A stretch of 63,420 nucleotides of DNA, filler included, from Octopus bimaculoides (Eukaryota), in NCBI RefSeq assembly GCF_001194135.2. It is 9 parts of 8 records of this genome, joined end to end, with 100 filler letters (N's around TTAATTAATTAA, not from the genome) between each part and the next. Parts side by side here need not be neighbours in the genome. Positions count along the whole stretch, not along the records: positions 1 to 8,320 come from NC_068996.1; positions 8,421 to 19,843 come from NC_068981.1; positions 19,944 to 32,708 come from NC_068982.1; positions 32,809 to 48,712 come from NC_068997.1; positions 48,813 to 55,936 come from NC_068982.1; positions 56,037 to 58,946 come from NW_026404356.1; 3 more parts are not named here. The stretch is one strand, 5' to 3'. Positions 1 through 63,420 of the stretch are shown one piece after another. The translations under genes and the position numbers were made by a program. The stretch's first letter is position 1, and every line of letters starts with the position of its first letter. The notes under the pieces were generated by a model. It was not told where the DNA came from. It saw only the letters and a list, made by a program, of their open reading frames with translations, and did no database searches.

Positions 1-182
1 TATATTTATATATATATATTTATATATATATATTTCGCTCCGGCATGGCCAGACTAATAACCTGGTGTAGAACTCAATATACGTATATTCATATAACACA
101 ATGTTATATGGATATAGAGTGGTAATAAGAAAGAAAGAGATGACTCCGGAAAGAAGTCAAATGTTATGCAATGAACTTCATT

Positions 183-262
183 AGCTTAAAGCTGTTTCTG
201 CTATAAGTTCTGGTGGACTCCTAATTGAGTACCAGGATAACCTCCTATAGCTTCATCAGAGC
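183..262 (-). ncRNA. Type I hammerhead ribozyme-like motif, long stem II insert, cleavage helix mutated
   Basis: Minus strand: GGCT-CTGATGA-A-GCTATA-(~40 nt)-TATAGC-A-GAAA-C-AGCT-T-TA-AGCT. Core CUGAUGA/GAAA intact, palindromic AGCT loop, stem I GGCT/AGCT; G16.2 changed to T. Confidence 0.55.
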
Positions 263-1974
263 CATTAATATCAAGTGCACTTTATTTGAGAAAATTACAT
301 TTTCAGAACATACCGGCGTTATGTATATATGTGTATGCCTATGTGTATGTATGTATGCTTGTATGTATGTATGTATGTATGTATGTATGTATGTATGTAT
401 GTATGTGTGTATGTACTTACTTGTAAATGGATGCGTAGTTTTCAATTAAATAATATATATATATATATANNNNNNNNNNNNNNNNNNNNNNNNNNNNNNN
501 NNNNNNNNNNNNNNNNNNNNNNNNNNNNNNNNNNNNNNNNNNNNNNNNNNNNNNNNNNNNNNNNNNNNNNNNNNNNNNNNNNNNNNNNNNNNNNNNNNNN
601 NNNNNNNNNNNNNNNNNNNNNNNNNNNNNNNNNNNNNNNNNNNNNNNNNNNNNNNNNNNNNNNNNNNNNNNNNNNNNNNNNNNNNNNNNNNNNNNNNNNN
701 NNNNNNNNNNNNNNNNNNNNNNNNNNNNNNNNNNNNNNNNNNNNNNNNNNNNNNNNNNNNNNNNNNNNNNNNNNNNNNNNNNNNNNNNNNNNNNNNNNNN
801 NNNNNNNNNNNNNNNNNNNNNNNNNNNNNNNNNNNNNNNNNNNNNNNNNNNNNNNNNNNNNNNNNNNNNNNNNNNNNNNNNNNNNNNNNNNNNNNNNNNN
901 NNNNNNNNNNNNNNNNNNNNNNNNNNNNNNNNNNNNNNNNNNNNNNNNNNNNNNNNNNNNNNNNNNNNNNNNNNNNNNNNNNNNNNNNNNNNNNNNNNNN
1001 NNNNNNNNNNNNNNNNNNNNNNNNNNNNNNNNNNNNNNNNNNNNNNNNNNNNNNNNNNNNNNNNNNNNNNNNNNNNNNNNNNNNNNNNNNNNNNNNNNNN
1101 NNNNNNNNNNNNNNNNNNNNNNNNNNNNNNNNNNNNNNNNNNNNNNNNNNNNNNNNNNNNNNNNNNNNNNNNNNNNNNNNNNNNNNNNNNNNNNNNNNNN
1201 NNNNNNNNNNNNNNNNNNNNNNNNNNNNNNNNNNNNNNNNNNNNNNNNTATACATAAATACACACATACACACATACATACACGCATACACATACATGCA
1301 TACATACATACATACATACATATATACATACATACATACATATACATACGTGCATACATACATACATACACATACATACGTACATACATACATACACACA
1401 CACATACGTACATACATACGTATATACATACACACACACATACGTACAAACATACATACATACATACATACATATACATAAATACATACATACATACATA
1501 CATACATACATACATACATACATACGTACGTACGTACATACATACATACATACATACATGCATAAATACATATATACATAAGTAGGAAAAGAGCAGATTA
1601 TAGATGAAATGTTGCTTGATACGGTTGTTTCGATCTTGGTTGTTTCCTAATGTTTTGTTGTAAATATTATTGCTTAATCTTCATTTTTTTTCTTTCATTT
1701 CTTTTGTTCTTTTTTTTTCTTGCTTGGAACGCACGACGAAACCTGGTCAACCAAGCGTGAAATATATCAAACGTTAGAAGCTTAAGTATTGTATCTTACA
1801 ATGCACACACATACACAAGCATCGACACACACTCATGAATATATATACACACATAAATTCGGGCATACATACATAGAAGCATATATACGCACAGAACATA
1901 GATACATACACACATAGATACATAAATATACACATACATACATACATACATACATACATACATACATACATACA

Positions 1975-2005
<31 letters not shown>

Positions 2006-2210
2006 GTTTATACATGATTACGTATGCTTGACTAAGCACGTTATTTACAGTCACAATTAGTCACACAAGCACAGAAATATATACCACATACACAACTATA
2101 CATTTTGAAAACGCTGGCAAATAAAACGACATTCGTACTATAACTATATAAACACTATACTCAACATCTTATTTTTTTAATCTTATTCATTCATTATTAT
2201 TTTATTTTTT

Positions 2211-2447
2211 TACTTGTTTCAGTCATTTGACTTCGACCATGATGAAGCACCGCCTTGAATGATTTTAGTCGAGCAAATCGACCCCAGGACATTTCTTAAG
2301 CCTAGTACTTATTCAATCAATATCTTTTGCTGAACAGCTTAGTTACGGGGACGTAAACACACAAACGCCGGTTGTCAACTGGTTATGAGGGAACAAACAG
2401 ACACAAAGGACACACACACAAATATATATACATATACATATGCGTAT

Positions 2448-2490
<43 letters not shown>

Positions 2491-2648
2491 CACGACAGTC
2501 TTCTTTCAGTTTCCGACTACCAAATCCACTTACAAGGCTCTGGTCGGCCCAAGGCTATGATAGAAGACACTTGCCCAATTTTCCATGCAGTGGGACTGAA
2601 CCGGGAACTATGTAGTTAGGAAGCAAACTTTTTACCACACAGCCACGC
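2211..2648 (-). mobile_element. tRNA-derived SINE family A (bipartite, internal microsatellite)
   Basis: Reverse complement of the copies at 7385 and 58007: tRNA-like head, CORE-like CCTTGGGCAAGTGTCTT, (TA)n/(TG)n middle, tail ...GTCAAATGACTGAAACAAGTAAA. Confidence 0.85.
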
Positions 2649-3573
2649 TCTTGTATTAGAAAAAAATTTTGTAAAAAGAAAAGAGCATGAAAAAAGTAAG
2701 TCCTAAAACATGCTTATATAACACATATACACATGTGCGCGCGCATGCAAACAGACACACACATATACATATATACATAAACCATGGCTTGCCTTCGTGA
2801 CCGAAGATTTACGGTGAGGGACGTTTACATCTCCTGCAAGCTTGGTTCATGCTTGACGAGTCTGATTCAAGAGAAACAAGCAGGATTGCAGAAGCTGAAT
2901 GGGAAGGTAGGTTAATCAGAACTAGTCGTACTCTCGTGGAAGCGTCTTCTAGCTACCAGCAACCCTTTCTTCCAGTAGTAACACAGTCTGAAGACTACCT
3001 GGATGCACCTTCGCACAAAGAACTTGCATGCCATCTATTACATTCTGGTGTGTAAGAGAGACCAGTTCTTTATACTAGTATGAAACATACATACATAGAT
3101 ACATACATACTCACGCATACGCACACACACATATACACATGCATACGTGCATGCACACATACATAGACACATATATACATTCAAACATACATACAATTGT
3201 CATTATAGGTACTTTAAGTTATGTAGCAACAAATTTGCACAAAAATCTAGAATTACTAGATTTCACGGAGATAGAGCAAAAATAGAAAGAAAAAAGAAAA
3301 AGTTTAATGTGGATTCTCCAAATCCACTCTATTAGTGGCACAGTAAAGATTTGTAAGACATTCCAAAAATTCTCCATCTGAGATTCTTTTGCGAATACAT
3401 GCACACACTTGGGTGTATGCATCGACAGTTCAACCAACACACTAACTCAAACACATATTTACTAGCGATCGCTATGAACTCTCTCAAAAAGAAAACTCAT
3501 ATATATATAAAAGTGTGTGTATACACTCCCCACCACACACACACTTACACAGACATATACATGTAGATAAATA

Positions 3574-3670
3574 AGACGGGCTTCTTTCAAGTTCTACATA
3601 ACAGATCCGTTCGCAGTGGGAATGAACTGAGAACCGTGTGGTTGGGAAGCAAGCTTCTTACCGCACAGCC
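3574..3670 (-). mobile_element. SINE family A, left-half fragment
   Basis: Matches family A head (GGCTGTGCGGTAAGAAGCTTGCTTCCCAACCAC) and GAAAGAAGCCCGTC. Confidence 0.7.
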
Positions 3671-3769
<99 letters not shown>

Positions 3770-3789
3770 TGTATGTATGTATGTATGTA

Positions 3790-3822
<33 letters not shown>

Positions 3823-4984
3823 TTATTTACACACACACAAACACAAGTGTTGTTGAATATATAAAAGCAACAAATATAAGTTGTTGAAATATTTAGTACA
3901 AGATGGGAGACAGTTCAAAGTTTGGCCAAAGGGTGGCTTTAAAGTATCAGAACTAGAACTTATGTGTAATGTGAATGGTAAAAAGGTGAAGTGTGGTCTT
4001 AGGTAAATAAGTGAGATTCAAGGTCGAAGAAAGTCGAACAAGAACAAATAGGAAACCCTGAGTTTGGTTGTATTGATAAATCGATTAGTGATGGGGAAAG
4101 AAAAAGGAGTGAATGATACTGAATATAGCGTCAGTGCGTGTTTGTTTTTCTAATGATTGAAAGGTCAGCGGAAAAGAAAATCGAGATGTTGGAACTGTCC
4201 CCCGTAACGGCTGAAATGAAATAGTTTAGGTAAAAAGTAATTAAGGCCTAGTTCAACGAATGAAGGATAGAAGAAAATAAATAAATAACACTAAGGAATA
4301 ATTTAGAAGTTTAAAAGACGAAACCCATAAAGGAATCAAGAAGCAGTGTAAATGATAGAGCTAAGTTAAAATTCTGTTGAGTTTTAATTTTGTCATAGAT
4401 ATTTTCAGTTAAAGAGACACTAGGATATTGTAATGAGTCACTGAGAAAAAAATTGGCTTTTTTGAGGAAGTAAAATATAACCGAATAACCTATACTATAT
4501 ATGTTAGCCAAATAGAAATTAATCTGCTCTTTAATATACAAGTTCTTACACCTAAAACCAACATTTTCCTGCAAACTCTTAAATAAACATTTTCCTTTCA
4601 ACCATAATTACCGTAAACAATTAAACCAAAATAATTTATATTACGTTCTAAACATTAGTTAAACCTAATTTCTCACAATTATCACAAATCTCTCCTAACA
4701 GTAACTGTATCAATCCTGAAATACATCCATTCCAGGAAATTACCGGGGTAAAATATCTTCATTTTTTTCATATATATGTTAAATAAAAACAAGTAGAAAT
4801 CTAACTATTTTTGCAATAAAAAAAAAATTGTAAGTACAGGTACAGGTTAACATTAATCTCCTTAAAACAGCCGAAAATATTCTAATTGTTATTATATAAT
4901 CTCAAATTATCCTAATCTAGTGTTTATAATGAAGGATATTTCAGTAAGGTCTTTTATTTCAGATTTAATCAAATAATACAGTGA

Positions 4985-5150
4985 ACCCTTATAGACATTC
5001 GGTATTTAAAATAAAATTTTTACAATTAACTATTATTAAGAATTGTTTTTTAAAAAATGTTAAAATAAATGTATTGTAGAAGTACAATCGATTTATTGCA
5101 CATAAATTTTAACAACTAAATCTTTTATGGACCCCGGTTGAGAACCTCTG
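4985..5150 (-). mobile_element. hAT (Charlie-like) non-autonomous element end
   Basis: Terminal CAGAGGTTCTCAACCGGGGTCC on minus strand resembles hAT termini CAGNGGTTCTCAAC; other end not identified. Confidence 0.35.
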
Positions 5151-5186
5151 ATCTAATATATACATATATTCACGAGTGTGTATGGG

Positions 5187-5222
<36 letters not shown>

Positions 5223-5565
5223 GTGCGTTTATCCTCTGTATGGTATATTTACATACATTCATATGCGCATACATAAATACATACATATATCCATAAATAT
5301 ATGCATATAAAAATGTATATATGTATGCACGAGTTGGGGCTAAAATGTTCATGTCTTTGGGTAAAAGAAAACACAGGAGGATCAATTATTTATGGATTTA
5401 TTTCACAAAATCCCTTCTCAGATTTATACACCTATTGCAGGGTTCGTTCAGTTTTTCTAAGCTATGTAAAAGACCTGGGAAGGTTGTGCCTCCAATCAGG
5501 CCTTGCGCAATACCCTTAGACCCAGGAACGCCTATACATTAAGATATATGTATATGTGTGTGTAA

Positions 5566-5756
5566 GGCGGCGAGCTATCAGAATCGTTAGTACGCCGGGC
5601 AATATGGTTAGCGTCATTTCGTTCATCTTTACGTTCTGAGTTCGAATACCACTGAGGTTGACTGACTTTCATCCCTTCGAGGATGATCAAATCAGTACCA
5701 GTTGAGCACTGAGGTCGACGTTATCGACTTACCCGTTTCCCCGAAATTTGAAATCA

Positions 5757-5758
<2 letters not shown>
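5566..5758 (+). mobile_element. tRNA-derived SINE family B
   Basis: Head GGCGGCGAGCT..AGAATCGTTAG, B-box-like GAGTTCGAATAC, central GAGGTTGACT..TTTCATCCCTTCGAGG..AGTACCAG (resembles Meta/MESC-type domain from memory). Confidence 0.8.
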
Positions 5759-5828
<70 letters not shown>

Positions 5829-6004
5829 TCTGCACTAAGATCGTGGTTTCGAATCCCATATCGGCCGTTCATTGTGTTCTACATTGATGTAATTTTTTTT
5901 TATCGTTTCCTAGATGAAACTTGACCAGATCCTACTCAGAACAGTCTCTGCTGGAACAAATACCAGAAAGTGATCCGTCCACCAGTCTAACGACTTTGCC
6001 AATC

Positions 6005-6009
6005 CGTTG

Positions 6010-6040
<31 letters not shown>

Positions 6041-6465
6041 CATACATACATACACACATGCATGCATACATACACACATACATGCATACATACATACATA
6101 CATACACACATACATGCATACATACACACATACATGCATACATACATACATACATAATACATACATACATACACACATGCATGCATACATACACACATAC
6201 ATGCATACATACATACATACATACACACATACATGCATACATACACACATACATGCATACATACATACATATATACATACATACATACACACATGCATGC
6301 ATACATACACACATACATGCATACATACATACATACATAATACATGCATACATACACACATACATGCATACATACATACATACATGTATGCATGCATGCA
6401 TACATACATGTATGCATGCATGCATACACACATACATACATACATACATGTATACATACATATAC
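6005..6465. repeat. (CATA)n-derived compound microsatellite with higher-order variants
   Basis: Direct reading: CATA, CACA and CATG variants in recurring order. Confidence 0.95.
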
Positions 6466-6516
6466 GTATACCTTCATAATTACATACAAAAATACATTCT
6501 TAATTGTTCTATTGTT

Positions 6517-6694
6517 ATTTGTTTCAGTCATTAGACTGAGGCCATACTGGGGCACTACCTGGAAGGAATCGACTCCCAGTACTTATTTCAATGCCTGGTA
6601 CTTATTCTATCGATAACGGTTGTCGGACCGCTAATTTATAGGAACGTAAGCATAGCAACTCCGGTTGTCAGTCGGCGTTGAGGGGCAAACACAG

Positions 6695-6784
<90 letters not shown>

Positions 6785-6810
6785 TTGACGGTCTTCTTTC
6801 AGTTTTCGTA
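6517..6810 (-). mobile_element. SINE family A right half (diverged) with (CA)n
   Basis: TTGTTTCAGTCATT...GACGGTCTTCTTTCAGTTTTCGT matches family A. Confidence 0.65.
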
Positions 6811-7146
6811 TACTAGTTGAAAAAGTAAAAAAGATGTGTATGTGTGTATGTATGTATGTATGTATATCTATGTACATATATACGTGTGTGTGTTTATATA
6901 TAAGGAGATTTCGTTAACTTACGTAATGTAATAGGTATGTACTATGAGTGCTCAGCTTGGTTTATCACTACAATTCCTGCCTGAAATGCGACTGGAAGTG
7001 TAATGTTGAGACTGTCTGTCAGAGGTGGGAAGAAGTGGTTTCTTCATGACTGGGTAGATATAGATGAAAGTGAAAATGAAAAAGCAAAACGTTTGGCAGC
7101 AGTCGAAAAAAGATTTAATTTATATGGAGAATATAACCAGATAGAA

Positions 7147-7236
7147 TCTCTTACAGCTGTTTCTAGAATAGCCAAACGTATGGCTCATGATATTGAGTAA
7201 GGATTCCATAAGTGGAGTATACCGTCATCAGAGATA
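7147..7236 (-). ncRNA. Type I hammerhead ribozyme-like motif, long stem II insert
   Basis: Minus strand: TATCT-CTGATGA-CGGTATA-(47 nt)-TATTCTA-GAAA-C-AGCT-GTA-AGAGA. Canonical core, GUA cleavage triplet and palindromic loop III; stems I and II partly mismatched. Confidence 0.65.
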
Positions 7237-7384
7237 AAGAAGTCATAAAACAGTGAAAATGATGGAATATCTCTGCTCGATGATATTAGTATATTCCAGT
7301 TAGTCAAAAATGAGGGAAAGATCAGAGTAAGATAGATATGCATTGCGTAGTTCCATGTTCGAATAAATAATACAGTTATAGTAT

Positions 7385-7550
7385 AGGCGCAGGAGTGGCT
7401 GTGTGGTAAGTAGCTTGCTTACCAACCACATGGTTCCGAGTTCAGTCCCACTGCGTGGCACCTTGGGCAAGTGTCTTCTACTATAGCCTCGGGCCGACCA
7501 AAGCCTTGTGAGTGGATTTGGTAGACGGAAACTGAAAGAAGCTCGTCATA

Positions 7551-7595
<45 letters not shown>

Positions 7596-7805
7596 TTGTG
7601 TGTCTGTGCTTGTCCCCCCCCCCACCATCGCTTGACAACCGATGCTGGTGTGTTTACGTCCCCGTCACTTAGCGTTCGGGTTCGGCAAAAAGAAATCGAT
7701 AGAATAAGTACTAGGCATACAAAGAATAAGTCCTGGGGGTCAATTTGTTCGACTAAAGGTGGTGCTCCAGCATGGCCGCAGTCAAATGACTGAAACAAGT
7801 AAAGA
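7385..7805 (+). mobile_element. SINE family A, full length
   Basis: A box TGGCTGTGTGG, B box GAGTTCAGTCCC, CORE-like CACCTTGGGCAAGTGTCTT, (TA)n(TG)n middle, right half ending GACTGAAACAAGTAAAGAGA. Confidence 0.9.
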
Positions 7806-7933
7806 GAGAGAGAGAGAGAGAGAGAGTCCATTAGTAGTTTTAAATGAGAATTGTCGATGATAATCCACGGCAAGGAATAATGGAAGTTACCAGTTTCAAT
7901 TTTGAATACAGGGTACATGACGGTTGAGTAGAA

Positions 7934-8018
7934 CTGATGAAGGAATACTCACCTTATGGAATACTTACTCAGTACCATGATCTATATGCGTGGCTATTCT
8001 AGAAGTTACTGTAAGAGA
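7934..8018 (+). ncRNA. Degenerate hammerhead-like motif, inverted homolog of 7147-7236
   Basis: CTGATGA-AGGAATA-(insert homologous to the 7147 copy)-TATTCTA-GAAG-TTACT-GTA-AGAGA; GAAA and helix III mutated. Confidence 0.45.
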
Positions 8019-8320
8019 TTCTATATTTATATTATCTACGTAAATTAAGTGTCTTTAACAGAGTGACGAGTGATGCCAAACGTTTTGCTTTTGTGTGTGT
8101 TTGTGTGCGTGTGCAGTTAGATAGATAAATCAACACATACATACATATATCTATGTACATATATACATTTTTAATTAATATAAGTATATATTATATATAT
8201 AGGTATATATATATATGCATAGGTTTAATTGTATTTCTTTCAACACACGTATCCACATCAAGAATCTTGCACACGAAATACACATACGAAATATATATAT
8301 ATGTATATATATATATATAT

Positions 8321-8420
8321 NNNNNNNNNNNNNNNNNNNNNNNNNNNNNNNNNNNNNNNNNNNNTTAATTAATTAANNNNNNNNNNNNNNNNNNNNNNNN
8401 NNNNNNNNNNNNNNNNNNNN
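8321..8420. other. Assembly gap placeholder (44 N + TTAATTAATTAA + 44 N)
   Basis: Same 12-mer inside N runs at 8365, 19888, 32753, 48757, 55981, 58991, 61017 and 62211; it gives stop codons in all six frames. Confidence 0.95.
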
Positions 8421-8538
8421 ATTTCTATAGCAAAGTGTATTTCGTTTTATAGATATCTCATTTAACTTACGGATTGAATGCTCTATTTTCGTTCGTGTGA
8501 TCAATTTATGTATATATATATGTCAATCTCTCTCTCTG

Positions 8539-8610
<72 letters not shown>

Positions 8611-8628
8611 TCTATCTACCTGCCTACA

Positions 8629-8661
<33 letters not shown>

Positions 8662-8669
8662 GTTTGTGT

Positions 8670-9020
8670 GTGGCCGAGGTCGACTTTGCCTTTCATCCTT
8701 TCGGGGTCGATAAATTAAGTACCAGTCACGCACTGGGGTCGATGTAATCGACTTAATCCCTTTGTCTGTCCTTGTTTGTCCCCTCTATGTTTAGCCCCTT
8801 GTGGGCAATAAAGAAATAAGAAACGCTAGCACGCCGGGCGAAATACTTAGCGGTATTTTGTCTGTCTTTACATTCTGAGTTCAAATTCCGCTGAGATCGA
8901 CTTTGCCTTTCTTCCTTTCGGGGTCAATAAATTAAGTACCAATTGCGTACCGGAGTCGATCTAATCGAATAGCCCCTTCCCCAACAATTTCGGGCCTTGT
9001 GCATAGAGTAGAAAAGATTA
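8670..9020 (+). mobile_element. SINE family B head-to-tail dimer
   Basis: Unit with tail ...GGGCAATAAAGAAATA joined to AGAAACGCTAGCACG of a second unit ending ...GTGCATAGAGTAGAAAAGATTAT. Confidence 0.9.
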
Positions 9021-9028
9021 TAAAGCAA

Positions 9029-9058
9029 GTTACGAATACACCATAGATTCTTCGTCAG
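9029..9058 (-). ncRNA. Degenerate hammerhead-like core
   Basis: Minus strand: CTGACGA-A-GAAT-CTATGGTGT-ATTC-GTAAC (GAAA changed to GTAA); helix III and stem I not recoverable. Confidence 0.3.
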
Positions 9059-9276
9059 TGAGTGAAAGAACAAAGCAACGAGAAATTTCATCTCAAAGTC
9101 TAGTAATTATGATGCAAAAATTGGTTCACGTACAAAGGTATTAAAAACGTCCTTCGCTAGGTATAGATCTATAACAGTACGTTATTCACAAAGACATAAG
9201 ATATGGAAAAATGCCGTCCTACACAAAGTTCATGTACATATGTGTGTGTGTGTGTGTGTGTGTATGTGTGTGTGTA

Positions 9277-9777
9277 TACGTGGTCTGGTCAATAAGTATC
9301 CGGACTGTTGCTATAGTAACGAAGCTAAAGCACGGAAAATGAAGTCGCTCGTCACGGATTGACATTGGACTCTTCTATGTATGCGCACGAGGTTTTAACG
9401 TTCTAGCTCACTTCTGTTGTTTACAGTAGTGCTTGGAAGGAACGTGTGTAGCGTGTGATCGTCGCATTGACCAAGACAGAGGAGGCTGAGCACAGAATTT
9501 GAATCAAATTTTGCCAAAAGTTTGGCGATACCTACTCAGAGGCCTACGCAAAGTTTTCAAAAAGTTTCCATTGTTCTCGACACAGTCAAGATCTTGTGCA
9601 ACTGAAACCTGAGTGTCTTTTTTGGTCAGCTGAAAGCAGTTTGGGCACAAATCTTAAGTGGTAATGGACTAAATTGGATCGTAACTAATCCGCACATCCT
9701 TTGATAACTCACGAATGGTGATTTCCTCACACAACTGCACGCACATCTGCGATGTTTTTCTCAGTTTTGCTGGTTCT
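9277..9777. mobile_element. mariner-family transposon relic with internal inversion
   Basis: TA-flanked TIR-like TACGTGGTCTGGTCAATAAGTATCCGGAC; plus-strand ..EHRI*IKFCQKFGDTYSEAYAK; from ~9555 the transposase continues on the minus strand (RTSKTEKNIADVRAVV..RFVPKLLSADQKDTQVSVAQDL). Confidence 0.8.
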
Positions 9778-10420
9778 NNNNNNNNNNNNNNNNNNNNNNN
9801 NNNNNNNNNNNNNNNNNNNNNNNNNNNNNNNNNNNNNNNNNNNNNNNNNNNNNNNNNNNNNNNNNNNNNNNNNNNNNNNNNNNNNNNNNNNNNNNNNNNN
9901 NNNNNNNNNNNNNNNNNNNNNNNNNNNNNNNNNNNNNNNNNNNNNNNNNNNNNNNNNNNNNNNNNNNNNNNNNNNNNNNNNNNNNNNNNNNNNNNNNNNN
10001 NNNNNNNNNNNNNNNNNNNNNNNNNNNNNNNNNNNNNNNNNNNNNNNNNNNNNNNNNNNNNNNNNNNNNNNNNNNNNNNNNNNNNNNNNNNNNNNNNNNN
10101 NNNNNNNNNNNNNNNNNNNNNNNNNNNNNNNNNNNNNNNNNNNNNNNNNNNNNNNNNNNNNNNNNNNNNNNNNNNNNNNNNNNNNNNNNNNNNNNNNNNN
10201 NNNNNNNNNNNNNNNNNNNNNNNNNNNNNNNNNNNNNNNNNNNNNNNNNNNNNNNNNNNNNNNNNNNNNNNNNNNNNNNNNNNNNNNNNNNNNNNNNNNN
10301 NNNNNNNNNNNNNNNNNNNNNNNNNNNNNNNNNNNNNNNNNNNNNNNNNNNNNNNNNNNNNNNNNNNNNNNNNNNNNNNNNNNNNNNNNNNNNNNNNNNN
10401 NNNNNNNNNNNNNNNNNNNT

Positions 10421-10480
10421 TTCCCTTCGTCGGCGTTCGACAGCTGATGACCTTGGTGAGAGAGACAAAAACCTGGCAAA
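10421..10480 (-). ncRNA. Partial hammerhead (5' half) plus foldback arm, remainder in gap
   Basis: 10421-10440 is identical to 10766-10785 (CGAACG-CCGACGA-AGGG on minus strand); 10441-10480 resembles the reverse complement of 10700-10740. Confidence 0.5.
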
Positions 10481-10588
10481 TTTATATCTTCTTTTCCAGT
10501 GAAATTCTTCACTGATATTGAAAAGGTGAAAACAAGCAATGTTAATTCTCTAAATGAAGTATTAACAGTAACTGCACGATAAAGTGTA

Positions 10589-10785
10589 GTATATTGCCAC
10601 TTAAGTGTGGCTGACCCCTAGGGGTGGATGTTACTGTTGCTTTTAGCCCCAGGAGGACATCTCCTCCAGCTGGCTTATCGACACACGACTGTGTCCTGTT
10701 TGCCAAGGGAAGTTATCCCTCTCACCTCGATCAGCAGCACGAACGTATCCGGATTTCAGGGTTATTTCCCTTCGTCGGCGTTCGA
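10589..10785. mobile_element. Foldback/MITE-like element arm ending in a hammerhead
   Basis: Shares TAGCCCCAGGA.GA.ATCTCCTCCAGCTGGCT..TCGACACAC with the palindrome at 20591-20892; truncated by (CA)n. Confidence 0.7.
10740..10784 (-). ncRNA. Minimal type I hammerhead ribozyme (U4C variant)
   Basis: Minus strand: CGAACG-CCGACGA-AGGG-AAATAA-CCCT-GAAA-T-CCGG-A-TA-CGTTCG. Perfect 6-bp stem I, 4-bp stem II, palindromic ATCCGGAT helix III and AUA triplet; core CCGACGA rather than CUGANGA. Confidence 0.7.
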
Positions 10786-10873
10786 TACACACATACACAC
10801 ACACACTCACACAAACACGCACACACACACACACACACATACACACACACACACAAACACGTACACATATGTG

Positions 10874-11190
10874 AAGGCGTGTGGTTTAGTGGTTAGAGCA
10901 TTTGGTTCACGGTCTTAAGGTTGTGCATTCAATTCCTGGTAAGGTGTTGTGTCCTTGAGCAAGACACTTTGTTTCACGTTGCTCCAGTCCACTCAACTGG
11001 CAAAATGAGTGCTACGGGTATTTCAAAGGCCAGCCTTGTCACACTGTGTATCACACTGAATCTCCCTGAGAATTATGTCATGGGTACACGTGTCTGTGGA
11101 GTGCTCAGCCACTTGCATGTTAATTTCACAAGCAGGCTATTTCCTTGACGGATCAACTGGAACCCTCGTCGTCGTAACCGTCAGGTTGCC
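10874..11190 (+). mobile_element. tRNA-CORE SINE family C
   Basis: Head GGCGTGTGGTTTAGTGGTTAG, GTGTCCTTGAGCAAGACACTT, body shared with 40350-40735. Confidence 0.8.
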
Positions 11191-11819
11191 AGTTTTATAT
11201 ACATAATGGTTTTAACTAGATTTCGAGCAATGTCATCATTTGATTGTTGTCTTAAAGCAACGTGACCTTTTAATCCTGCTTTTTCAAAAATGGACGATGT
11301 GACAACGAAATGCACCTCTCGCAGTCTGTATTCAGAGAGTTATCTCCCATGCTGACAAATGCCTTTATTTCATCATAGCATGTTTCATTGTTTGTCTTGA
11401 TCTTTTTTTTTGTTTTTGTTTTTACTACGGCCAGCCATAGAAATGAAGCGATGCTGTGCCTGAAACTTTTGAAAGTGAGGAAAGGTCTTGCACAAGGCCA
11501 ATCCCACTCACTAAACAACTTCTGCATTTCCCCAAAATAGAGAACTAGTCTACATCATTGGGTGCAAACAAAGTCGCAGATGTAACATCTGAGTTTCCTT
11601 TCTCTTAGATAGCTGCTAAACAAAGACTTGATGTTTTTCCCTCCTAGCTGTTGGATGGCTGTTGACACTACCTGAGTTCTTCCGACCATTGGCAGGTTTT
11701 GTTTTTCGCTCTGCAGGGTGTTAATCGAAAGCCATCATCCTTACTAAGCAGGCTTGATAGGGTTGTCGGTTTAGTCCGACCAAGCGACAGGTTGTACTAG
11801 GTTACATGTTATCAGCAGT

Positions 11820-12045
11820 AGAGGCGCGTGGATTAATGGTTGGGGTGTGGGACTCATGATCGTAAGAATGTGGTTTCGATTCCAGGATCAGGTGACGCGT
11901 TGTGTTCTTGAGCAAACAATTCATTTCACGTTGCTCCAGTTCGTTCAACTGGCAAAAATGGGTAATCCTGTGACGGACCGACGTCCCGTCCAGGTTGGGA
12001 ATATATACACCATAGAAAACGGGAAACTGGTCCTTATGATTCGAT
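11820..12045 (+). mobile_element. tRNA-CORE SINE family D
   Basis: tRNA-like head, TGTGTTCTTGAGCAA, CCTGTGACGGACCGACGTCCCGTCCAG; homologous to 31994-32215. Confidence 0.7.
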
Positions 12046-12321
12046 ATGATTTGAGAAGGTAACTTTACCCTATTTTTGTACATATTATGAATAGCAATGA
12101 GTCACCTGACTTAAAATATACACATATATTATAAGCACTATGGAGCAAGTGTGTTCCTTACATAGATTGCCTATAAAAAGAAGTAGTTTTCCAATACCAA
12201 ACTCATCACCAAACAGCTGTTCACGTTCGAATGGTATGGAACATGGTATGAAAAATGCGCATATCAACATATGTATGTATGTCATTGTTCAGTTTTATTT
12301 CAAGATTTCTTGCTAATAGAG

Positions 12322-12352
<31 letters not shown>

Positions 12353-12863
12353 CACACACCCACACATACACCCATACACCCCCCACACACATAAACACAC
12401 ACACCACACCATACATACGCACGCAGGTGCGCATACATTCGGTTAAATAAGCCGTTATGTGAAACTTGAAATCCCAGCTAACTCGAGCTTTACAAAAAAT
12501 TAAACTCTATTCTAGTATTGAGTCATTCCGTCAGTAAATGTTCCGCTGTTATTCTTTAACTATATTTAAAACAATTGCTTTAATTTTAAATTATATATAT
12601 ACATAGGCACATACATTATATGTATATGTAAATACATACATATATTAATATATATATATATANNNNNNNNNNNNNNNNNNNNNNNNNNNNNNNNNNNNNN
12701 NNNNNNNNNNNNNNNNNNNNNNNNNNNNNNNNNNNNNNNNNNNNNNNNNNNNNNNNNNNNNNNNNNNNNNNNNNNNNNNNNNNNNNNNNNNNNNNNNNNN
12801 NNNNNNNNNNNNNNNNNNNNNNNNNNNNNNNNNNNNNNNNNNNNNNNNNNNNNNNNNNNNNNN

Positions 12864-12928
<65 letters not shown>

Positions 12929-13584
12929 TTGTATCTGTTTACATATATTTTCAATGCCATACATATACGTATGACATTGCTATTTCACCTGTTCCAAAAC
13001 GACGCTGTTGACGTGTCCAGTGACCAAAACGAGGCTGCTTTAATTTAAGCATGGACTTCATAAGCTCTATTTTGTAGTTTTATTGGTTGTACAAGTAGAA
13101 TTTTCTTCCCTAGCTGTTATTACTCTTTCGAATGTTTGCTGTAATTATTGTTGCTTTCCCTGGCTCTACTATTATTGTTGCAGGGGTTTATTATTGCCGT
13201 ATTTCGTGCCATTATTCTCATAGCTGCTCTTGCGCCTGGTATTACTGTTAATTTCGTAGCGGCTTGTACTGTTGTGTAGGTCTTCATTGCCCTTGTTTAT
13301 GTCCGTCCAAGTGTTGTTGATGTTGCTCTTGTTCATATCAGTACTAATACTGCTTTTGTTGTTGTCGGCTCTGGATTGGAACCTCGGACAAATGCTTAAC
13401 AGAATTTTGCAAGCTCATTAATTTTTTTTTTAGTTCAGATCCCTCCAAAGTCGTCACTGCCTTTCATCTGTTCGGACTCAATAAAATAAAATATCAGTCA
13501 AGTGCAGGCTTCGTATATTGGGCCGTTCACCTCTCCCCAAACCTGATGGCTTTATACCACCAGTTCTGAGAGGTTGTCCCTACA

Positions 13585-13700
13585 GCATGCGTAGGGAAGA
13601 CCGGATCCAGGTCCACCAGTGTTCTCCATCGCTGGCGATCCCATGCCAGCCCCTCTGCATCTGAAGTTGAGCTTTTGGAGACCTTCCAGTGACGACAGCA
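13585..13700 (-). mobile_element. RTE-type LINE 3' fragment
   Basis: Minus-strand DAEGLAWDRQRWRTLV resembles the RTE C-terminal A.DR..WR motif. Confidence 0.35.
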
Positions 13701-14425
13701 CGCCCAGTTTTTGCTGTCGTAACTAGCAATTTTGGTGTTATCATTCTAGTTGTAAATGTTATTGCTGTTATTGTCGTTGTTGTTGTAATCGTTACCGTTG
13801 TTGTAGCAGCTATTTTTGTTGTTGATACTATTGTTGTGTATATGTCTTTCTTTTGGCTTCTCTGTGTGTATGTGTGTATATGTGTATGCGCGCGCGTGTG
13901 ACGTTGTTACTGCTATTTTTGTTGTTTTTCGAAATCCTGTCAAATCCTGAAATACAGTAGGCTCTGATTTGTTAGCGCTGTTGCTGTTGTTAATTCAATT
14001 TACAGACTATTTTTCCCTCTAATTTGTTTAAACATTAGTAAATCGATCAGTTTCACACCGCCTAATTACTATATCAATCTTTTCTACATGTGTATAATAA
14101 TCTGAAAATGGAAGCCCGATCAGGGATCTTTGTTTCGCTGCCATTCCTCCATTATTCCACTCACGCCTACCTCATCCTTCTCTCTCCTCCTCTCTCTCTC
14201 TCTCTTCCTTTCACTCCATCCATCCCTCCCTCTCTCTCAATCACTCACTCTGCTATACTTTCATGTTAAAGTTGGTCTATGTTTTCTTTGTTATTTATTC
14301 TGTTCAGGTTTTCGAGAAGATTCAATTTAGGAATTGTAATCCACCAAAGAGCATTACAATCCGCCGCAAAGTTCGGCACCCCCCTTCACCAAGATTATTT
14401 TCTATCTCCTTTTCTTTCTTTTACT

Positions 14426-14456
<31 letters not shown>

Positions 14457-14483
14457 TATATATATATATATATATGTATGTAT

Positions 14484-14517
<34 letters not shown>

Positions 14518-15119
14518 GTCTGTCTATCTAGCTTCCTATCTCTTTCTGTTTCCCTCTCATTCTATCTTTTATATTCAAGAGTAAGAGAGCTTTAGCCACT
14601 CTGCCGCCAGATACGTTCAGTAGAGGTTTGTGCAGTGTCTTGCTCTTAGCACATTGCAATACTGATTATATTAAACATAACATTCTAATACATAGTTTGT
14701 TTACATACATACATGCATACAGACATACATACATACATACATACATACATACATACATACATACATACATACATACATACATACATACATGCTTGCATGC
14801 ATGCATGCATGCATACATTTTTTTCCCCATTTTAATATTGCTTTGCTTTTTGTTTTGGATCGATACAGAGTCATTAAGTGGAAGCAAAAATATTATACCA
14901 TGATACCCATGCCTTTCTCGGTTCCATCAGCAGGATGTCTAAGGTCTTTCTTTCTTGTGGAGTCATCGTAGAATCAGAGTGAAAAGAAATGTAGATCCCC
15001 GATGTGAGCACTCCCTTGTTACCCATCCCCCTATCACAGAACGGGCCGATTCAGAAGATCTGACAGGCAAACACTGAAAGAGAAAGAGAGAGAGGAACGA
15101 AGAGGAAATCGAACCTTGT

Positions 15120-15270
15120 GCTTTAGTGGTACTTTATTTATTGACTCTGAAGTGAAGAAGAGTAGAGTTGACCTCGGCAGGATTTGAACTCAGAATGAAG
15201 ACAGTCGGAACGAATACTGCAACACATTGTATCCGATGCTCTAACAATTGCATCGCTTCAACGCCTTATA
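15120..15270 (-). mobile_element. SINE family B (diverged)
   Basis: GTTGACCTCGGCAGGATTTGAACTCAGAA matches family B reverse complement. Confidence 0.7.
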
Positions 15271-15494
15271 TGTGAGGTTCATTTGCTTCTGCTATGAAAA
15301 GAAACTGTGCTATGGATTCAGTTTCATTCCTCTTCTTCTGCTATGAGACGTTATCGAGTCAGACGCTGATTTATTCAGCATCAGACGTTTTGAAGTTTCT
15401 CTCACTTCAACGCGTCCCTACATCTCTCCTTATCTCTCTCCCTTTATGTGCATGAGCATCAAGTTATGTTTGTATGTGTAGTATCGCTTATCGC

Positions 15495-15620
15495 CTCTTT
15501 CTCTCCCTCTCTATCCCTGTCTGCCTGTCTCTCTGTCTCTCTGTCTCTGTCTCTGTCTGTCTGTCTGTCTGTCTCTGTCTCTGTCTGTCTGTCTGTCTGC
15601 CTGTCTCTCTCTCTGTCTCC

Positions 15621-15667
<47 letters not shown>

Positions 15668-15668
15668 G

Positions 15669-15718
<50 letters not shown>

Positions 15719-15720
15719 GC
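15495..15720. repeat. (CT)n/(CTGT)n polypyrimidine tract
   Basis: Direct reading. Confidence 0.95.
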
Positions 15721-16579
15721 ACGCACCAGTTTGTGTACGTTTTTCTCCCGTGCCCTAACGCGCTGTCACCAAAACAAGTTGAATGTCCAGTCAACCACGC
15801 CAAAACTTCAGCGGTCAAATAGCCGCGCCCAATCATTCCATTCGGTCTCATAGTTTCTTGTTATACCTTCTAAATTTTAGCATCCTTGTAACTAATTGCA
15901 CTGTGTAACGAAATTTTTATTTCTATTTATTTATATATTTTTTCTTTGTGTCTTTGTTCAATAGGTGTTATTTTATATTTACTTCTATCCAGAAATCAAA
16001 AGAAATGACTGCTATTACCTTCAAGCTTTGCTTTTGTGACCCCTGGACATCAGTGTTTTAAAACTGATCTATTCTCCATTACATTTCAGACAGAATAAAT
16101 GCTGAGTTACTGAAGCAGAAATATCGTTATAGCAAATATTCAGCTCAATACCACAAATTTTCTTATCGATTGCTTGACCTTAACCACTTGACAATATATG
16201 CATCTCTGATCATGAGTAGTGGCTGACAATAAATGCATTTCTGATCATGAATAGAAGTAGTCGGGGAGCATCATAGTTACACGTTGGGAGAGATTCTTTG
16301 GGATTTCAAAAAATGTAACAAAAGCAAAGTTTGAAGGAAATATTAGCCATTTTTCATACTTTCTAAGGATAAATAATTAGGAAATAATAGTTGTTGCCCA
16401 AGGACTGTTACACAGTATTATAGATAAAGTACTAGGGTCTATGGTATCGATTAACCTCTTCCCCTTAAAATTACTGGCATTGTGCCTAATTACGTAATGA
16501 TCTAAATGTAGTGATGCATTTTAGTGGCCTTTCATTATCGCCTGCAGGCTCATCAAAATGGAGAGCAATACGGTATCAC

Positions 16580-16783
16580 AAAGCACTTTTCACGCCGAAT
16601 GAAATACTTATCGGCATTTCTTCCGGCTCTTTTATGTTCTGAGTTCAGATTCTGCCGTGGTCGACTTTGCCTTTCATCCTTTCGGGATCGATAAAATAAG
16701 TACTAATTGAGTACTGGAGTCGACGTCATCGACTTACTCCCCCTTCCAAAACTTCTGACTTTGTGCCAAAATTTGAAGCAATT

Positions 16784-16790
<7 letters not shown>
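16580..16790 (+). mobile_element. SINE family B
   Basis: GGTCGACTTTGCCTTTCATCCTTTCGGGATCGATAAAATAAGTAC; ends in the (ATT)n array. Confidence 0.8.
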
Positions 16791-16846
<56 letters not shown>

Positions 16847-17050
16847 TTTATTATTTATTGTCCTTGCACAGCTTCTAACGCTGGAGATGTACTACGGTGC
16901 CAGCCGTTCACTACCAGTGAACTAAAGTAACACCCCTTATTTTTCGAGCACCATCCGGAGTATTCGAGCGATTCCAAGCAGTGCTGTTTTCTGCAAGTGC
17001 TCCACCTTTATTGCAGCCCCTATTTCTTCCACGAAGGAGAGTCATTCTGG
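16790..17050 (-). mobile_element. R4/Dong-like non-LTR retrotransposon 3' end in a (TAA)n array
   Basis: Minus strand: SFVEEIGAAIKVEHLQKTALLGIARILRMVLEK* (C-terminus typical of RLE elements), then 3'UTR and (TAA)n. Confidence 0.7.
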
Positions 17051-17175
17051 GAGACTGAGAATATAAGGGAGTATATATGTGTGTGTGTGTTTCTATGCAT
17101 GTATTTATATGTATATGTATATATGCATATATATATATATATAAATATGTATGTATATATATATATATATGTGTG

Positions 17176-17206
<31 letters not shown>

Positions 17207-17688
17207 GTGCATGTGTGTGTGTTTGCATATGTTCCTTATGAATTCGAAAACTGGGTTGCCAATTTTGACGTAGGAGGTATCAAAAGATTCAGTAATCTTT
17301 CGGCTACCAAATAAAGTATGTTTTTTGCACAACTCTTTTTTTACTACAAAAATAATCTCGAAAACGAGGTCGGGTCACACAATTTTGAGGTATTTAGGTA
17401 AGGGAGGCAACTCTGCCTGAACTATCTTATGGAGTTTTACCAGGGAATGAAACTTCGAAGATATACCGTCAACTTTATTAGTATTATTTAGTAGATAATC
17501 TTTTAATGTGAAGTATGTTTGTCTGTGTCTTGATTAGCTCAGAGTTGCCTCTGATGTAGTAGATCCATCGCATAGATTCTCTTTTTTCTTCCTGAAATAC
17601 TGTAATTCTGTGTCTTCCTTTTGATGAAAGGGCGTTTTTTAAGAGAGATTTAGCTGTTATTTGTAGTAATTCAAGTTACCACAGAGAT

Positions 17689-17771
<83 letters not shown>

Positions 17772-18394
17772 GCTGTGGTGAAAATACTTTTTCTCAGAAT
17801 ATTTTGCACAATAATTCTTTAAGAAATCTGAACATCTTTCTTACTCATAACCATTCAACTTGAAATTACACTGTTGATTTTTGGAAGTCAAGTAGATGTA
17901 CATACAGTGTTATCATATAGAGTAGAAGTTCAATACGAAGTTTTGAACTCATTATCTTGTGGTTAGTAATCCATTACCTTAAATTTGAAGTCATTAAGTC
18001 TTTAAACATTATTTTATTGGGGTTAGTCTTTCGACTGTCGCCATGATGGGGCATCATCTTCAAACATCCAATTGATCATACTGACCTCAGTACGTATTTC
18101 AATCTGGCATTTATTTTATAGATCGCTCGCTGCTTGATGAACTGCTAACTTTGAGACATAGTGGGATACAATATTCGATTTAACAACAAATGTAAACACA
18201 CACACACACACACACACANNNNNNNNNNNNNNNNNNNNNNNNNNNNNNNNNNNNNNNNNNNNNNNNNNNNNNNNNNNNNNNNNNNNNNNNNNNNNNNNNN
18301 NNNNNNNNNNNNNNNNNNNNNNNNNNNNNNNNNNNNNNNNNNNNNNNNNNNNNNNNNNNCATACACACACACACACACACACACGTACACAAGG

Positions 18395-18627
18395 ATCAAA
18401 TGTCCTCCCCGAGCCATAGGCTCCTAAGGCCAATTTCATGGATTCAGTGACGTATATATTTCCCGCTGGATGGAACGGGACGCCGGTCCGTCGCAGGATT
18501 ATTCATTATTGCGATCTGTGTGAAATGAAGTGTTTTGCTCAGGAATACAACGTATCGCCCGGTCCGGAAATCGAAGGAAGAATTTTATGATCACGGGTCC
18601 AGTATACTAACCATTAAGCCACGCATC
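18395..18627 (-). mobile_element. tRNA-CORE SINE family D
   Basis: Reverse complement of a family D head/body (GGGACGCCGGTCCGTCGCAGG; CTAACCATTAAGCCACGC). Confidence 0.7.
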
Positions 18628-18632
18628 ATATG

Positions 18633-18666
<34 letters not shown>

Positions 18667-18710
18667 TATAGAATACAGATAAAATTGCGTCTAATGATGT
18701 AGTGTAATAA

Positions 18711-19030
18711 AAGATACCCTTCGGTCACGATTGACCATGCGATTGCACCTAGAAAGTTACCCTCCGAGGTATTATGCTATGGAAGACTAACAGTCGCCCA
18801 TGTATGCCAATCCCCCATCTCCACACCATTGCTGTTATTCAAGGGAAAGGCAAAGGCTGATATAGCTTGACACCAGTGACGTCGCAACTCATTTCTACGG
18901 CTGAGTGAATTGGAGCAACGTGAAATAAAGCGTCTTGCTCACGAACACAACATACAGACCAGTCTGAGAATGGAACTCATTACCTCGTGATTCTGAGACC
19001 GGCGCTCTAACCACTGAGCCATGAGACTTC
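18711..19030 (-). mobile_element. tRNA-CORE SINE family E
   Basis: Minus-strand head ..TGGCTCAGTGGTTAGAGCG, CORE-like TGTTCGTGAGCAAGACGCTTTATTTCACGTTGCTCCA, distinct tail. Confidence 0.65.
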
Positions 19031-19129
19031 ACATAGTGTAATAAGCATATGTAGAAAGTGCTCAGGTTCGGTTTCCACTAAAACTCCGGCTTTATGCACA
19101 GCGTCTTAGTATTTGTTGTTTTCTGGCAC

Positions 19130-19843
19130 AAGATACCAGGCAAAGCTAGTCCACCGGTAAGCTCACGAAGACCTTCTACCCCACCTTTTCTCCAGCAAGG
19201 ACATCATCTACATTGACTTAGTTCCCTCGGGCCAAACGGTCAAGAAAGAGTATTTTGTGAAGATTTTGAGGGCGTTCAGAAAGAAATGTTCTCAAAGATG
19301 GCCGGACCAATTACACCAAGGCAAAGCAGCAGTTCTCAGTTCCCTCCTGGTATAGGCGCAGGCGTGGCTCTGTAGTAAGAAGCTTGCTTCCCAACCACAT
19401 GATGATGATGATGATGATGATAACGACGGCGATGATGACGGTGACAATCCTCATGATGGATCAATTATTGCCTTATTATCTATCCAGGTGTTGGTGTGTT
19501 TATGTCCCCGTAATATAGCAGTTCGGCAAAAGAACCGATAGAATAAGTACTAGGCTTACAAAGAATAAGTTCTGGGGTTGATTTCTTCGACTAAAAAAAA
19601 ATCCTTTAAGGCGGTGCTCCAGCATGGCCGCAGTCAAATGACTGAAACAAGTAAAAGAATGAAAGAATAACCAGCCACTTGACAGAGGTGAGCACCAAAA
19701 CTGTCCTTCGCCCTCTCTACAATCCAGGCCTTGTTCCTTGTGGCTTTTTGCTGAAGTTACAAGGAACAAGCTGAAGAATATGAAGGAGGTTGTGACAAGG
19801 CTCCTGAAGACCTTCGCTCTGAAGGACTTCCAATAGGGACGCC
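19130..19843 (+). mobile_element. mariner transposase relic interrupted by SINE A (19355-19665)
   Basis: SSKDIIYIDLVPSGQTVKKEYFVKILRAFRKK before, and TKTVLRPLYNPGLVPCGF (degenerate YSPDLAPCD) after, the SINE. Confidence 0.7.
19355..19665 (+). mobile_element. SINE family A, internally rearranged
   Basis: Family A head, (GAT)n, family A right half ending GACTGAAACAAGTAAAAGAATG. Confidence 0.75.
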
Positions 19844-19943
19844 NNNNNNNNNNNNNNNNNNNNNNNNNNNNNNNNNNNNNNNNNNNNTTAATTAATTAAN
19901 NNNNNNNNNNNNNNNNNNNNNNNNNNNNNNNNNNNNNNNNNNN

Positions 19944-20240
19944 GAGTGTTTATTGAGCGAAAACACCTAAAGCTCCACGAGGCTCCGGCAGGGGATGGTG
20001 GCGAACCCTGCTGTACTCTTTCACCACAACTTTCTCTCACTCTTACTTCCTGTTTCTGTTGTGCCTGTAATTCAAAGGGTCAGTCTTGTCACACTGTGTC
20101 ACGCTGAATACCCCTGAGAACTACGTTGAGGGTACACATGTCTGTGGAGTGCTCAGCCACTTGCACGTTAATTCATGAGCAGGCTGTTCCGCTGATATGA
20201 TCAACTGGAATCCTCGACGTCGTAAGCGACGGAGTGCCAA
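19944..20240 (+). mobile_element. SINE family C, 5' part in gap
   Basis: Colinear with 40430-40735, ends GACGGAGTGCCAACA. Confidence 0.85.
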
Positions 20241-20590
20241 CACATGTATGTGTATATATATATATATACATATATTGTATGTCTACACGTGTGTATATGC
20301 AATTACTACAAGCCAAACTTTGTGAATGTTTTACAAGTTTTACATATTTCCACAGTTCCACCAATGTCGCGTAATTGCAATTTCCTAAACAACCGAGTTT
20401 TTCTAGTTTTGTAAACCCCTCTCGCAGCCAAACCAGTTAGTTACATATTCATCATCCCCAATAATTACAGGTATTCATCTAAAGCTATAGTCCAGTTGGA
20501 TCATCGATAGATTTCTCATTAGTTCGACACAGAGGTTTTGTTTTCCACTAATCTTTAACATTATCTCGTTAACATTTTAGTAACTCCGCT

Positions 20591-20892
20591 GATGCTACTG
20601 TAACTTGTAGCCCCAGGAAGATATCTCCTCCAGCTGGCTATTGACACACTATCTGTGCCCTGTCAGTATTTGCAAAGGAAAGTCCCATCGCCAACCGGTG
20701 ATTGTCACACGCTGAGGACGAGTCAATACCCAGAAACTCAGGTTGGAGATGGGAAGGATGGCTTCCCTTTGCAAATACTGATAGGACACAGAAAGTGTGT
20801 CAATAGGCAGCTGGAGGAGATGTCTTCCTGGGGCTACAAGCTACCGTAGCATCTCCCCTTAAGGGTTAGCCACATTTAGGTGGCAAATATAC
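20591..20892. mobile_element. Palindromic foldback element (~105-bp arms) with hammerhead-like loop
   Basis: Arms 20591-20696 and 20741-20853 are reverse complements; 20854-20892 matches the reverse complement of 10589-10628. Confidence 0.8.
20712..20746 (+). ncRNA. Degenerate hammerhead-like core in foldback loop
   Basis: CTGAGGA-CGAGT-CAAT-ACCCA-GAAA-C-TCAG-GTT-GG; core present, stems II and I mismatched. Confidence 0.4.
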
Positions 20893-20896
20893 TTCA

Positions 20897-20942
<46 letters not shown>

Positions 20943-21014
20943 GCACACACAAAAACCACATATGTAGGTATTTATGTACATGAAAATACAGATAAAAGGT
21001 TGAAAATGCGTTGA

Positions 21015-21055
<41 letters not shown>

Positions 21056-21965
21056 ATATATATATATTTGGTTAAATGATACAAATTTTACTTTTTAACA
21101 TAAGGAGTAACCAGTTTCATTCTGTGTATTTGTATTTAAAAAAATAAAAACATAAAAATACGTTTCTTCATAATAGATGTTTTCGTGTTGTAGTTTAAAT
21201 GGAAATACATTGGTTGGTTTCTGTGTATAGCTTGGAACATCGTGTGTTTTAGTTTTCATGTTTGATGTTTTGTGAGTCCTAGTCGCTTGACAGCCGAATT
21301 GATAGCATTTCATCTGTATCTAGCTGTACTGCACCATATATTCCAGAGGTGTAATTGTTGTTGTTGTTTTACGGTGTCCTGGCGTCGAAGTCCTCTGGTA
21401 GTTTACATTCTGACATGACAATCCCGTCGATATTGTTTGGATGTTTGCATTGATTCTTACAATCCTGGCATCGTTGTTGTTGTTGTTGTTTCATAAGTGT
21501 TTGTTACAGGCATGGTTGACTCGGCGGTATTCTTGTTTAATGTTTATCGAGAATCTGTCTCTTTCGTGTGGAGTTTTTTGTTTTTTTTGTTGTTTTTTTT
21601 TATAACGTAAGTGTGGCGTACATAACACAAGTAAAAAGAAGAGAAGGGGAAAAGGGATCACATGTTACGTTGCGTCGTATGAAGAGAAAAAGATTTTAGT
21701 GTATAGATTTTGTGTGGATTATGGCCAAAGAGGTCTAGTAGCAGAAGAAAAAAGGAACATATTTTACTGACCAGGACCCGGTGTGCGCTGATCTTCAGCT
21801 CATCAAAGGGTAATTTTTCTATATGTAAATGTGTGGATTAAATAAGTAAGCATGCCGCTGATGTATGTGTGTGTATGGTTACATATATGAATATGTGAGT
21901 GTGTATGTGCATACATCCATGTTTGCCTGTATGCGATCATATATTCGTCTATGTATGTATGTGTT

Positions 21966-22197
21966 ATTTCTTTACTACCCACAAGGGACTAAACATAGAG
22001 GGGGCAAACAAGGACAGACAAACGGATTAAATCGATTGCATCGATTTCAGTGCGTAACTGGTACTTATTTAATCGACCCCGAAAGGATGAAAGGCAAAAT
22101 CGACCTCGGCGGAATTTGAACTCAGAACGTACCGGCAGACGAAATACCGCTAAGCATTTCGCCCGACATGCAAACGTTTCTGCCAGCTCGCCGCCTT
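21966..22197 (-). mobile_element. SINE family B, full length
   Basis: Reverse complement of GGCGGCGAGCTGGCAGAAACG...GTAAAGAAATA. Confidence 0.9.
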
Positions 22198-22319
22198 TAT
22201 GTATATATGTGTGTTTATGTATCTATGTATGTATGTGTGTTTATCCATGTGTGTACGTACGCACATATAAGCATGCATGTGTATCTATGTACGTACATAT
22301 CTTTATGTACCTACCTACT

Positions 22320-22710
22320 TACCGCGTTGTCCGCAGACGATCACCATCAACCACTTGTCTCTAGAATCCTCCCCTTCCCTGTTGGTAGATCGCTCTTCTG
22401 TAAAGCAGTCTTCAACCAGTTGGTCAGTAAACGTCCTAACAGAACGAACCCCTAAACCATTTTCCGCGTGCTGGTTCCTACTTCAGCGTTTGACTCACTT
22501 CATTCTTGCTATGGAAGCAGTGTCCACGGGGTTTCAGTCTTCGTTCCTTTGTAATGAAGGCTACTCTAAGAAGATTGCCATAAAATGCCTCGTTTGCTGT
22601 ATAGAACTACCATTTCATGTTAAACGCAGCTCTCACAAGTTTTCTGAATGTTCCATCTAGTTTTCTTTCTAGCGCCTTACTTTGAGTCCATGTATTGAGG
22701 ACGTTTAAAC
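22320..22710 (-). mobile_element. RTE-X-like LINE ORF2 C-terminal relic
   Basis: Minus strand: TWTQSKALERKLDGTFRKLVRAAFNMKW*FYTANEAFYGNLLRV...ERRLKPRGHC...EPARGK, an RTE-clade thumb/C-terminal pattern. Confidence 0.75.
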
Positions 22711-22733
22711 GCTATACACACACACACACACAC

Positions 22734-22796
<63 letters not shown>

Positions 22797-23640
22797 TCTT
22801 CTATCTGTTACTTGTTTCAGTCATTAGACTGCGACCATGCTGAGGCGCCATCTTGAAGAATCTTAATCGAAAGAAGAATCGACTAAGTATTAATTTTNNN
22901 NNNNNNNNNNNNNNNNNNNNNNNNNNNNNNNNNNNNNNNNNNNNNNNNNNNNNNNNNNNNNNNNNNNNNNNNNNNNNNNNNNNNNNNNNNNNNNNNNNNN
23001 NNNNNNNNNNNNNNNNNNNNNNNNNNNNNNNNNNNNNNNNNNNNNNNNNNNNNNNNNNNNNNNNNNNNNNNNNNNNNNNNNNNNNNNNNNNNNNNNNNNN
23101 NNNNNNNNNNNNNNNNNNNNNNNNNNNNNNNNNNNNNNNNNNNNNNNNNNNNNNNNNNNNNNNNNNNNNNNNNNNNNNNNNNNNNNNNNNNNNNNNNNNN
23201 NNNNNNNNNNNNNNNNNNNNNNNNNNNNNNNNNNNNNNNNNNNNNNNNNNNNNNNNNNNNNNNNNNNNNNNNNNNNNNNNNNNNNNNNNNNNNNNNNNNN
23301 NNNNNNNNNNNNNNNNNNNNNNNNNNNNNNNNNNNNNNNNNNNNNNNNNNNNNNNNNNNNNNNNNNNNNNNNNNNNNNNNNNNNNNNNNNNNNNNNNNNN
23401 NNNNNNNNNNNNNNNNNNNNNNNNNNNNNNNNNNNNNNNNNNNNNNNNNNNNNNNNNNNNNNNNNNNNNNNNNNNNNNNNNNAATTTTAATCAGTAACAA
23501 AAGTAATTGGTAAAATTTTAATGATTTCTGTTGAATTGGCAAAAAAATAAAAATGTCAATTTTTTTTGAGGAAAATGTTAACAACGATTGAGTATAAATT
23601 TACATGTGTAGAACATCTGTTTCCTATATGAAGGGTTTAT

Positions 23641-23677
<37 letters not shown>

Positions 23678-23747
23678 TCCGTGTGGATGTAACAGTATAT
23701 GTTTGTGTGTGTGTGTAACAGTATATGTTTGTGTGTGCGTGCGTATG

Positions 23748-24125
23748 TCTATATGCAATCCACGTGTACAAGCCGTATATGTGTGTGTTTGGCTGTGTTT
23801 GTGTGTATGCGTGCTTGTGTGTGTGTGTGTGTGAGAGCGCCACGCGTGTGCGTATGTGTGTGTGTGCATGTGTGTGTGTGTTTCTATATGCAATCCACGT
23901 GTGCAAGCCATAAATGTGTGTGTGTGTTTGGGTGTGTCTGTGTATATGCGTACGTGCGTGTGTGTGTGTGTGCGCGCGCCGCGCGTGTGCGTGTGTGTCT
24001 ATATGCAATCCACGTGTGCAAGCCGTATATGTGTGTTTGTTTGGATATGTCTGTGTGTATGCGTGCGCGTGTATGTGTGCGAGTGTGTGTCTCTATTCAA
24101 TCCATGTGTGCAAGCCGAATATGGA
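23748..24125. repeat. Minisatellite: four copies of a ~30-bp core separated by variable (TG)/(GC) spacers
   Basis: CTATATGCAATCCACGTGT(A/G)CAAGCC at ~23748, ~23883, ~23998 and, diverged, ~24092. Confidence 0.85.
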
Positions 24126-24126
24126 A

Positions 24127-24315
24127 GCACAAGGCCTCAAGTTTAGGAGAAGCGATTAAATCGATTACATCAACCCCAATGCGTAACTGGTACTTATTTA
24201 ATTGATGAAAGGCAAATTCGACCTCGGCGGAATTTGAACTCAGAACGTAGCGATGGGCGAAATACCGCTAAGCATTTCGCCCAGCGTGCTAACGATTCCG
24301 CCATCTTGCCGCCTT
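24127..24315 (-). mobile_element. SINE family B
   Basis: TTCGACCTCGGCGGAATTTGAACTCAGAACG...GCCGCC matches family B reverse complement. Confidence 0.85.
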
Positions 24316-25161
24316 ATATTCAGTTATAATAAAAACAACTTTACATTGAACTGATGGGNNNNNNNNNNNNNNNNNNNNNNNNNNNNNNNNNNNNNNNNNN
24401 NNNNNNNNNNNNNNNNNNNNNNNNNNNNNNNNNNNNNNNNNNNNNNNNNNNNNNNNNNNNNNNNNNNNNNNNNNNNNNNNNNNNNNNNNNNNNNNNNNNN
24501 NNNNNNNNNNNNNNNNNNNNNNNNNNNNNNNNNNNNNNNNNNNNNNNNNNNNNNNNNNNNNNNNNNNNNNNNNNNNNNNNNNNNNNNNNNNNNNNNNNNN
24601 NNNNNNNNNNNNNNNNNNNNNNNNNNNNNNNNNNNNNNNNNNNNNNNNNNNNNNNNNNNNNNNNNNNNNNNNNNNNNNNNNNNNNNNNNNNNNNNNNNNN
24701 NNNNNNNNNNNNNNNNNNNNNNNNNNNNNNNNNNNNNNNNNNNNNNNNNNNNNNNNNNNNNNNNNNNNNNNNNNNNNNNNNNNNNNNNNNNNNNNNNNNN
24801 NNNNNNNNNNNNNNNNNNNNNNNNNNNNNNNNNNNNNNNNNNNNNNNNNNNNNNNNNNNNNNNNNNNNNNNNNNNNNNNNNNNNNNNNNNNNNNNNNNNN
24901 NNNNNNNNNNNNNNNNNNNNNNNNNNNNNNNNNNNNNNNNNNNNNNNNNNNNNNNNNNNNNNNNNNNNNNNNNNNNNNNNNNNNNNNNNNNNNNNNNNNN
25001 NNNNNNNNNNNNNNNNNNNNNNNNNNNNNNNNNNNNNNNNNNNNNNNNNNNNNNNNNNNNNNNNNNNNNNNNNNNNNNNNNNNNNNNNNNNNNNNNNNNN
25101 NNNNNNNNNNNNNNNNNNNNNNNNNNNNNNNNNNNNNNNNNNNNNNNNNNNNNNNNNNNNN

Positions 25162-25204
<43 letters not shown>

Positions 25205-25527
25205 TAGATGCATACATATAAATATACGTACATGTAGTCGTCGGGTTTCCGATGTGGTAATAGAAGTCTTCCTCCTCCCCGCCCTCACCACTTCTTACGG
25301 TCATAGGCATTACGCATCCAATTAATGCCTTTTTTTCATGACTAACACCAACCGCAACATTCGCTTCGCATGTCTGCTGCTGTGGCCGTCACTTGATAGC
25401 TTATATAAACATGCATATACATGCTTCCATATATGCATACATGCAAATATACACATACGTACACATATACATAAATGCCTGTAAATATTTACTCGTTCGC
25501 AGTACATGCTCATATATATATTATATA

Positions 25528-25574
<47 letters not shown>

Positions 25575-25599
25575 TTTGATACTTTGATAGGGTTCGGTC

Positions 25600-27180
25600 A
25601 GTACTGGCCCAGGCCATGTGTAGCTTAATAGCACCACCTGGCAAAGTCATTCAAATCTGGAATCGGACAACATGGCCCACTCAAGGAGAGAGTTGTTTGC
25701 GGAGAGATATCCGGGTGTAGGAGGTTTATCTGGAATTTTTGGAAGGAATTTGTCCAATGACTTCTGAAACTTTATGGGGTCTGTTTCTGCTTTAATGTAT
25801 TTTAGTGTAATGTTAAAGTGAGCGGGGCCAATTGAAGTGAAATAATTATGCCGTGTTGTTGTTATGTGATGTGAGTATGATTTATGTTGTGGACGGATAA
25901 CACGGGGTCCAAGTCTTGGGTGTATCTTAAAGGCGATGCCAACATCATTTGAGCAATGCTGGTGGAATATGAATATTTCCCACATCATGCAGATGATGAA
26001 GCGCTCACGGCAGCGTTGGATGGAATAAAGCTTGAGCTTTTCTAGTCGACCCCAATAGTCAAGGTCTGTCATGCCATCTGTCTTTTTAGTAATTGAGCTT
26101 CGAGATGCTTCAATTTTCATGATACTTTGTTTCGTGTGAGGAGACCACAGTGGAGAACAGTATTCGAGGTGGGGTCGGGCAAAAGTAGAGAAGAGAAGGA
26201 TAATGGTGTGGATGTCTCTCGACTGGAAAGTTCTGAGAATCCAGGAACATATTCTGCGAGCCATGTCAACTTAGTTGTTTAAATGAGCGGCCCAGTTTCT
26301 GCTGTTGTCCACAATTACTCTCAAGTCTCTGATGTTGTTGGATACCATGAGAGTTTCACCCGATGGAAGGGAGTATGGGAATTTCAATGTATTCTCTATT
26401 CCGAAGTAAATTAATTCAAATTTGTCCTCGTTCAGCAGCATATTATTCTTTCCCCCCCATTGGATGACAGCCAATAGATCTGACTGAAAGCATGTCCGGT
26501 CACCCACTTCATTGATGACCCTTTGGATCTTGGAATCAACTGCAAAGATTCTTATGTTGTTTTACTTGATGATATCAGTAATGTCATTGGTGTAGATGAT
26601 GAAAAGAAGTGAGCCCAACACATTGCCTTGTAGAACACCACTACTGAATTTGGCTGGGCTTGATTTTACTGTTGAATAAAGCACCTAATGCTGTTAAGGC
26701 ATTCATTAAAGCGCAGTATGGGTGTTTGAGGTGGCCTATACAGCTCACCTACTATCAGGTCAGTGGTTTTGTTGTGCACGGTGACCGATTCACAGTAGCC
26801 ATTGGAGAATGTCATATTTCTATATCTCGAAAAGGAATCCTGCAGGAAAATGGTAGTTCCACCCTTCCTTCTGTCGACTCGATCTGCGTGGATGGTTGTG
26901 AAATTCCTCACTTTCACTTCGTCTTTCAAGTGGGAATTGTCAAGGTGGGTCTCGGTAAGAATGAAGAAAGGGATGTGGTGTGGATGGTTACCAACCCAAT
27001 CTTCAATGAATTGGATCATCCATTTTTGTGCATTGATGGGGGGACTGACACCTTGTGCATTGAGTAGAAATGTGGAGGCTAGCGTAGTAGCAGGTTTTGA
27101 CTGCTGCAGGGGGCTTTTTTCTGATTGTGTGTTAGTGACAGCAATGTGGGGAGTTGGTGCACAGGGGTAATAGCATAGGA
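25600..27180 (-). mobile_element. CR1-like LINE, internally deleted pseudogenized ORF2 (APE N-terminus + RT motifs B/C to 3' end)
   Basis: APE: LLNAQG..ILTETHL..DRVDRRKGG; RT: SGVLQGNVLGSLLFIIYTNDI..FAVD; C-terminus RPHLEYCSPLWSP..RLEKLKLYSIQRCRER..DKFLPKIPDKP. Confidence 0.9.
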
Positions 27181-27329
27181 TCGTATTGAGGGATTGCTAA
27201 AGGGTTCTTTTTGTATCTCTTTGGCCAGACTCAAAGCTAATATCACCTGGCTTGACTGTAATGACATCAGTGGATTCAAATAAAGCTTGAAGAGTAGGGG
27301 AAAGAACAGGGCACGCCCTCGTCTGTAAA

Positions 27330-27550
27330 AGGACCCATTATAACCATTGGAAAAAAACATGAAAACAATATGAGGATACCTGTCCGTCCATTATAAATAA
27401 AGAAAAAGATATATTCAATATTAACAAACGACCAGCATTCCATTTTGGCATTTCGAACATTAAATGGTTCAACGACAAACATGATAACTACAAATATACA
27501 CAGTTTCACATTGTAGAATTCTATCCTTTAATAACGAAAGTTCTTTTATA
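27330..27550 (+). mobile_element. Penelope-like RT fragment
   Basis: ITIGKKHENNMRIPVRPL and IKWFNDKHDNYKYTQFHIVEFYPLITKVLL resemble PLE RT motifs (..WF..FIQFDI..FYPSI). Confidence 0.6.
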
Positions 27551-27984
27551 AGTGAAATAGGTGCATTGGCCGGCACAGAGTAAGAAGCAGATTGTTGGCG
27601 AAGTCGCACAGCAAGTTAGTTCCACCCTCCATTGTATTTTTGTGTATTTTTTTCTAAATTGATTCCAAAAATATTTTTTGATTAATTCTAAATTACAATC
27701 CTTAATTATTATTATACATTATTTATTCTATGTAATAATAAACAATAGAAAATATATATTATTAAATATGACGTATAATATTATATTCGCCATTTTATTT
27801 TATTATATTTTTTAATTCACTCTTTTTTGTATGGTTCTAATTACTTTATTTTCATTACACTAATTGAATTAGATTCTTTAATTTTTGTTTTATTAATTCT
27901 CTCGTTCATACGTACATGCCCACAAACACACTTAACACGCACGCACATGATGATGATGATATGAAGGGTTCTCTTGTCGTGCTT

Positions 27985-29030
27985 TAATCATATTCTATGG
28001 ACACGAATGGGTCTTTTGGGGCCTGGTGGTGCCTTGCAAACCTTTTGGTAAAGGGAACAAGTTGAGGACTCAGTTTGCTTGCATGTATGTATGTATATAT
28101 GTATGTATGTATGTATGTACATGTGCCATTATTCAGTTTATTTCATGGTTTCTTGCCAATAGAGAAAGAACCGGTTTCTAACCTTGATCCAAGGCTCCTT
28201 CATTGGAATTTCAACATCAACAACAAACTATATTTGTTTGTATGTATGTATGTATGTATGTATGTATGTATGTATGTGCATATTTGTATGTTTTATGTAT
28301 GTATTCTCGTGCATATAGTTGCATATCTGGAAATGCTCATATATATTTAAATGATAAACTTCAGGAAAGTTTCACAGATTTTTACACTTCCAGTGTTGGA
28401 TTGGATCTGTAGTCTTCGAATTAGTTTTCTCCTTTCTAGTTTCGAGAAGCCTAATTTCTCAAGATTGGTATTTAGGCAGTGTGTTACATATCCCAGGGCC
28501 CCAATAATTACAGATATAAACCTTTGTATGCATGTATGTATGCAGCTGGTAATTGAGAGAGGGAGGTACAAGACCGCGATGGATGGAGGAAGATAGTGCA
28601 TGATGGTTGTTCAAGGTTTGAGAGGGAGAGAGTGAAGTATGAGAGAATTAGGAGGGGGCTTAGAAGGAGGGACCTATGGAGAGTGAGAGAGTGTTGCTTT
28701 TTATATGTGTGGGTTGTAGGTGGAGGTGTTTGAGTCGTGCAGGCCTGGTGAGCCATCAAAATTCTCATAGAAATCGACTCATGATAAGCAATGCTGTGGC
28801 TATTAAAATTCATAACAGAACGTGTGTAAAATGTAGAAGGTTGTACCTCTCAGTTGGAGGTCTAAAAAGCCATGTTAAGAGAGTGCATATGGTGGCACCT
28901 GTTTCTCCTGCCAGCCAGCACGGTTGTCTAGTATGTAATAAAATGTGTAAAGGCTTGGCCGGGCTTAAAAGTCATATAAGGGCATCACATGGCAACAATA
29001 ATGAATCATTTCAGTAAGTCTTCTCGGCAA
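27985..29030 (+). mobile_element. RTE-type LINE 3' relic with three C2H2 fingers, interrupted at 28080-28542
   Basis: IFYG..W*REQVEDS / SLLAC|MYAAGN*EREVQDRDGWRKIVHDGCSRFERER, then three CxxC..HxxxH motifs (ORF 28676-29017). Confidence 0.75.
28094..28528 (-). mobile_element. 5'-truncated RLE (R2-superfamily) retrotransposon, CATA-associated family, copy A
   Basis: RFISVIIGALGYVTHCLNTNLEKLGFSKLERRKLIRRLQIQSNTGSVKICETFLKFII*; flanked by direct repeat TGCATGTATGTATG (28080-28093, 28529-28542). Confidence 0.8.
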
Positions 29031-29398
29031 TGGCTTTTCTCGAGTAACGAGGGTGCAGCTATGATGTCTTTCTATCTGTCTGTATGTATGTATGTATGTC
29101 AATCAATAGGTGGATGATTGCGAATACGGTGACCTCAAAGGTTGGTCGAAAGAAATATGAACTGAAAGCTAGAATTCAATAATGGAAAAAACAAGATAGA
29201 CGGAACAAAAGGGAACGCGTGTGAAGGAAAGAATTGAAGAAATAAATTAAAATAACAGGAAAGGAATCAAGAAAAGTAAGAGGAAGAAGGACAGTAATTT
29301 ATAGTTGTTAGTGAAAAAGAGGGCGAGAGAGAGAGCGAGGGGGGGAGAAACTGAGGAAGAAGAAGAGTAAGGGGAAGACGGTTTAGAGAGAAAGAGAA

Positions 29399-29435
<37 letters not shown>

Positions 29436-29818
29436 GAAAGAAAGAAAGGGTTTGAAGATATACAGAGGTAAAAAGGGAGAGAGAAAAAGAGAGAGACTAT
29501 ATACAGAGTATTCTGTTTGTTTTTTTTTATTATTAACACGTTTTGGTTTTCATTCCGTTTTTCTAATACTTTCTTCGATGTCTTATTTTCTTCATTTGTA
29601 TTGATAATGATATCAGGTTTCTTAGCTGAGGTATCGAGCCGTGAAGAAATGGTATTGAACTGCAGTTCGGTTTAATAGCTTCTGTAAATTAAGTGGGACA
29701 TGCAATTGCACAACCGTGTCGATAGTATCAAATTTCAACCCAATACGATTCAGAGGAGACTAACATTTCCGAGTCAGTATGTCAGCTTTGCAAAGACACA
29801 CCCACTCACATACACACA

Positions 29819-29881
<63 letters not shown>

Positions 29882-29987
29882 ACATGCACACATACAGACA
29901 TATATATATATATATATATATATGTCGAAACAATTGTCGTGATTAATAATAAATTCTCGTATATTCCATCTTCGGTCTTTCATTCAT

Positions 29988-30047
<60 letters not shown>

Positions 30048-30237
30048 CATACACATACATAATAGTGCATACATATATGTACTTATATGTGTATATGTAT
30101 ATATGTGTGTGTGCGTGTGCGTGTGAGTGTGGGTATAAACAGACAGAGAGATAGGTGTATAAATGTATGTGAAGGTATCTGTGTGTATGCATATATAAAT
30201 ATATATATATACCGACAGACAGTCATATATATACATA

Positions 30238-30600
30238 GGCGCAGGAGTGGCTGTGTGATAAGTAGCTTGCTTACTAACCACGTGGTTCCGGGTTCAGTCT
30301 CACTGCGTGGCACCTTCGGCAAGTGTCTTCTACTACAGCCTCGGGCCTACCAAAGCCTTCTGAGAGGATTTGGTAGACGGAAAATGAAAGAAGCCCGTCG
30401 TATGTGTGTGTGTGTGTGTGTGTCCCCGCAACATCGATTGACAACCGATGTTGGGGTTCACGTCCCCGTAACTTAGCGGTTCGGAAAAAGAGACCAATAG
30501 AATAAATACTAGGCTTACAAAGAATAAGTCCTGGGGTCGATTTTTTCGACTAAAGACGGTGCTCCAGCATGATCGCAATTAAATGACTGAAACAAGTAAA
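30238..30600 (+). mobile_element. SINE family A, full length
   Basis: Colinear with 7385-7805. Confidence 0.9.
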
Positions 30601-31428
30601 AAATTAAACGGATAAAATAATATACATACATANNNNNNNNNNNNNNNNNNNNNNNNNNNNNNNNNNNNNNNNNNNNNNNNNNNNNNNNNNNNNNNNNNNN
30701 NNNNNNNNNNNNNNNNNNNNNNNNNNNNNNNNNNNNNNNNNNNNNNNNNNNNNNNNNNNNNNNNNNNNNNNNNNNNNNNNNNNNNNNNNNNNNNNNNNNN
30801 NNNNNNNNNNNNNNNNNNNNNNNNNNNNNNNNNNNNNNNNNNNNNNNNNNNNNNNNNNNNNNNNNNNNNNNNNNNNNNNNNNNNNNNNNNNNNNNNNNNN
30901 NNNNNNNNNNNNNNNNNNNNNNNNNNNNNNNNNNNNNNNNNNNNNNNNNNNNNNNNNNNNNNNNNNNNNNNNNNNNNNNNNNNNNNNNNNNNNNNNNNNN
31001 NNNNNNNNNNNNNNNNNNNNNNNNNNNNNNNNNNNNNNNNNNNNNNNNNNNNNNNNNNNNNNNNNNNNNNNNNNNNNNNNNNNNNNNNNNNNNNNNNNNN
31101 NNNNNNNNNNNNNNNNNNNNNNNNNNNNNNNNNNNNNNNNNNNNNNNNNNNNNNNNNNNNNNNNNNNNNNNNNNNNNNNNNNNNNNNNNNNNNNNNNNNN
31201 NNNNNNNNNNNNNNNNNNNNNNNNNNNNNNNNNNNNNNNNNNNNNNNNNNNNNNNNNNNNNNNNNNNNNNNNNNNNNNNNNNNNNNNNNNNNNNNNNNNN
31301 NNNNNNNNNNNNNNNNNNNNNNNNNNNNNNNNNNNNNNNNNNNNNNNNNNNNNNNNNNNNNNNNNNNNNNNNNNNNNNNNNNNNNNNNNNNNNNNNNNNN
31401 NNNNNNNNNNNNNNNNNNNNNNNNNNNN

Positions 31429-31504
<76 letters not shown>

Positions 31505-31993
31505 TCACTTTTCATTCATAATGGGGACGGCTAACAACACCTCTACGTGGCACGCTTGAACAATTGTGAAGATCTTTATTGCATGAAACCATTGGTTGTT
31601 TTGTTAACCCACAAATAAAGTGTGTGTGTGTGTGTGTGGAGATGATTATCTTAACATACAGGGATTTCTTTTATAGGAATTACGATTCTTGAAATAAATA
31701 AAATGAATAACAAGAAATAAAACGATCGTATTCGATGTTCTTCTTGCCAAAACTTAGAAAGACCAGATTAAGCGGTTCAGACCCAAAATAGAGATAGGGT
31801 CCAAAGGAACTACATTCATAGAATTTTATACAAGGACGGATAGCGATATGTTGACGGTACGGATATATTCGACAGATATTTAGTGATATCAAACATATCA
31901 CGTATGTGCTTAAATTTCATTTAATATCTGTTATAGGAGGTGGGGTAAAATGAGTAATTTCTGTTTTGTTTTTTTCTATTTGTTTGAAATTAT

Positions 31994-32215
31994 GGAGGCG
32001 CGTGCCTTACTGGTTAGGGTGTTGCACTCACGATCGTAAGATTCTGGTTTCGACTCCTGAACCGGGCGACATGTTGTGTTCTTGAGCAAAGCATTTCGTT
32101 TCACCTTGTTCAAGTCCATTCAACAGGCTAAATGAGTAATCTTGCGGTGAACCGGCGTCCCGTCCGGTTGGGGAATATACATGCCATGAAAACCGGGAAA
32201 CCGGCCCTATAAGTC
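31994..32215 (+). mobile_element. tRNA-CORE SINE family D
   Basis: Homologous to 11820-12045. Confidence 0.75.
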
Positions 32216-32493
32216 TATATGACTATTTTAAATTCCTGTGGCATTTTTGATCACCTTCCCGATGTCTAAAGACGGATTTTGATGTGCATGACCCTTCTTT
32301 TTTTTCTGGTATAGTTCTAGAAAACTGAAGAGGAAAATTTACCTTATCTTGTCTTACTCATTTTGCCCCGCCCAAGTTTGTTTTCTGTATGCTCAAAGGG
32401 AACGGTGATAATTTTCTAGAATAATGTTCTGAATATGTTATAGTGTTTTGAATGCATTTAGAAAAGGTCATTTGCTTAGCTGATATAGTTTCT

Positions 32494-32551
32494 TATTTCT
32501 TTATTGCCCACAAGGGGCTAAACATAGAGGGGACAAACAAGGACAGACAAA
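32494..32551 (-). mobile_element. 58-bp 5'-truncated SINE B tail with 18-bp TSD
   Basis: TTAGCTGATATAGTTTCT at 32476-32493 and 32552-32569. Confidence 0.9.
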
Positions 32552-32820
32552 TTAGCTGATATAGTTTCTGTAAGGTAGTGAACATTTGTAAAAAATGTAT
32601 TTTATTTCAAAGTCAAAAATGCAGGAAATATTACTCATTGTGCCCCGCTACCGTTTATGTATTTATGGATATTGAATATAAAAAAAGTACATCAAATAAA
32701 TGTATATANNNNNNNNNNNNNNNNNNNNNNNNNNNNNNNNNNNNNNNNNNNNTTAATTAATTAANNNNNNNNNNNNNNNNNNNNNNNNNNNNNNNNNNNN
32801 NNNNNNNNTATATATATATA

Positions 32821-33260
32821 CGAGGTCTCTATTGAGAAATCTGCAGTTACTCTATCCGAATAACAAGTTCAGGTTTCTACCTGTAATCATTGGGGCCCTG
32901 GGATATGTAACACGCTGCCTAAATACCACACTTAAGAAATTAGGCTTCTCAAAACCAGAAAGGAGAAAGCTAATTCGAAGACTACAGATCCAATCTATCA
33001 CTGGAACCGTAAAAATCTGTAAAATTGTCCAGAAGTTTATCGTTTAAATATCTATGAGAATGTCTAGATATGTAACTATATGCATGAGAATACATACATA
33101 AAACATTCAAATCTGCACATACATACATACATACATACATACATACATACATACAAAAATACCCTGTTATTGATGATGAAATTCCAATGGAAGAACCTTG
33201 TATCTAGGTTAGAAACCGGTTCTTTCTGTCTTGGCAAGAAATCTTGAAATAAAAATAATA
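32821..33260 (+). mobile_element. RLE retrotransposon 3' end, CATA-associated family, copy B
   Basis: YPNNKFRFLPVIIGALGYVTRCL..ITGTVKICKIVQKFIV*, 3'UTR with (CATA)n and terminal module. Confidence 0.8.
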
Positions 33261-33619
33261 ACGACTCAGATATGCATAGATAATACATAGATACATACTT
33301 ATCTACATATATGAATATTTATACAGATGCATATATATATATATATATATATATACATACCTTCGTACATGCATATTTACATACATATCTACATAGATAG
33401 AGTCAACAAATGAGATCAAAAGTATCTCAATATAGAAAACACTTAGCGATCAAATGATTTGAATTTACACTCTGATATCCTCACCGAGGATAAAGTGTGG
33501 CTATACGTGGGATCTAAGTGACGAGATATGGAGACAACGGTTTAAATGAATATATAAAACTTTGGGTTTTAATGTACAAATAATATATACATGTATACAT
33601 GTGAAAAGAGAAGGCAGAC

Positions 33620-34240
33620 TAAAAAATTTTGTGTTACACAGTACATTCTTAAAAATTGTTGAAGAGCTACCTCATCCGTGCTTTCCTTATTTAATTTTCT
33701 TAAAGCTCTTTTGAAGGTATCAACAAAGCATCCTGCCTGTCCATTAGATCTGAGATGATATGGCCCCGTAGTTATATGTTCTACCGCGAACATTTCACAA
33801 TTTTTTTTTAGATTCGCTAGACACAAATTGCGTTCCATTGTCGCGTCTGGGATGCCAAATCTCGCGAACACTTCGTGTAGAAAATTTATCAGAGTTGAGG
33901 AAGTTGGTATTTTACACTTAACAATTTCAGGTCATTTCGAAAAATAATCATTTACCACTAAATAGTAAGAAACATTTTACAGACTAGCGAAATCGATGTG
34001 TAGTCTCGACCACGGAACATTTACTTTTGACCAAAGTTCCTATTTTACAGTGAGTAATTTTGCTGTGAGACCACATCCTTTACAGCCTTTCACCAAATTT
34101 TTGATTTCTTTGTCCATCTTTGGCTAATATACATAACTGCGCATAAACGCTTTCATCCTTGAAATACCTGAATGTCCGACGTGAATTTCTCTCAGCGTTC
34201 TCTTTTGTAGTGTTTCCCGTATGACTATTCTCTGTGCATA
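33620..34240 (-). mobile_element. Ty3/Gypsy integrase pseudogene fragment
   Basis: ..HSGISRMKAFMRSYVY..PWSRLHIDFAS..FARFGIPD..EHITTGPYHLRSNGQAGCFVDTFKRAL (zinc-binding and catalytic-core regions, frameshifted). Confidence 0.85.
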
Positions 34241-34344
34241 CATCAGTACGCCATCACATGTTGAGTATATATTCCGGTCTTGGATTTTTCTTATTTTCTT
34301 TTGTTGACCATAATGGTCATTTTGTTTCTTTTATAAATTTGTCT

Positions 34345-34692
34345 TTTAGCGCCTTTAGCCTAACAAATCGACCCCAGGACTTATTTCTTGTACGCCTAGT
34401 ACTTATTCTATCGGTGTCTTTTGCTGAACCGCCAAGTTACGGGAACGTAAACACATCAACATCGGTTGTCAAACGATGCTGGGGGGGGGGACAAACACAG
34501 ACACAAAAATACATATACACACATATACGATGGGCTTCTTTCAGTTTCCGTCTACCAAATTCAATCAGAAGGCTTTCGTCGGCCCGAGGTTATAGTAGAA
34601 GACACTTGCCCAAGGTGCCACGCAGTGGGACTGAAACCCGGAACCATGTGATTGGTAAGCAAGCTACTTACCAAAGAGCCACTCCTGCGCCT
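34345..34692 (-). mobile_element. SINE family A
   Basis: Reverse complement of 7385-7805, lacking the extreme tail. Confidence 0.85.
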
Positions 34693-35710
34693 ATATGGTT
34701 AATTTCTTTTTCTAAAACCAACAGTTAGGCATTTACTCACAAAGTCAAGTGCACTAATTACCATTTGTATAAATATAGATTTGTAATCCGAATATAGAAG
34801 CTGAAGGTTAAAACACTACACACTTTTCCTTGTCTGCTCCAAACAACAATAAAAGCCTGTTATGTTTACACTTGACAAATGTTTCAATGGGAATGTTCCA
34901 CAAATATTCATTGTGTTGATATTTGTGTACGTTTTCAATAACAGGAAGATTCTCCATATTTAATTCAGGACAGTATTTTTTCCGGATAACATTGTGTATT
35001 GTTTTTGCGACAATATAGATATGTATGTATGCATGTGTATATGCATATACATACGTGTATGTAAACATGTATATACATGTGTGGGTGTAGATGCATGTAT
35101 CTCCGTGTAGGTGTGTTTGGGGATATCTGTGTGTGTGTTCGTGTGTGGGGGGTGTACGTGCGCGTCTGTGAGTGTGTTCTTCCGTGTTTATGTATATATC
35201 AGATATATACAAGTGTACACACAGACACATACACACAGACACACACAAACACACACACGCACGCATACACACACACACACGCACACAGACACACATGAAT
35301 ATATGCCTTGGTTTTACATAGGCCTTCAGTTACCAATGGCGTCGATGTAGCGTCAGTTCTTTTTTTCCATCTTTCACGATTGTATACAAGGGCTCATATT
35401 TCAGCCACTGATTTTCTTGCCGTTTCCTAGATAATGTTACATTCTTCTTTTCCTCTCCGTACCTTAGGATCTCGGACTTGTTCTATGTATATTGGAAATA
35501 CAAACGTATAGGTATATATAGATTATGATAAAAATCAAAGTTTACATACGAGACTTTAAACAGTTGTAGCTAAACCTTCTTTTGGGTATGTCCCTAGTAG
35601 TGTATGTATGTATGTATGTAAGTACGTATGTATGCATGTATGTATGTATGTATGTACGTACGTATGCATGCATGTATGTATGTATGCATGTATGTATGTA
35701 TGTATGTATG

Positions 35711-35744
<34 letters not shown>

Positions 35745-35746
35745 TG

Positions 35747-35793
<47 letters not shown>

Positions 35794-35849
35794 TTAATCT
35801 ATCTATTTAATCTATCTTTTTTCTCTGTATATATATATATATATATGCA

Positions 35850-36413
35850 CACGAGAGGAAGTCAAAAATTATCCGTACTTTCGCCATAACATATCTCTGT
35901 TATTGTCACACTGCCTTCTGCGTATGCGTGCTTATAGTTGGTACTATTGTAGTCACGTGATCGAAGTTTGAGCCTGATCGCGCCATTTTTCTTTCTGGCT
36001 TCACAGTGTAAGCATGACTGCTCCACGAGCAATATTCTTCAGAGAAGAGCAGTGATCTGATTTCTCTGGAAAGGTACAGTTCTTTACTGGCCAACAAATT
36101 GAAGTCAGCAATTCACACCAAACACCTACGCACGGCCCAGGTCTCGCCCGTTGCAACTATCATATCTTTGGACTGCTCAAATATGGTTTACGTGGTCATC
36201 GATTTTCTACGGATAAAGATGTGGAGGAAGTGGTGCATAAATGATTGTACGATCGACCGAAAACCTTCTTGGAGGGAATACGCAAGCTGGTGGACCACTG
36301 AACCAAGTGCTACGAAAAGGGAGGAGACTGTATAGAAAATATTGCTTATTCCTTGCTTTTGTGTAAATAAATTGAAAAACAAGAGTACATATAATTTTTC
36401 ACTCTCCCTCGTA
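35850..36413 (+). mobile_element. Internally deleted mariner element with both TIRs
   Basis: TIRs CACGAGAGGAAGTCAAAAATTATCCGTAC / GTACATATAATTTTTCACTCTCCCTCGTA; PGLARCNYHIFGLLKYGLRGHRFSTDKDVEE..KCYEKGGDCIE. Confidence 0.85.
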
Positions 36414-36416
36414 TAC

Positions 36417-36472
<56 letters not shown>

Positions 36473-36695
36473 NNNNNNNNNNNNNNNNNNNNNNNNNNNN
36501 NNNNNNNNNNNNNNNNNNNNNNNNNNNNNNNNNNNNNNNNNNNNNNNNNNNNNNNNNNNNNNNNNNNNNNNNNNNNNNNNNNNNNNNNNNNNNNNNNNNN
36601 NNNNNNNNNNNNNNNNNNNNNNNNNNNNNNNNNNNNNNNNNNNNNNNNNNNNNNNNNNNNNNNNNNNNNNNNNNNAGAGAGAGAGAGAGAGAGAG

Positions 36696-36744
<49 letters not shown>

Positions 36745-36779
36745 AGACGTGGGTTGAAGAGAGAAACAGAAAGAGAGTT

Positions 36780-37370
36780 CCACGTAGTGTGTACGCTGAT
36801 GTTCACAGATATCACCCGTTGTACCAGTTTAACACTACGCTTGTATGTAACCGTTTACCTAAAGCTAATAAACCGGATATTCTTGTGAAAGACCAAAACA
36901 ATGAAGTTTGTTTATCGATCGACATGAGTATACGTTGTGATCATAATATCTCGGCAAAAGCATTTAACAAGATTAGAAAATGTAAATATTTGCTCAATGA
37001 AATCAAAAAAATGTGGCATCTCAAAGCAATTTCAATACCAGTGATTGTAGAAGCATTTGGAATGATCCAAAAAGGAACTCAAAATTATTTGAGAATGATT
37101 CCTGACTTACCATCGCTGCCAGAAGTGCAAAAGATTGTTATAACTGGTACGCCTCACATATTGAGAGGAACATTGTCGCTGTGAGACCGATTCCTACCCA
37201 TATCATTAAAAAAAAAATTTCCCCACATCTTCTAATTATATTTTGAAAATGAACAATCCGGTACGTTTATTTCGATGGCCCATCAATGCATGCAGTAAGT
37301 TTATTTGCCCTGGGTGTCGGCAAGAAATGGAAACAAATTGAAAGGGGGAAAAACTCAATAATAACCAATA
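36780..37370 (+). mobile_element. R4/Dong-like retrotransposon RLE domain and 3'UTR
   Basis: ANKPDILVKDQ..CLSIDMSIRCD..KCKYLLNEIKKMWHLKAISIPVIVEAFG..VQKIVITGTPHILRGTLSL*: PD-(D/E)xK-type restriction-like endonuclease. Confidence 0.85.
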
Positions 37371-37384
37371 ATTCTTTCTATTAA

Positions 37385-37580
37385 AGGCACAAGGCCTGAA
37401 ATTTTGGAGAGAAGGAGAGTCGATTACATCGATCCCAGTACGTAACTGGTACTTATTTTATCGACTCCGAAAGGGATGAAAGGCGAAGTCGACCTCGCCG
37501 GAATTCAGAATGTATAGACGGACGAAATACCACTAAGCATTTCGCTCGGCGTGCCAACGATTCTGTCAGCTCACCGCCTT
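37385..37580 (-). mobile_element. SINE family B
   Basis: GATGAAAGGCGAAGTCGACCTCGCCGGAATT. Confidence 0.85.
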
Positions 37581-37585
37581 CTTAA

Positions 37586-37626
<41 letters not shown>

Positions 37627-38265
37627 ATAATAATAATAATAATAATAATTATAATAATAATAATTTATTCCTTTCTTAGCCACAAGGGCTCACATTTTGT
37701 ATTTGGTAATTAACATTTAATATTTTGGTCTGATTAAGGACAGGGCAAGGACATTGCTAGACAAATATACTACGTTCGTGGAACTTATTTATGCATCCAT
37801 TAACAAACTTCATTCGCATTCATGCGCCTATGCTTCTGTACATACATACATACATACATACGTACATACATACATACATACATACATACATACATACATA
37901 CATACATACATGCATAAACGCAAATGCATGGGATAATCTGGATAAGCTAAGGTTTTCAGAAAAGAAATCAACTAGCTAATTCACACATTACAAATAAAAT
38001 TTCTATGTTGAACAATAAAAATAAGGAAGGCTATTCCAATAGCGTTTTGTATATTTATTAGAAACCACCTACTTTCTCAGACGAAGATTTTTAGTGACAG
38101 AAATAGAAGAGAACATACATACACACATATAAATATGCATACATACATACATATATACATACAAATCTGCACGTATACATAGGTAGGTAGATAGATAGAT
38201 AGATACATGCATGCATGCATACATACATACATACATACATACATACATACATACATACATACATA

Positions 38266-38551
38266 CCAGATTACAAGTTCAGGTTTATACCTGTAATTAT
38301 TGGGGCTCTGAGATATGTAACACACTGCCTAAATACCAATTTTGAGAAATTAGGCTTCTCAAAACTAGAAAGGAGAAAGCTAATTCGAAAACTACAGATC
38401 TAATCCATCACTAGAACTGTAAAAATCCGTAAAACTTTCCAGAAGTTTATCATTTAAATATATATGAGCATGTCTAGATATGTAGCTATATGCATGAGAA
38501 TACATATATAAAACATACAATTCTGCACATACATACATACATACATACATA
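38266..38551 (+). mobile_element. RLE retrotransposon 3' end, CATA-associated family, copy C
   Basis: PDYKFRFIPVIIGALRYVTHCL..; begins within and ends in (CATA)n; lacks the terminal module. Confidence 0.8.
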
Positions 38552-38777
38552 CAGAAGAAAGAGAAATGTGTGGTTACGCAAGCGTTCAGCTTCCTAATAC
38601 TTTAATCATAGACCGATACACATGCACAATTTCAGTATCTGATAACAATATTCCGAAGTGTATGTTGACATGAATTTCGTTATCTGAATATATGTTGCCT
38701 TAGAAACCACTAGTTACTAGCAACTTCAACCATGTCGTTATTAAGGACTTACAATATTAAGGACTTACAATATTAAG

Positions 38778-38812
38778 GACTTAGTTTCGTCGTATATTTG
38801 CGACTTCATCAG
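38778..38812 (-). ncRNA. Minimal hammerhead core with disrupted stem I
   Basis: Minus strand: CTGATGA-A-GTCG-CAAATATA-CGAC-GAAA-C-TAA-GTC; perfect core, 4-bp stem II and GUC triplet; stem I partner displaced by a 16-bp tandem repeat. Confidence 0.6.
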
Positions 38813-39176
38813 TGGTATGACCTTACACAAGTTCTGTCTTGCTGACCTCAAGTTTTTGTTGCTATATTTTAAGTTTGGTGGATATGTGTGTACGTGTGTG
38901 TGTGTGTTGTGTGTGTTGTGAGTTTGAGTATGTATGCACATATGGTGGTGAGTTTATGAGAGACGTAAGTGTGATTGGTTTTTTTTTCTTTGTTCTGTTT
39001 ATATGTATACACGTTCATGGCCTAATTCTGTAAGCTCTCTGTCCTCTTCAGCAATTTCTCTTTTATCAGTGGAAAGCAGCCATTCTTTGGTGGTGCCTTG
39101 AAGAGATTTAGTCGAACAAATCGAATCCAGTAGTTATGTTCCTTTGTCTCTGAGTATCTTTTGATGAACTGCTAAG

Positions 39177-39245
<69 letters not shown>

Positions 39246-39763
39246 NNNNNNNNNNNNNNNNNNNNNNNNNNNNNNNNNNNNNNNNNNNNNNNNNNNNNNN
39301 NNNNNNNNNNNNNNNNNNNNNNNNNNNNNNNNNNNNNNNNNNNNNNNNNNNNNNNNNNNNNNNNNNNNNNNNNNNNNNNNNNNNNNNNNNNNNNNNNNNN
39401 NNNNNNNNNNNNNNNNNNNNNNNNNNNNNNNNNNNNNNNNNNNNNNNNNNNNNNNNNNNNNNNNNNNNNNNNNNNNNNNNNNNNNNNNNNNNNNNNNNNN
39501 NNNNNNNNNNNNNNNNNNNNNNNNNNNNNNNNNNNNNNNNNNNNNNNNNNNNNNNNNNNNNNNNNNNNNNNNNNNNNNNNNNNNNNNNNNNNNNNNNNNN
39601 NNNNNNNNNNNNNNNNNNNNNNNNNNNNNNNNNNNNNNNNNNNNNNNNNNNNNNNNNNNNNNNNNNNNNNNNNNNNNNNNNNNNNNNNNNNNNNNNNNNN
39701 NNNNNNNNNNNNNNNNNNNNNNNNNNNNNNNNNNNTATATATATATATATATATATATAAGTG

Positions 39764-39831
<68 letters not shown>

Positions 39832-39842
39832 AACATATACGA

Positions 39843-39932
39843 CTGGCTTTCACAACGTCCGGTTTGGGAATCGAAACTGCGGTCCTACGACCGCGAGTCC
39901 ACTGCTCTAACCACTGGGCCATTGCACTTCCA
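39843..39932 (-). mobile_element. SINE family C tRNA-like head
   Basis: Reverse complement GGAAGTGCAATGGCCCAGTGGTTAGAGCAGTGGACTCGCGGTCG..GGTTTCGATTCCC. Confidence 0.8.
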
Positions 39933-40349
39933 TACATGCTGCATAAATATATCAGGAACAGAGCTACTCCAGTAGATCGTGAAGAAGCTACAGAGAGTAT
40001 TTTATGCTAAGGTTTTAGGTTCGAGTTTTATTAATTTCATGTCATGCGCTATTTTTTCCAGATCCTCTTTCATTTGGCCTAGATATTTTAAAAGTTCTTT
40101 TTGCATTTCTGTTCTTTGTTATGTCTAAGGATGGATATTGATGTGTATGAGTCTGTTTGCAAATGTAATTCTGGAGAACTGAAGAGGGCAAATTTACCTT
40201 ATCTTGGCTTGCGCATTTGGCTCTATCTAAATTTGTTTTTGTATATGCTCAAATAGAACGAAGATTGTTTTCTGAAATAGTGTTTTGATAGTTATAGTGA
40301 TTTTAATGTATTTAGAGAAGGTAATTTGCTTAGTGGATATAGTTTCTGT

Positions 40350-40735
40350 GTGGAGGCGCAATGGCCCAGTGGTTAGGGCAGCGGACTCGCGGTCATAGTT
40401 CGCGGTTTCGATTCCCAGACCGGGCGTTGTGAGTGTTTATTGAGCGAAAAGACCTTAAACTCCACGAGGCTTCGGCAGGGGATGGTAGTGAACCCTACAG
40501 TACTCTTTCACCCCAACTTTCTCTCACTCTATCTTCTTGTTTCTGCTGTGCCTGTATTTCAAAGGGCCAGCCTTGTCACACTGTGTCACGCTGAATCTCT
40601 CCCGAGAACTACGTTAAGGGTACACGTGTCTGTGGAGTGCTCAGCCACTTGCACGTTAATTTCACGAGCAGGCTGTTCCGTTGATCGGATCAACTGGAAC
40701 CCTCGACGCCGTAAGCGACGGAGTGCCAACAACAA
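40350..40735 (+). mobile_element. SINE family C, full length, 53-bp target duplication
   Basis: A box TGGCCCAGTGG, B box GGTTTCGATTCC, tail GGAGTGCCAACAACAA; flanks 40297-40349 and 40736-40788 identical except one base. Confidence 0.92.
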
Positions 40736-41699
40736 GTGATTTTAATGTATTTAGAGAAGGCAATTTGCTTAGTGGATATAGTTTCTGTAAAGCAGTGAAC
40801 ATTTATGAAAAAAAACTTTTTTCTTAGATTCAAAAATGCAGTAAATATTACTCTCTGTGTCCCACACTCCTAGTGTATTTATTAGGAAGTGGGGAGAGAG
40901 AGTGAGTGAGAGAGAGAAAGAGAGAGAAAGAAAAGAGATGGTGGGAGGGAGCTGTTTACATAAATTACAAATTTGCTATTTGTGTGGTCAACTTGCAGTG
41001 AACGTCGATACAGGAAGTTGATTAATGGGAGCTTAACGAGTCATTTACGGGAAGGAAATACTGAAGTGAGGAAGCCATTGAAGGAATTGAGGCGAGATAT
41101 GCAATTGGTAGACAGCTTTAAGAAAAGCGAAAAGACATTTTGTTTGAATTAGATTTTTTTTAGATGGGTGAGAAAACGGCACCTATTGTTCAAGGCCTCT
41201 GAGACTGGTGAAAGGGAAAGAGTGAAAGANNNNNNNNNNNNNNNNNNNNNNNNNNNNNNNNNNNNNNNNNNNNNNNNNNNNNNNNNNNNNNNNNNNNNNN
41301 NNNNNNNNNNNNNNNNNNNNNNNNNNNNNNNNNNNNNNNNNNNNNNNNNNNNNNNNNNNNNNNNNNNNNNNNNNNNNNNNNNNNNNNNNNNNNNNNNNNN
41401 NNNNNNNNNNNNNNNNNNNNNNNNNNNNNNNNNNNNNNNNNNNNNNNNNNNNNNNNNNNNNNNNNNNNNNNNNNNNNNNNNNNNNNNNNNNNNNNNNNNN
41501 NNNNNNNNNNNNNNNNNNNNNNNNNNNNNNNNNNNNNNNNNNNNNNNNNNNNNNNNNNNNNNNNNNNNNNNNNNNNNNNNNNNNNNNNNNNNNNNNNNNN
41601 NNNNNNNNNNNNNNNNNNNNNNNNNNNNNNNNNNNNNNNNGTGTGTGTGTGTGTGTGTGTGTGTGAGTATGTTTGTGCATGTACCAAAATGACTTCACC

Positions 41700-43900
41700 A
41701 TTAAATTAAACTGGCAAGTATGTGGAGTTCTACCAACAGCTCCCTTTTCGTGGTCTTCATATTCTTCAGCACTGCACTTTGCAAATTCCTTGTAGGCTGA
41801 CAAGGAATCTCTTTATGAGCACTTAATTTTCGCTCGCCTACACTCATTACCCTTCGCACCTGGGCTGACCATATCACTGTGGTTTGCCCCCTGGGTACTA
41901 TCAATCCGTGTCATCTGATTGATATTTGCCTTTCTGCGTACACCCTCTTGCCTTGCGAATCCGAGGGCCTTTCAGCGTAGGGAACCGATTCCTGCAGCAT
42001 ATTCATTCAAGTGTTCCCGTGTTGTATACGTTCAAATCGTTGTCTTTGTCTGCGTCCATCTTCATTTCCGGTCCATTATCATTAATTCTTGGTGCTCTTA
42101 TTCTCTCTCGCTTTGGCAAGCTTTCAGACATATTTAAATCAACAGGACAGTTAGAGAACTACTAGTTCTACGCTGACTATTCTTGGCAATTCATGTGTTT
42201 TGCATTTCATCCTTCAGAGACAATTTAACAAAGGACTGAACCCATAATCTTAAACATGCCCCTCCATATCTCAGACCCAACGAAAACACATATCCACCAA
42301 AACCTAAGTAGTTCACTCATTACTGCGCTACAGCAATAATAATAAAGATCACAGCTTGCAATGTGTTGAAAAACTAACCTGCCACAAACAAATTGCAATT
42401 CTTGATATCCATGCTTGGAAACGCAGCGAATCTCTCTGAATAACGGTGAGTCCGCAACCTCTCTTGTCTCTAAAAGAATCACTGCTAATTTTGTAGTTTC
42501 CGTCTGCTCCCCACATCTCGACTGTAATTGTTTCGTAAGGACTACTCATGTAGATGAAGCAGCCACATGTGCTTTTAGATTCATACTGCACATGCAAAAT
42601 AACCCCCCCACCTCAAATCTTATTTCCTCTCCCTTCTCAAAAGGTGCTTCAGATCAACAAATGCATCGGCCATCTTACTTTGTCTTCCATAACCCTCGAA
42701 CAATGAACTCCAGAGTTAGTTTCTATCTTCACCAAATTCTTTTCAATTTCTATTTCTCTAGAAAGATTCTAGTCTTTGAGGACATGTTGCAGTATATCCC
42801 ATTCATGAAAAGGGCAACCACTGTGACCACATTGGCCTATCTATTTTAATTTCAACATCACAAAAGTCATGGAGACAGCCGTTAGCAAACATATTCTCGA
42901 GCATCATCAATTTCTCATCTTTCTAAATGATCGCTTTAGTAAAACCAAATCTATTCGAGACCTCCTCTTCAATATCACTCACTAGTGATGCCTTGCTTTC
43001 AAGAGATTTAACAAAAGACAATGTTCTTACAGCTGACATAAGCAAAGTTATTTGTAGTTGGCATTCGTTTTGTCAAAATTCATACAATCAGCTTATACAA
43101 GGCCTCTTTTGTTCAGCGTATCTCATGATTATGTTTACCACCATTTTAACCAAATCGATAACTCAAATATATGTAGCATAATTTGTTTTTGATGCGTTCT
43201 TCTCTAAAGTACGTTGGTCTTATCTGGAGTTTACTTCATGTTGTATAAACAAACGTAATTCATTTATTATCAGTGTTGTCTTTGTTTACAGCCGACTCCA
43301 CGTCGGACAAAGAAACACTCTCACAGACAGACTTTTATGTTTACTTACTAAAAATTCTTTTCTTGAACAAACAGAATTATTTCTAAATTGGAAGCAATTT
43401 TTATATGCCCCACTTAGAAGACAAAATTTTATAATTGGTGTCCTCAATGTTGGAACGCGCGCGCTTCTGATCTACGATTGGTGACCTCGGCTGTGGATAT
43501 TCGGACAGGCGCATTTCTACAATGAGATCCTGACTGTGTAAAATAGGATGATGATCCCTACATTTGGTGATTATCAACATTGTAGCATTCGCATTTCCAC
43601 TAACAGTCACATACGCAACCTTCGTTTGAACACGTGATCTCTTTGCCGTACATAAACTTTTACACAACGATTTGTTCCATAGAATTTTTGTCACTGTACA
43701 CAGTAGTATCGTCGAATCTATCGACCTCAATTTTCAAGAACAACTACTGTATTAATACATTGCCACAGCCAGTAGTTGTTCTAGATGTCTCCGTTCAGGA
43801 CGTTAATAAATTCTTGACATATACCTCTGTGACATGCTACGCTATTTTAATATTGGCTTCTCACAAGAATTAAACGTTGAAGCAACAGTTATTTCTAAAA
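41700..43900 (-). pseudogene. Highly degenerate L1/Tx1-clade ORF2 (RT region)
   Basis: Scattered minus-strand remnants in L1/Tx1 order: FINVLNGDI*NNYW, CRDHHPIL..ARSNIEDT (~DYRPITLL..GRSIQDN), SLSDVESAVNKD (~SLDQEKAFDRV), FAYVSCKNIVF (~SAYADDITVF), LLRRERK..CAV*I. Confidence 0.5.
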
Positions 43901-44555
43901 CCTTATTTTTAAAAGATTAAAACAATAATTGACGACACACACTCGTGTCAAATACTCCACATTATCAACGCTTATAATCTATTTGCACCGTAAACAGAGA
44001 TTTGATAATGTAATTAAGTGGTAACATAAGTAAGTGACAAATGACTTTTGTGATTAACACCGTCATTGTAAAACCATTTATATATTTTATTTTCAAACCC
44101 TGCATCTAGGACAGAGTTCGGCAAACTTTTTGGAAGGTGGGCCACATTGGAAATATTTTTATGTCTAGCGGGCTAAAAAGAATGTAAAATGTAACACGAT
44201 CATACAAGTCTGTAGAAGCAATTTAGAGTATTTTTTGTTTAATTACTTTACTTTCCTCTATATGCAATTGAAGGAGTATTTTTTTTTAAATAAACATTAT
44301 ACTTAACGTATACACTCTGTCGATAGGCTACTTACTGCAGTATTTTTACTGCGATTACGTCTCTTATAGACTTGCTGTGTTAAAAACAGAGGCGATATTA
44401 ATTAAATACTGAATCAATTGAATAAACCGGATTTTTAATCAACTGAGCGGCTATTTGCAACATCAGTGAATGTTTTATTAACTTTCTCCTTATATCACAG
44501 ACAACAAATTCACGTCCGAGCATGTGGTTGGCTACGAGTATGTGTCTTTGATTGT

Positions 44556-45613
44556 AGGATGTAGACTGATATTTGGAGTCTACATCCTATCCCTGGATTA
44601 GAGATGGGATGTAGACTCCAACTAAGTCAGTGACTTGTGCGGAGTCGGATGATCCACTCACTATATCGAAAGCGTCAGCTCTATCTGCTCTACACCAGAA
44701 TTTGCTGTCAAAATCCACCTGGGTACCCCAAGCTGCTAGTATTATATCAATATATTGACGGAATAAATCGTAGTTAGACTTAGCAAATATCAGGGCTTTA
44801 TTGAGAAGGATGATGTTAGTAGTACTACAATAGTTATCTGTAGCTTTTGTGTCTCGGGAGAGTCATTTTCTTTTTGTGCTTTATAATTTAACACACTCAT
44901 CGGTGTAATTTCCACTTATTTCTTATTTTTATTTTCCTAAAATTTTCGTTGCGTCTTGCAATCTTTTCAATAGTCTTAAGACTATTGAATTATAGATTAT
45001 AAGGCACAAAAAGAAAATGACTCTCCCCAGACACAACAGAATATGCTTCAACACACGAACTCACATAAAGAATCGTGCAAACCAAATCCCAAAACGAAAT
45101 ATCTATATCTAGTTGTAGGAATTTGCTATTTAAGCTTATGTCTAGTTGCTTAAGCTACGCTATAATCGACGGGTGTCAGACCACAAGGCTAATCGTATCT
45201 TAGATTTGAGAGTAGGTGCTATTCTATCTTTAATTATCTTACTAATCTGGCCTATGTTGGATCTAGACGGGGCAAATTAGTCTTACTGAGGGGTTGGTTA
45301 AGAAATTGGGTGATTTTGAGTTTCCTAAGGGCACATGGTTCTGTTCTATCGTCTATCTCTAGCTTTCTAACAATTTCTAAGCCTCTGGCGTCAATGATAT
45401 TTAATATATCTATGCTTGAATGCTTGTGTCTATCATTCAGTTCCTTCGCAATTAAACTTTTATATAATTCTCTATTGATAATGTAGACATTACCGGTTTT
45501 GTCAGCTGGTGCAATAATCTCGGGAGCTTTCTCGAAGTAGACAAGTAACTTTTGAAGCTATTGTTGGTGTTTTCGGATGGTGGTGGGGTATTTCCTGAAT
45601 CTCTCACTAAATG
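44556..45613 (-). mobile_element. Penelope-like RT relic, left arm of head-to-head palindrome, with foldback insert
   Basis: Reverse complement of 45666-46440, visibly diverged (roughly 80-85% by eye); encodes LLNKALIFAKSN..FDIVSGSSDSAQVTDLVGVYI. Confidence 0.85.
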
Positions 45614-45665
45614 TGTGTGCTGTTTTGGTGTATGAATTTAATCCGTTCTCGGTATCCGGCCCTAG

Positions 45666-47240
45666 CATTAAATGTGAGATTCAGGAAATACCCCACCGCC
45701 ATCCGAAAACACAAACGAAAGCTTCAAAAGTTACTCGTCTATTTCGAGAAAGCTTCCGGAATTATTTTACCAGCCGACAAAACCAGTAATGTCTACATTA
45801 TCAATATACAATTATATAAAAGTTTAATTACGAAGGAATTGAATGACAGATACAGACATGCAAGTATAGATATATTAAATAACATTAATTCTAGAGGCTT
45901 AGAAATTTTTAGAAAGCTAGAGATAGCCGACAGAACAGAACCAGCTATAGATAGAACACACCCCTAGGAGACCCAGAATCATCCTAAAAGATCACAACCT
46001 AATTTCTTACCCCCCCCCCCCAGTAAGACTGATTCCGCCACTTTAAATACGATATAGGCCGGATTAGTAAGATAATTGCCGATAGAATAGCACCCAGTCT
46101 CAAACCTAAGATACGATTAGCCGTGTGGTCTGACAATCGTCAAGTATAGCTTGGTTTAAGCAACTAGACATAAACTTAAATAGCAAATTCCTACAACTAG
46201 ATATAGATAACTATTATAGTATTATTAACCCTGTCCTTCTCAATAAAGCCCTGATATTTGCTAAGTCTAACTCCAATCTATCCCGTCAAGAAATTGCTAT
46301 AATACTAGTAGCTAGGGATACCCTGGTAGATTTTGACAGCAAATTCTGGTGTAGTGCAGATAGTGCTGACGACTTCGATATAGCAAGCGGATCATCCGAC
46401 TCCGCACAAGTCACTGACTTAGTTGGAGTCTACTTCCTATCCCTAATACGAGATCACAAAAATACCACTCCATATTTAACAGGCATAACGTGAAGGTGTC
46501 ATACGCAATCTCCTCCAGCTTGAAGCAGCATAAGCACCGAATCAGCAACAGGATGCTAAACAAGGGCTCGAGCAACACCCCCAGGGAACCCTCAACTAAT
46601 GTACCTGTATACAATGCTCACTCGACCGACCGCCAGGAAGGGTTACGCATAGGAACCCATAGCATGGACCTATCGGGAAATAATAACAACCAAATTCTAA
46701 GTAACCCAGAGAGTCTGCATAACAATAACATAGTGAAAACGAACTGACATGTAACGAGAACGACGGGAATAACGGAATACAACTAGTCACTAACAGCAGC
46801 CAGCAATAGGTGCTCGTGTAGGGACAAATCAAGGTACCCACTCGGTAATCTCTGCACGATTTGCAACATCGTATATAAATGCACAGTGCACACACGAGGA
46901 GGCCCGTGTGTGTTCATAGGTGTCACGGACGATTCATTCAAGAATCGATATCTCAACCACATTTCAACTTTTAAGAAAATAACTACGAGACACACAACAT
47001 CACTGGTGGAATTTCTGTGGAAACTGAAATCAGATAAGATCAACTATGTATGAACTGTCCTGGGCACTTGCGAGACACGCAAAACCATACAGCACCCTTT
47101 CTAGGGGGTATGGGTAGTGCTTGGAAGAATTTTTGTCCATTTTACTAACTAGAGAAAGAGTAATTAACACATTAACTGAATGAATTGCACGCTGCACACA
47201 CGGTAAAAAAGCCAGCTGCACCCACTACAACATCCCAGCG
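45666..47240 (+). mobile_element. Penelope-like element (Neptune-like), internally deleted: RT N-half, linker, GIY-YIG endonuclease
   Basis: PADKTSNVY; FLQLDIDNYYSII (motif A); FDIASGSSDSAQVTDLVGVYFL (motif B); HSIFNRHNVKVSY; CSCRDKSRYPLGNLC; NIVYKC..FIGVTDDSFKNRYLNH..LWKLK..WALARHAKPY. Confidence 0.9.
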
Positions 47241-47675
47241 TTCCCACAGCCATATCTTGCACGCACCGAGAAACCCAAGCTGGGAAAATACCAACAGATG
47301 TATCTATGTATGCATCCACACATGAATGTAATTACGGTTATATCTTCCTAAGTATGCATGTATCCTGTATAAGTCTGTGCTTGTATATATGAATGCACGC
47401 TATATAAAAAAAATACACAAATATAAATGTACGTGTGCGTGTATTTGTCTGTGTGTATGTATATGTATATATGTAAATGTGTATATGTGTATTTACACAC
47501 GCACACACACACACATAAATGTAAGGATAACCAAGTTAGGCAGGTCGATATACAAAGAATATTAAATACATCAATTACAAAAAAGTATATATATGCTTAC
47601 ATGCAAAAAGGTTCGACTTACACAGAATAGAAATGATACCAAGAATTAAAGGACGTTGGAGAAGAGTATTACAAA

Positions 47676-47766
47676 TCCAACGGCCGTTTCTGGGGGCTTG
47701 GTAGTCCAAAATAATGTTTGTAGATTGATTTCATCGTTGGATCAGACGAGCCTCTGTCTTCAGGGA
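47676..47766 (-). ncRNA. Type I hammerhead ribozyme-like motif, long stem II insert
   Basis: Minus strand: TCC-CTGAAGA-CAGAGGCT-(50 nt)-AGCCCCCA-GAAA-C-GGCC-GTT-GGA; canonical core, palindromic GGCC loop, GUU triplet, 3-bp stem I. Confidence 0.6.
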
Positions 47767-47921
47767 ACAAATATTACATTTGAGGTGATGAGAGAAAGGA
47801 GATTAAAGATATTCTATAGATGAACAGAATAGACTAAGCGGAGCAGAAGCACACACTAAGACGGAAAGTGCCGCTGAAAAGGTCACAGACGTATGACGAA
47901 AGGCTTTCGGACAATGGACAC

Positions 47922-48010
<89 letters not shown>

Positions 48011-48604
48011 AGCTTTATATGTACGTGTATGTGCATTTAGCTATATATGTATGTACGTATGTGTGTGTGTATTTATATGTGTGTGTGTGTATGTGTATGT
48101 GTGTACGTGCGAGAATGTGCGTCTGTGTACCCATGGGTCTGTGTAGGTGTCGGTGTAAGTGTAAATATAGATAGATGCGTATATATACATACACCGAGTG
48201 ACACTTGTGCGCATATAAATGAGTCTATGTCTGTGTATATGTCAATGCGTACTTGCATGTGCCAATATGGGCGGAGCTGTAATTTAACAGGATGTTTGAG
48301 TTGATTTGCCGTTTGCTCGTTCCATGCATATTTGGGATGGGCGGTTGTGTGCCATCTAATATCTTTTCATCCTGTTTTGTATATTTTAATGGGTCAACTA
48401 TGAAAATTGGATTTGAATGGTTTCTGTTTTTATTGGCAGTATATTACTAATAATAATAATAATAATAATAGCAATACTAATGGGACCCCGAGGAGATGGA
48501 GTATCCTATATTTTATAATATTTTTTTATATGTATTAATCATTCTGGATGTTCCATCGAAATGTTCATAGGTCAATTTCATTATTATTATTATTATTATT
48601 ATTA

Positions 48605-48665
<61 letters not shown>

Positions 48666-48855
48666 AAAGTATTTTCAATGGATCAGTTTTGAGCTCTATT
48701 TAAAGTTGATATNNNNNNNNNNNNNNNNNNNNNNNNNNNNNNNNNNNNNNNNNNNNTTAATTAATTAANNNNNNNNNNNNNNNNNNNNNNNNNNNNNNNN
48801 NNNNNNNNNNNNACATGAATACATACACATACACACATACATACATGCATGCATA

Positions 48856-48960
48856 CAAAAATACCCTGTTGTTGATGTTGAAATTCCAATGAAGGAGCCT
48901 TGGATCTAAGTTAGAAACCGGTTCTTTCTCTATTGGCAAGAAATCTTGAAATAAGTTGAA
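48856..48960 (+). mobile_element. Terminal module of the CATA-associated RLE family, copy D (upstream part in gap)
   Basis: CAAAAATACCCTGTTGTTGATGTTGAAATTCCAATGAAGGAGCC..CTTGAAATAA flanked by CATA-type repeats. Confidence 0.75.
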
Positions 48961-48988
48961 TAATGATATACATACATAGATACATAGA

Positions 48989-49024
<36 letters not shown>

Positions 49025-49092
49025 TATATTTGCTTTCGGTGCGAATGGCTTTATTACACGACGCCGTATTTTATAAATCTGTAAATAATAAT

Positions 49093-49386
49093 AATGGTAT
49101 TTTTATATAAGCTTAAAGCTTATGGCGATCACCGTCCAATGACTAAAGAAAATAGTTTAATAAAGGAGCATATAAGCCCTCGACAAAAAAAGAAGGCTTT
49201 GCCATCCACGTGGGATGCGAATCCACATCCCTTTGTTAACATGACTGTGTGTGTTACCTTCACACACGGATAGGAAAGCCTTGTTTTTTTTCTGCCGAGT
49301 GCTTATATGCCTCGTTATTAGACTATTTTCCTTAGTCATTGCACGGTGAACGCCATAAACTTTAAGCTTATATAAAAAATACCATT
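49093..49386. mobile_element. Palindromic MITE-like element (~115-bp arms)
   Basis: AATGGTATTTTTATATAAGCTTAAAG.. versus ..CTTTAAGCTTATATAAAAAATACCATT; the centre holds two small hairpins. Confidence 0.8.
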
Positions 49387-51200
49387 GAACAGTTTCGTAA
49401 CATTGTTTACAAAATAATAGGTGATCGTTTGCGAAGGATCGTATCTACAGTGAACACTTAGGATATTTGCTCTGGTAACTTCTGCTCTCTCCCATGTTCA
49501 CGCACATCCAGCTATATGTCGCTATGAGTAGAGCAACGGATTCAGCAAATTTGGAAATTAGTTGTGGAGAAACGGTCGTTTCTCACTAAAAAGACGAAAT
49601 TTAAAAAATCTGTTATCTCTCTCCCTCTCTTTACACTGTCGCTAGAAGGGGACTTAACTGATGCTCCGACTTTAAAATTGTTATAAGTCATGGTTTAAAA
49701 TTATTTTTAATACAAAAATTCACGTCTTAGGAAGCAATAAAAAAATAATAAATGGTCGATTCCGGGCATTTTCGACCATGAGGAATCCATTGGTGCGACT
49801 CCCAGATTGCTATCTTGTAAGGTGTGGATTTCTATAGATGCAACNNNNNNNNNNNNNNNNNNNNNNNNNNNNNNNNNNNNNNNNNNNNNNNNNNNNNNNN
49901 NNNNNNNNNNNNNNNNNNNNNNNNNNNNNNNNNNNNNNNNNNNNNNNNNNNNNNNNNNNNNNNNNNNNNNNNNNNNNNNNNNNNNNNNNNNNNNNNNNNN
50001 NNNNNNNNNNNNNNNNNNNNNNNNNNNNNNNNNNNNNNNNNNNNNNNNNNNNNNNNNNNNNNNNNNNNNNNNNNNNNNNNNNNNNNNNNNNNNNNNNNNN
50101 NNNNNNNNNNNNNNNNNNNNNNNNNNNNNNNNNNNNNNNNNNNNNNNNNNNNNNNNNNNNNNNNNNNNNNNNNNNNNNNNNNNNNNNNNNNNNNNNNNNN
50201 NNNNNGGGGGGTCTAAACCAAATATCAGCAATTTGCTTCCTGTTATTTGCTCATATAAAGTGTTGATTAAAATACGTTACGTGCAACAGAAGCAGTGTAA
50301 GATTAAATTACCAACCAATCATTGTATCATATGTAATAGAAATACATCACAGAAAGTATATACATCAGTGGCGAAGGATTCTCACTTGGCACAATTTTGT
50401 TAGCGATTATACCTTTCTGACGAAACGCCAAAAAAGCAGAATTATGCAAATAGCATTTACATCATCACTTCTGCACGATTTTCGTCTGCTACTAAATTAG
50501 TATGTGTTATTTAAACACTGTATTCCAAAGAAGGTATTATCTCTGGACGACTACCACAATAATGCATTTGCATTGAGTAAGGTGCATAGATTGCTATTTC
50601 AAACTGATACTGCATTTGTTGCACATAAAGTTTTCATAAACAGGCCGGCTAATTGCAACACCAGTAATTCTTTAACCGCTGTTTTTCTATACCAGTGGTA
50701 ACAGATTCTGTCTTGGTATGCACTCTCCTGCGGGTACAAGCTGTTAACGGAGCAGCTATGCGCATATAGCATTCCCAGTACCGTTGTTCGACGATTTTCC
50801 TTTGCTGTCGATATTTTCAGTTTTGCAATTTAACCGTACATTCGAAACAAAGTATCATCTCCAGGTGAATTCCCAAGTTGACTAGATTTTTCGTGATGTA
50901 TTTGCATTTAGTATGATATACAGATTGCTATACTACATCTGTTGCGCATAATGAAAATACATATATACACCCCTCCCCCTCTCTCTGTCTCTCTCTACAC
51001 ACGCATATATATGTATATGAACGATGATAATGATGATAGTATTAAAATGAGAAAAAGAGGAAGATGATGACAATGACGATGACGACAATGATGGCGGTGA
51101 TGTGGATGTAATGATGACGACGATGTCGACGATGATGATCCCGATGATGACGACGTTGATGACGATTATGATGATGATAATGATATTGATGAGATGATGG

Positions 51201-51232
<32 letters not shown>

Positions 51233-51339
51233 GTGATGATGTGTGTGTGTTTTCTGAGAAATGCATGAATGTAGTAGAGTACATTACCAATATTATTTGT
51301 AACATGCAAAATAAACCAGATGTATAAATATTGGTTTCA

Positions 51340-52185
51340 AATTTTGGCACAGAGCCAGCAATTTCAGAGGCGAGGTAAGTCGGTTATATCGATGCAAGTT
51401 TCAACGGATGAAATGCAAAGAATCGACGCCGGCAGAATTTAAGCTCAGAACCTAAAGCACGAAGAAATGCCGCTAAGCATTTCGCCCCAGTATCTTGCCA
51501 TCTAGTCGCCTTAACAGAAATATATATACTAATCATCTATTTTAAATTTTGGGACAAGCCCAGCAAAGTTGGGAGAGAGTTAAGTCGATTAGATCGACCT
51601 CAGTACTCAACTTGTATATATTTTATCGACCCCAAAACGTTGAAAGGCAACGTCGACCTCAGCGGTATTTGAACTTAGAACGTAGACTCGACAGGAATGC
51701 CGCTAAGCATTTCGCCCGGCGTGCTTACGTTTCTTATTTCTTTACTGCCCACAAGGGGCTACACACAGAAGGGACAAACAAGAAGAGACAAACGGATTAA
51801 GTCGATTATATCGTCCCAAGTGCGTAACTGGAACTTATTTAATTGGCCCCGAAAGGATGAAAGGCAAAGTCGACCTCGGAGGAATTTGAACTCAGAACGA
51901 AAAGACAGACGAAATACCGCTAAGTATTTCGCTCGGCGTGCTAACGTTTCTGCCAGCTCACCACTTCCAGAACAATAAATTATCTTTTCTACTCTAGGCA
52001 CAAAGCTCGGAATTTTTGGGGGAGGGGTCCACTCGATTAAATCGACCCCAAGACGCAAATGGTACTTAATGTATTCATCTCGAATGGATGAAAGGCATAG
52101 TCGACTTCGGCGGAATTTGAACTCAGAACGTAAAGACAGACGAAATACCGCTAAGCATTTCGCCCGGTGTGCTAACGTTTCTCCC
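51340..52185 (-). mobile_element. Array of about four SINE B units
   Basis: Repeated GTCGACCTC..TTTGAAC..GCTAAGCATTTCGC blocks; AAAGAAATA|AGAAAC junction on the minus strand at ~51735. Confidence 0.9.
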
Positions 52186-52676
52186 TTCAGAAGAATAAAT
52201 ATTAATTATTAATCGTATTGGCACTGAATCTGTTTATCCAGGTGTAACGAAAAGAAAGGTAATGAACGTACTTCCAGCTGACTGAGGCATGTAACGCCGC
52301 TAATATGGAGACGTTTGTTTACATTCCAATTTCAAATTTCGTCGAGGTTGAAATAGAATGCAAAACCAGAAAGAAACACATGTAAGTACCACATGATTAT
52401 TTTGTTAGATATTCTATTTATTCTGCCATTGCAACGCTGTGCTATTGTGCACAGCGGCGATGTAGTACATGGTGTCTGACATAAGATTGCATATTAATTT
52501 GGAGAGAACGTTTCAGCGTATACGCCCAAGTACAGGAATGGTTTTTATTTTAACGACCTTTGATAGATGAAAAGCGGAGCTGCTCTTGTCGGGATTAGAA
52601 CGCAGAAATTCAGGAGACGCAGTTAAATAATCCTAAGCAATTTCGATTGACGTATTAGTGATTATGGTTTTCGATG

Positions 52677-53332
52677 AGGCGGCGAGCTGGCAGAGACGTT
52701 AGCTTAGCACGCCGGGCGAAATGCTTAGCGGCATTTCGTCTGCCGTTACGTTCTGAGTTCAAATTCCGCCGAGGTCGACTTTGCCTTTCATCCTTTCGTG
52801 GTCGATTAAATAAATACCAGTTACGTACTGGGGATCGATGTAATCGACTTAATCCCTTTGTCTGTCATTGTTTGTCCCTTCTATGTTTAGTCCCTTGTGG
52901 GCAATACAGAAATAAGAAACGTTAGCACGTCGGGCGAAGTGCTTAGCTGTATTTCGTCTGCCGTTACGTTCTGAGTTCAAATTCCGCCGAGGTCGACTTT
53001 GTCTTTCATCCTTTCGGGGTCGATTAAATAAGTACCAATTACGCACTGGGATCGATGTAATCGACTTAACCCCTTTGTCTATCCTTGTTTGTCCCCTCTA
53101 TGTTTAGCCCCTTGTAGGCAATAAAGAAATAATAAATGTTAGCACGCCGGCGCCGGGCGAAATGCTTTGCGTTATTTCCTCTTTTCTGAATTCAAATTCC
53201 ACCGAGGTTGACTTTGCCTTTCATCTTTTCGGGGTCGATAAATTAAGTACCAGTTGCGTACTGGGGTCGATGTAATCGACTGCCCCCCCTCCCCCAAAAT
53301 ATCGGGCTTTGTGCCTAGAGTAGAAAAGATTA
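52677..53332 (+). mobile_element. Head-to-tail SINE B trimer
   Basis: Three colinear units with junctions at ~52914 and ~53135. Confidence 0.92.
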
Positions 53333-53799
53333 TGGTGTTCGATACTTAACAATAATAGTGCTGCTGCTGCTGATGTTGATAATGGTAATAAGGAAGAGGA
53401 AAATTATGAAAATGATGATACTGATGATGATGATGAGGAAAAAAGAGAACAAAAAGAGAAAAATGATAATGATGGTGATGATAAACACAGAAAAACAGGA
53501 AGATGATGTCGATGTCGACTACGATGGTGGTGGTAGTAGTCGTGATTGATAATGATGAAAATCACGTGGCTGTTGCCGTGAGGCGAGACAGGAAAAGAGA
53601 TTTTTATAGTATGAGAGTCAGTTTCGACGATGATTATTTTCTGAAATTGGAGAGTTATAAGTTTCGATGTAAATATTACTTGAAATAAAATCAAAACATA
53701 AAATGAAACTTTTCAATAAAAATAGCCTTTTTATCGATTTAGAAAAAAGTAACAAACTACAAAAAATACCATAATAATGATAACTGTTTCTGATTTTAG

Positions 53800-55351
53800 C
53801 ATAAGGCAAGCAATTATGAGGGGAGGGGTTTAGTCAAAACATCGATCCCTGTTCCAGGCTGGTATTTTATTTCATCGAATCCGAAAGGGTGAACGTAAAG
53901 ATTGTCTACTTCAGCATTTGAACTGACAATATATATACATTATTTAATATATTAATCAGTCTTTAATCTTTAAATAGTTTTTGCTTCAAAGCTGCGGTCA
54001 TGCTACACCACTATTTGAAACCTCCTCTGATATTATGTTGCATTTGGTGAATGAGGGAATTTGATGCTGCTGCTCTCATCTGTGTTTCCTGCTGTGAGGT
54101 AGGCTCATCTGGAACAACCTTTGACAGGAGGAGATCCAGTTTCGTTTAAAAGACACCTACATCCACATTATGCGGGTCCCTCAGGCATTTTGGAAGGATA
54201 CTGAAGAGCTGTGGGCCCTTGAAAAACTCAATCTGTTGCAGTACCTAGTCCTGTATTTTGATGGAGATGCTGGGATCTTTGGCACTATGCAATGGCGCCT
54301 CATTCTGCTGTTTGTGTAACTCACAATACCAATTGTTTAAATAAGTGCAACTTCTGAAATATGGCAAAAATGGTGAGTCGATGACATCGACCAATGTACT
54401 TGCCCGATACCATAATTTATTGGCCCGGAGAGATAAGAAGTAAAGTTGAACTCAATTGGATTTGAACTCGAAATGTAAAGACCCGGACCAAAAATAGCGC
54501 ATGACATTTCATCCCACGCTGCAACGATTCTACTAATCCATCACCCTAAATAATCACTTGTAGGATAGGCACAAGGCATGAAATTTTGGGAGAAAGTATT
54601 TGTTGAGTGAATCAACTGTAGTTCTTGACAAGTGCTTTATTTTATCAACCTCGAAAGGATGAAAGGCAACGCTGAATCTGGTGCAATTTGAATAAAGAAC
54701 GCAAAAAGCCAGAAAAATTACTGTAAGGAATTTTCTCGGATGCCCTAATGATTCTCACACTTCACCGCATTAGCAATAAAGTAACAATAAAACTGGATTT
54801 TGATTTAGGCACAAGGCCAGCAATTTAGATGGGAGGGGATTAGTCCTTACCATGGATCCCAGTGTTTGACTGGTACTTTATTTTATCGATCTTGAAAGGA
54901 TGAAAGCAAAGATGACCACGGTGCGATTTGAACTCAAAGCGCAATGAGCTGGAACAAATACCACAATGTATTTTTCTCAACGTTTTAACAACTCTATTAA
55001 TCTACTGCCATTTTTAAAATAATGTTTTCTAATTTAGGTATCAAACCAGTAATTTCTGTGGGTAGAGGCTTGTCTGCGGTAGCGATCTTAGTGCAACATG
55101 CTTTGTCTTATTTTATGGACTCTTTAGGAATGGAAGACAAGATTGAACTTGGCGGGATCCCGTTTAAATCGCAATGAGCTAGAACAAATAAGGACACCAT
55201 CTCGCGCACATATGGTTGTGATGCATGTGCCTGGTGTACCCTTATCAGACGGGTGGTCCTGACGGGTATATTGGGCTTCATATATTTGTACTCCAGTGTC
55301 ACTTTAATGGCATGCATTGCCCTCTCATTCAATACTAATAATAATAATAAC

Positions 55352-55396
<45 letters not shown>

Positions 55397-55530
55397 TGAT
55401 AACAGTTGTTTCAAATTTTGGAACAAAGCCAGCAACTCCAGAGGCGGGATTAAGTCCATTACTTCAAATTCAGTGTTCAGCTAATATGTAATTTATCGAT
55501 TTCGAAAAGATTAACGGCAAAATCGAACTC
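53800..55530 (-). mobile_element. Cluster of older SINE B-related copies
   Basis: About six diverged GAAAGGATGAAAGGC..ATTTGAACTC blocks, interleaved with LINE ends. Confidence 0.65.
54030..54365 (-). mobile_element. CR1-like LINE 3' end
   Basis: GIVSYTNSRMRRHCIVPKIPASPSKYRTRYCNRLS, then GPQLFSILPKCLRD..KLDLLLSKVVPDEPTSQQETQMRAAASNSL (frameshifted). Confidence 0.75.
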
Positions 55531-55651
55531 GGACCCGCATGACTTAAAGATTCATGAGCGCGCAGGACATCTCATCACATTGCAAAAGGCATCTTTTAGT
55601 CATGTAGCGCTGAGTCAAACTGTTATTAAGACATATGTATGTGTGTATGTG

Positions 55652-55697
<46 letters not shown>

Positions 55698-55699
55698 CC

Positions 55700-55739
55700 G
55701 GCCATGACGAAGGGAAATAGCCCTGAAACTCGAGTCGCC
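55700..55739 (+). ncRNA. Bare minimal type I hammerhead
   Basis: GGC-C(A)TGACGA-AGGG-AAATAG-CCCT-GAAA-C-TCGA-GTC-GCC; palindromic ACTCGAGT helix III, GUC triplet, one extra A in the core; same stem II as 10740-10784. Confidence 0.65.
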
Positions 55740-57120
55740 TTTATATATATATATTTATATTTATATATTTATATATTTGATCCTTTATATTGAACACTCA
55801 ATATTTCATCTACATTCAATACTTTCTTTCATGGTGCCATCCATTTTTATTTTATTTTATTTTATATTGTATATTGTATATTATATTATATATTGTATAT
55901 TCCATATTCTATACCCCACATTAGTTCTGCAGGAATNNNNNNNNNNNNNNNNNNNNNNNNNNNNNNNNNNNNNNNNNNNNTTAATTAATTAANNNNNNNN
56001 NNNNNNNNNNNNNNNNNNNNNNNNNNNNNNNNNNNNATGTATATATATATATATATGTGCATATATAATTACATGAAACTCTCTTGTAGAGATGTTTTTT
56101 CTCTGTAAATTCATTTTTTTTGTAAGCCTGCCACCCCTTCCCTGCTGATCTCCCTCCCCCTTCCTGGAGAAAAGGAAAGAGAAAAGTAAGGCAAAAATAG
56201 TTGAAGACTGAAAGAAATCAGAAATGATAAATGAATGTTTTAAATGTCCCATATGTTAGTGATCATCATCATCATCATCATCATCATCAATATGGTGATT
56301 ATTATCATCATCATCACCATCAATATTGTGATCATCATTTCATCATCAATATCATGATTATTATCATCATCATCATCATCAATATTGTGATTATTATTAT
56401 TCTTATCATCATGATCATCATCATAATGTTCATTATCATCATCACTATCATCGTCATCAACATCATCATCATCACCATCATCATCAATATTGTAATAACT
56501 ATTATCCTCCTCATCATCATCATGATCATTATCTTCATCATAGATATATATATATATATGTGTGTGTGTCTGTGAGTGTATGAATATATNNNNNNNNNNN
56601 NNNNNNNNNNNNNNNNNNNNNNNNNNNNNNNNNNNNNNNNNNNNNNNNNNNNNNNNNNNNNNNNNNNNNNNNNNNNNNNNNNNNNNNNNNNNNNNNNNNN
56701 NNNNNNNNNNNNNNNNNNNNNNNNNNNNNNNNNNNNNNNNNNNNNNNNNNNNNNNNNNNNNNNNNNNNNNNNNNNNNNNNNNNNNNNNNNNNNNNNNNNN
56801 NNNNNNNNNNNNNNNNNNNNNNNNNNNNNNNNNNNNNNNNNNNNNNNNNNNNNNNNNNNNNNNNNNNNNNNNNNNNNNNNNNNNNNNNNNNNNNNNNNNN
56901 NNNNNNNNNNNNNNNNNNNNNNNNNNNNNNNNNNNNNNNNNNNNNNNNNNNNNNNNNNNNNNNNNNNNNNNNNNNNNNNNNNNNNNNNNNNNNNNNNNNN
57001 NNNNNNNNNNNNNNNNNNNNNNNNNNNNNNNNNNNNAAATATGTTGCTTATTTTTTGGTAGTTTTTGACTTATTTAGTTCCTCTAAGCGTGAGGCATTAC
57101 TATATAGTTAATGCCCTTAT

Positions 57121-57159
<39 letters not shown>

Positions 57160-57225
57160 GAATAGTAAGAAAATGGAAATGTTGAAGTTAATAAGAGTTT
57201 ATTATCAGCAAAAAATCTATCATTA

Positions 57226-57308
57226 TCCCTTACAGCTGTTTCGGTTAAGCTTAGTGAAATTAAATAAGTATTAAAATGATATTTCTGAGCTTTATCTCTT
57301 CAGAGAAA
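57226..57308 (-). ncRNA. Type I hammerhead ribozyme-like motif, extended stem II
   Basis: Minus strand: TTTCT-CTGAAGA-GATAAAGCTCAG-(30 nt)-CTAAGCTTAACC-GAAA-C-AGCT-GTA-AGGGA; canonical core, G-C closing pair, 9/12 paired stem II, 5-bp stem I with G-U pairs. Confidence 0.7.
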
Positions 57309-57409
57309 AAGAATATACCCTTAAATATTTTGTGTTAGTTATTTGAATCATCATGAGACTATTATAACTCCTATTTGAATTTTATATAAATATATTCATA
57401 TATGTGTGT

Positions 57410-57635
57410 GTGTCTTTGTGTCTGTGTTGCCCCTACCCTACCCCTACCCCACACTGCTTTGCAAGTGATGGTCTGTTTATGTCCCTGTAACTTAGCGGTT
57501 CAACAATAGACACCAATAGAATGAGCAACAGGTCTTTAAAAAACTAAGTACTGAGGTTGATACATTTGACTAAAAATTCTTCAAGGCTGTGCCCCAGCAT
57601 GGCCACATTCTAATGACTGAAATAAGTAAAAGCTA
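57410..57635 (+). mobile_element. SINE family A right half (diverged)
   Basis: GTCCCTGTAACTTAGCGGTTC..CCCCAGCATGGCCAC..AATGACTGAAATAAGTAAAA. Confidence 0.7.
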
Positions 57636-57689
57636 AAAGATATATGTGAATGTATGTGAACCCCTAACCTCGTGGAATAAAGCTGATTG

Positions 57690-57950
57690 CCCCTTGGGGG
57701 CTTGTAGTCTTGCAAGCAGTACGGTGACCTCACTAGTGCTAGCATCACAAACAAAGAATGTCTACGACACACACTGAAAAGTAGTTGGTGTTAGGACGGA
57801 CATCCGGCCATAGTAACCGTGCCAAAGTGGACATCGGAGCAAGATGCAGTCCTGGGGAACTACAAGCTCCTGTGAAACCATCCAACCCATGCCAGTTTGG
57901 AAAATGGAACATGAAATGATGATGAAGACGATGCTGATGATGATGATGAA
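57690..57950 (+). mobile_element. SINE family F with (TGA)n tail
   Basis: GTTGGTGTTAGGACGGACATCCGGCC central block and CCAACCCATGCCAG..GGAAAATGGAACATGAAATGATGATGA tail, resembling Nin-type SINEs from memory. Confidence 0.55.
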
Positions 57951-58006
57951 AAAACCAAAGGCAAAAATAACAATTTGAAGAATTAAGATTTTAAAATATT
58001 CTCATA

Positions 58007-58410
58007 GGCGCAGGGGTGGCTATGTGGTAAGTAGCTTGCTTACCAATCACATGGTTCTGGGTTCAGTCCCACTGCGTGGCACCTTGGGCAAGTGTCTTCT
58101 ACTATAGCCTCAGGCCGACCAAAGCCTTGTGAGTGGATTTGGTAGACGGAAACTGAAAGAAGCCCGTCGTATATATGTATATATATATATGTGTGTGTGT
58201 ATATGTTTGTGTGTCTGTGTTTGTCCTCCTAGCATTGCTTGACAACCGATGCTGGTGTGTTTACGTCCCCGTCACTTAGCGGTTCGGCCAAAAGAGACCG
58301 ATAGAATAAGTACTAGGCTTACAAAGAATAAGTCCCGGGGTCGATTTGCTCGACTAAAAGGCGGTGCTCCAGCATGGCCGCAGTCAAATGACTGAAACAA
58401 GTAAAAAGAG
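58007..58410 (+). mobile_element. SINE family A, full length, young-looking
   Basis: Colinear and very similar to 7385-7805. Confidence 0.92.
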
Positions 58411-59353
58411 TAAAAAAAAATAAAAAAAATATATATATTTTCAGAGTCTTCTGTGTTTAAGTATTTCATCTCTTTTCTTCGTTTTTTTTTTTCGTCTATT
58501 ATCATTTCCCATTTCTTCTCTTTGTTTTTTGATGTTGCTTTTTAGATCTTATTGTTTCTTAAAATTATACGATATCTAATATATTTTCTCCATTAATTTC
58601 ACTTTTTATGATACAAGAGAAACATTTGTCTGTCTCTTCTCCTTTTATAGTCTTTATTATGTGTAAGTCTGTCTCTGCAGTCATTGTGGCTTTTGTTATG
58701 TTCGTGTATGGCTGGTTCTGTACTCTTCATAAGTATCTCTAATATCTGTCTGTCTCCTGTATCTCTCTCTCTCTCTCTCTGTGGCTATTATTGTTGTTGT
58801 CCGCAGCAGTAGCGTGTTTGACTCTTGGTTTCTTTTATGGTGTGTGTCATAATTGACATTTTGGTTTGATGTTATATACACACATACCTACTATATATAT
58901 ATATGTATATATATACACACACATACATACATATATATATATATATNNNNNNNNNNNNNNNNNNNNNNNNNNNNNNNNNNNNNNNNNNNNTTAATTAATT
59001 AANNNNNNNNNNNNNNNNNNNNNNNNNNNNNNNNNNNNNNNNNNNNTCTATCTGTCTGCCTGTCTGTCTGTCAGCCAGTCTGTCTGTCTATCTGTTTATC
59101 TGTCTATCTGTCTGTCTGTCAGTCAGTCTGTCTGTCTGTCTTTCTCTCTCTGTGTATGTATGTATACATGTATGTTATGTACTTATAATATAAAACACAA
59201 TACAGATACTAATACACATGTACACGCATAGACATATACGCGCACTCAAACGCATGCATCTGTGCTTCCGTGTGTAGACATATTCGCAGAACACATACAC
59301 TACACACACACAAATAAACATACGCACACACACACACACACACGAACACACAT

Positions 59354-59397
<44 letters not shown>

Positions 59398-60134
59398 ACA
59401 CACACACACACTCAGAGACACAGTGTTGAATCGTTGATAATAGATACAAACAATTGGCACGCCATTTTGATTGAGCATGATGACAAAAGATGGCTGCATA
59501 CAAAATATAAATTAGNNNNNNNNNNNNNNNNNNNNNNNNNNNNNNNNNNNNNNNNNNNNNNNNNNNNNNNNNNNNNNNNNNNNNNNNNNNNNNNNNNNNN
59601 NNNNNNNNNNNNNNNNNNNNNNNNNNNNNNNNNNNNNNNNNNNNNNNNNNNNNNNNNNNNNNNNNNNNNNNNNNNNNNNNNNNNNNNNNNNNNNNNNNNN
59701 NNNNNNNNNNNNNNNNNNNNNNNNNNNNNNNNNNNNNNNNNNNNNNNNNNNNNNNNNNNNNNNNNNNNNNNNNNNNNNNNNNNNNNNNNNNNNNNNNNNN
59801 NNNNNNNNNNNNNNNNNNNNNNNNNNNNNNNNNNNNNNNNNNNNNNNNNNNNNNNNNNNNNNNNNNNNNNNNNNNNNNNNNNNNNNNNNNNNNNNNNNNN
59901 NNNNNNNNNNNNNNNNNNNNNNNNNNNNNNNNNNNNNNNNNNNNNNNNNNNNNNNNNNNNNNNNNNNNNNNNNNCTGTGATGGTATAAATGACGTTAGTC
60001 GTCATGGTGAGGGTGTTCAATATTATTATCATAGTTATATCATATGACTGGTGAGCTGAGCTGGCAGAATCGTTAGCACGCCGGACGAAATGCTTAGCGG
60101 TATTTCACCCGTAGCTACGTTCTGAGTTCAAATT

Positions 60135-60779
60135 ACGAGAGGAAAGATGGCGCTACGAAGCTTTTCAACAAACTGAAGCATCCCTTCCAACCGAACATGC
60201 TTTGGTTTTTCAGAGACGATACAAATTTCTGCTAGAATCAGATGGTGAACACAAAGACCAACCGCTGGCTTGCCATATCCCTAAAACATGTATCGAGAGT
60301 GATAAAAATCAAACATCCAGTCAATATCATCTTTCCACACGGTATCAGCGCTGCCTGGGTAAACAAGGTGGCTGCTGGAAGAACCTATTTCTGGCAACAG
60401 GACTCTTCACCATGCAACAGAAACAGAAGAATCCAGTCGTGGCTGTCATACAATCTCTGCGATCACGTCACCCCTAACATCTGGCCACCTAACTGCCCAG
60501 ACTGCAACCCCCTTGATTATTATGTGTCGGGCGCAGCTGAGCGAGAGAAGAACAAGGATAATGGCAGCGTTCACCAGCGTAAACAAGGAGACCGCCCAGA
60601 AGAGTTGCAGGAGATTCCGAAGTCGTCTCGAGACCGTAGATGAAACCAATGGCGAATTTATTCCTTAATATTTCAAGATATTTTTATGTAATTTTGGTAA
60701 ATATATCTGTAAAATGAGATGTCAAAGTTATTTTCATTTTTGCAAAATTTGGACGATAATTTATTCACCGCACCCTGTA
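60135..60779 (+). mobile_element. Tc1/mariner-superfamily (DD37D/maT-like) transposase 3' relic with right TIR
   Basis: YFWQQDSSPC..SWLSYNLCDHVTPNIWPPNCPDCNPLDYYV; ends ATAATTTATTCACCGCACCCTGTA. Confidence 0.8.
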
Positions 60780-60935
60780 TATCTATGCATATGTTGTTGT
60801 TGTTGTTGTTTGTTCCTTTGCGGGTCATGCCTGGTTCATAAAGGCCGCTTTCCTGGCTTCATTGACGTATAGGTTCCCCAATGGACAAGATACCCGTCCG
60901 TCGCAATCAATGCATATATATGTTTCTCTCTCTCC

Positions 60936-60972
<37 letters not shown>

Positions 60973-61072
60973 NNNNNNNNNNNNNNNNNNNNNNNNNNNN
61001 NNNNNNNNNNNNNNNNTTAATTAATTAANNNNNNNNNNNNNNNNNNNNNNNNNNNNNNNNNNNNNNNNNNNN

Positions 61073-61103
<31 letters not shown>

Positions 61104-61498
61104 CGTTTGTATGTATGTATACAGATAATTATCTATATAGATGTACACATATGTGTGTATAATTGTGAATGTATATGTAATACGTGTACACAAAGAAAGA
61201 AAGCTTTGCTCACAAAATTACACGTATTTTGCTCAACAAAGACAATTATGAACATCACTATATAGGTTTATATATATATATATATATCATATTATATTTT
61301 TCTCTTCTCTTTCGCCTACTCTAACTATTACTCCATATATGTGTGTGTGTGGGTCTGTGTACAGATGAATGAATGTGTGTATGTGTACATATAGCTGTTG
61401 ATATCAATGTGCGTATGTGTATATGTATGTTTATATAGATATATATGTATCTGGATGCATACGTATTTTTGTATGTATATCTGCGTTCTATCTATCTG

Positions 61499-61557
<59 letters not shown>

Positions 61558-61615
61558 GTCTGTCTGTCTGTCTATCTATCTAGCTATATAGCCACATACA
61601 AACACATACACACAG

Positions 61616-61651
<36 letters not shown>

Positions 61652-62121
61652 GTTTAGGTAATACGTTGACATTTGACAAAGTCTCCAGCTGGGATAAGAG
61701 AAACGATGGTAGACAACCCCACTGTGGCCATCACTGTCAACAGTACCATGAAGACTAGCAGTACTGCAGCCGTTATCACCACCACTACCGCTACCAACAC
61801 AACTACTATCTCGCGTCCCCACACCACCACCACCACCACCACCACGGAGTCTAGCAATGACGTCATCGTCCGTCATCGTCTCCTGTTCCGCCATTCTAAT
61901 CGCTTCTTTTCTTACCATTGTTGTTCCGCAACAAAAAAAAAAATATTCGCTCTGGCATGAACACCATCACATCCACTAATATTTAAGGTTTTCCTTGCGA
62001 TAATCTTACTGTTACTTATTCATTTTTCAACAATTTATGTCCGTGATTCTTGGCCCTGTACTGCATAGACTTTATACAGTACGGCATTCTGGTTTCATAT
62101 GGACGTACAGTACACTTTTGT

Positions 62122-62166
62122 TGTTGTTGTTGGCACTCCGTCGGTTACGACGACGAGGGTTCCAGT
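62122..62166 (-). mobile_element. SINE family C tail
   Basis: TTGTTGTTGGCACTCCGTCGGTTACGACGACGAGGGTTCCAGT. Confidence 0.85.
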
Positions 62167-63184
62167 NNNNNNNNNNNNNNNNNNNNNNNNNNNNNNNNNN
62201 NNNNNNNNNNTTAATTAATTAANNNNNNNNNNNNNNNNNNNNNNNNNNNNNNNNNNNNNNNNNNNNTAGATGTACAATCATAAATAAAAATATATGTACG
62301 TGGATATACGTACGCACATATGTATGTATATATTTATACGCATACACTTATACAGGAACATACACACGTATGTATACACACTTGTGTGTGTATGGATCTT
62401 TAAATACTTATTTGTATATATACATATGTGTGTGAGTGCACGTATACACAAACACACGCACACCCATATTGTCTAAATACAGACACGTATACACACATAT
62501 AAATTAAAACATATCTGTATATACACGTGATATATGCATCAGTATATATCTACACGTCTCTATGTAAAATTCATATGTGAATATGCATATGTGTGTGCGT
62601 ATACATACATATATATATATATATATACACACATCCTTATAAATATATATCTATAGGTAGNNNNNNNNNNTATATATATATATATACACACATCCTTATA
62701 AATATATATCTATAGGTAGATGTATAAATCGAAACTCAGCTCTCAAACTGCAACTAGTTAGAGTTATACACACACATACACACACAAACACTTATATGTA
62801 TATATATACATATATGTATATATCTATAGGAATATAGTAATATGTATAAAATTTTAAATTTATGTATTAAAATATATATAAATGGATGTATATATATATA
62901 TGTGTGTGAATGTATGTGTGTGTACATATATATAATGCATGTACACATATATTTATATATATATGTCCATATATATGTATGAATGTATATATGTATATTT
63001 GTAAATGTAGGCATACATATGAATTTGTTCGTATATATGTGTGTGTGTATGTGTGNNNNNNNNNNATATATGTGTGTGTGTATGTGTGTGTATCTGTGTG
63101 TATTTGTATATATATACGCATATGTACATCTAGAATGCTAATGCATATGCATATTTGTATACATATATGCATGAATGCATGCAT

Positions 63185-63217
<33 letters not shown>

Positions 63218-63389
63218 CATACTCAAGTGTGTGTGTGTGTGTGTGTACGTGCATGTGTTTGAGTCACTTCCTACTTAAATTATCTGTACGTTTCTGTATG
63301 TAATCAATTGATGAATGTTTTTAACTTTATTTTCTTTCCCCATCGTGAGAATTCTGTCTCATACATTCAAAGAACAACAGTTACCTGCA

Positions 63390-63420
<31 letters not shown>

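Follow-up and report, generated by a model that had tools for sequence, protein, structure and literature searches.

Two kinds of hammerhead-bearing elements related to the motifs described here are already published in animals, including a hammerhead in a Hydra-clade Penelope-like element (PLE) of an octopus (PMC8557442 File S2). Metazoan retrozymes are 170-400 nt long and have a GC content under 45% (PMC7229834, Cervera and de la Pena 2020), and a 2026 preprint links retrozymes to PLEs, with its own statement that this link was not tested outside vertebrates (bioRxiv 2026.07.22.740005). For the hammerheads of PLEs, solitary copies lacking an ORF are the published norm and not an anomaly (PMC4209133), and, as summarized in PMC6765202, Lunse, Weinberg and Breaker 2016 describe PLE-associated variants that have a short palindromic helix III and cleave as dimers.

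The window, i.e. the whole 63,420-nt stretch of Octopus bimaculoides DNA analyzed here, had been described in a sequence-only reading as containing about a dozen type I hammerhead motifs. Inspection of the sequence at each coordinate established that all 11 listed sites are hammerhead-derived, eight of them on the minus strand (183, 7147, 9029, 10421, 10740, 38778, 47676 and 57226) and three on the plus strand (7934, 20712 and 55700). Two further hammerheads, 47874 and 48488, were absent from that list (Table 1). Eleven sites in 56,378 non-N bases correspond to one per 5.1 kb, in line with the earlier estimate of roughly one per 6 kb, and 13 sites to one per 4.3 kb. By sequence, at least three hammerhead designs are present. 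Very probably, these are real type I hammerheads of several families that derive from PLE machinery, comprising solitary, 5'-truncated 3' ends of PLEs and a likely non-autonomous retrozyme of 345 nt.

Table 1. Hammerheads, retrozyme-like copies and PLE remnants in the window
Site	Position	Strand	Feature	Remarks
183	184..262	-	Type I hammerhead, 54-nt helix II region, A.A at base	Palindrome one base off
7147	7149..7234	-	Type I hammerhead, 61-nt helix II region	Perfect AGCT palindrome
7934	7934..8013	+	Decayed copy of 7147 family	Head-to-head at 700 nt, SINE between
9029	9029..9058	-	Half hammerhead: core, bulged A, 4-bp helix II with G10.1-C11.1, GUAA	
10421	10420..10440	-	Second head-to-tail copy of unit, start only	21 nt identical to 10765-10785; cut by 642-N gap 9778-10419
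	10441..10785	-	Complete 345-nt retrozyme-like unit, 44% GC	Rod-like predicted fold
10740	10740..10784	-	Type I hammerhead of the unit, canonical size	Predicted cut after 10746
	20590..20684	-	Inverted partial copy of unit tail (unit positions 72-160)	E 3e-11; head-to-head with 20708 copy
20712	20708..20898	+	Decayed relative of unit (positions 4-203)	E 2e-23; terminates at (TA)n
38778	38777..38812	-	Minimal PLE-type hammerhead: intact core, bulged A, 4-bp helix II with G10.1-C11.1	
	44597..45620	-	Inverted arm of Hydra-clade PLE, interrupted	Mirrors about 45660-46447, 79-88% identical
	45611..47216	+	Decayed Hydra-clade PLE ORF	Stops, frameshifts, internal deletion
47676	47676..47766	-	Type I hammerhead, 66-nt helix II region, C.A at base	Perfect GGCC palindrome
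47874	47871..47910	+	Minimal hammerhead, one core change	About 650 nt past PLE ORF, same strand; (TA)n 18 nt on
48488	48484..48573	+	Type I hammerhead, core C at position 4	Palindrome one base off; best score in window
55700	55700..55739	+	Hammerhead-only fragment of retrozyme family, within (TA)n	TCGA palindrome; core position 3 changed
57226	57226..57308	-	Type I hammerhead, 54-nt AT-rich helix II region	Perfect AGCT palindrome; helix I 5 bp

A Hydra-clade PLE remnant and solitary hammerheads

The decayed ORF retains a DKT motif in place of DKG, pieces of the reverse transcriptase (RT), the Cys linker and, at its C terminus, a GIY-YIG endonuclease with CxxC and CxH flanking E and N (C..E..N..CxH), although one linker Cys and one CxxC Cys have changed. 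A single source assigned it to a GIY-YIG cluster (0.96) and an RVT_1 cluster (0.90). Its placement in the Hydra clade was made from motifs and by-eye comparison. Of the 13 sites, only 47874 lies downstream of this ORF on the same strand by position, with 48488 further on, which bears out the earlier claim that most motifs are not attached to a PLE ORF. The 47874 hammerhead is likely the 3' end of the nearby PLE, a link that is positional because a foreign hammerhead and microsatellites lie between the two. The extra base at 9/10.1 combined with G10.1-C11.1, as seen in PLE hammerheads, is present at 47874, 9029 and 38778. At 38778, helix I is not formed in register and three 16-nt tandem copies come next; a SINE begins a few bases 3' of the half hammerhead at 9029.

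Other features of the window are also characteristic of PLEs. At seven of 11 sites, a (TA)4 tract follows the cut site on its 3' side by no more than 200 nt, compared with 12.5% of random places (p about 1e-4). Inverted, head-to-head copies occur at 7147/7934, 20590/20708 and 44597/45660 and match the arrangement of PLEs (PMC8557442, PMC4209133); both inverted 5'-truncated arms and (TA)n targets are found. The sites outside the retrozyme family look like solitary 3' ends of PLEs.

Six sites (183, 7147, 7934, 47676, 48488 and 57226) have helix II regions of 54-66 nt, in which helix II starts directly with G-C or with a mismatch followed by G-C or G-U; the mismatch at the base is A.A or C.A in four of the six. 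The 7147 and 7934 copies are 77% identical across 161 nt running 3'-wards from the core, and in 7934 the GAAA box and the palindrome are broken and the 5' strand of helix I is lost. A (TA)n tract lies 154 nt past the cleavage site of 183 and 74 nt past that of 57226. The 47676 hammerhead, with U at position 17, is antisense and lies inside the stretch 3' of the PLE ORF. Finally, 48488 has a helix I of 4 bp and a helix II of 12 bp, and is flanked by (AAT)n and (ATT)n tracts.

It is possible, though on balance unlikely, that these long-helix-II hammerheads belong to further non-autonomous families instead of forming the termini of protein-coding PLEs. None of the six has an identified ORF remnant upstream, and their helix II regions exceed those of the Hydra PLE hammerheads (PMC8557442 File S2). 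A Pfam search of 248 stop-free segments gave no RT or GIY-YIG match, but this search also missed the real Hydra remnant. On the other hand, the window contains no tandem long-helix-II copy, PLE hammerheads are mostly solitary with a larger helix II (PMC4209133), two plant PLE-X1 elements have long loops 2 and C.A or U.U is documented at the helix II base (PMC8557442 File S2), and 7147 and 7934 lie on opposite strands at a distance of 700 bp, as described for PLE pairs.

The 345-nt retrozyme-like family

Five pieces of this family are present in the window, and four hammerhead-derived sites (10421, 10740, 20712 and 55700) belong to it. The hammerhead of the complete unit has a 6-bp helix I, a 4-bp helix II with a 6-nt loop, a 2-bp helix III with CCGG and C at core position 4. 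The remnant at 20712-20745, which lacks helix I and 16 nt covering the cleavage site, is recognizable as a hammerhead because of its homology to the 10740 unit. The unit (GC 0.443) has a predicted folding energy of -121 kcal/mol (z -7.7; none of 100 shuffles folded as well; circular form z -8.0), Pfam gave no match on its stop-free segments, and no similarity was detected to the one PLE in the window. The family is a short head-to-tail repeat within the 150-450 nt range that carries one type I hammerhead per unit, and is non-coding, under 45% GC, highly self-paired and present in many genomic copies. Judged by this anatomy, it is likely a non-autonomous non-LTR retrozyme, and it is predicted to form circular RNA. 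Its size, GC content and helix sizes match those of metazoan retrozymes (PMC7229834, PMC4209133), in favor of this reading. We found no publication describing this family, and the main texts of PMC7229834 and bioRxiv 10.64898/2026.07.22.740005 do not mention "octopus".

In DNA run X3, 9,255 contigs align to the unit, and the summed depth is 1.1-2.5 million in 27 of 29 bins, the two end bins being lower. Loose ends that mark head-to-tail joins occur in X3 (8 and 16 contigs), in X16 and in X15; one X15 contig spans the join, and one X3 joint has a 346-nt period. The second copy in the window begins 345 nt on, and the period of the X3 joins is 345-346 nt. Five runs presumed to be RNA contain 71-77% of the words of the unit, and the assembled contigs of three presumed-RNA runs cover it.

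Alternatively, the 345-nt repeat might be a plain satellite or a SINE-like element, derived from a PLE tail, that spreads as DNA or as a linear transcript with the hammerhead as a passenger and without circles, which we consider somewhat less probable still than the non-autonomous origin of the long-helix-II sites. Since the joins exist in DNA, those in presumed-RNA contigs need no circle, and the depth in X16 and X19 peaks over the tail and not over the ribozyme. C at core position 4, as in 10740, reduces in vitro activity (PMC3088659), the cleavage site is gone from the 20712 relative, and most Xenopus retrozyme dimers assayed were inactive, with eight of nine not cleaving in vitro (bioRxiv 2026.07.22.740005). 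These points are countered by the strong fold of the whole unit compared with shuffles, by the palindrome being preserved through helix III changes between 10740 and 55700, and by the only listed variant of the 10740 ribozyme, A to C at position 17, where both bases are allowed. Moreover, dispersed fragments, inverted arms and (TA)n tracts indicate retrotransposition, and we favor the retrozyme reading.

Enrichment, palindromes and covariation

We searched the window with a descriptor comprising the core with at most one mismatch, helices I and II, and helix III, using 257 local dinucleotide shuffles as a control. The strict form detected four sites, compared with a shuffle mean of 0.06 (max 1), and the relaxed form 12, compared with 1.18 (max 4); six matches scored at least 18 (0.035 in shuffles), and the reversed window gave one strict and two relaxed matches. 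Thus, the motif density that the sequence-only reading proposed to check against dinucleotide shuffles is indeed elevated. Four relaxed matches (16625, 20455, 23528 and 36042) were treated as likely chance; that at 16625 sits within a SINE copy. Half-motifs with G10.1-C11.1 and a 4-bp helix II were found at 9029, 38778 and 47874, compared with 0.06 in 408 shuffles, using a filter taken from the PMC4209133 consensus but devised after the sites were known. Rfam, which the same reading had proposed to use genome-wide, reported no hammerhead family in 10420-10790 and none in 47600-47930 with E values allowed up to 5, and none was among the 150 of 379 whole-window matches listed.

The core has no mismatches at 183, 7147, 47676 and 57226 and one at 10740, 48488, 55700 and 47874, and helix I is missing at 7934, 9029, 20712 and 38778. 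Near-complete copies are 183, 7147, 10740, 47676, 48488 and 57226, and also 55700 with its core change. By sequence, about half of the copies appear intact and the other half are likely too damaged for activity. Isolated folding as a hammerhead is poor in most copies, with z above -1.1 for 11 of 12.

All four loop III palindromes named earlier are present: AGCT at 7147 and 57226, CCGG at 10740, GGCC at 47676 and TCGA at 55700. When candidates were picked without a palindrome filter, four of six had a full helix III palindrome, compared with one of 111 in 194 shuffles, and six of six had at least two of three palindrome pairs (15 of 111 in shuffles). For the five intact palindromes, the helix III hairpin costs +2.4 to +4.8 kcal/mol and the self-duplex yields -10.7 to -14.1 kcal/mol, i.e. 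helix III favors dimers, as in the hammerheads at PLE 3' ends.

The earlier claim of covariation stands in part. Double-sided changes between homologous copies occur only between 10740 and 55700, in which pair 15.2-16.2 changes from U-A to C-G and the loop from CCGG to UCGA. Most other differences lie between families without detectable similarity beyond the core and are therefore not covariation in the strict sense, and those between 7147 and 7934 look like decay. RNAalifold found no consensus pairs among the six long-helix-II copies, and pairing was kept at only two of five paired variant positions in the contigs aligned to the unit. The proposal of several distinct ribozyme-bearing mobile families, related to PLEs and retrozymes, is supported.

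It is very improbable that some copies are domesticated as intronic self-cleaving elements near a zinc-finger gene (exon 28664-29014): isolated conserved hammerheads are known in amniote introns (PMC3088659), but the mismatches and deletions in the copies are unrepaired, and cleavage is not expected of solitary copies whose helix III is weak. Least credible of all are chance matches in repeat-rich, AT-rich DNA, because, even though shuffles predict about 1.2 relaxed matches per window and one of 52 loci that core strings retrieved from contigs of viruses and metagenomes scored 21.3 inside an archaeal ORF, chance as the origin of the whole set is refuted by the enrichment in the descriptor, palindrome and half-motif tests and by the homology between copies; single weak sites, e.g. 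9029, are not provable singly.

Proposed mechanism and comparison with known systems

From published work, we infer that a transcript through tandem copies would bring two hammerheads together, whose weak 2-bp hairpins would be exchanged, by way of the palindrome, for an 8-bp helix between them. Both would then cut after position 17, giving RNA of unit length, which would be circularized by a host ligase. The RT and GIY-YIG endonuclease of a PLE may copy such RNAs from the 3' end into (TA)n tracts, and where copying stopped early, little would remain beyond the ribozyme with a short tail. Copies that are solitary or damaged would be relics without activity. A bolder version, to which we give somewhat less than an even chance, is that octopods harbor an unreported non-LTR retrozyme with tens of thousands of copies, still transcribed and cut by dimeric hammerheads into 345-nt rod-shaped circles spread by Hydra-clade Penelope elements, plus a separate variant with a structured helix II domain of 50-60 nt.

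No general idea is changed by these results, as PLE hammerheads at high density have been on record since 2014. They probably extend non-LTR retrozymes to a cephalopod, and place the likely retrozyme beside an autonomous candidate partner that shares its insertion signature of (TA)n targets and inverted arms. A curated 2026 octopus repeat annotation (PMC13282606) contains no mention of hammerhead, ribozyme or retrozyme, which suggests a gap in that annotation. The very abundant 345-nt family would supply thousands of copies in which to study covariation and would make circular RNA easy to test for.

The 345-nt unit resembles metazoan non-LTR retrozymes (PMC7229834; Li et al. 2026, bioRxiv 10.64898/2026.07.22.740005), such as the 350-390-bp mussel repeats, in being a non-coding head-to-tail unit of 44% GC with one type I hammerhead of 6-bp helix I, 4-bp helix II and 2-bp helix III with a palindromic tetraloop, in its strong self-pairing with helices I and II kept formed in the predicted circle, and in its many solo fragments. 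It differs in that A-U and not G-C closes helix II, core position 4 is C in the window copies, and its circles and cleavage are predicted from sequence. Mussel retrozymes comprise roughly 5,000 motifs; the octopus family looks far more abundant, as judged by contig depth and not copy number.

Like the PLE hammerheads of Cervera and de la Pena 2014 (PMC4209133), the other motifs are solitary, dispersed and of several families, with a short helix I, a larger helix II, the extra base at 9/10.1 with G10.1-C11.1, a palindromic 15.2-16.2 pair and loop 3, and opposite-strand pairs 100-700 bp apart. The six sites with 54-66-nt helix II regions, four with A.A or C.A at the base, set the window apart from them. 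The short palindromic helix III and the predicted dimer cleavage are shared with the variants of Lunse, Weinberg and Breaker 2016, as summarized in PMC6765202. Finally, the PLE remnant resembles by eye Hydra-1_Obim of Octopus bimaculoides (Craig et al. 2021, PMC8557442 Files S1 and S2), but it is decayed, by eye belongs to another family, and its hammerhead does not have the published sequence. With Hydra-clade PLEs (PMC8557442) it shares DKT, an RT followed by a C-terminal GIY-YIG domain, the Cys linker, E and N with CxxC and CxH around them, an inverted 5' arm, a (TA)n target and a 3' hammerhead whose helix II is preceded by an extra G and whose loop 2 has 8 nt.

Hammerhead-derived sites and chance expectation

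The sequence-only reading had placed type I hammerheads at 11 positions, and hammerhead-derived sequence is present at all of these, on the minus strand in 8 cases. It had overlooked two sites, 47874 and 48488, which brings the total to 13 sites in 56.4 kb of non-N sequence. Roughly half of these copies are near complete; helix I or the cut site is missing at 7934, 9029, 20712 and 38778, and the hammerhead at 10421 is interrupted by a gap. Microsatellites are dense in the window, SINE copies are numerous, GC content is about 35%, and 7,042 positions are N.

We compared the window with local dinucleotide shuffles (n = 257), using a descriptor that combined the core, helices I and II, and helix III. 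The strict form detected 4 sites against a mean of 0.06 in the shuffles, the relaxed form 12 against 1.18, and a score of at least 18 was reached by 6 sites against 0.035, so that hit density exceeds that of shuffled sequence. Similarly, half-motifs with G10.1-C11.1 occurred 3 times, against 0.06 in 408 shuffles. The claimed palindromic nature of helix III was confirmed: when no palindrome filter was applied, helix III was fully palindromic in 4/6 candidates but in only 1/111 from 194 shuffles, and at least 2/3 of the palindrome pairs were present in 6/6 and 15/111, respectively. The first observation was a correct catch, and its interpretation is fair.

Rfam's hammerhead model gave no match in two local searches (10420-10790 and 47600-47930); among the best 150 of 379 matches for the whole window, Rfam returned microsatellite-driven microRNA and similar models. 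The core pattern with long helix II matched 52 loci, 9 in viral and 43 in metagenome contigs, of which almost none had the helices. As evidence for a link with Penelope-like elements (PLEs) these loci were discarded, both of those inspected lying in or against long ORFs, and they serve as a chance control. One of them (L034, 4003-4091, minus strand) is a type I look-alike that passes the descriptor with a score of 21.3; it lies within an apparently archaeal ORF and is most likely a chance match. SINE-like repeats of two or more very abundant families are present in many copies (e.g., 16591-16720, 52708-52831 and 7383-7800), and one family produces a false relaxed match at 16625. The eight joins (e.g., 8321-8420, 19844-19943 and 48713-48812), in which TTAATTAATTAA or a 12-nt spacer stands between two runs of 44 N, are artefacts.

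Three designs and their families

The sites follow three designs (groups (a) to (c) in the table). By BLAST, similarity linked the 7147 and 7934 copies and the group (a) copies among themselves, and no others. The number of families is therefore at least five or six, in line with the claim of several distinct families. The accompanying claim of covariation held for helix III between 10740 and 55700 only, and no other homologous copies show it: RNAalifold returned 0 consensus pairs for the six group (c) copies, and in the 345-nt unit pairing is kept at 2/5 paired variant positions.

Features in the window, with hammerheads grouped by design
Feature	Position	Strand	Remarks
Group (a) hammerheads	10740, 10421, 55700, 20712		Short canonical type
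Group (b) hammerheads	9029, 38778, 47874		Minimal type, bulged base before G10.1-C11.1
Group (c) hammerheads	183, 7147, 7934, 47676, 48488, 57226		Long helix II region, 54-66 nt
345-nt unit	10441-10785	-	Retrozyme-like, carries 10740 hammerhead
Decayed relative of the unit	20708-20898		Ends in (TA)n; inverted partial copy head-to-head with it
Decayed PLE ORF	45611-47216	+	DKT, RT pieces, Cys linker, GIY-YIG, C..E..N..CxH
Inverted arm of the PLE	44597-45620		
LINE remnant	25647-27196	-	Endonuclease piece and RT C-terminal piece, by eye
LINE remnant	36753-37184	+	Restriction-like endonuclease end, by eye
LTR retrotransposon remnant	33569-34330	-	Integrase-like; Integrase_H2C2, E 5e-4, below cut-off
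Mariner-type transposase fragment	19161-19352	+	Transposase_1, E 2e-4
Exon-like stop-free segment	28664-29014	+	C2H2 zinc-finger matches, Pfam E 7e-6, below curated cut-off

Compared by eye, the regions of long helix II at 183-262, 7149-7234 and 7934-8013 have in common a TACTCA motif and a hairpin with a TTAT loop, and in one stem GG/CC is flipped to CC/GG, hinting at a shared multi-branch domain that automatic alignment did not recover. The 48488 hammerhead (48455-48660, plus strand) is preceded by (AAT)n and followed by (ATT)n, flanks that could pair and greatly lengthen helix I. At 38740-38785 (minus strand), the 38778 cut site marks the beginning of three tandem 16-nt copies, with which a TAAGG located 9 nt 5' of the core could pair; the layout resembles a helix I displaced by an insertion. 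Mismatches at the helix II base and U17 were rejected as novelties since both are already in PMC8557442 File S2; a U.U mismatch at the helix II base is known from the axolotl.

A Hydra-clade PLE remnant and other elements

The Hydra clade (PMC8557442) is marked by DKT, a Cys linker, GIY-YIG and C..E..N..CxH, all of which the decayed PLE ORF shows; by eye, this ORF is similar to the published octopus element Hydra-1_Obim. In a protein atlas its pieces fell near two clusters, one of GIY-YIG (0.96; 12% of cluster members carry the family) and one of RVT_1 (0.90; 19%); the cluster near the endonuclease piece has Mollusca as its commonest recorded phylum. A protein search with the GIY-YIG piece found nothing. 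The segment 48228-48443 (minus strand) was rejected as a PLE RT piece, its search having given one unrelated repeat protein.

The 47874 hammerhead shares the strand of the PLE ORF and lies about 650 nt beyond it; (TA)n begins 18 nt further on. Because the 47676 hammerhead intervenes on the opposite strand, the link to the ORF is by position only. Most sites had been said to lack an attached PLE ORF, and indeed none was tied to any site besides 47874: a Pfam scan of all 248 stop-free, non-low-complexity segments of at least 50 aa detected no RT or GIY-YIG, a scan that is insensitive because the Hydra-clade remnant, found afterwards by eye, escaped it. (TA)4 occurs within 200 nt 3' of the cut site at 7/11 sites (9029 and 10421, which have no cut site, were excluded), against 12.5% of 5,000 random places (p ~1e-4). 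The hammerheads at 7147 and 7934 form a head-to-head pair 700 nt apart, an arrangement described for PLE hammerheads (PMC4209133).

The zinc-finger segment is probably a host gene exon; a protein search gave one unnamed protein with 59% identity. A protein search with the plus-strand LINE fragment found nothing.

The 345-nt unit and its relation to known elements

The 21-nt stretch that opens the 10740 ribozyme is repeated exactly 345 nt downstream, bordering a 642-N gap (9778-10419). The intervening stretch is predicted to form a rod with paired ends (z -7.7), and the unit folded as a circle forms helices I and II (z -8.0). At 55700, the unit's ribozyme stands alone within (TA)n.

The unit was found wholly or partly in 20 of the 24 sequencing runs listed. 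Five runs guessed to be RNA contain 71-77% of its words, and 2/5 of these carry a second organism label; an insect metatranscriptome (X20, share 0.07) was given no weight. Metagenome contigs gave 0 matches to the retrozyme core pattern. Contigs of 4/24 runs, one of DNA and three guessed to be RNA, were aligned to the unit. In the DNA run X3, a possible source run of the stretch (as 10/20 matching runs are marked), 9,255 contigs lie on the unit, and summed depth is 1.1-2.5 million in 27/29 bins; the repeat is thus the entire unit. If coverage is taken as 20-100-fold, these figures suggest copies of the order of ten thousand or more, summed depth not being copy number. Head-to-tail joins occur in X3, X16 and X15 contigs, one X3 joint having a 346-nt period; because the join is also in DNA, contigs crossing it in runs guessed as RNA are no proof of a circle. 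RNA editing was rejected as the source of three A-to-G differences in the ribozyme strand, which occur in the DNA run as well. C at core position 4 may not be fixed: two contigs of X19 end one base before it, as a C/U branch would cause. In X16 and X19, both guessed to be RNA, the hairpin-rich tail (10560-10700) has several-fold the ribozyme depth, while the DNA run is flat, and loose ends agree with a 20712-type subfamily; transcription may be higher for a shorter family that shares this tail.

In five intact palindromes, helix III has predicted energies of +2.4 to +4.8 kcal/mol as a hairpin and -10.7 to -14.1 kcal/mol as an 8-bp self-duplex (only -1.8 and -3.7 kcal/mol in two copies one base off), which fits the published dimer model (PMC4209133; PMC6765202; PMC7229834; bioRxiv 10.64898/2026.07.22.740005). 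By analogy, we infer that two ribozymes would pair within tandem transcripts and then cut, freeing units that host ligases may circularise; PLE enzymes would reinsert the unit RNAs, and 5' truncation at reinsertion would leave solitary hammerhead ends. Against activity, 11/12 motifs taken singly do not surpass shuffles in their predicted folding, a C at core position 4 reduces in vitro activity (PMC3088659), and 8/9 Xenopus dimers failed to cleave (bioRxiv 10.64898/2026.07.22.740005).

Dense, solitary, multi-family PLE hammerheads have been known since 2014 (PMC4209133), and PMC8557442 File S2 already includes a hammerhead of an octopus Hydra PLE and long loops 2. Many Penelope families are described in octopus genomes (PMC13282606, PMC8967140), the accessible text of both papers having 0 mentions of hammerhead or ribozyme. 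In the literature on octopus retrozymes and hammerheads we found no report of the 345-nt family, which subscription papers or supplements may list. The hammerheads of the window therefore belong to known kinds; the best new item is the very abundant putative retrozyme family of the 345-nt unit, whose organization matches the anatomy of non-LTR retrozymes (PMC7229834).

What the first reader, a model, noticed from the sequence alone, without database searches (positions are those of the whole stretch)
10421..20892. Foldback element family with a hammerhead at the apex of the hairpin
Seen: 20591-20853 is a palindrome with ~105-bp arms and a CTGAGGA..GAAAC-TCAG-GTT loop. The same arm at 10589-10740 leads into a different hammerhead (10740-10784, opposite strand), and 10441-10480 supplies a complementary arm. 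Inference: a non-autonomous family whose transcript is a long dsRNA stem capped by a self-cleaving ribozyme, with the ribozyme module differing between copies. I do not recall this architecture being described for MITEs or for PLE-derived elements.
Basis: partly seen in the sequence, partly recalled or inferred. Interest (0 to 1): 0.75.

Follow-up and report, generated by a model that had tools for sequence, protein, structure and literature searches.

The report
Retrozyme family with Penelope-style inverted copy
The hairpin and the hammerhead motifs are real, but they belong to a very abundant 345-base repeat that is likely a ribozyme-bearing parasite of Penelope-like retrotransposons, and the long mirror arm is likely a one-off insertion by-product around a ribozyme that lacks its cutting site, so this is an ordinary member of a known kind.

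Summary
Both loci are real and belong to one very abundant family. Locus A (10420-10785, minus strand) is a 345-nt non-coding unit bounded by two copies of a type I hammerhead motif; the second is cut by an assembly gap. That is the layout of an animal non-LTR retrozyme. Locus B (20591-20896) is a forward copy preceded head-to-head by a shorter inverted copy, with a 43-nt tail on one arm only, ending at (TA)n: the layout published for Penelope-like element (PLE) insertions. Contigs from public runs show that related copies carry 20 more bases after GAAACTC, holding the GTC cleavage triplet and the partner of stem I. B lacks them, so its 'TCAG-GTT' is a deletion junction, not a cleavage site. 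Other copies show arm-to-arm inversion joints at different breakpoints, at single-copy depth, all skipping the hammerhead. The two ribozymes sit on the same side of the shared body in the same sense. Cleavage, circular RNA and the mobilising enzyme were not shown. Verdict: new member of a known kind.

The parts
10441..10785 (-). Locus A: one complete 345-nt non-coding unit (44% G+C), hammerhead at its 5' end; abuts a (CA)n microsatellite at 10786
   Evidence: period from exact repeat 10420-10440 = 10765-10785; sequence; G+C
10740..10784 (-). Type I hammerhead motif A1: stem I CGAACG/CGTTCG, core CCGACGA (U4C variant) and GAAA, stem II 4 bp with 6-nt loop, palindromic stem III TCCGGA, predicted cleavage after AUA between 10746 and 10745
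   Evidence: descriptor scans; stem I and II pair probabilities 0.98-0.99 in the circular fold; no Rfam match
10420..10440 (-). 5' half of a second, identical hammerhead (A2), cut by the 642-N gap at 9778-10419
10443..10480 (-). 3' end of the unit; pairs with 10699-10738 in four helices (4+5+14+9 = 32 predicted pairs), extending stem I in a tandem or circular RNA
10585..10728 (-). Family body shared with locus B (78% identity), with four small hairpins
20591..20697 (-). Locus B: shorter inverted copy of the body, head-to-head with the forward copy; its left junction is single-copy
   Evidence: one contig at depth 48.2 spans 20490-20620 without differences (table 8)
20698..20711 (+). 5' strand of stem I and its extension (ends in CACACG); partner strand missing at this locus
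   Evidence: partner CGTGTG present in loose ends of 37 (X3) and 43 (X7) contigs (table 7)
20712..20739 (+). Remnant hammerhead core CTGAGGA...GAAACTC; 20 nt with the GTC triplet and the 3' strand of stem I are absent between 20739 and 20740
   Evidence: (table 7)
20740..20853 (+). Forward copy of the family body (right arm of the palindrome)
20854..20896 (+). 43-nt tail present on the forward arm only, followed by a (TA)n microsatellite
   Evidence: the family continues past 20896 as unit A does (table 7)
55700..55739 (+). Solo hammerhead related to A1 inside (TA)n: near-identical stem II, a different palindromic stem III (CTCGAG), GUC triplet, 3-bp stem I, one extra base in the core
   Evidence: no Rfam hammerhead match

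Best explanation
This is a very abundant non-coding repeat with a 345-nt unit and a type I hammerhead motif at the unit boundary, likely a non-LTR retrozyme (or solo pseudo-LTR) copied by Penelope-like retrotransposon enzymes, and the palindrome at 20591-20853 is likely a one-off inverted insertion whose hammerhead lacks its cleavage site. Steps: (1) shown: hammerhead-unit-hammerhead order at A, high abundance, microsatellite neighbours. (2) inferred from known retrozymes: tandem transcripts are cut at each hammerhead, probably as dimers through the palindromic stem III, giving 345-nt monomers that may circularise into a self-paired RNA with the hammerhead on a 32-pair imperfect stem. (3) inferred: a PLE reverse transcriptase/GIY-YIG protein copies the RNA into AT- or CA-rich sites and often leaves a shorter inverted copy head-to-head with the main copy and a tail on one arm only. 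(4) inferred: at B the inversion joined within the natural complementarity of the unit's two ends, which is why a hammerhead core sits at the apex; 20 nt were then lost and the arms decayed.
For: Tandem hammerheads 345 nt apart, 44% G+C fit mollusc retrozymes of 350-390 bp (PMC7229834). A1 has helix I 6 bp, II 4 bp and a short palindromic III, the canonical metazoan type I layout (PMC4209133). Stem III stays palindromic while its letters change (TCCGGA at A1, CTCGAG at 55729, CCCGGG in X3 loose ends; CTCGGG in X7 needs G-U pairs); cofolding two copies of A1 pairs these stems between molecules. Summed contig depth peaks at 541,533 and 701,503 against 46-48 on the unique flank. Head-to-head layout with one-sided tail and microsatellite targets are published PLE marks. 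6 of the 15 joints shown in table 5 and 5 further ones in table 5c go from left arm to right arm, at different breakpoints, all skipping 20712-20737; the six are one contig per run at depth 23-81. B's arm differences are 2 G-U, 3 A-C and 3 transversion-type, with no G-U excess; at the 5 of 8 where one search gives a majority letter, it restores the pair. A PLE remnant in the same window shows the same head-to-head inversion around 45640.
Against: No Rfam hammerhead match at A, B or 55700. A1 carries U4C, reported to lower activity considerably in vitro (PMC3088659), and an A-U pair at the base of stem II; 8 of 9 Xenopus retrozymes tested showed no cleavage. Stem II of the B type pairs at only 2 of 4 positions and one search lists no majority correction there. 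The array at A is cut by a gap, so only one unit plus 21 nt is seen. Only 1 of the 6 table-5 joints has a shorter side of 30 nt or more, 21 joints were not shown, and copies colinear with B cannot be counted as joints. No autonomous PLE sharing this sequence was found (no genome held). No target-site duplication seen at B.
Confidence: 0.8

Rival explanations
1. The sequence is the pseudo-LTR end of an autonomous PLE family: A is a partial tandem of pLTRs, B a stump insertion with inverted pLTR and tail, and no independent circular RNA cycle exists. This differs from the best explanation only in autonomy.
For: PLE insertions are often 5'-truncated partial tandems with inverted copies and tails; Xenopus retrozymes are sister to pLTRs; depth falls towards the 5' end of B's forward copy.
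Against: The 345-nt unit has no ORF remnant that matched two PLE-type proteins (hits only at 44440-47273); helix sizes are those of canonical tandem-repeat hammerheads rather than the minimal PLE type with large helix II.
Confidence: 0.3
2. A B-type subfamily has fixed the long inverted arm, so its transcript is a 100-bp double-stranded stem capped by an active hammerhead.
For: Depth over 20672-20699 is 8,400-14,400, about 180-300 times single copy, and over 20700-20713 is 23,000-34,000; the inner left arm shares features with A's native 3' end (weak: score 10.5 against 9.0 for A's mirror, and 27.5 for B's own mirror).
Against: Mirror placements of right-arm contigs can give that depth (614 and 581 contigs fit two places); inversion joints shown skip the hammerhead; no G-U excess between the arms; B itself lacks the cleavage site; A has no long arm.
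Confidence: 0.1
3. A MITE or foldback DNA transposon that captured a hammerhead.
For: Long inverted arms at B; high copy number.
Against: Arms are unequal (43-nt one-sided tail), the family continues beyond both arm ends (table 7), A holds the body without a mirror, no TSD seen, and A is tandem.
Confidence: 0.03

Closest known systems
Animal non-LTR retrozymes (Cervera and de la Pena 2020, PMC7229834; Li, Clavereau and Pollet 2026, 10.64898/2026.07.22.740005), notably the 350-390 bp Mytilus repeats
   Same: Type I hammerhead per unit, unit size, G+C under 50%, no ORF, self-paired predicted circle, co-existence with PLEs
   Different: U4C core at A; host looks like a cephalopod (recalled from repeat content, not tested), and neither 'octopus' nor 'cephalopod' occurs in the main text of PMC7229834; expression and circularity not shown here
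PLE insertions with inverted pLTR and tail (Arkhipova 2013, PMC3846280; Craig 2021, PMC8557442; Frangieh 2024, PMC11167929)
   Same: Head-to-head shorter inverted copy at the 5' side, palindromic junction, 30-40 bp tail on one arm, AT-rich or microsatellite targets
   Different: No ORF attached; the junction at B falls inside the unit's own end-to-end complementarity, leaving the hammerhead core at the apex
Canonical and minimal metazoan type I hammerheads that act as dimers (Cervera and de la Pena 2014, PMC4209133)
   Same: Helix I 6 bp, helix II 4 bp, short palindromic helix III; high variability among motifs within one genome
   Different: A-U or unpaired base of stem II in place of the usual G10.1-C11.1; B is defective

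Membership tests
Non-LTR retrozyme | Type I hammerhead in each unit | tested here: met
   A1 complete by descriptor, A2 identical over the 21 nt visible; Rfam did not match
Non-LTR retrozyme | Tandem units of about 150-450 bp | tested here: inconclusive
   345-nt period seen once; rest in a 642-N gap; one 'goes back' joint in run X7
Non-LTR retrozyme | Non-coding, G+C under 50% | tested here: met
   44% G+C; no hit of three PLE-type proteins at A or B
Non-LTR retrozyme | Highly self-paired predicted circular monomer | tested here: met
   -122.6 kcal/mol for the 345-nt circle; z -9.5 against 60 shuffles for a circle one base too long
Non-LTR retrozyme | Self-cleavage and accumulation as circular RNA | not testable with these tools
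   only contigs, no raw reads; five runs guessed as RNA hold 71-77% of A's words, which may be DNA
Non-LTR retrozyme | Co-existence with PLEs | tested here: met
   RT- and GIY-YIG-type remnant at about 44600-47270; Pfam scores of the homolog are below the curated cut-offs
PLE-type insertion (inverted pLTR) | Shorter inverted copy head-to-head at the 5' side | tested here: met
PLE-type insertion (inverted pLTR) | 30-40 bp tail at one end only | tested here: met
   20854-20896, 43 nt, slightly longer than the published range
PLE-type insertion (inverted pLTR) | Microsatellite or AT-rich target | tested here: met
   (TA)n after B, (CA)n beside A, (TA)n around the solo motif; the window is microsatellite-rich, so this is weak
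PLE-type insertion (inverted pLTR) | Sequence shared with the pLTR of an autonomous PLE | not testable with these tools
   no genome held; no match of A or B to the PLE remnant beyond a 13-nt chance hit
MITE / foldback DNA transposon | Terminal inverted repeats that define both ends in all copies | tested here: not met
   A lacks the mirror; family sequence continues beyond both arm ends
MITE / foldback DNA transposon | Fixed short target-site duplication | tested here: inconclusive
   none evident by eye at B; A's far end is in a gap

The most novel reading that the evidence does not exclude
The extended stem I of this retrozyme is a built-in fold-back priming site, so PLE enzymes repeatedly generate hammerhead-capped long hairpins; a subfamily of some hundreds of such loci makes self-trimming double-stranded RNA that feeds RNA editing or small-RNA silencing in the host.
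Probability: 0.1. Interest if true: 0.6.

Novelty: new member of a known kind. Interest (0 to 1): 0.27.

Why it matters
It adds a very abundant retrozyme-type family, with at least two hammerhead subfamilies on a conserved body, in what looks like a cephalopod. It links such a family to PLE mobilisation through insertion geometry (inverted copy, one-sided tail), where published support rests on co-occurrence and pLTR similarity. With thousands of copies, the inversion breakpoints could test the self-priming model for PLE head-to-head inversions. It does not show a new RNA architecture.

Tried and rejected
Exact-pattern scans found nothing in viral contigs, metagenome contigs or prokaryote genomes. 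Rfam: the whole-window scan was dominated by microsatellite look-alikes of microRNA families (150 of 235 rows shown); no hammerhead at A, B or 55700. The repeat finder was swamped by microsatellites. Pfam found nothing telling in five window ORF fragments, and a word-based homolog search with the 45611 fragment found none. Type II and III readings of B's loop were considered by eye and rejected: no stems fit. Depth in the two RNA-guessed runs (X16: 144 contigs, X15: 2) cannot be read as expression. The first circular fold used 346 nt and was redone with 345. Comparing B's inner left arm with A's native 3' end was indecisive. 'Opposite strand' joints were not counted as inversions, since mirror placement makes most of them colinear. 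Paper searches with no hit: retrozyme + head-to-head + inverted; hammerhead + foldback + MITE + ribozyme. Earlier-finding look-ups by sequence, place and a long word list were empty.
Full report
Setting. The window is AT-rich, microsatellite-dense animal DNA with many gaps. From recall of its repeats I take it for a cephalopod; this was not tested. No whole genome is held.

Locus A. On the minus strand, 10784-10740 reads as a type I hammerhead: stem I CGAACG/CGTTCG, core CCGACGA and GAAA, a 4-bp stem II with a 6-nt loop, the palindrome TCCGGA as stem III and an AUA triplet. A descriptor with these spacings found three core hits in the window (10778, 20712, 55703); 2 of 3 met the strict stem criteria, against 0.13 core hits and 0 strict hits per window in 30 shuffles (the descriptor was shaped on these loci, so the control is generous). 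Rfam did not match it. Bases 10420-10440 equal 10765-10785, so a second hammerhead begins 345 nt on and runs into a 642-N gap. The 345-nt unit is 44% G+C. Folded as a circle it gives -122.6 kcal/mol, with stems I and II at probability 0.98-0.99 and four helices (32 pairs, the last one weak at 0.37) joining 10699-10738 to 10443-10480; a version one base too long scored z -9.5 against 60 shuffles.

Locus B. The palindrome is real. Its right arm and a further 43 nt (to 20896) match A's body at 78%, and A minus aligns with B plus from the hammerhead onward: both hammerheads precede the body in the same sense. The left arm is a shorter inverted copy, head-to-head. In the alignment B has a 16-nt gap just after GAAA, and its loop has no stem I and 2 of 4 pairs in stem II.

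Family evidence. Twenty of 24 listed runs hold A or part of it, 19 with at least half of its 31 words; ten are flagged as possible sources of this DNA. I laid four of the 24 runs on 20490-20898 at 80% likeness; all are contigs. In the DNA-type runs X3 and X7, 2,928 and 2,841 contigs were laid. Summed depth is 46-48 on the unique flank, 19,000-43,000 on the hammerhead bins and up to 541,533 and 701,503 on the arm. The tool warns that this is no copy number; it indicates an order of ten thousand for the body and hundreds for the B-type core. Loose ends at 20738 (37 and 43 contigs) and 20739 (8 in X3, 3 in X16) supply what B lacks: the rest of stem III, a GTC triplet and, in the larger groups, CGTGTG, the partner of CACACG at 20706-20711; the smaller groups differ at one to three of those six letters. 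The X16 consensus rejoins B at 20740 after 20 nt. Related copies thus carry a complete hammerhead core layout and B has lost its cleavage site; that the loss is private to B is inferred. No variant reached 10% of depth in 20700-20741, so the weak stem II may be a subfamily trait, which I cannot explain. Beyond 20896, 70 and 78 contigs continue as unit A does. Table 7 hides 482 further loose ends.

Is the long arm a family trait? Of 15 joints shown (21 hidden), 6 go from left arm to right arm, and table 5c adds 5 more. Their breakpoints differ, all skip the core at 20712-20737, and the six are single contigs at depth 23-81; two appear in both DNA runs. Only one has a shorter side above 30 nt, and copies colinear with B would not be listed as joints. 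Between B's arms (20591-20683) there are 85 Watson-Crick pairs, 2 G-U, 3 A-C and 3 other mismatches. At five of the eight the majority letter among laid contigs restores the pair, three of them at 96-99%; three are undetermined. At two paired positions both arms carry the same minority allele. This fits two arms copied from one template and then decaying without selection for an RNA helix.

Comparator in the window. A decayed element at about 44600-47270 matches two longer proteins over RT-like and endonuclease-like parts (tblastn E down to 5e-31); one has sub-threshold Pfam GIY-YIG and RVT_1 hits. Its DKT motif and C-terminal endonuclease fit the Hydra clade of PLEs as described in PMC8557442. 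It is itself a head-to-head inversion centred near 45640. Such inversions are therefore not peculiar to this family.

Literature. PMC3846280 (passages) describes PLE inserts completed by an adjacent, shorter inverted pLTR, a 31-bp tail on one of them and palindromes at head-to-head junctions, read as self-priming. PMC8557442 (passages) generalises this and notes microsatellite bias. PMC11167929 (passages) explains the tail by two internal RT start sites. PMC7229834 (passages and section 14) defines animal retrozymes, with 350-390 bp units in mussel. 10.64898/2026.07.22.740005 (parts 1-3 of 5) derives them from PLE pLTRs and found cleavage in 1 of 9 tested. PMC4209133 (passages) gives the canonical helix sizes, dimer action and high within-genome variability. 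PMC3088659 (passages) reports U4C as weaker in vitro but viable in a viroid. PMC6962438 (passages) counts 235 hammerhead loci in giant squid; PMC13282606 (passages) lists recently active Penelope families in Octopus vulgaris and has no occurrence of 'ribozyme' in its main text. Searches for retrozyme + hammerhead + octopus (two papers listed, neither title about this), and (none), found no description of this family; supplements and repeat libraries were not seen.

Mechanism and verdict. Shown: tandem hammerhead layout, abundance, shared body, inverted copy with one-sided tail, B's missing 20 nt, heterogeneous inversion joints. Inferred: cleavage as dimers, circular monomers, copying by a PLE protein, fold-back within the unit's end-to-end complementarity. 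Retrozyme versus solo pLTR of an unseen autonomous PLE cannot be settled here and the two overlap. A subfamily with a fixed long arm is not excluded (depth at 20672-20699 is ambiguous), at about 10%. New member of a known kind; interest 0.27.

Noticed in passing
window 44560-47300: Decayed, internally deleted PLE remnant with DKT motif and C-terminal GIY-YIG-type domain (Hydra-clade-like), arranged as a head-to-head inversion with arms of about 900 bp centred near 45640, and a further small inversion near 44590.
   Followed up: partly
window 44844-45039: Separate small insertion inside the inverted PLE arm with 47-bp inverted arms (91%), a perfect short palindrome near 44970-44990 and a possible degenerate hammerhead-like stretch on the minus strand.
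   Followed up: no
window 55700-55739: Solo hammerhead related to A1 sitting in (TA)n, with a different palindromic stem III and one extra base in the core.
   Followed up: partly
window 38780-38831 (minus): Hammerhead-like motif with canonical core; weak Rfam Hammerhead_3 hit (20.8 bits, E 0.016 on a 111-nt search, gathering 48.5), followed by three short tandem copies of about 14 nt.
   Followed up: partly
window 49093-49386: Another palindrome of about 294 bp (79% self-complementary), unrelated to the family; MITE-like by eye.
   Followed up: no
window 20504-20559: Left flank of locus B matches a low-copy repeat (depth 390-880 against 46-48 single copy).
   Followed up: no
run X15, record 2: A 253-nt contig from a run labelled with a different organism has loose ends identical to locus A, and two such runs hold 74-77% of A's words: the A subfamily may be near-identical across two species labels.
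   Followed up: no
window 25647-27196, 33569-33931, 36336-37184: ORF fragments that look, from recall, like LINE RT and endonuclease, LTR integrase and a restriction-like endonuclease; the last had no Pfam hit.
   Followed up: no
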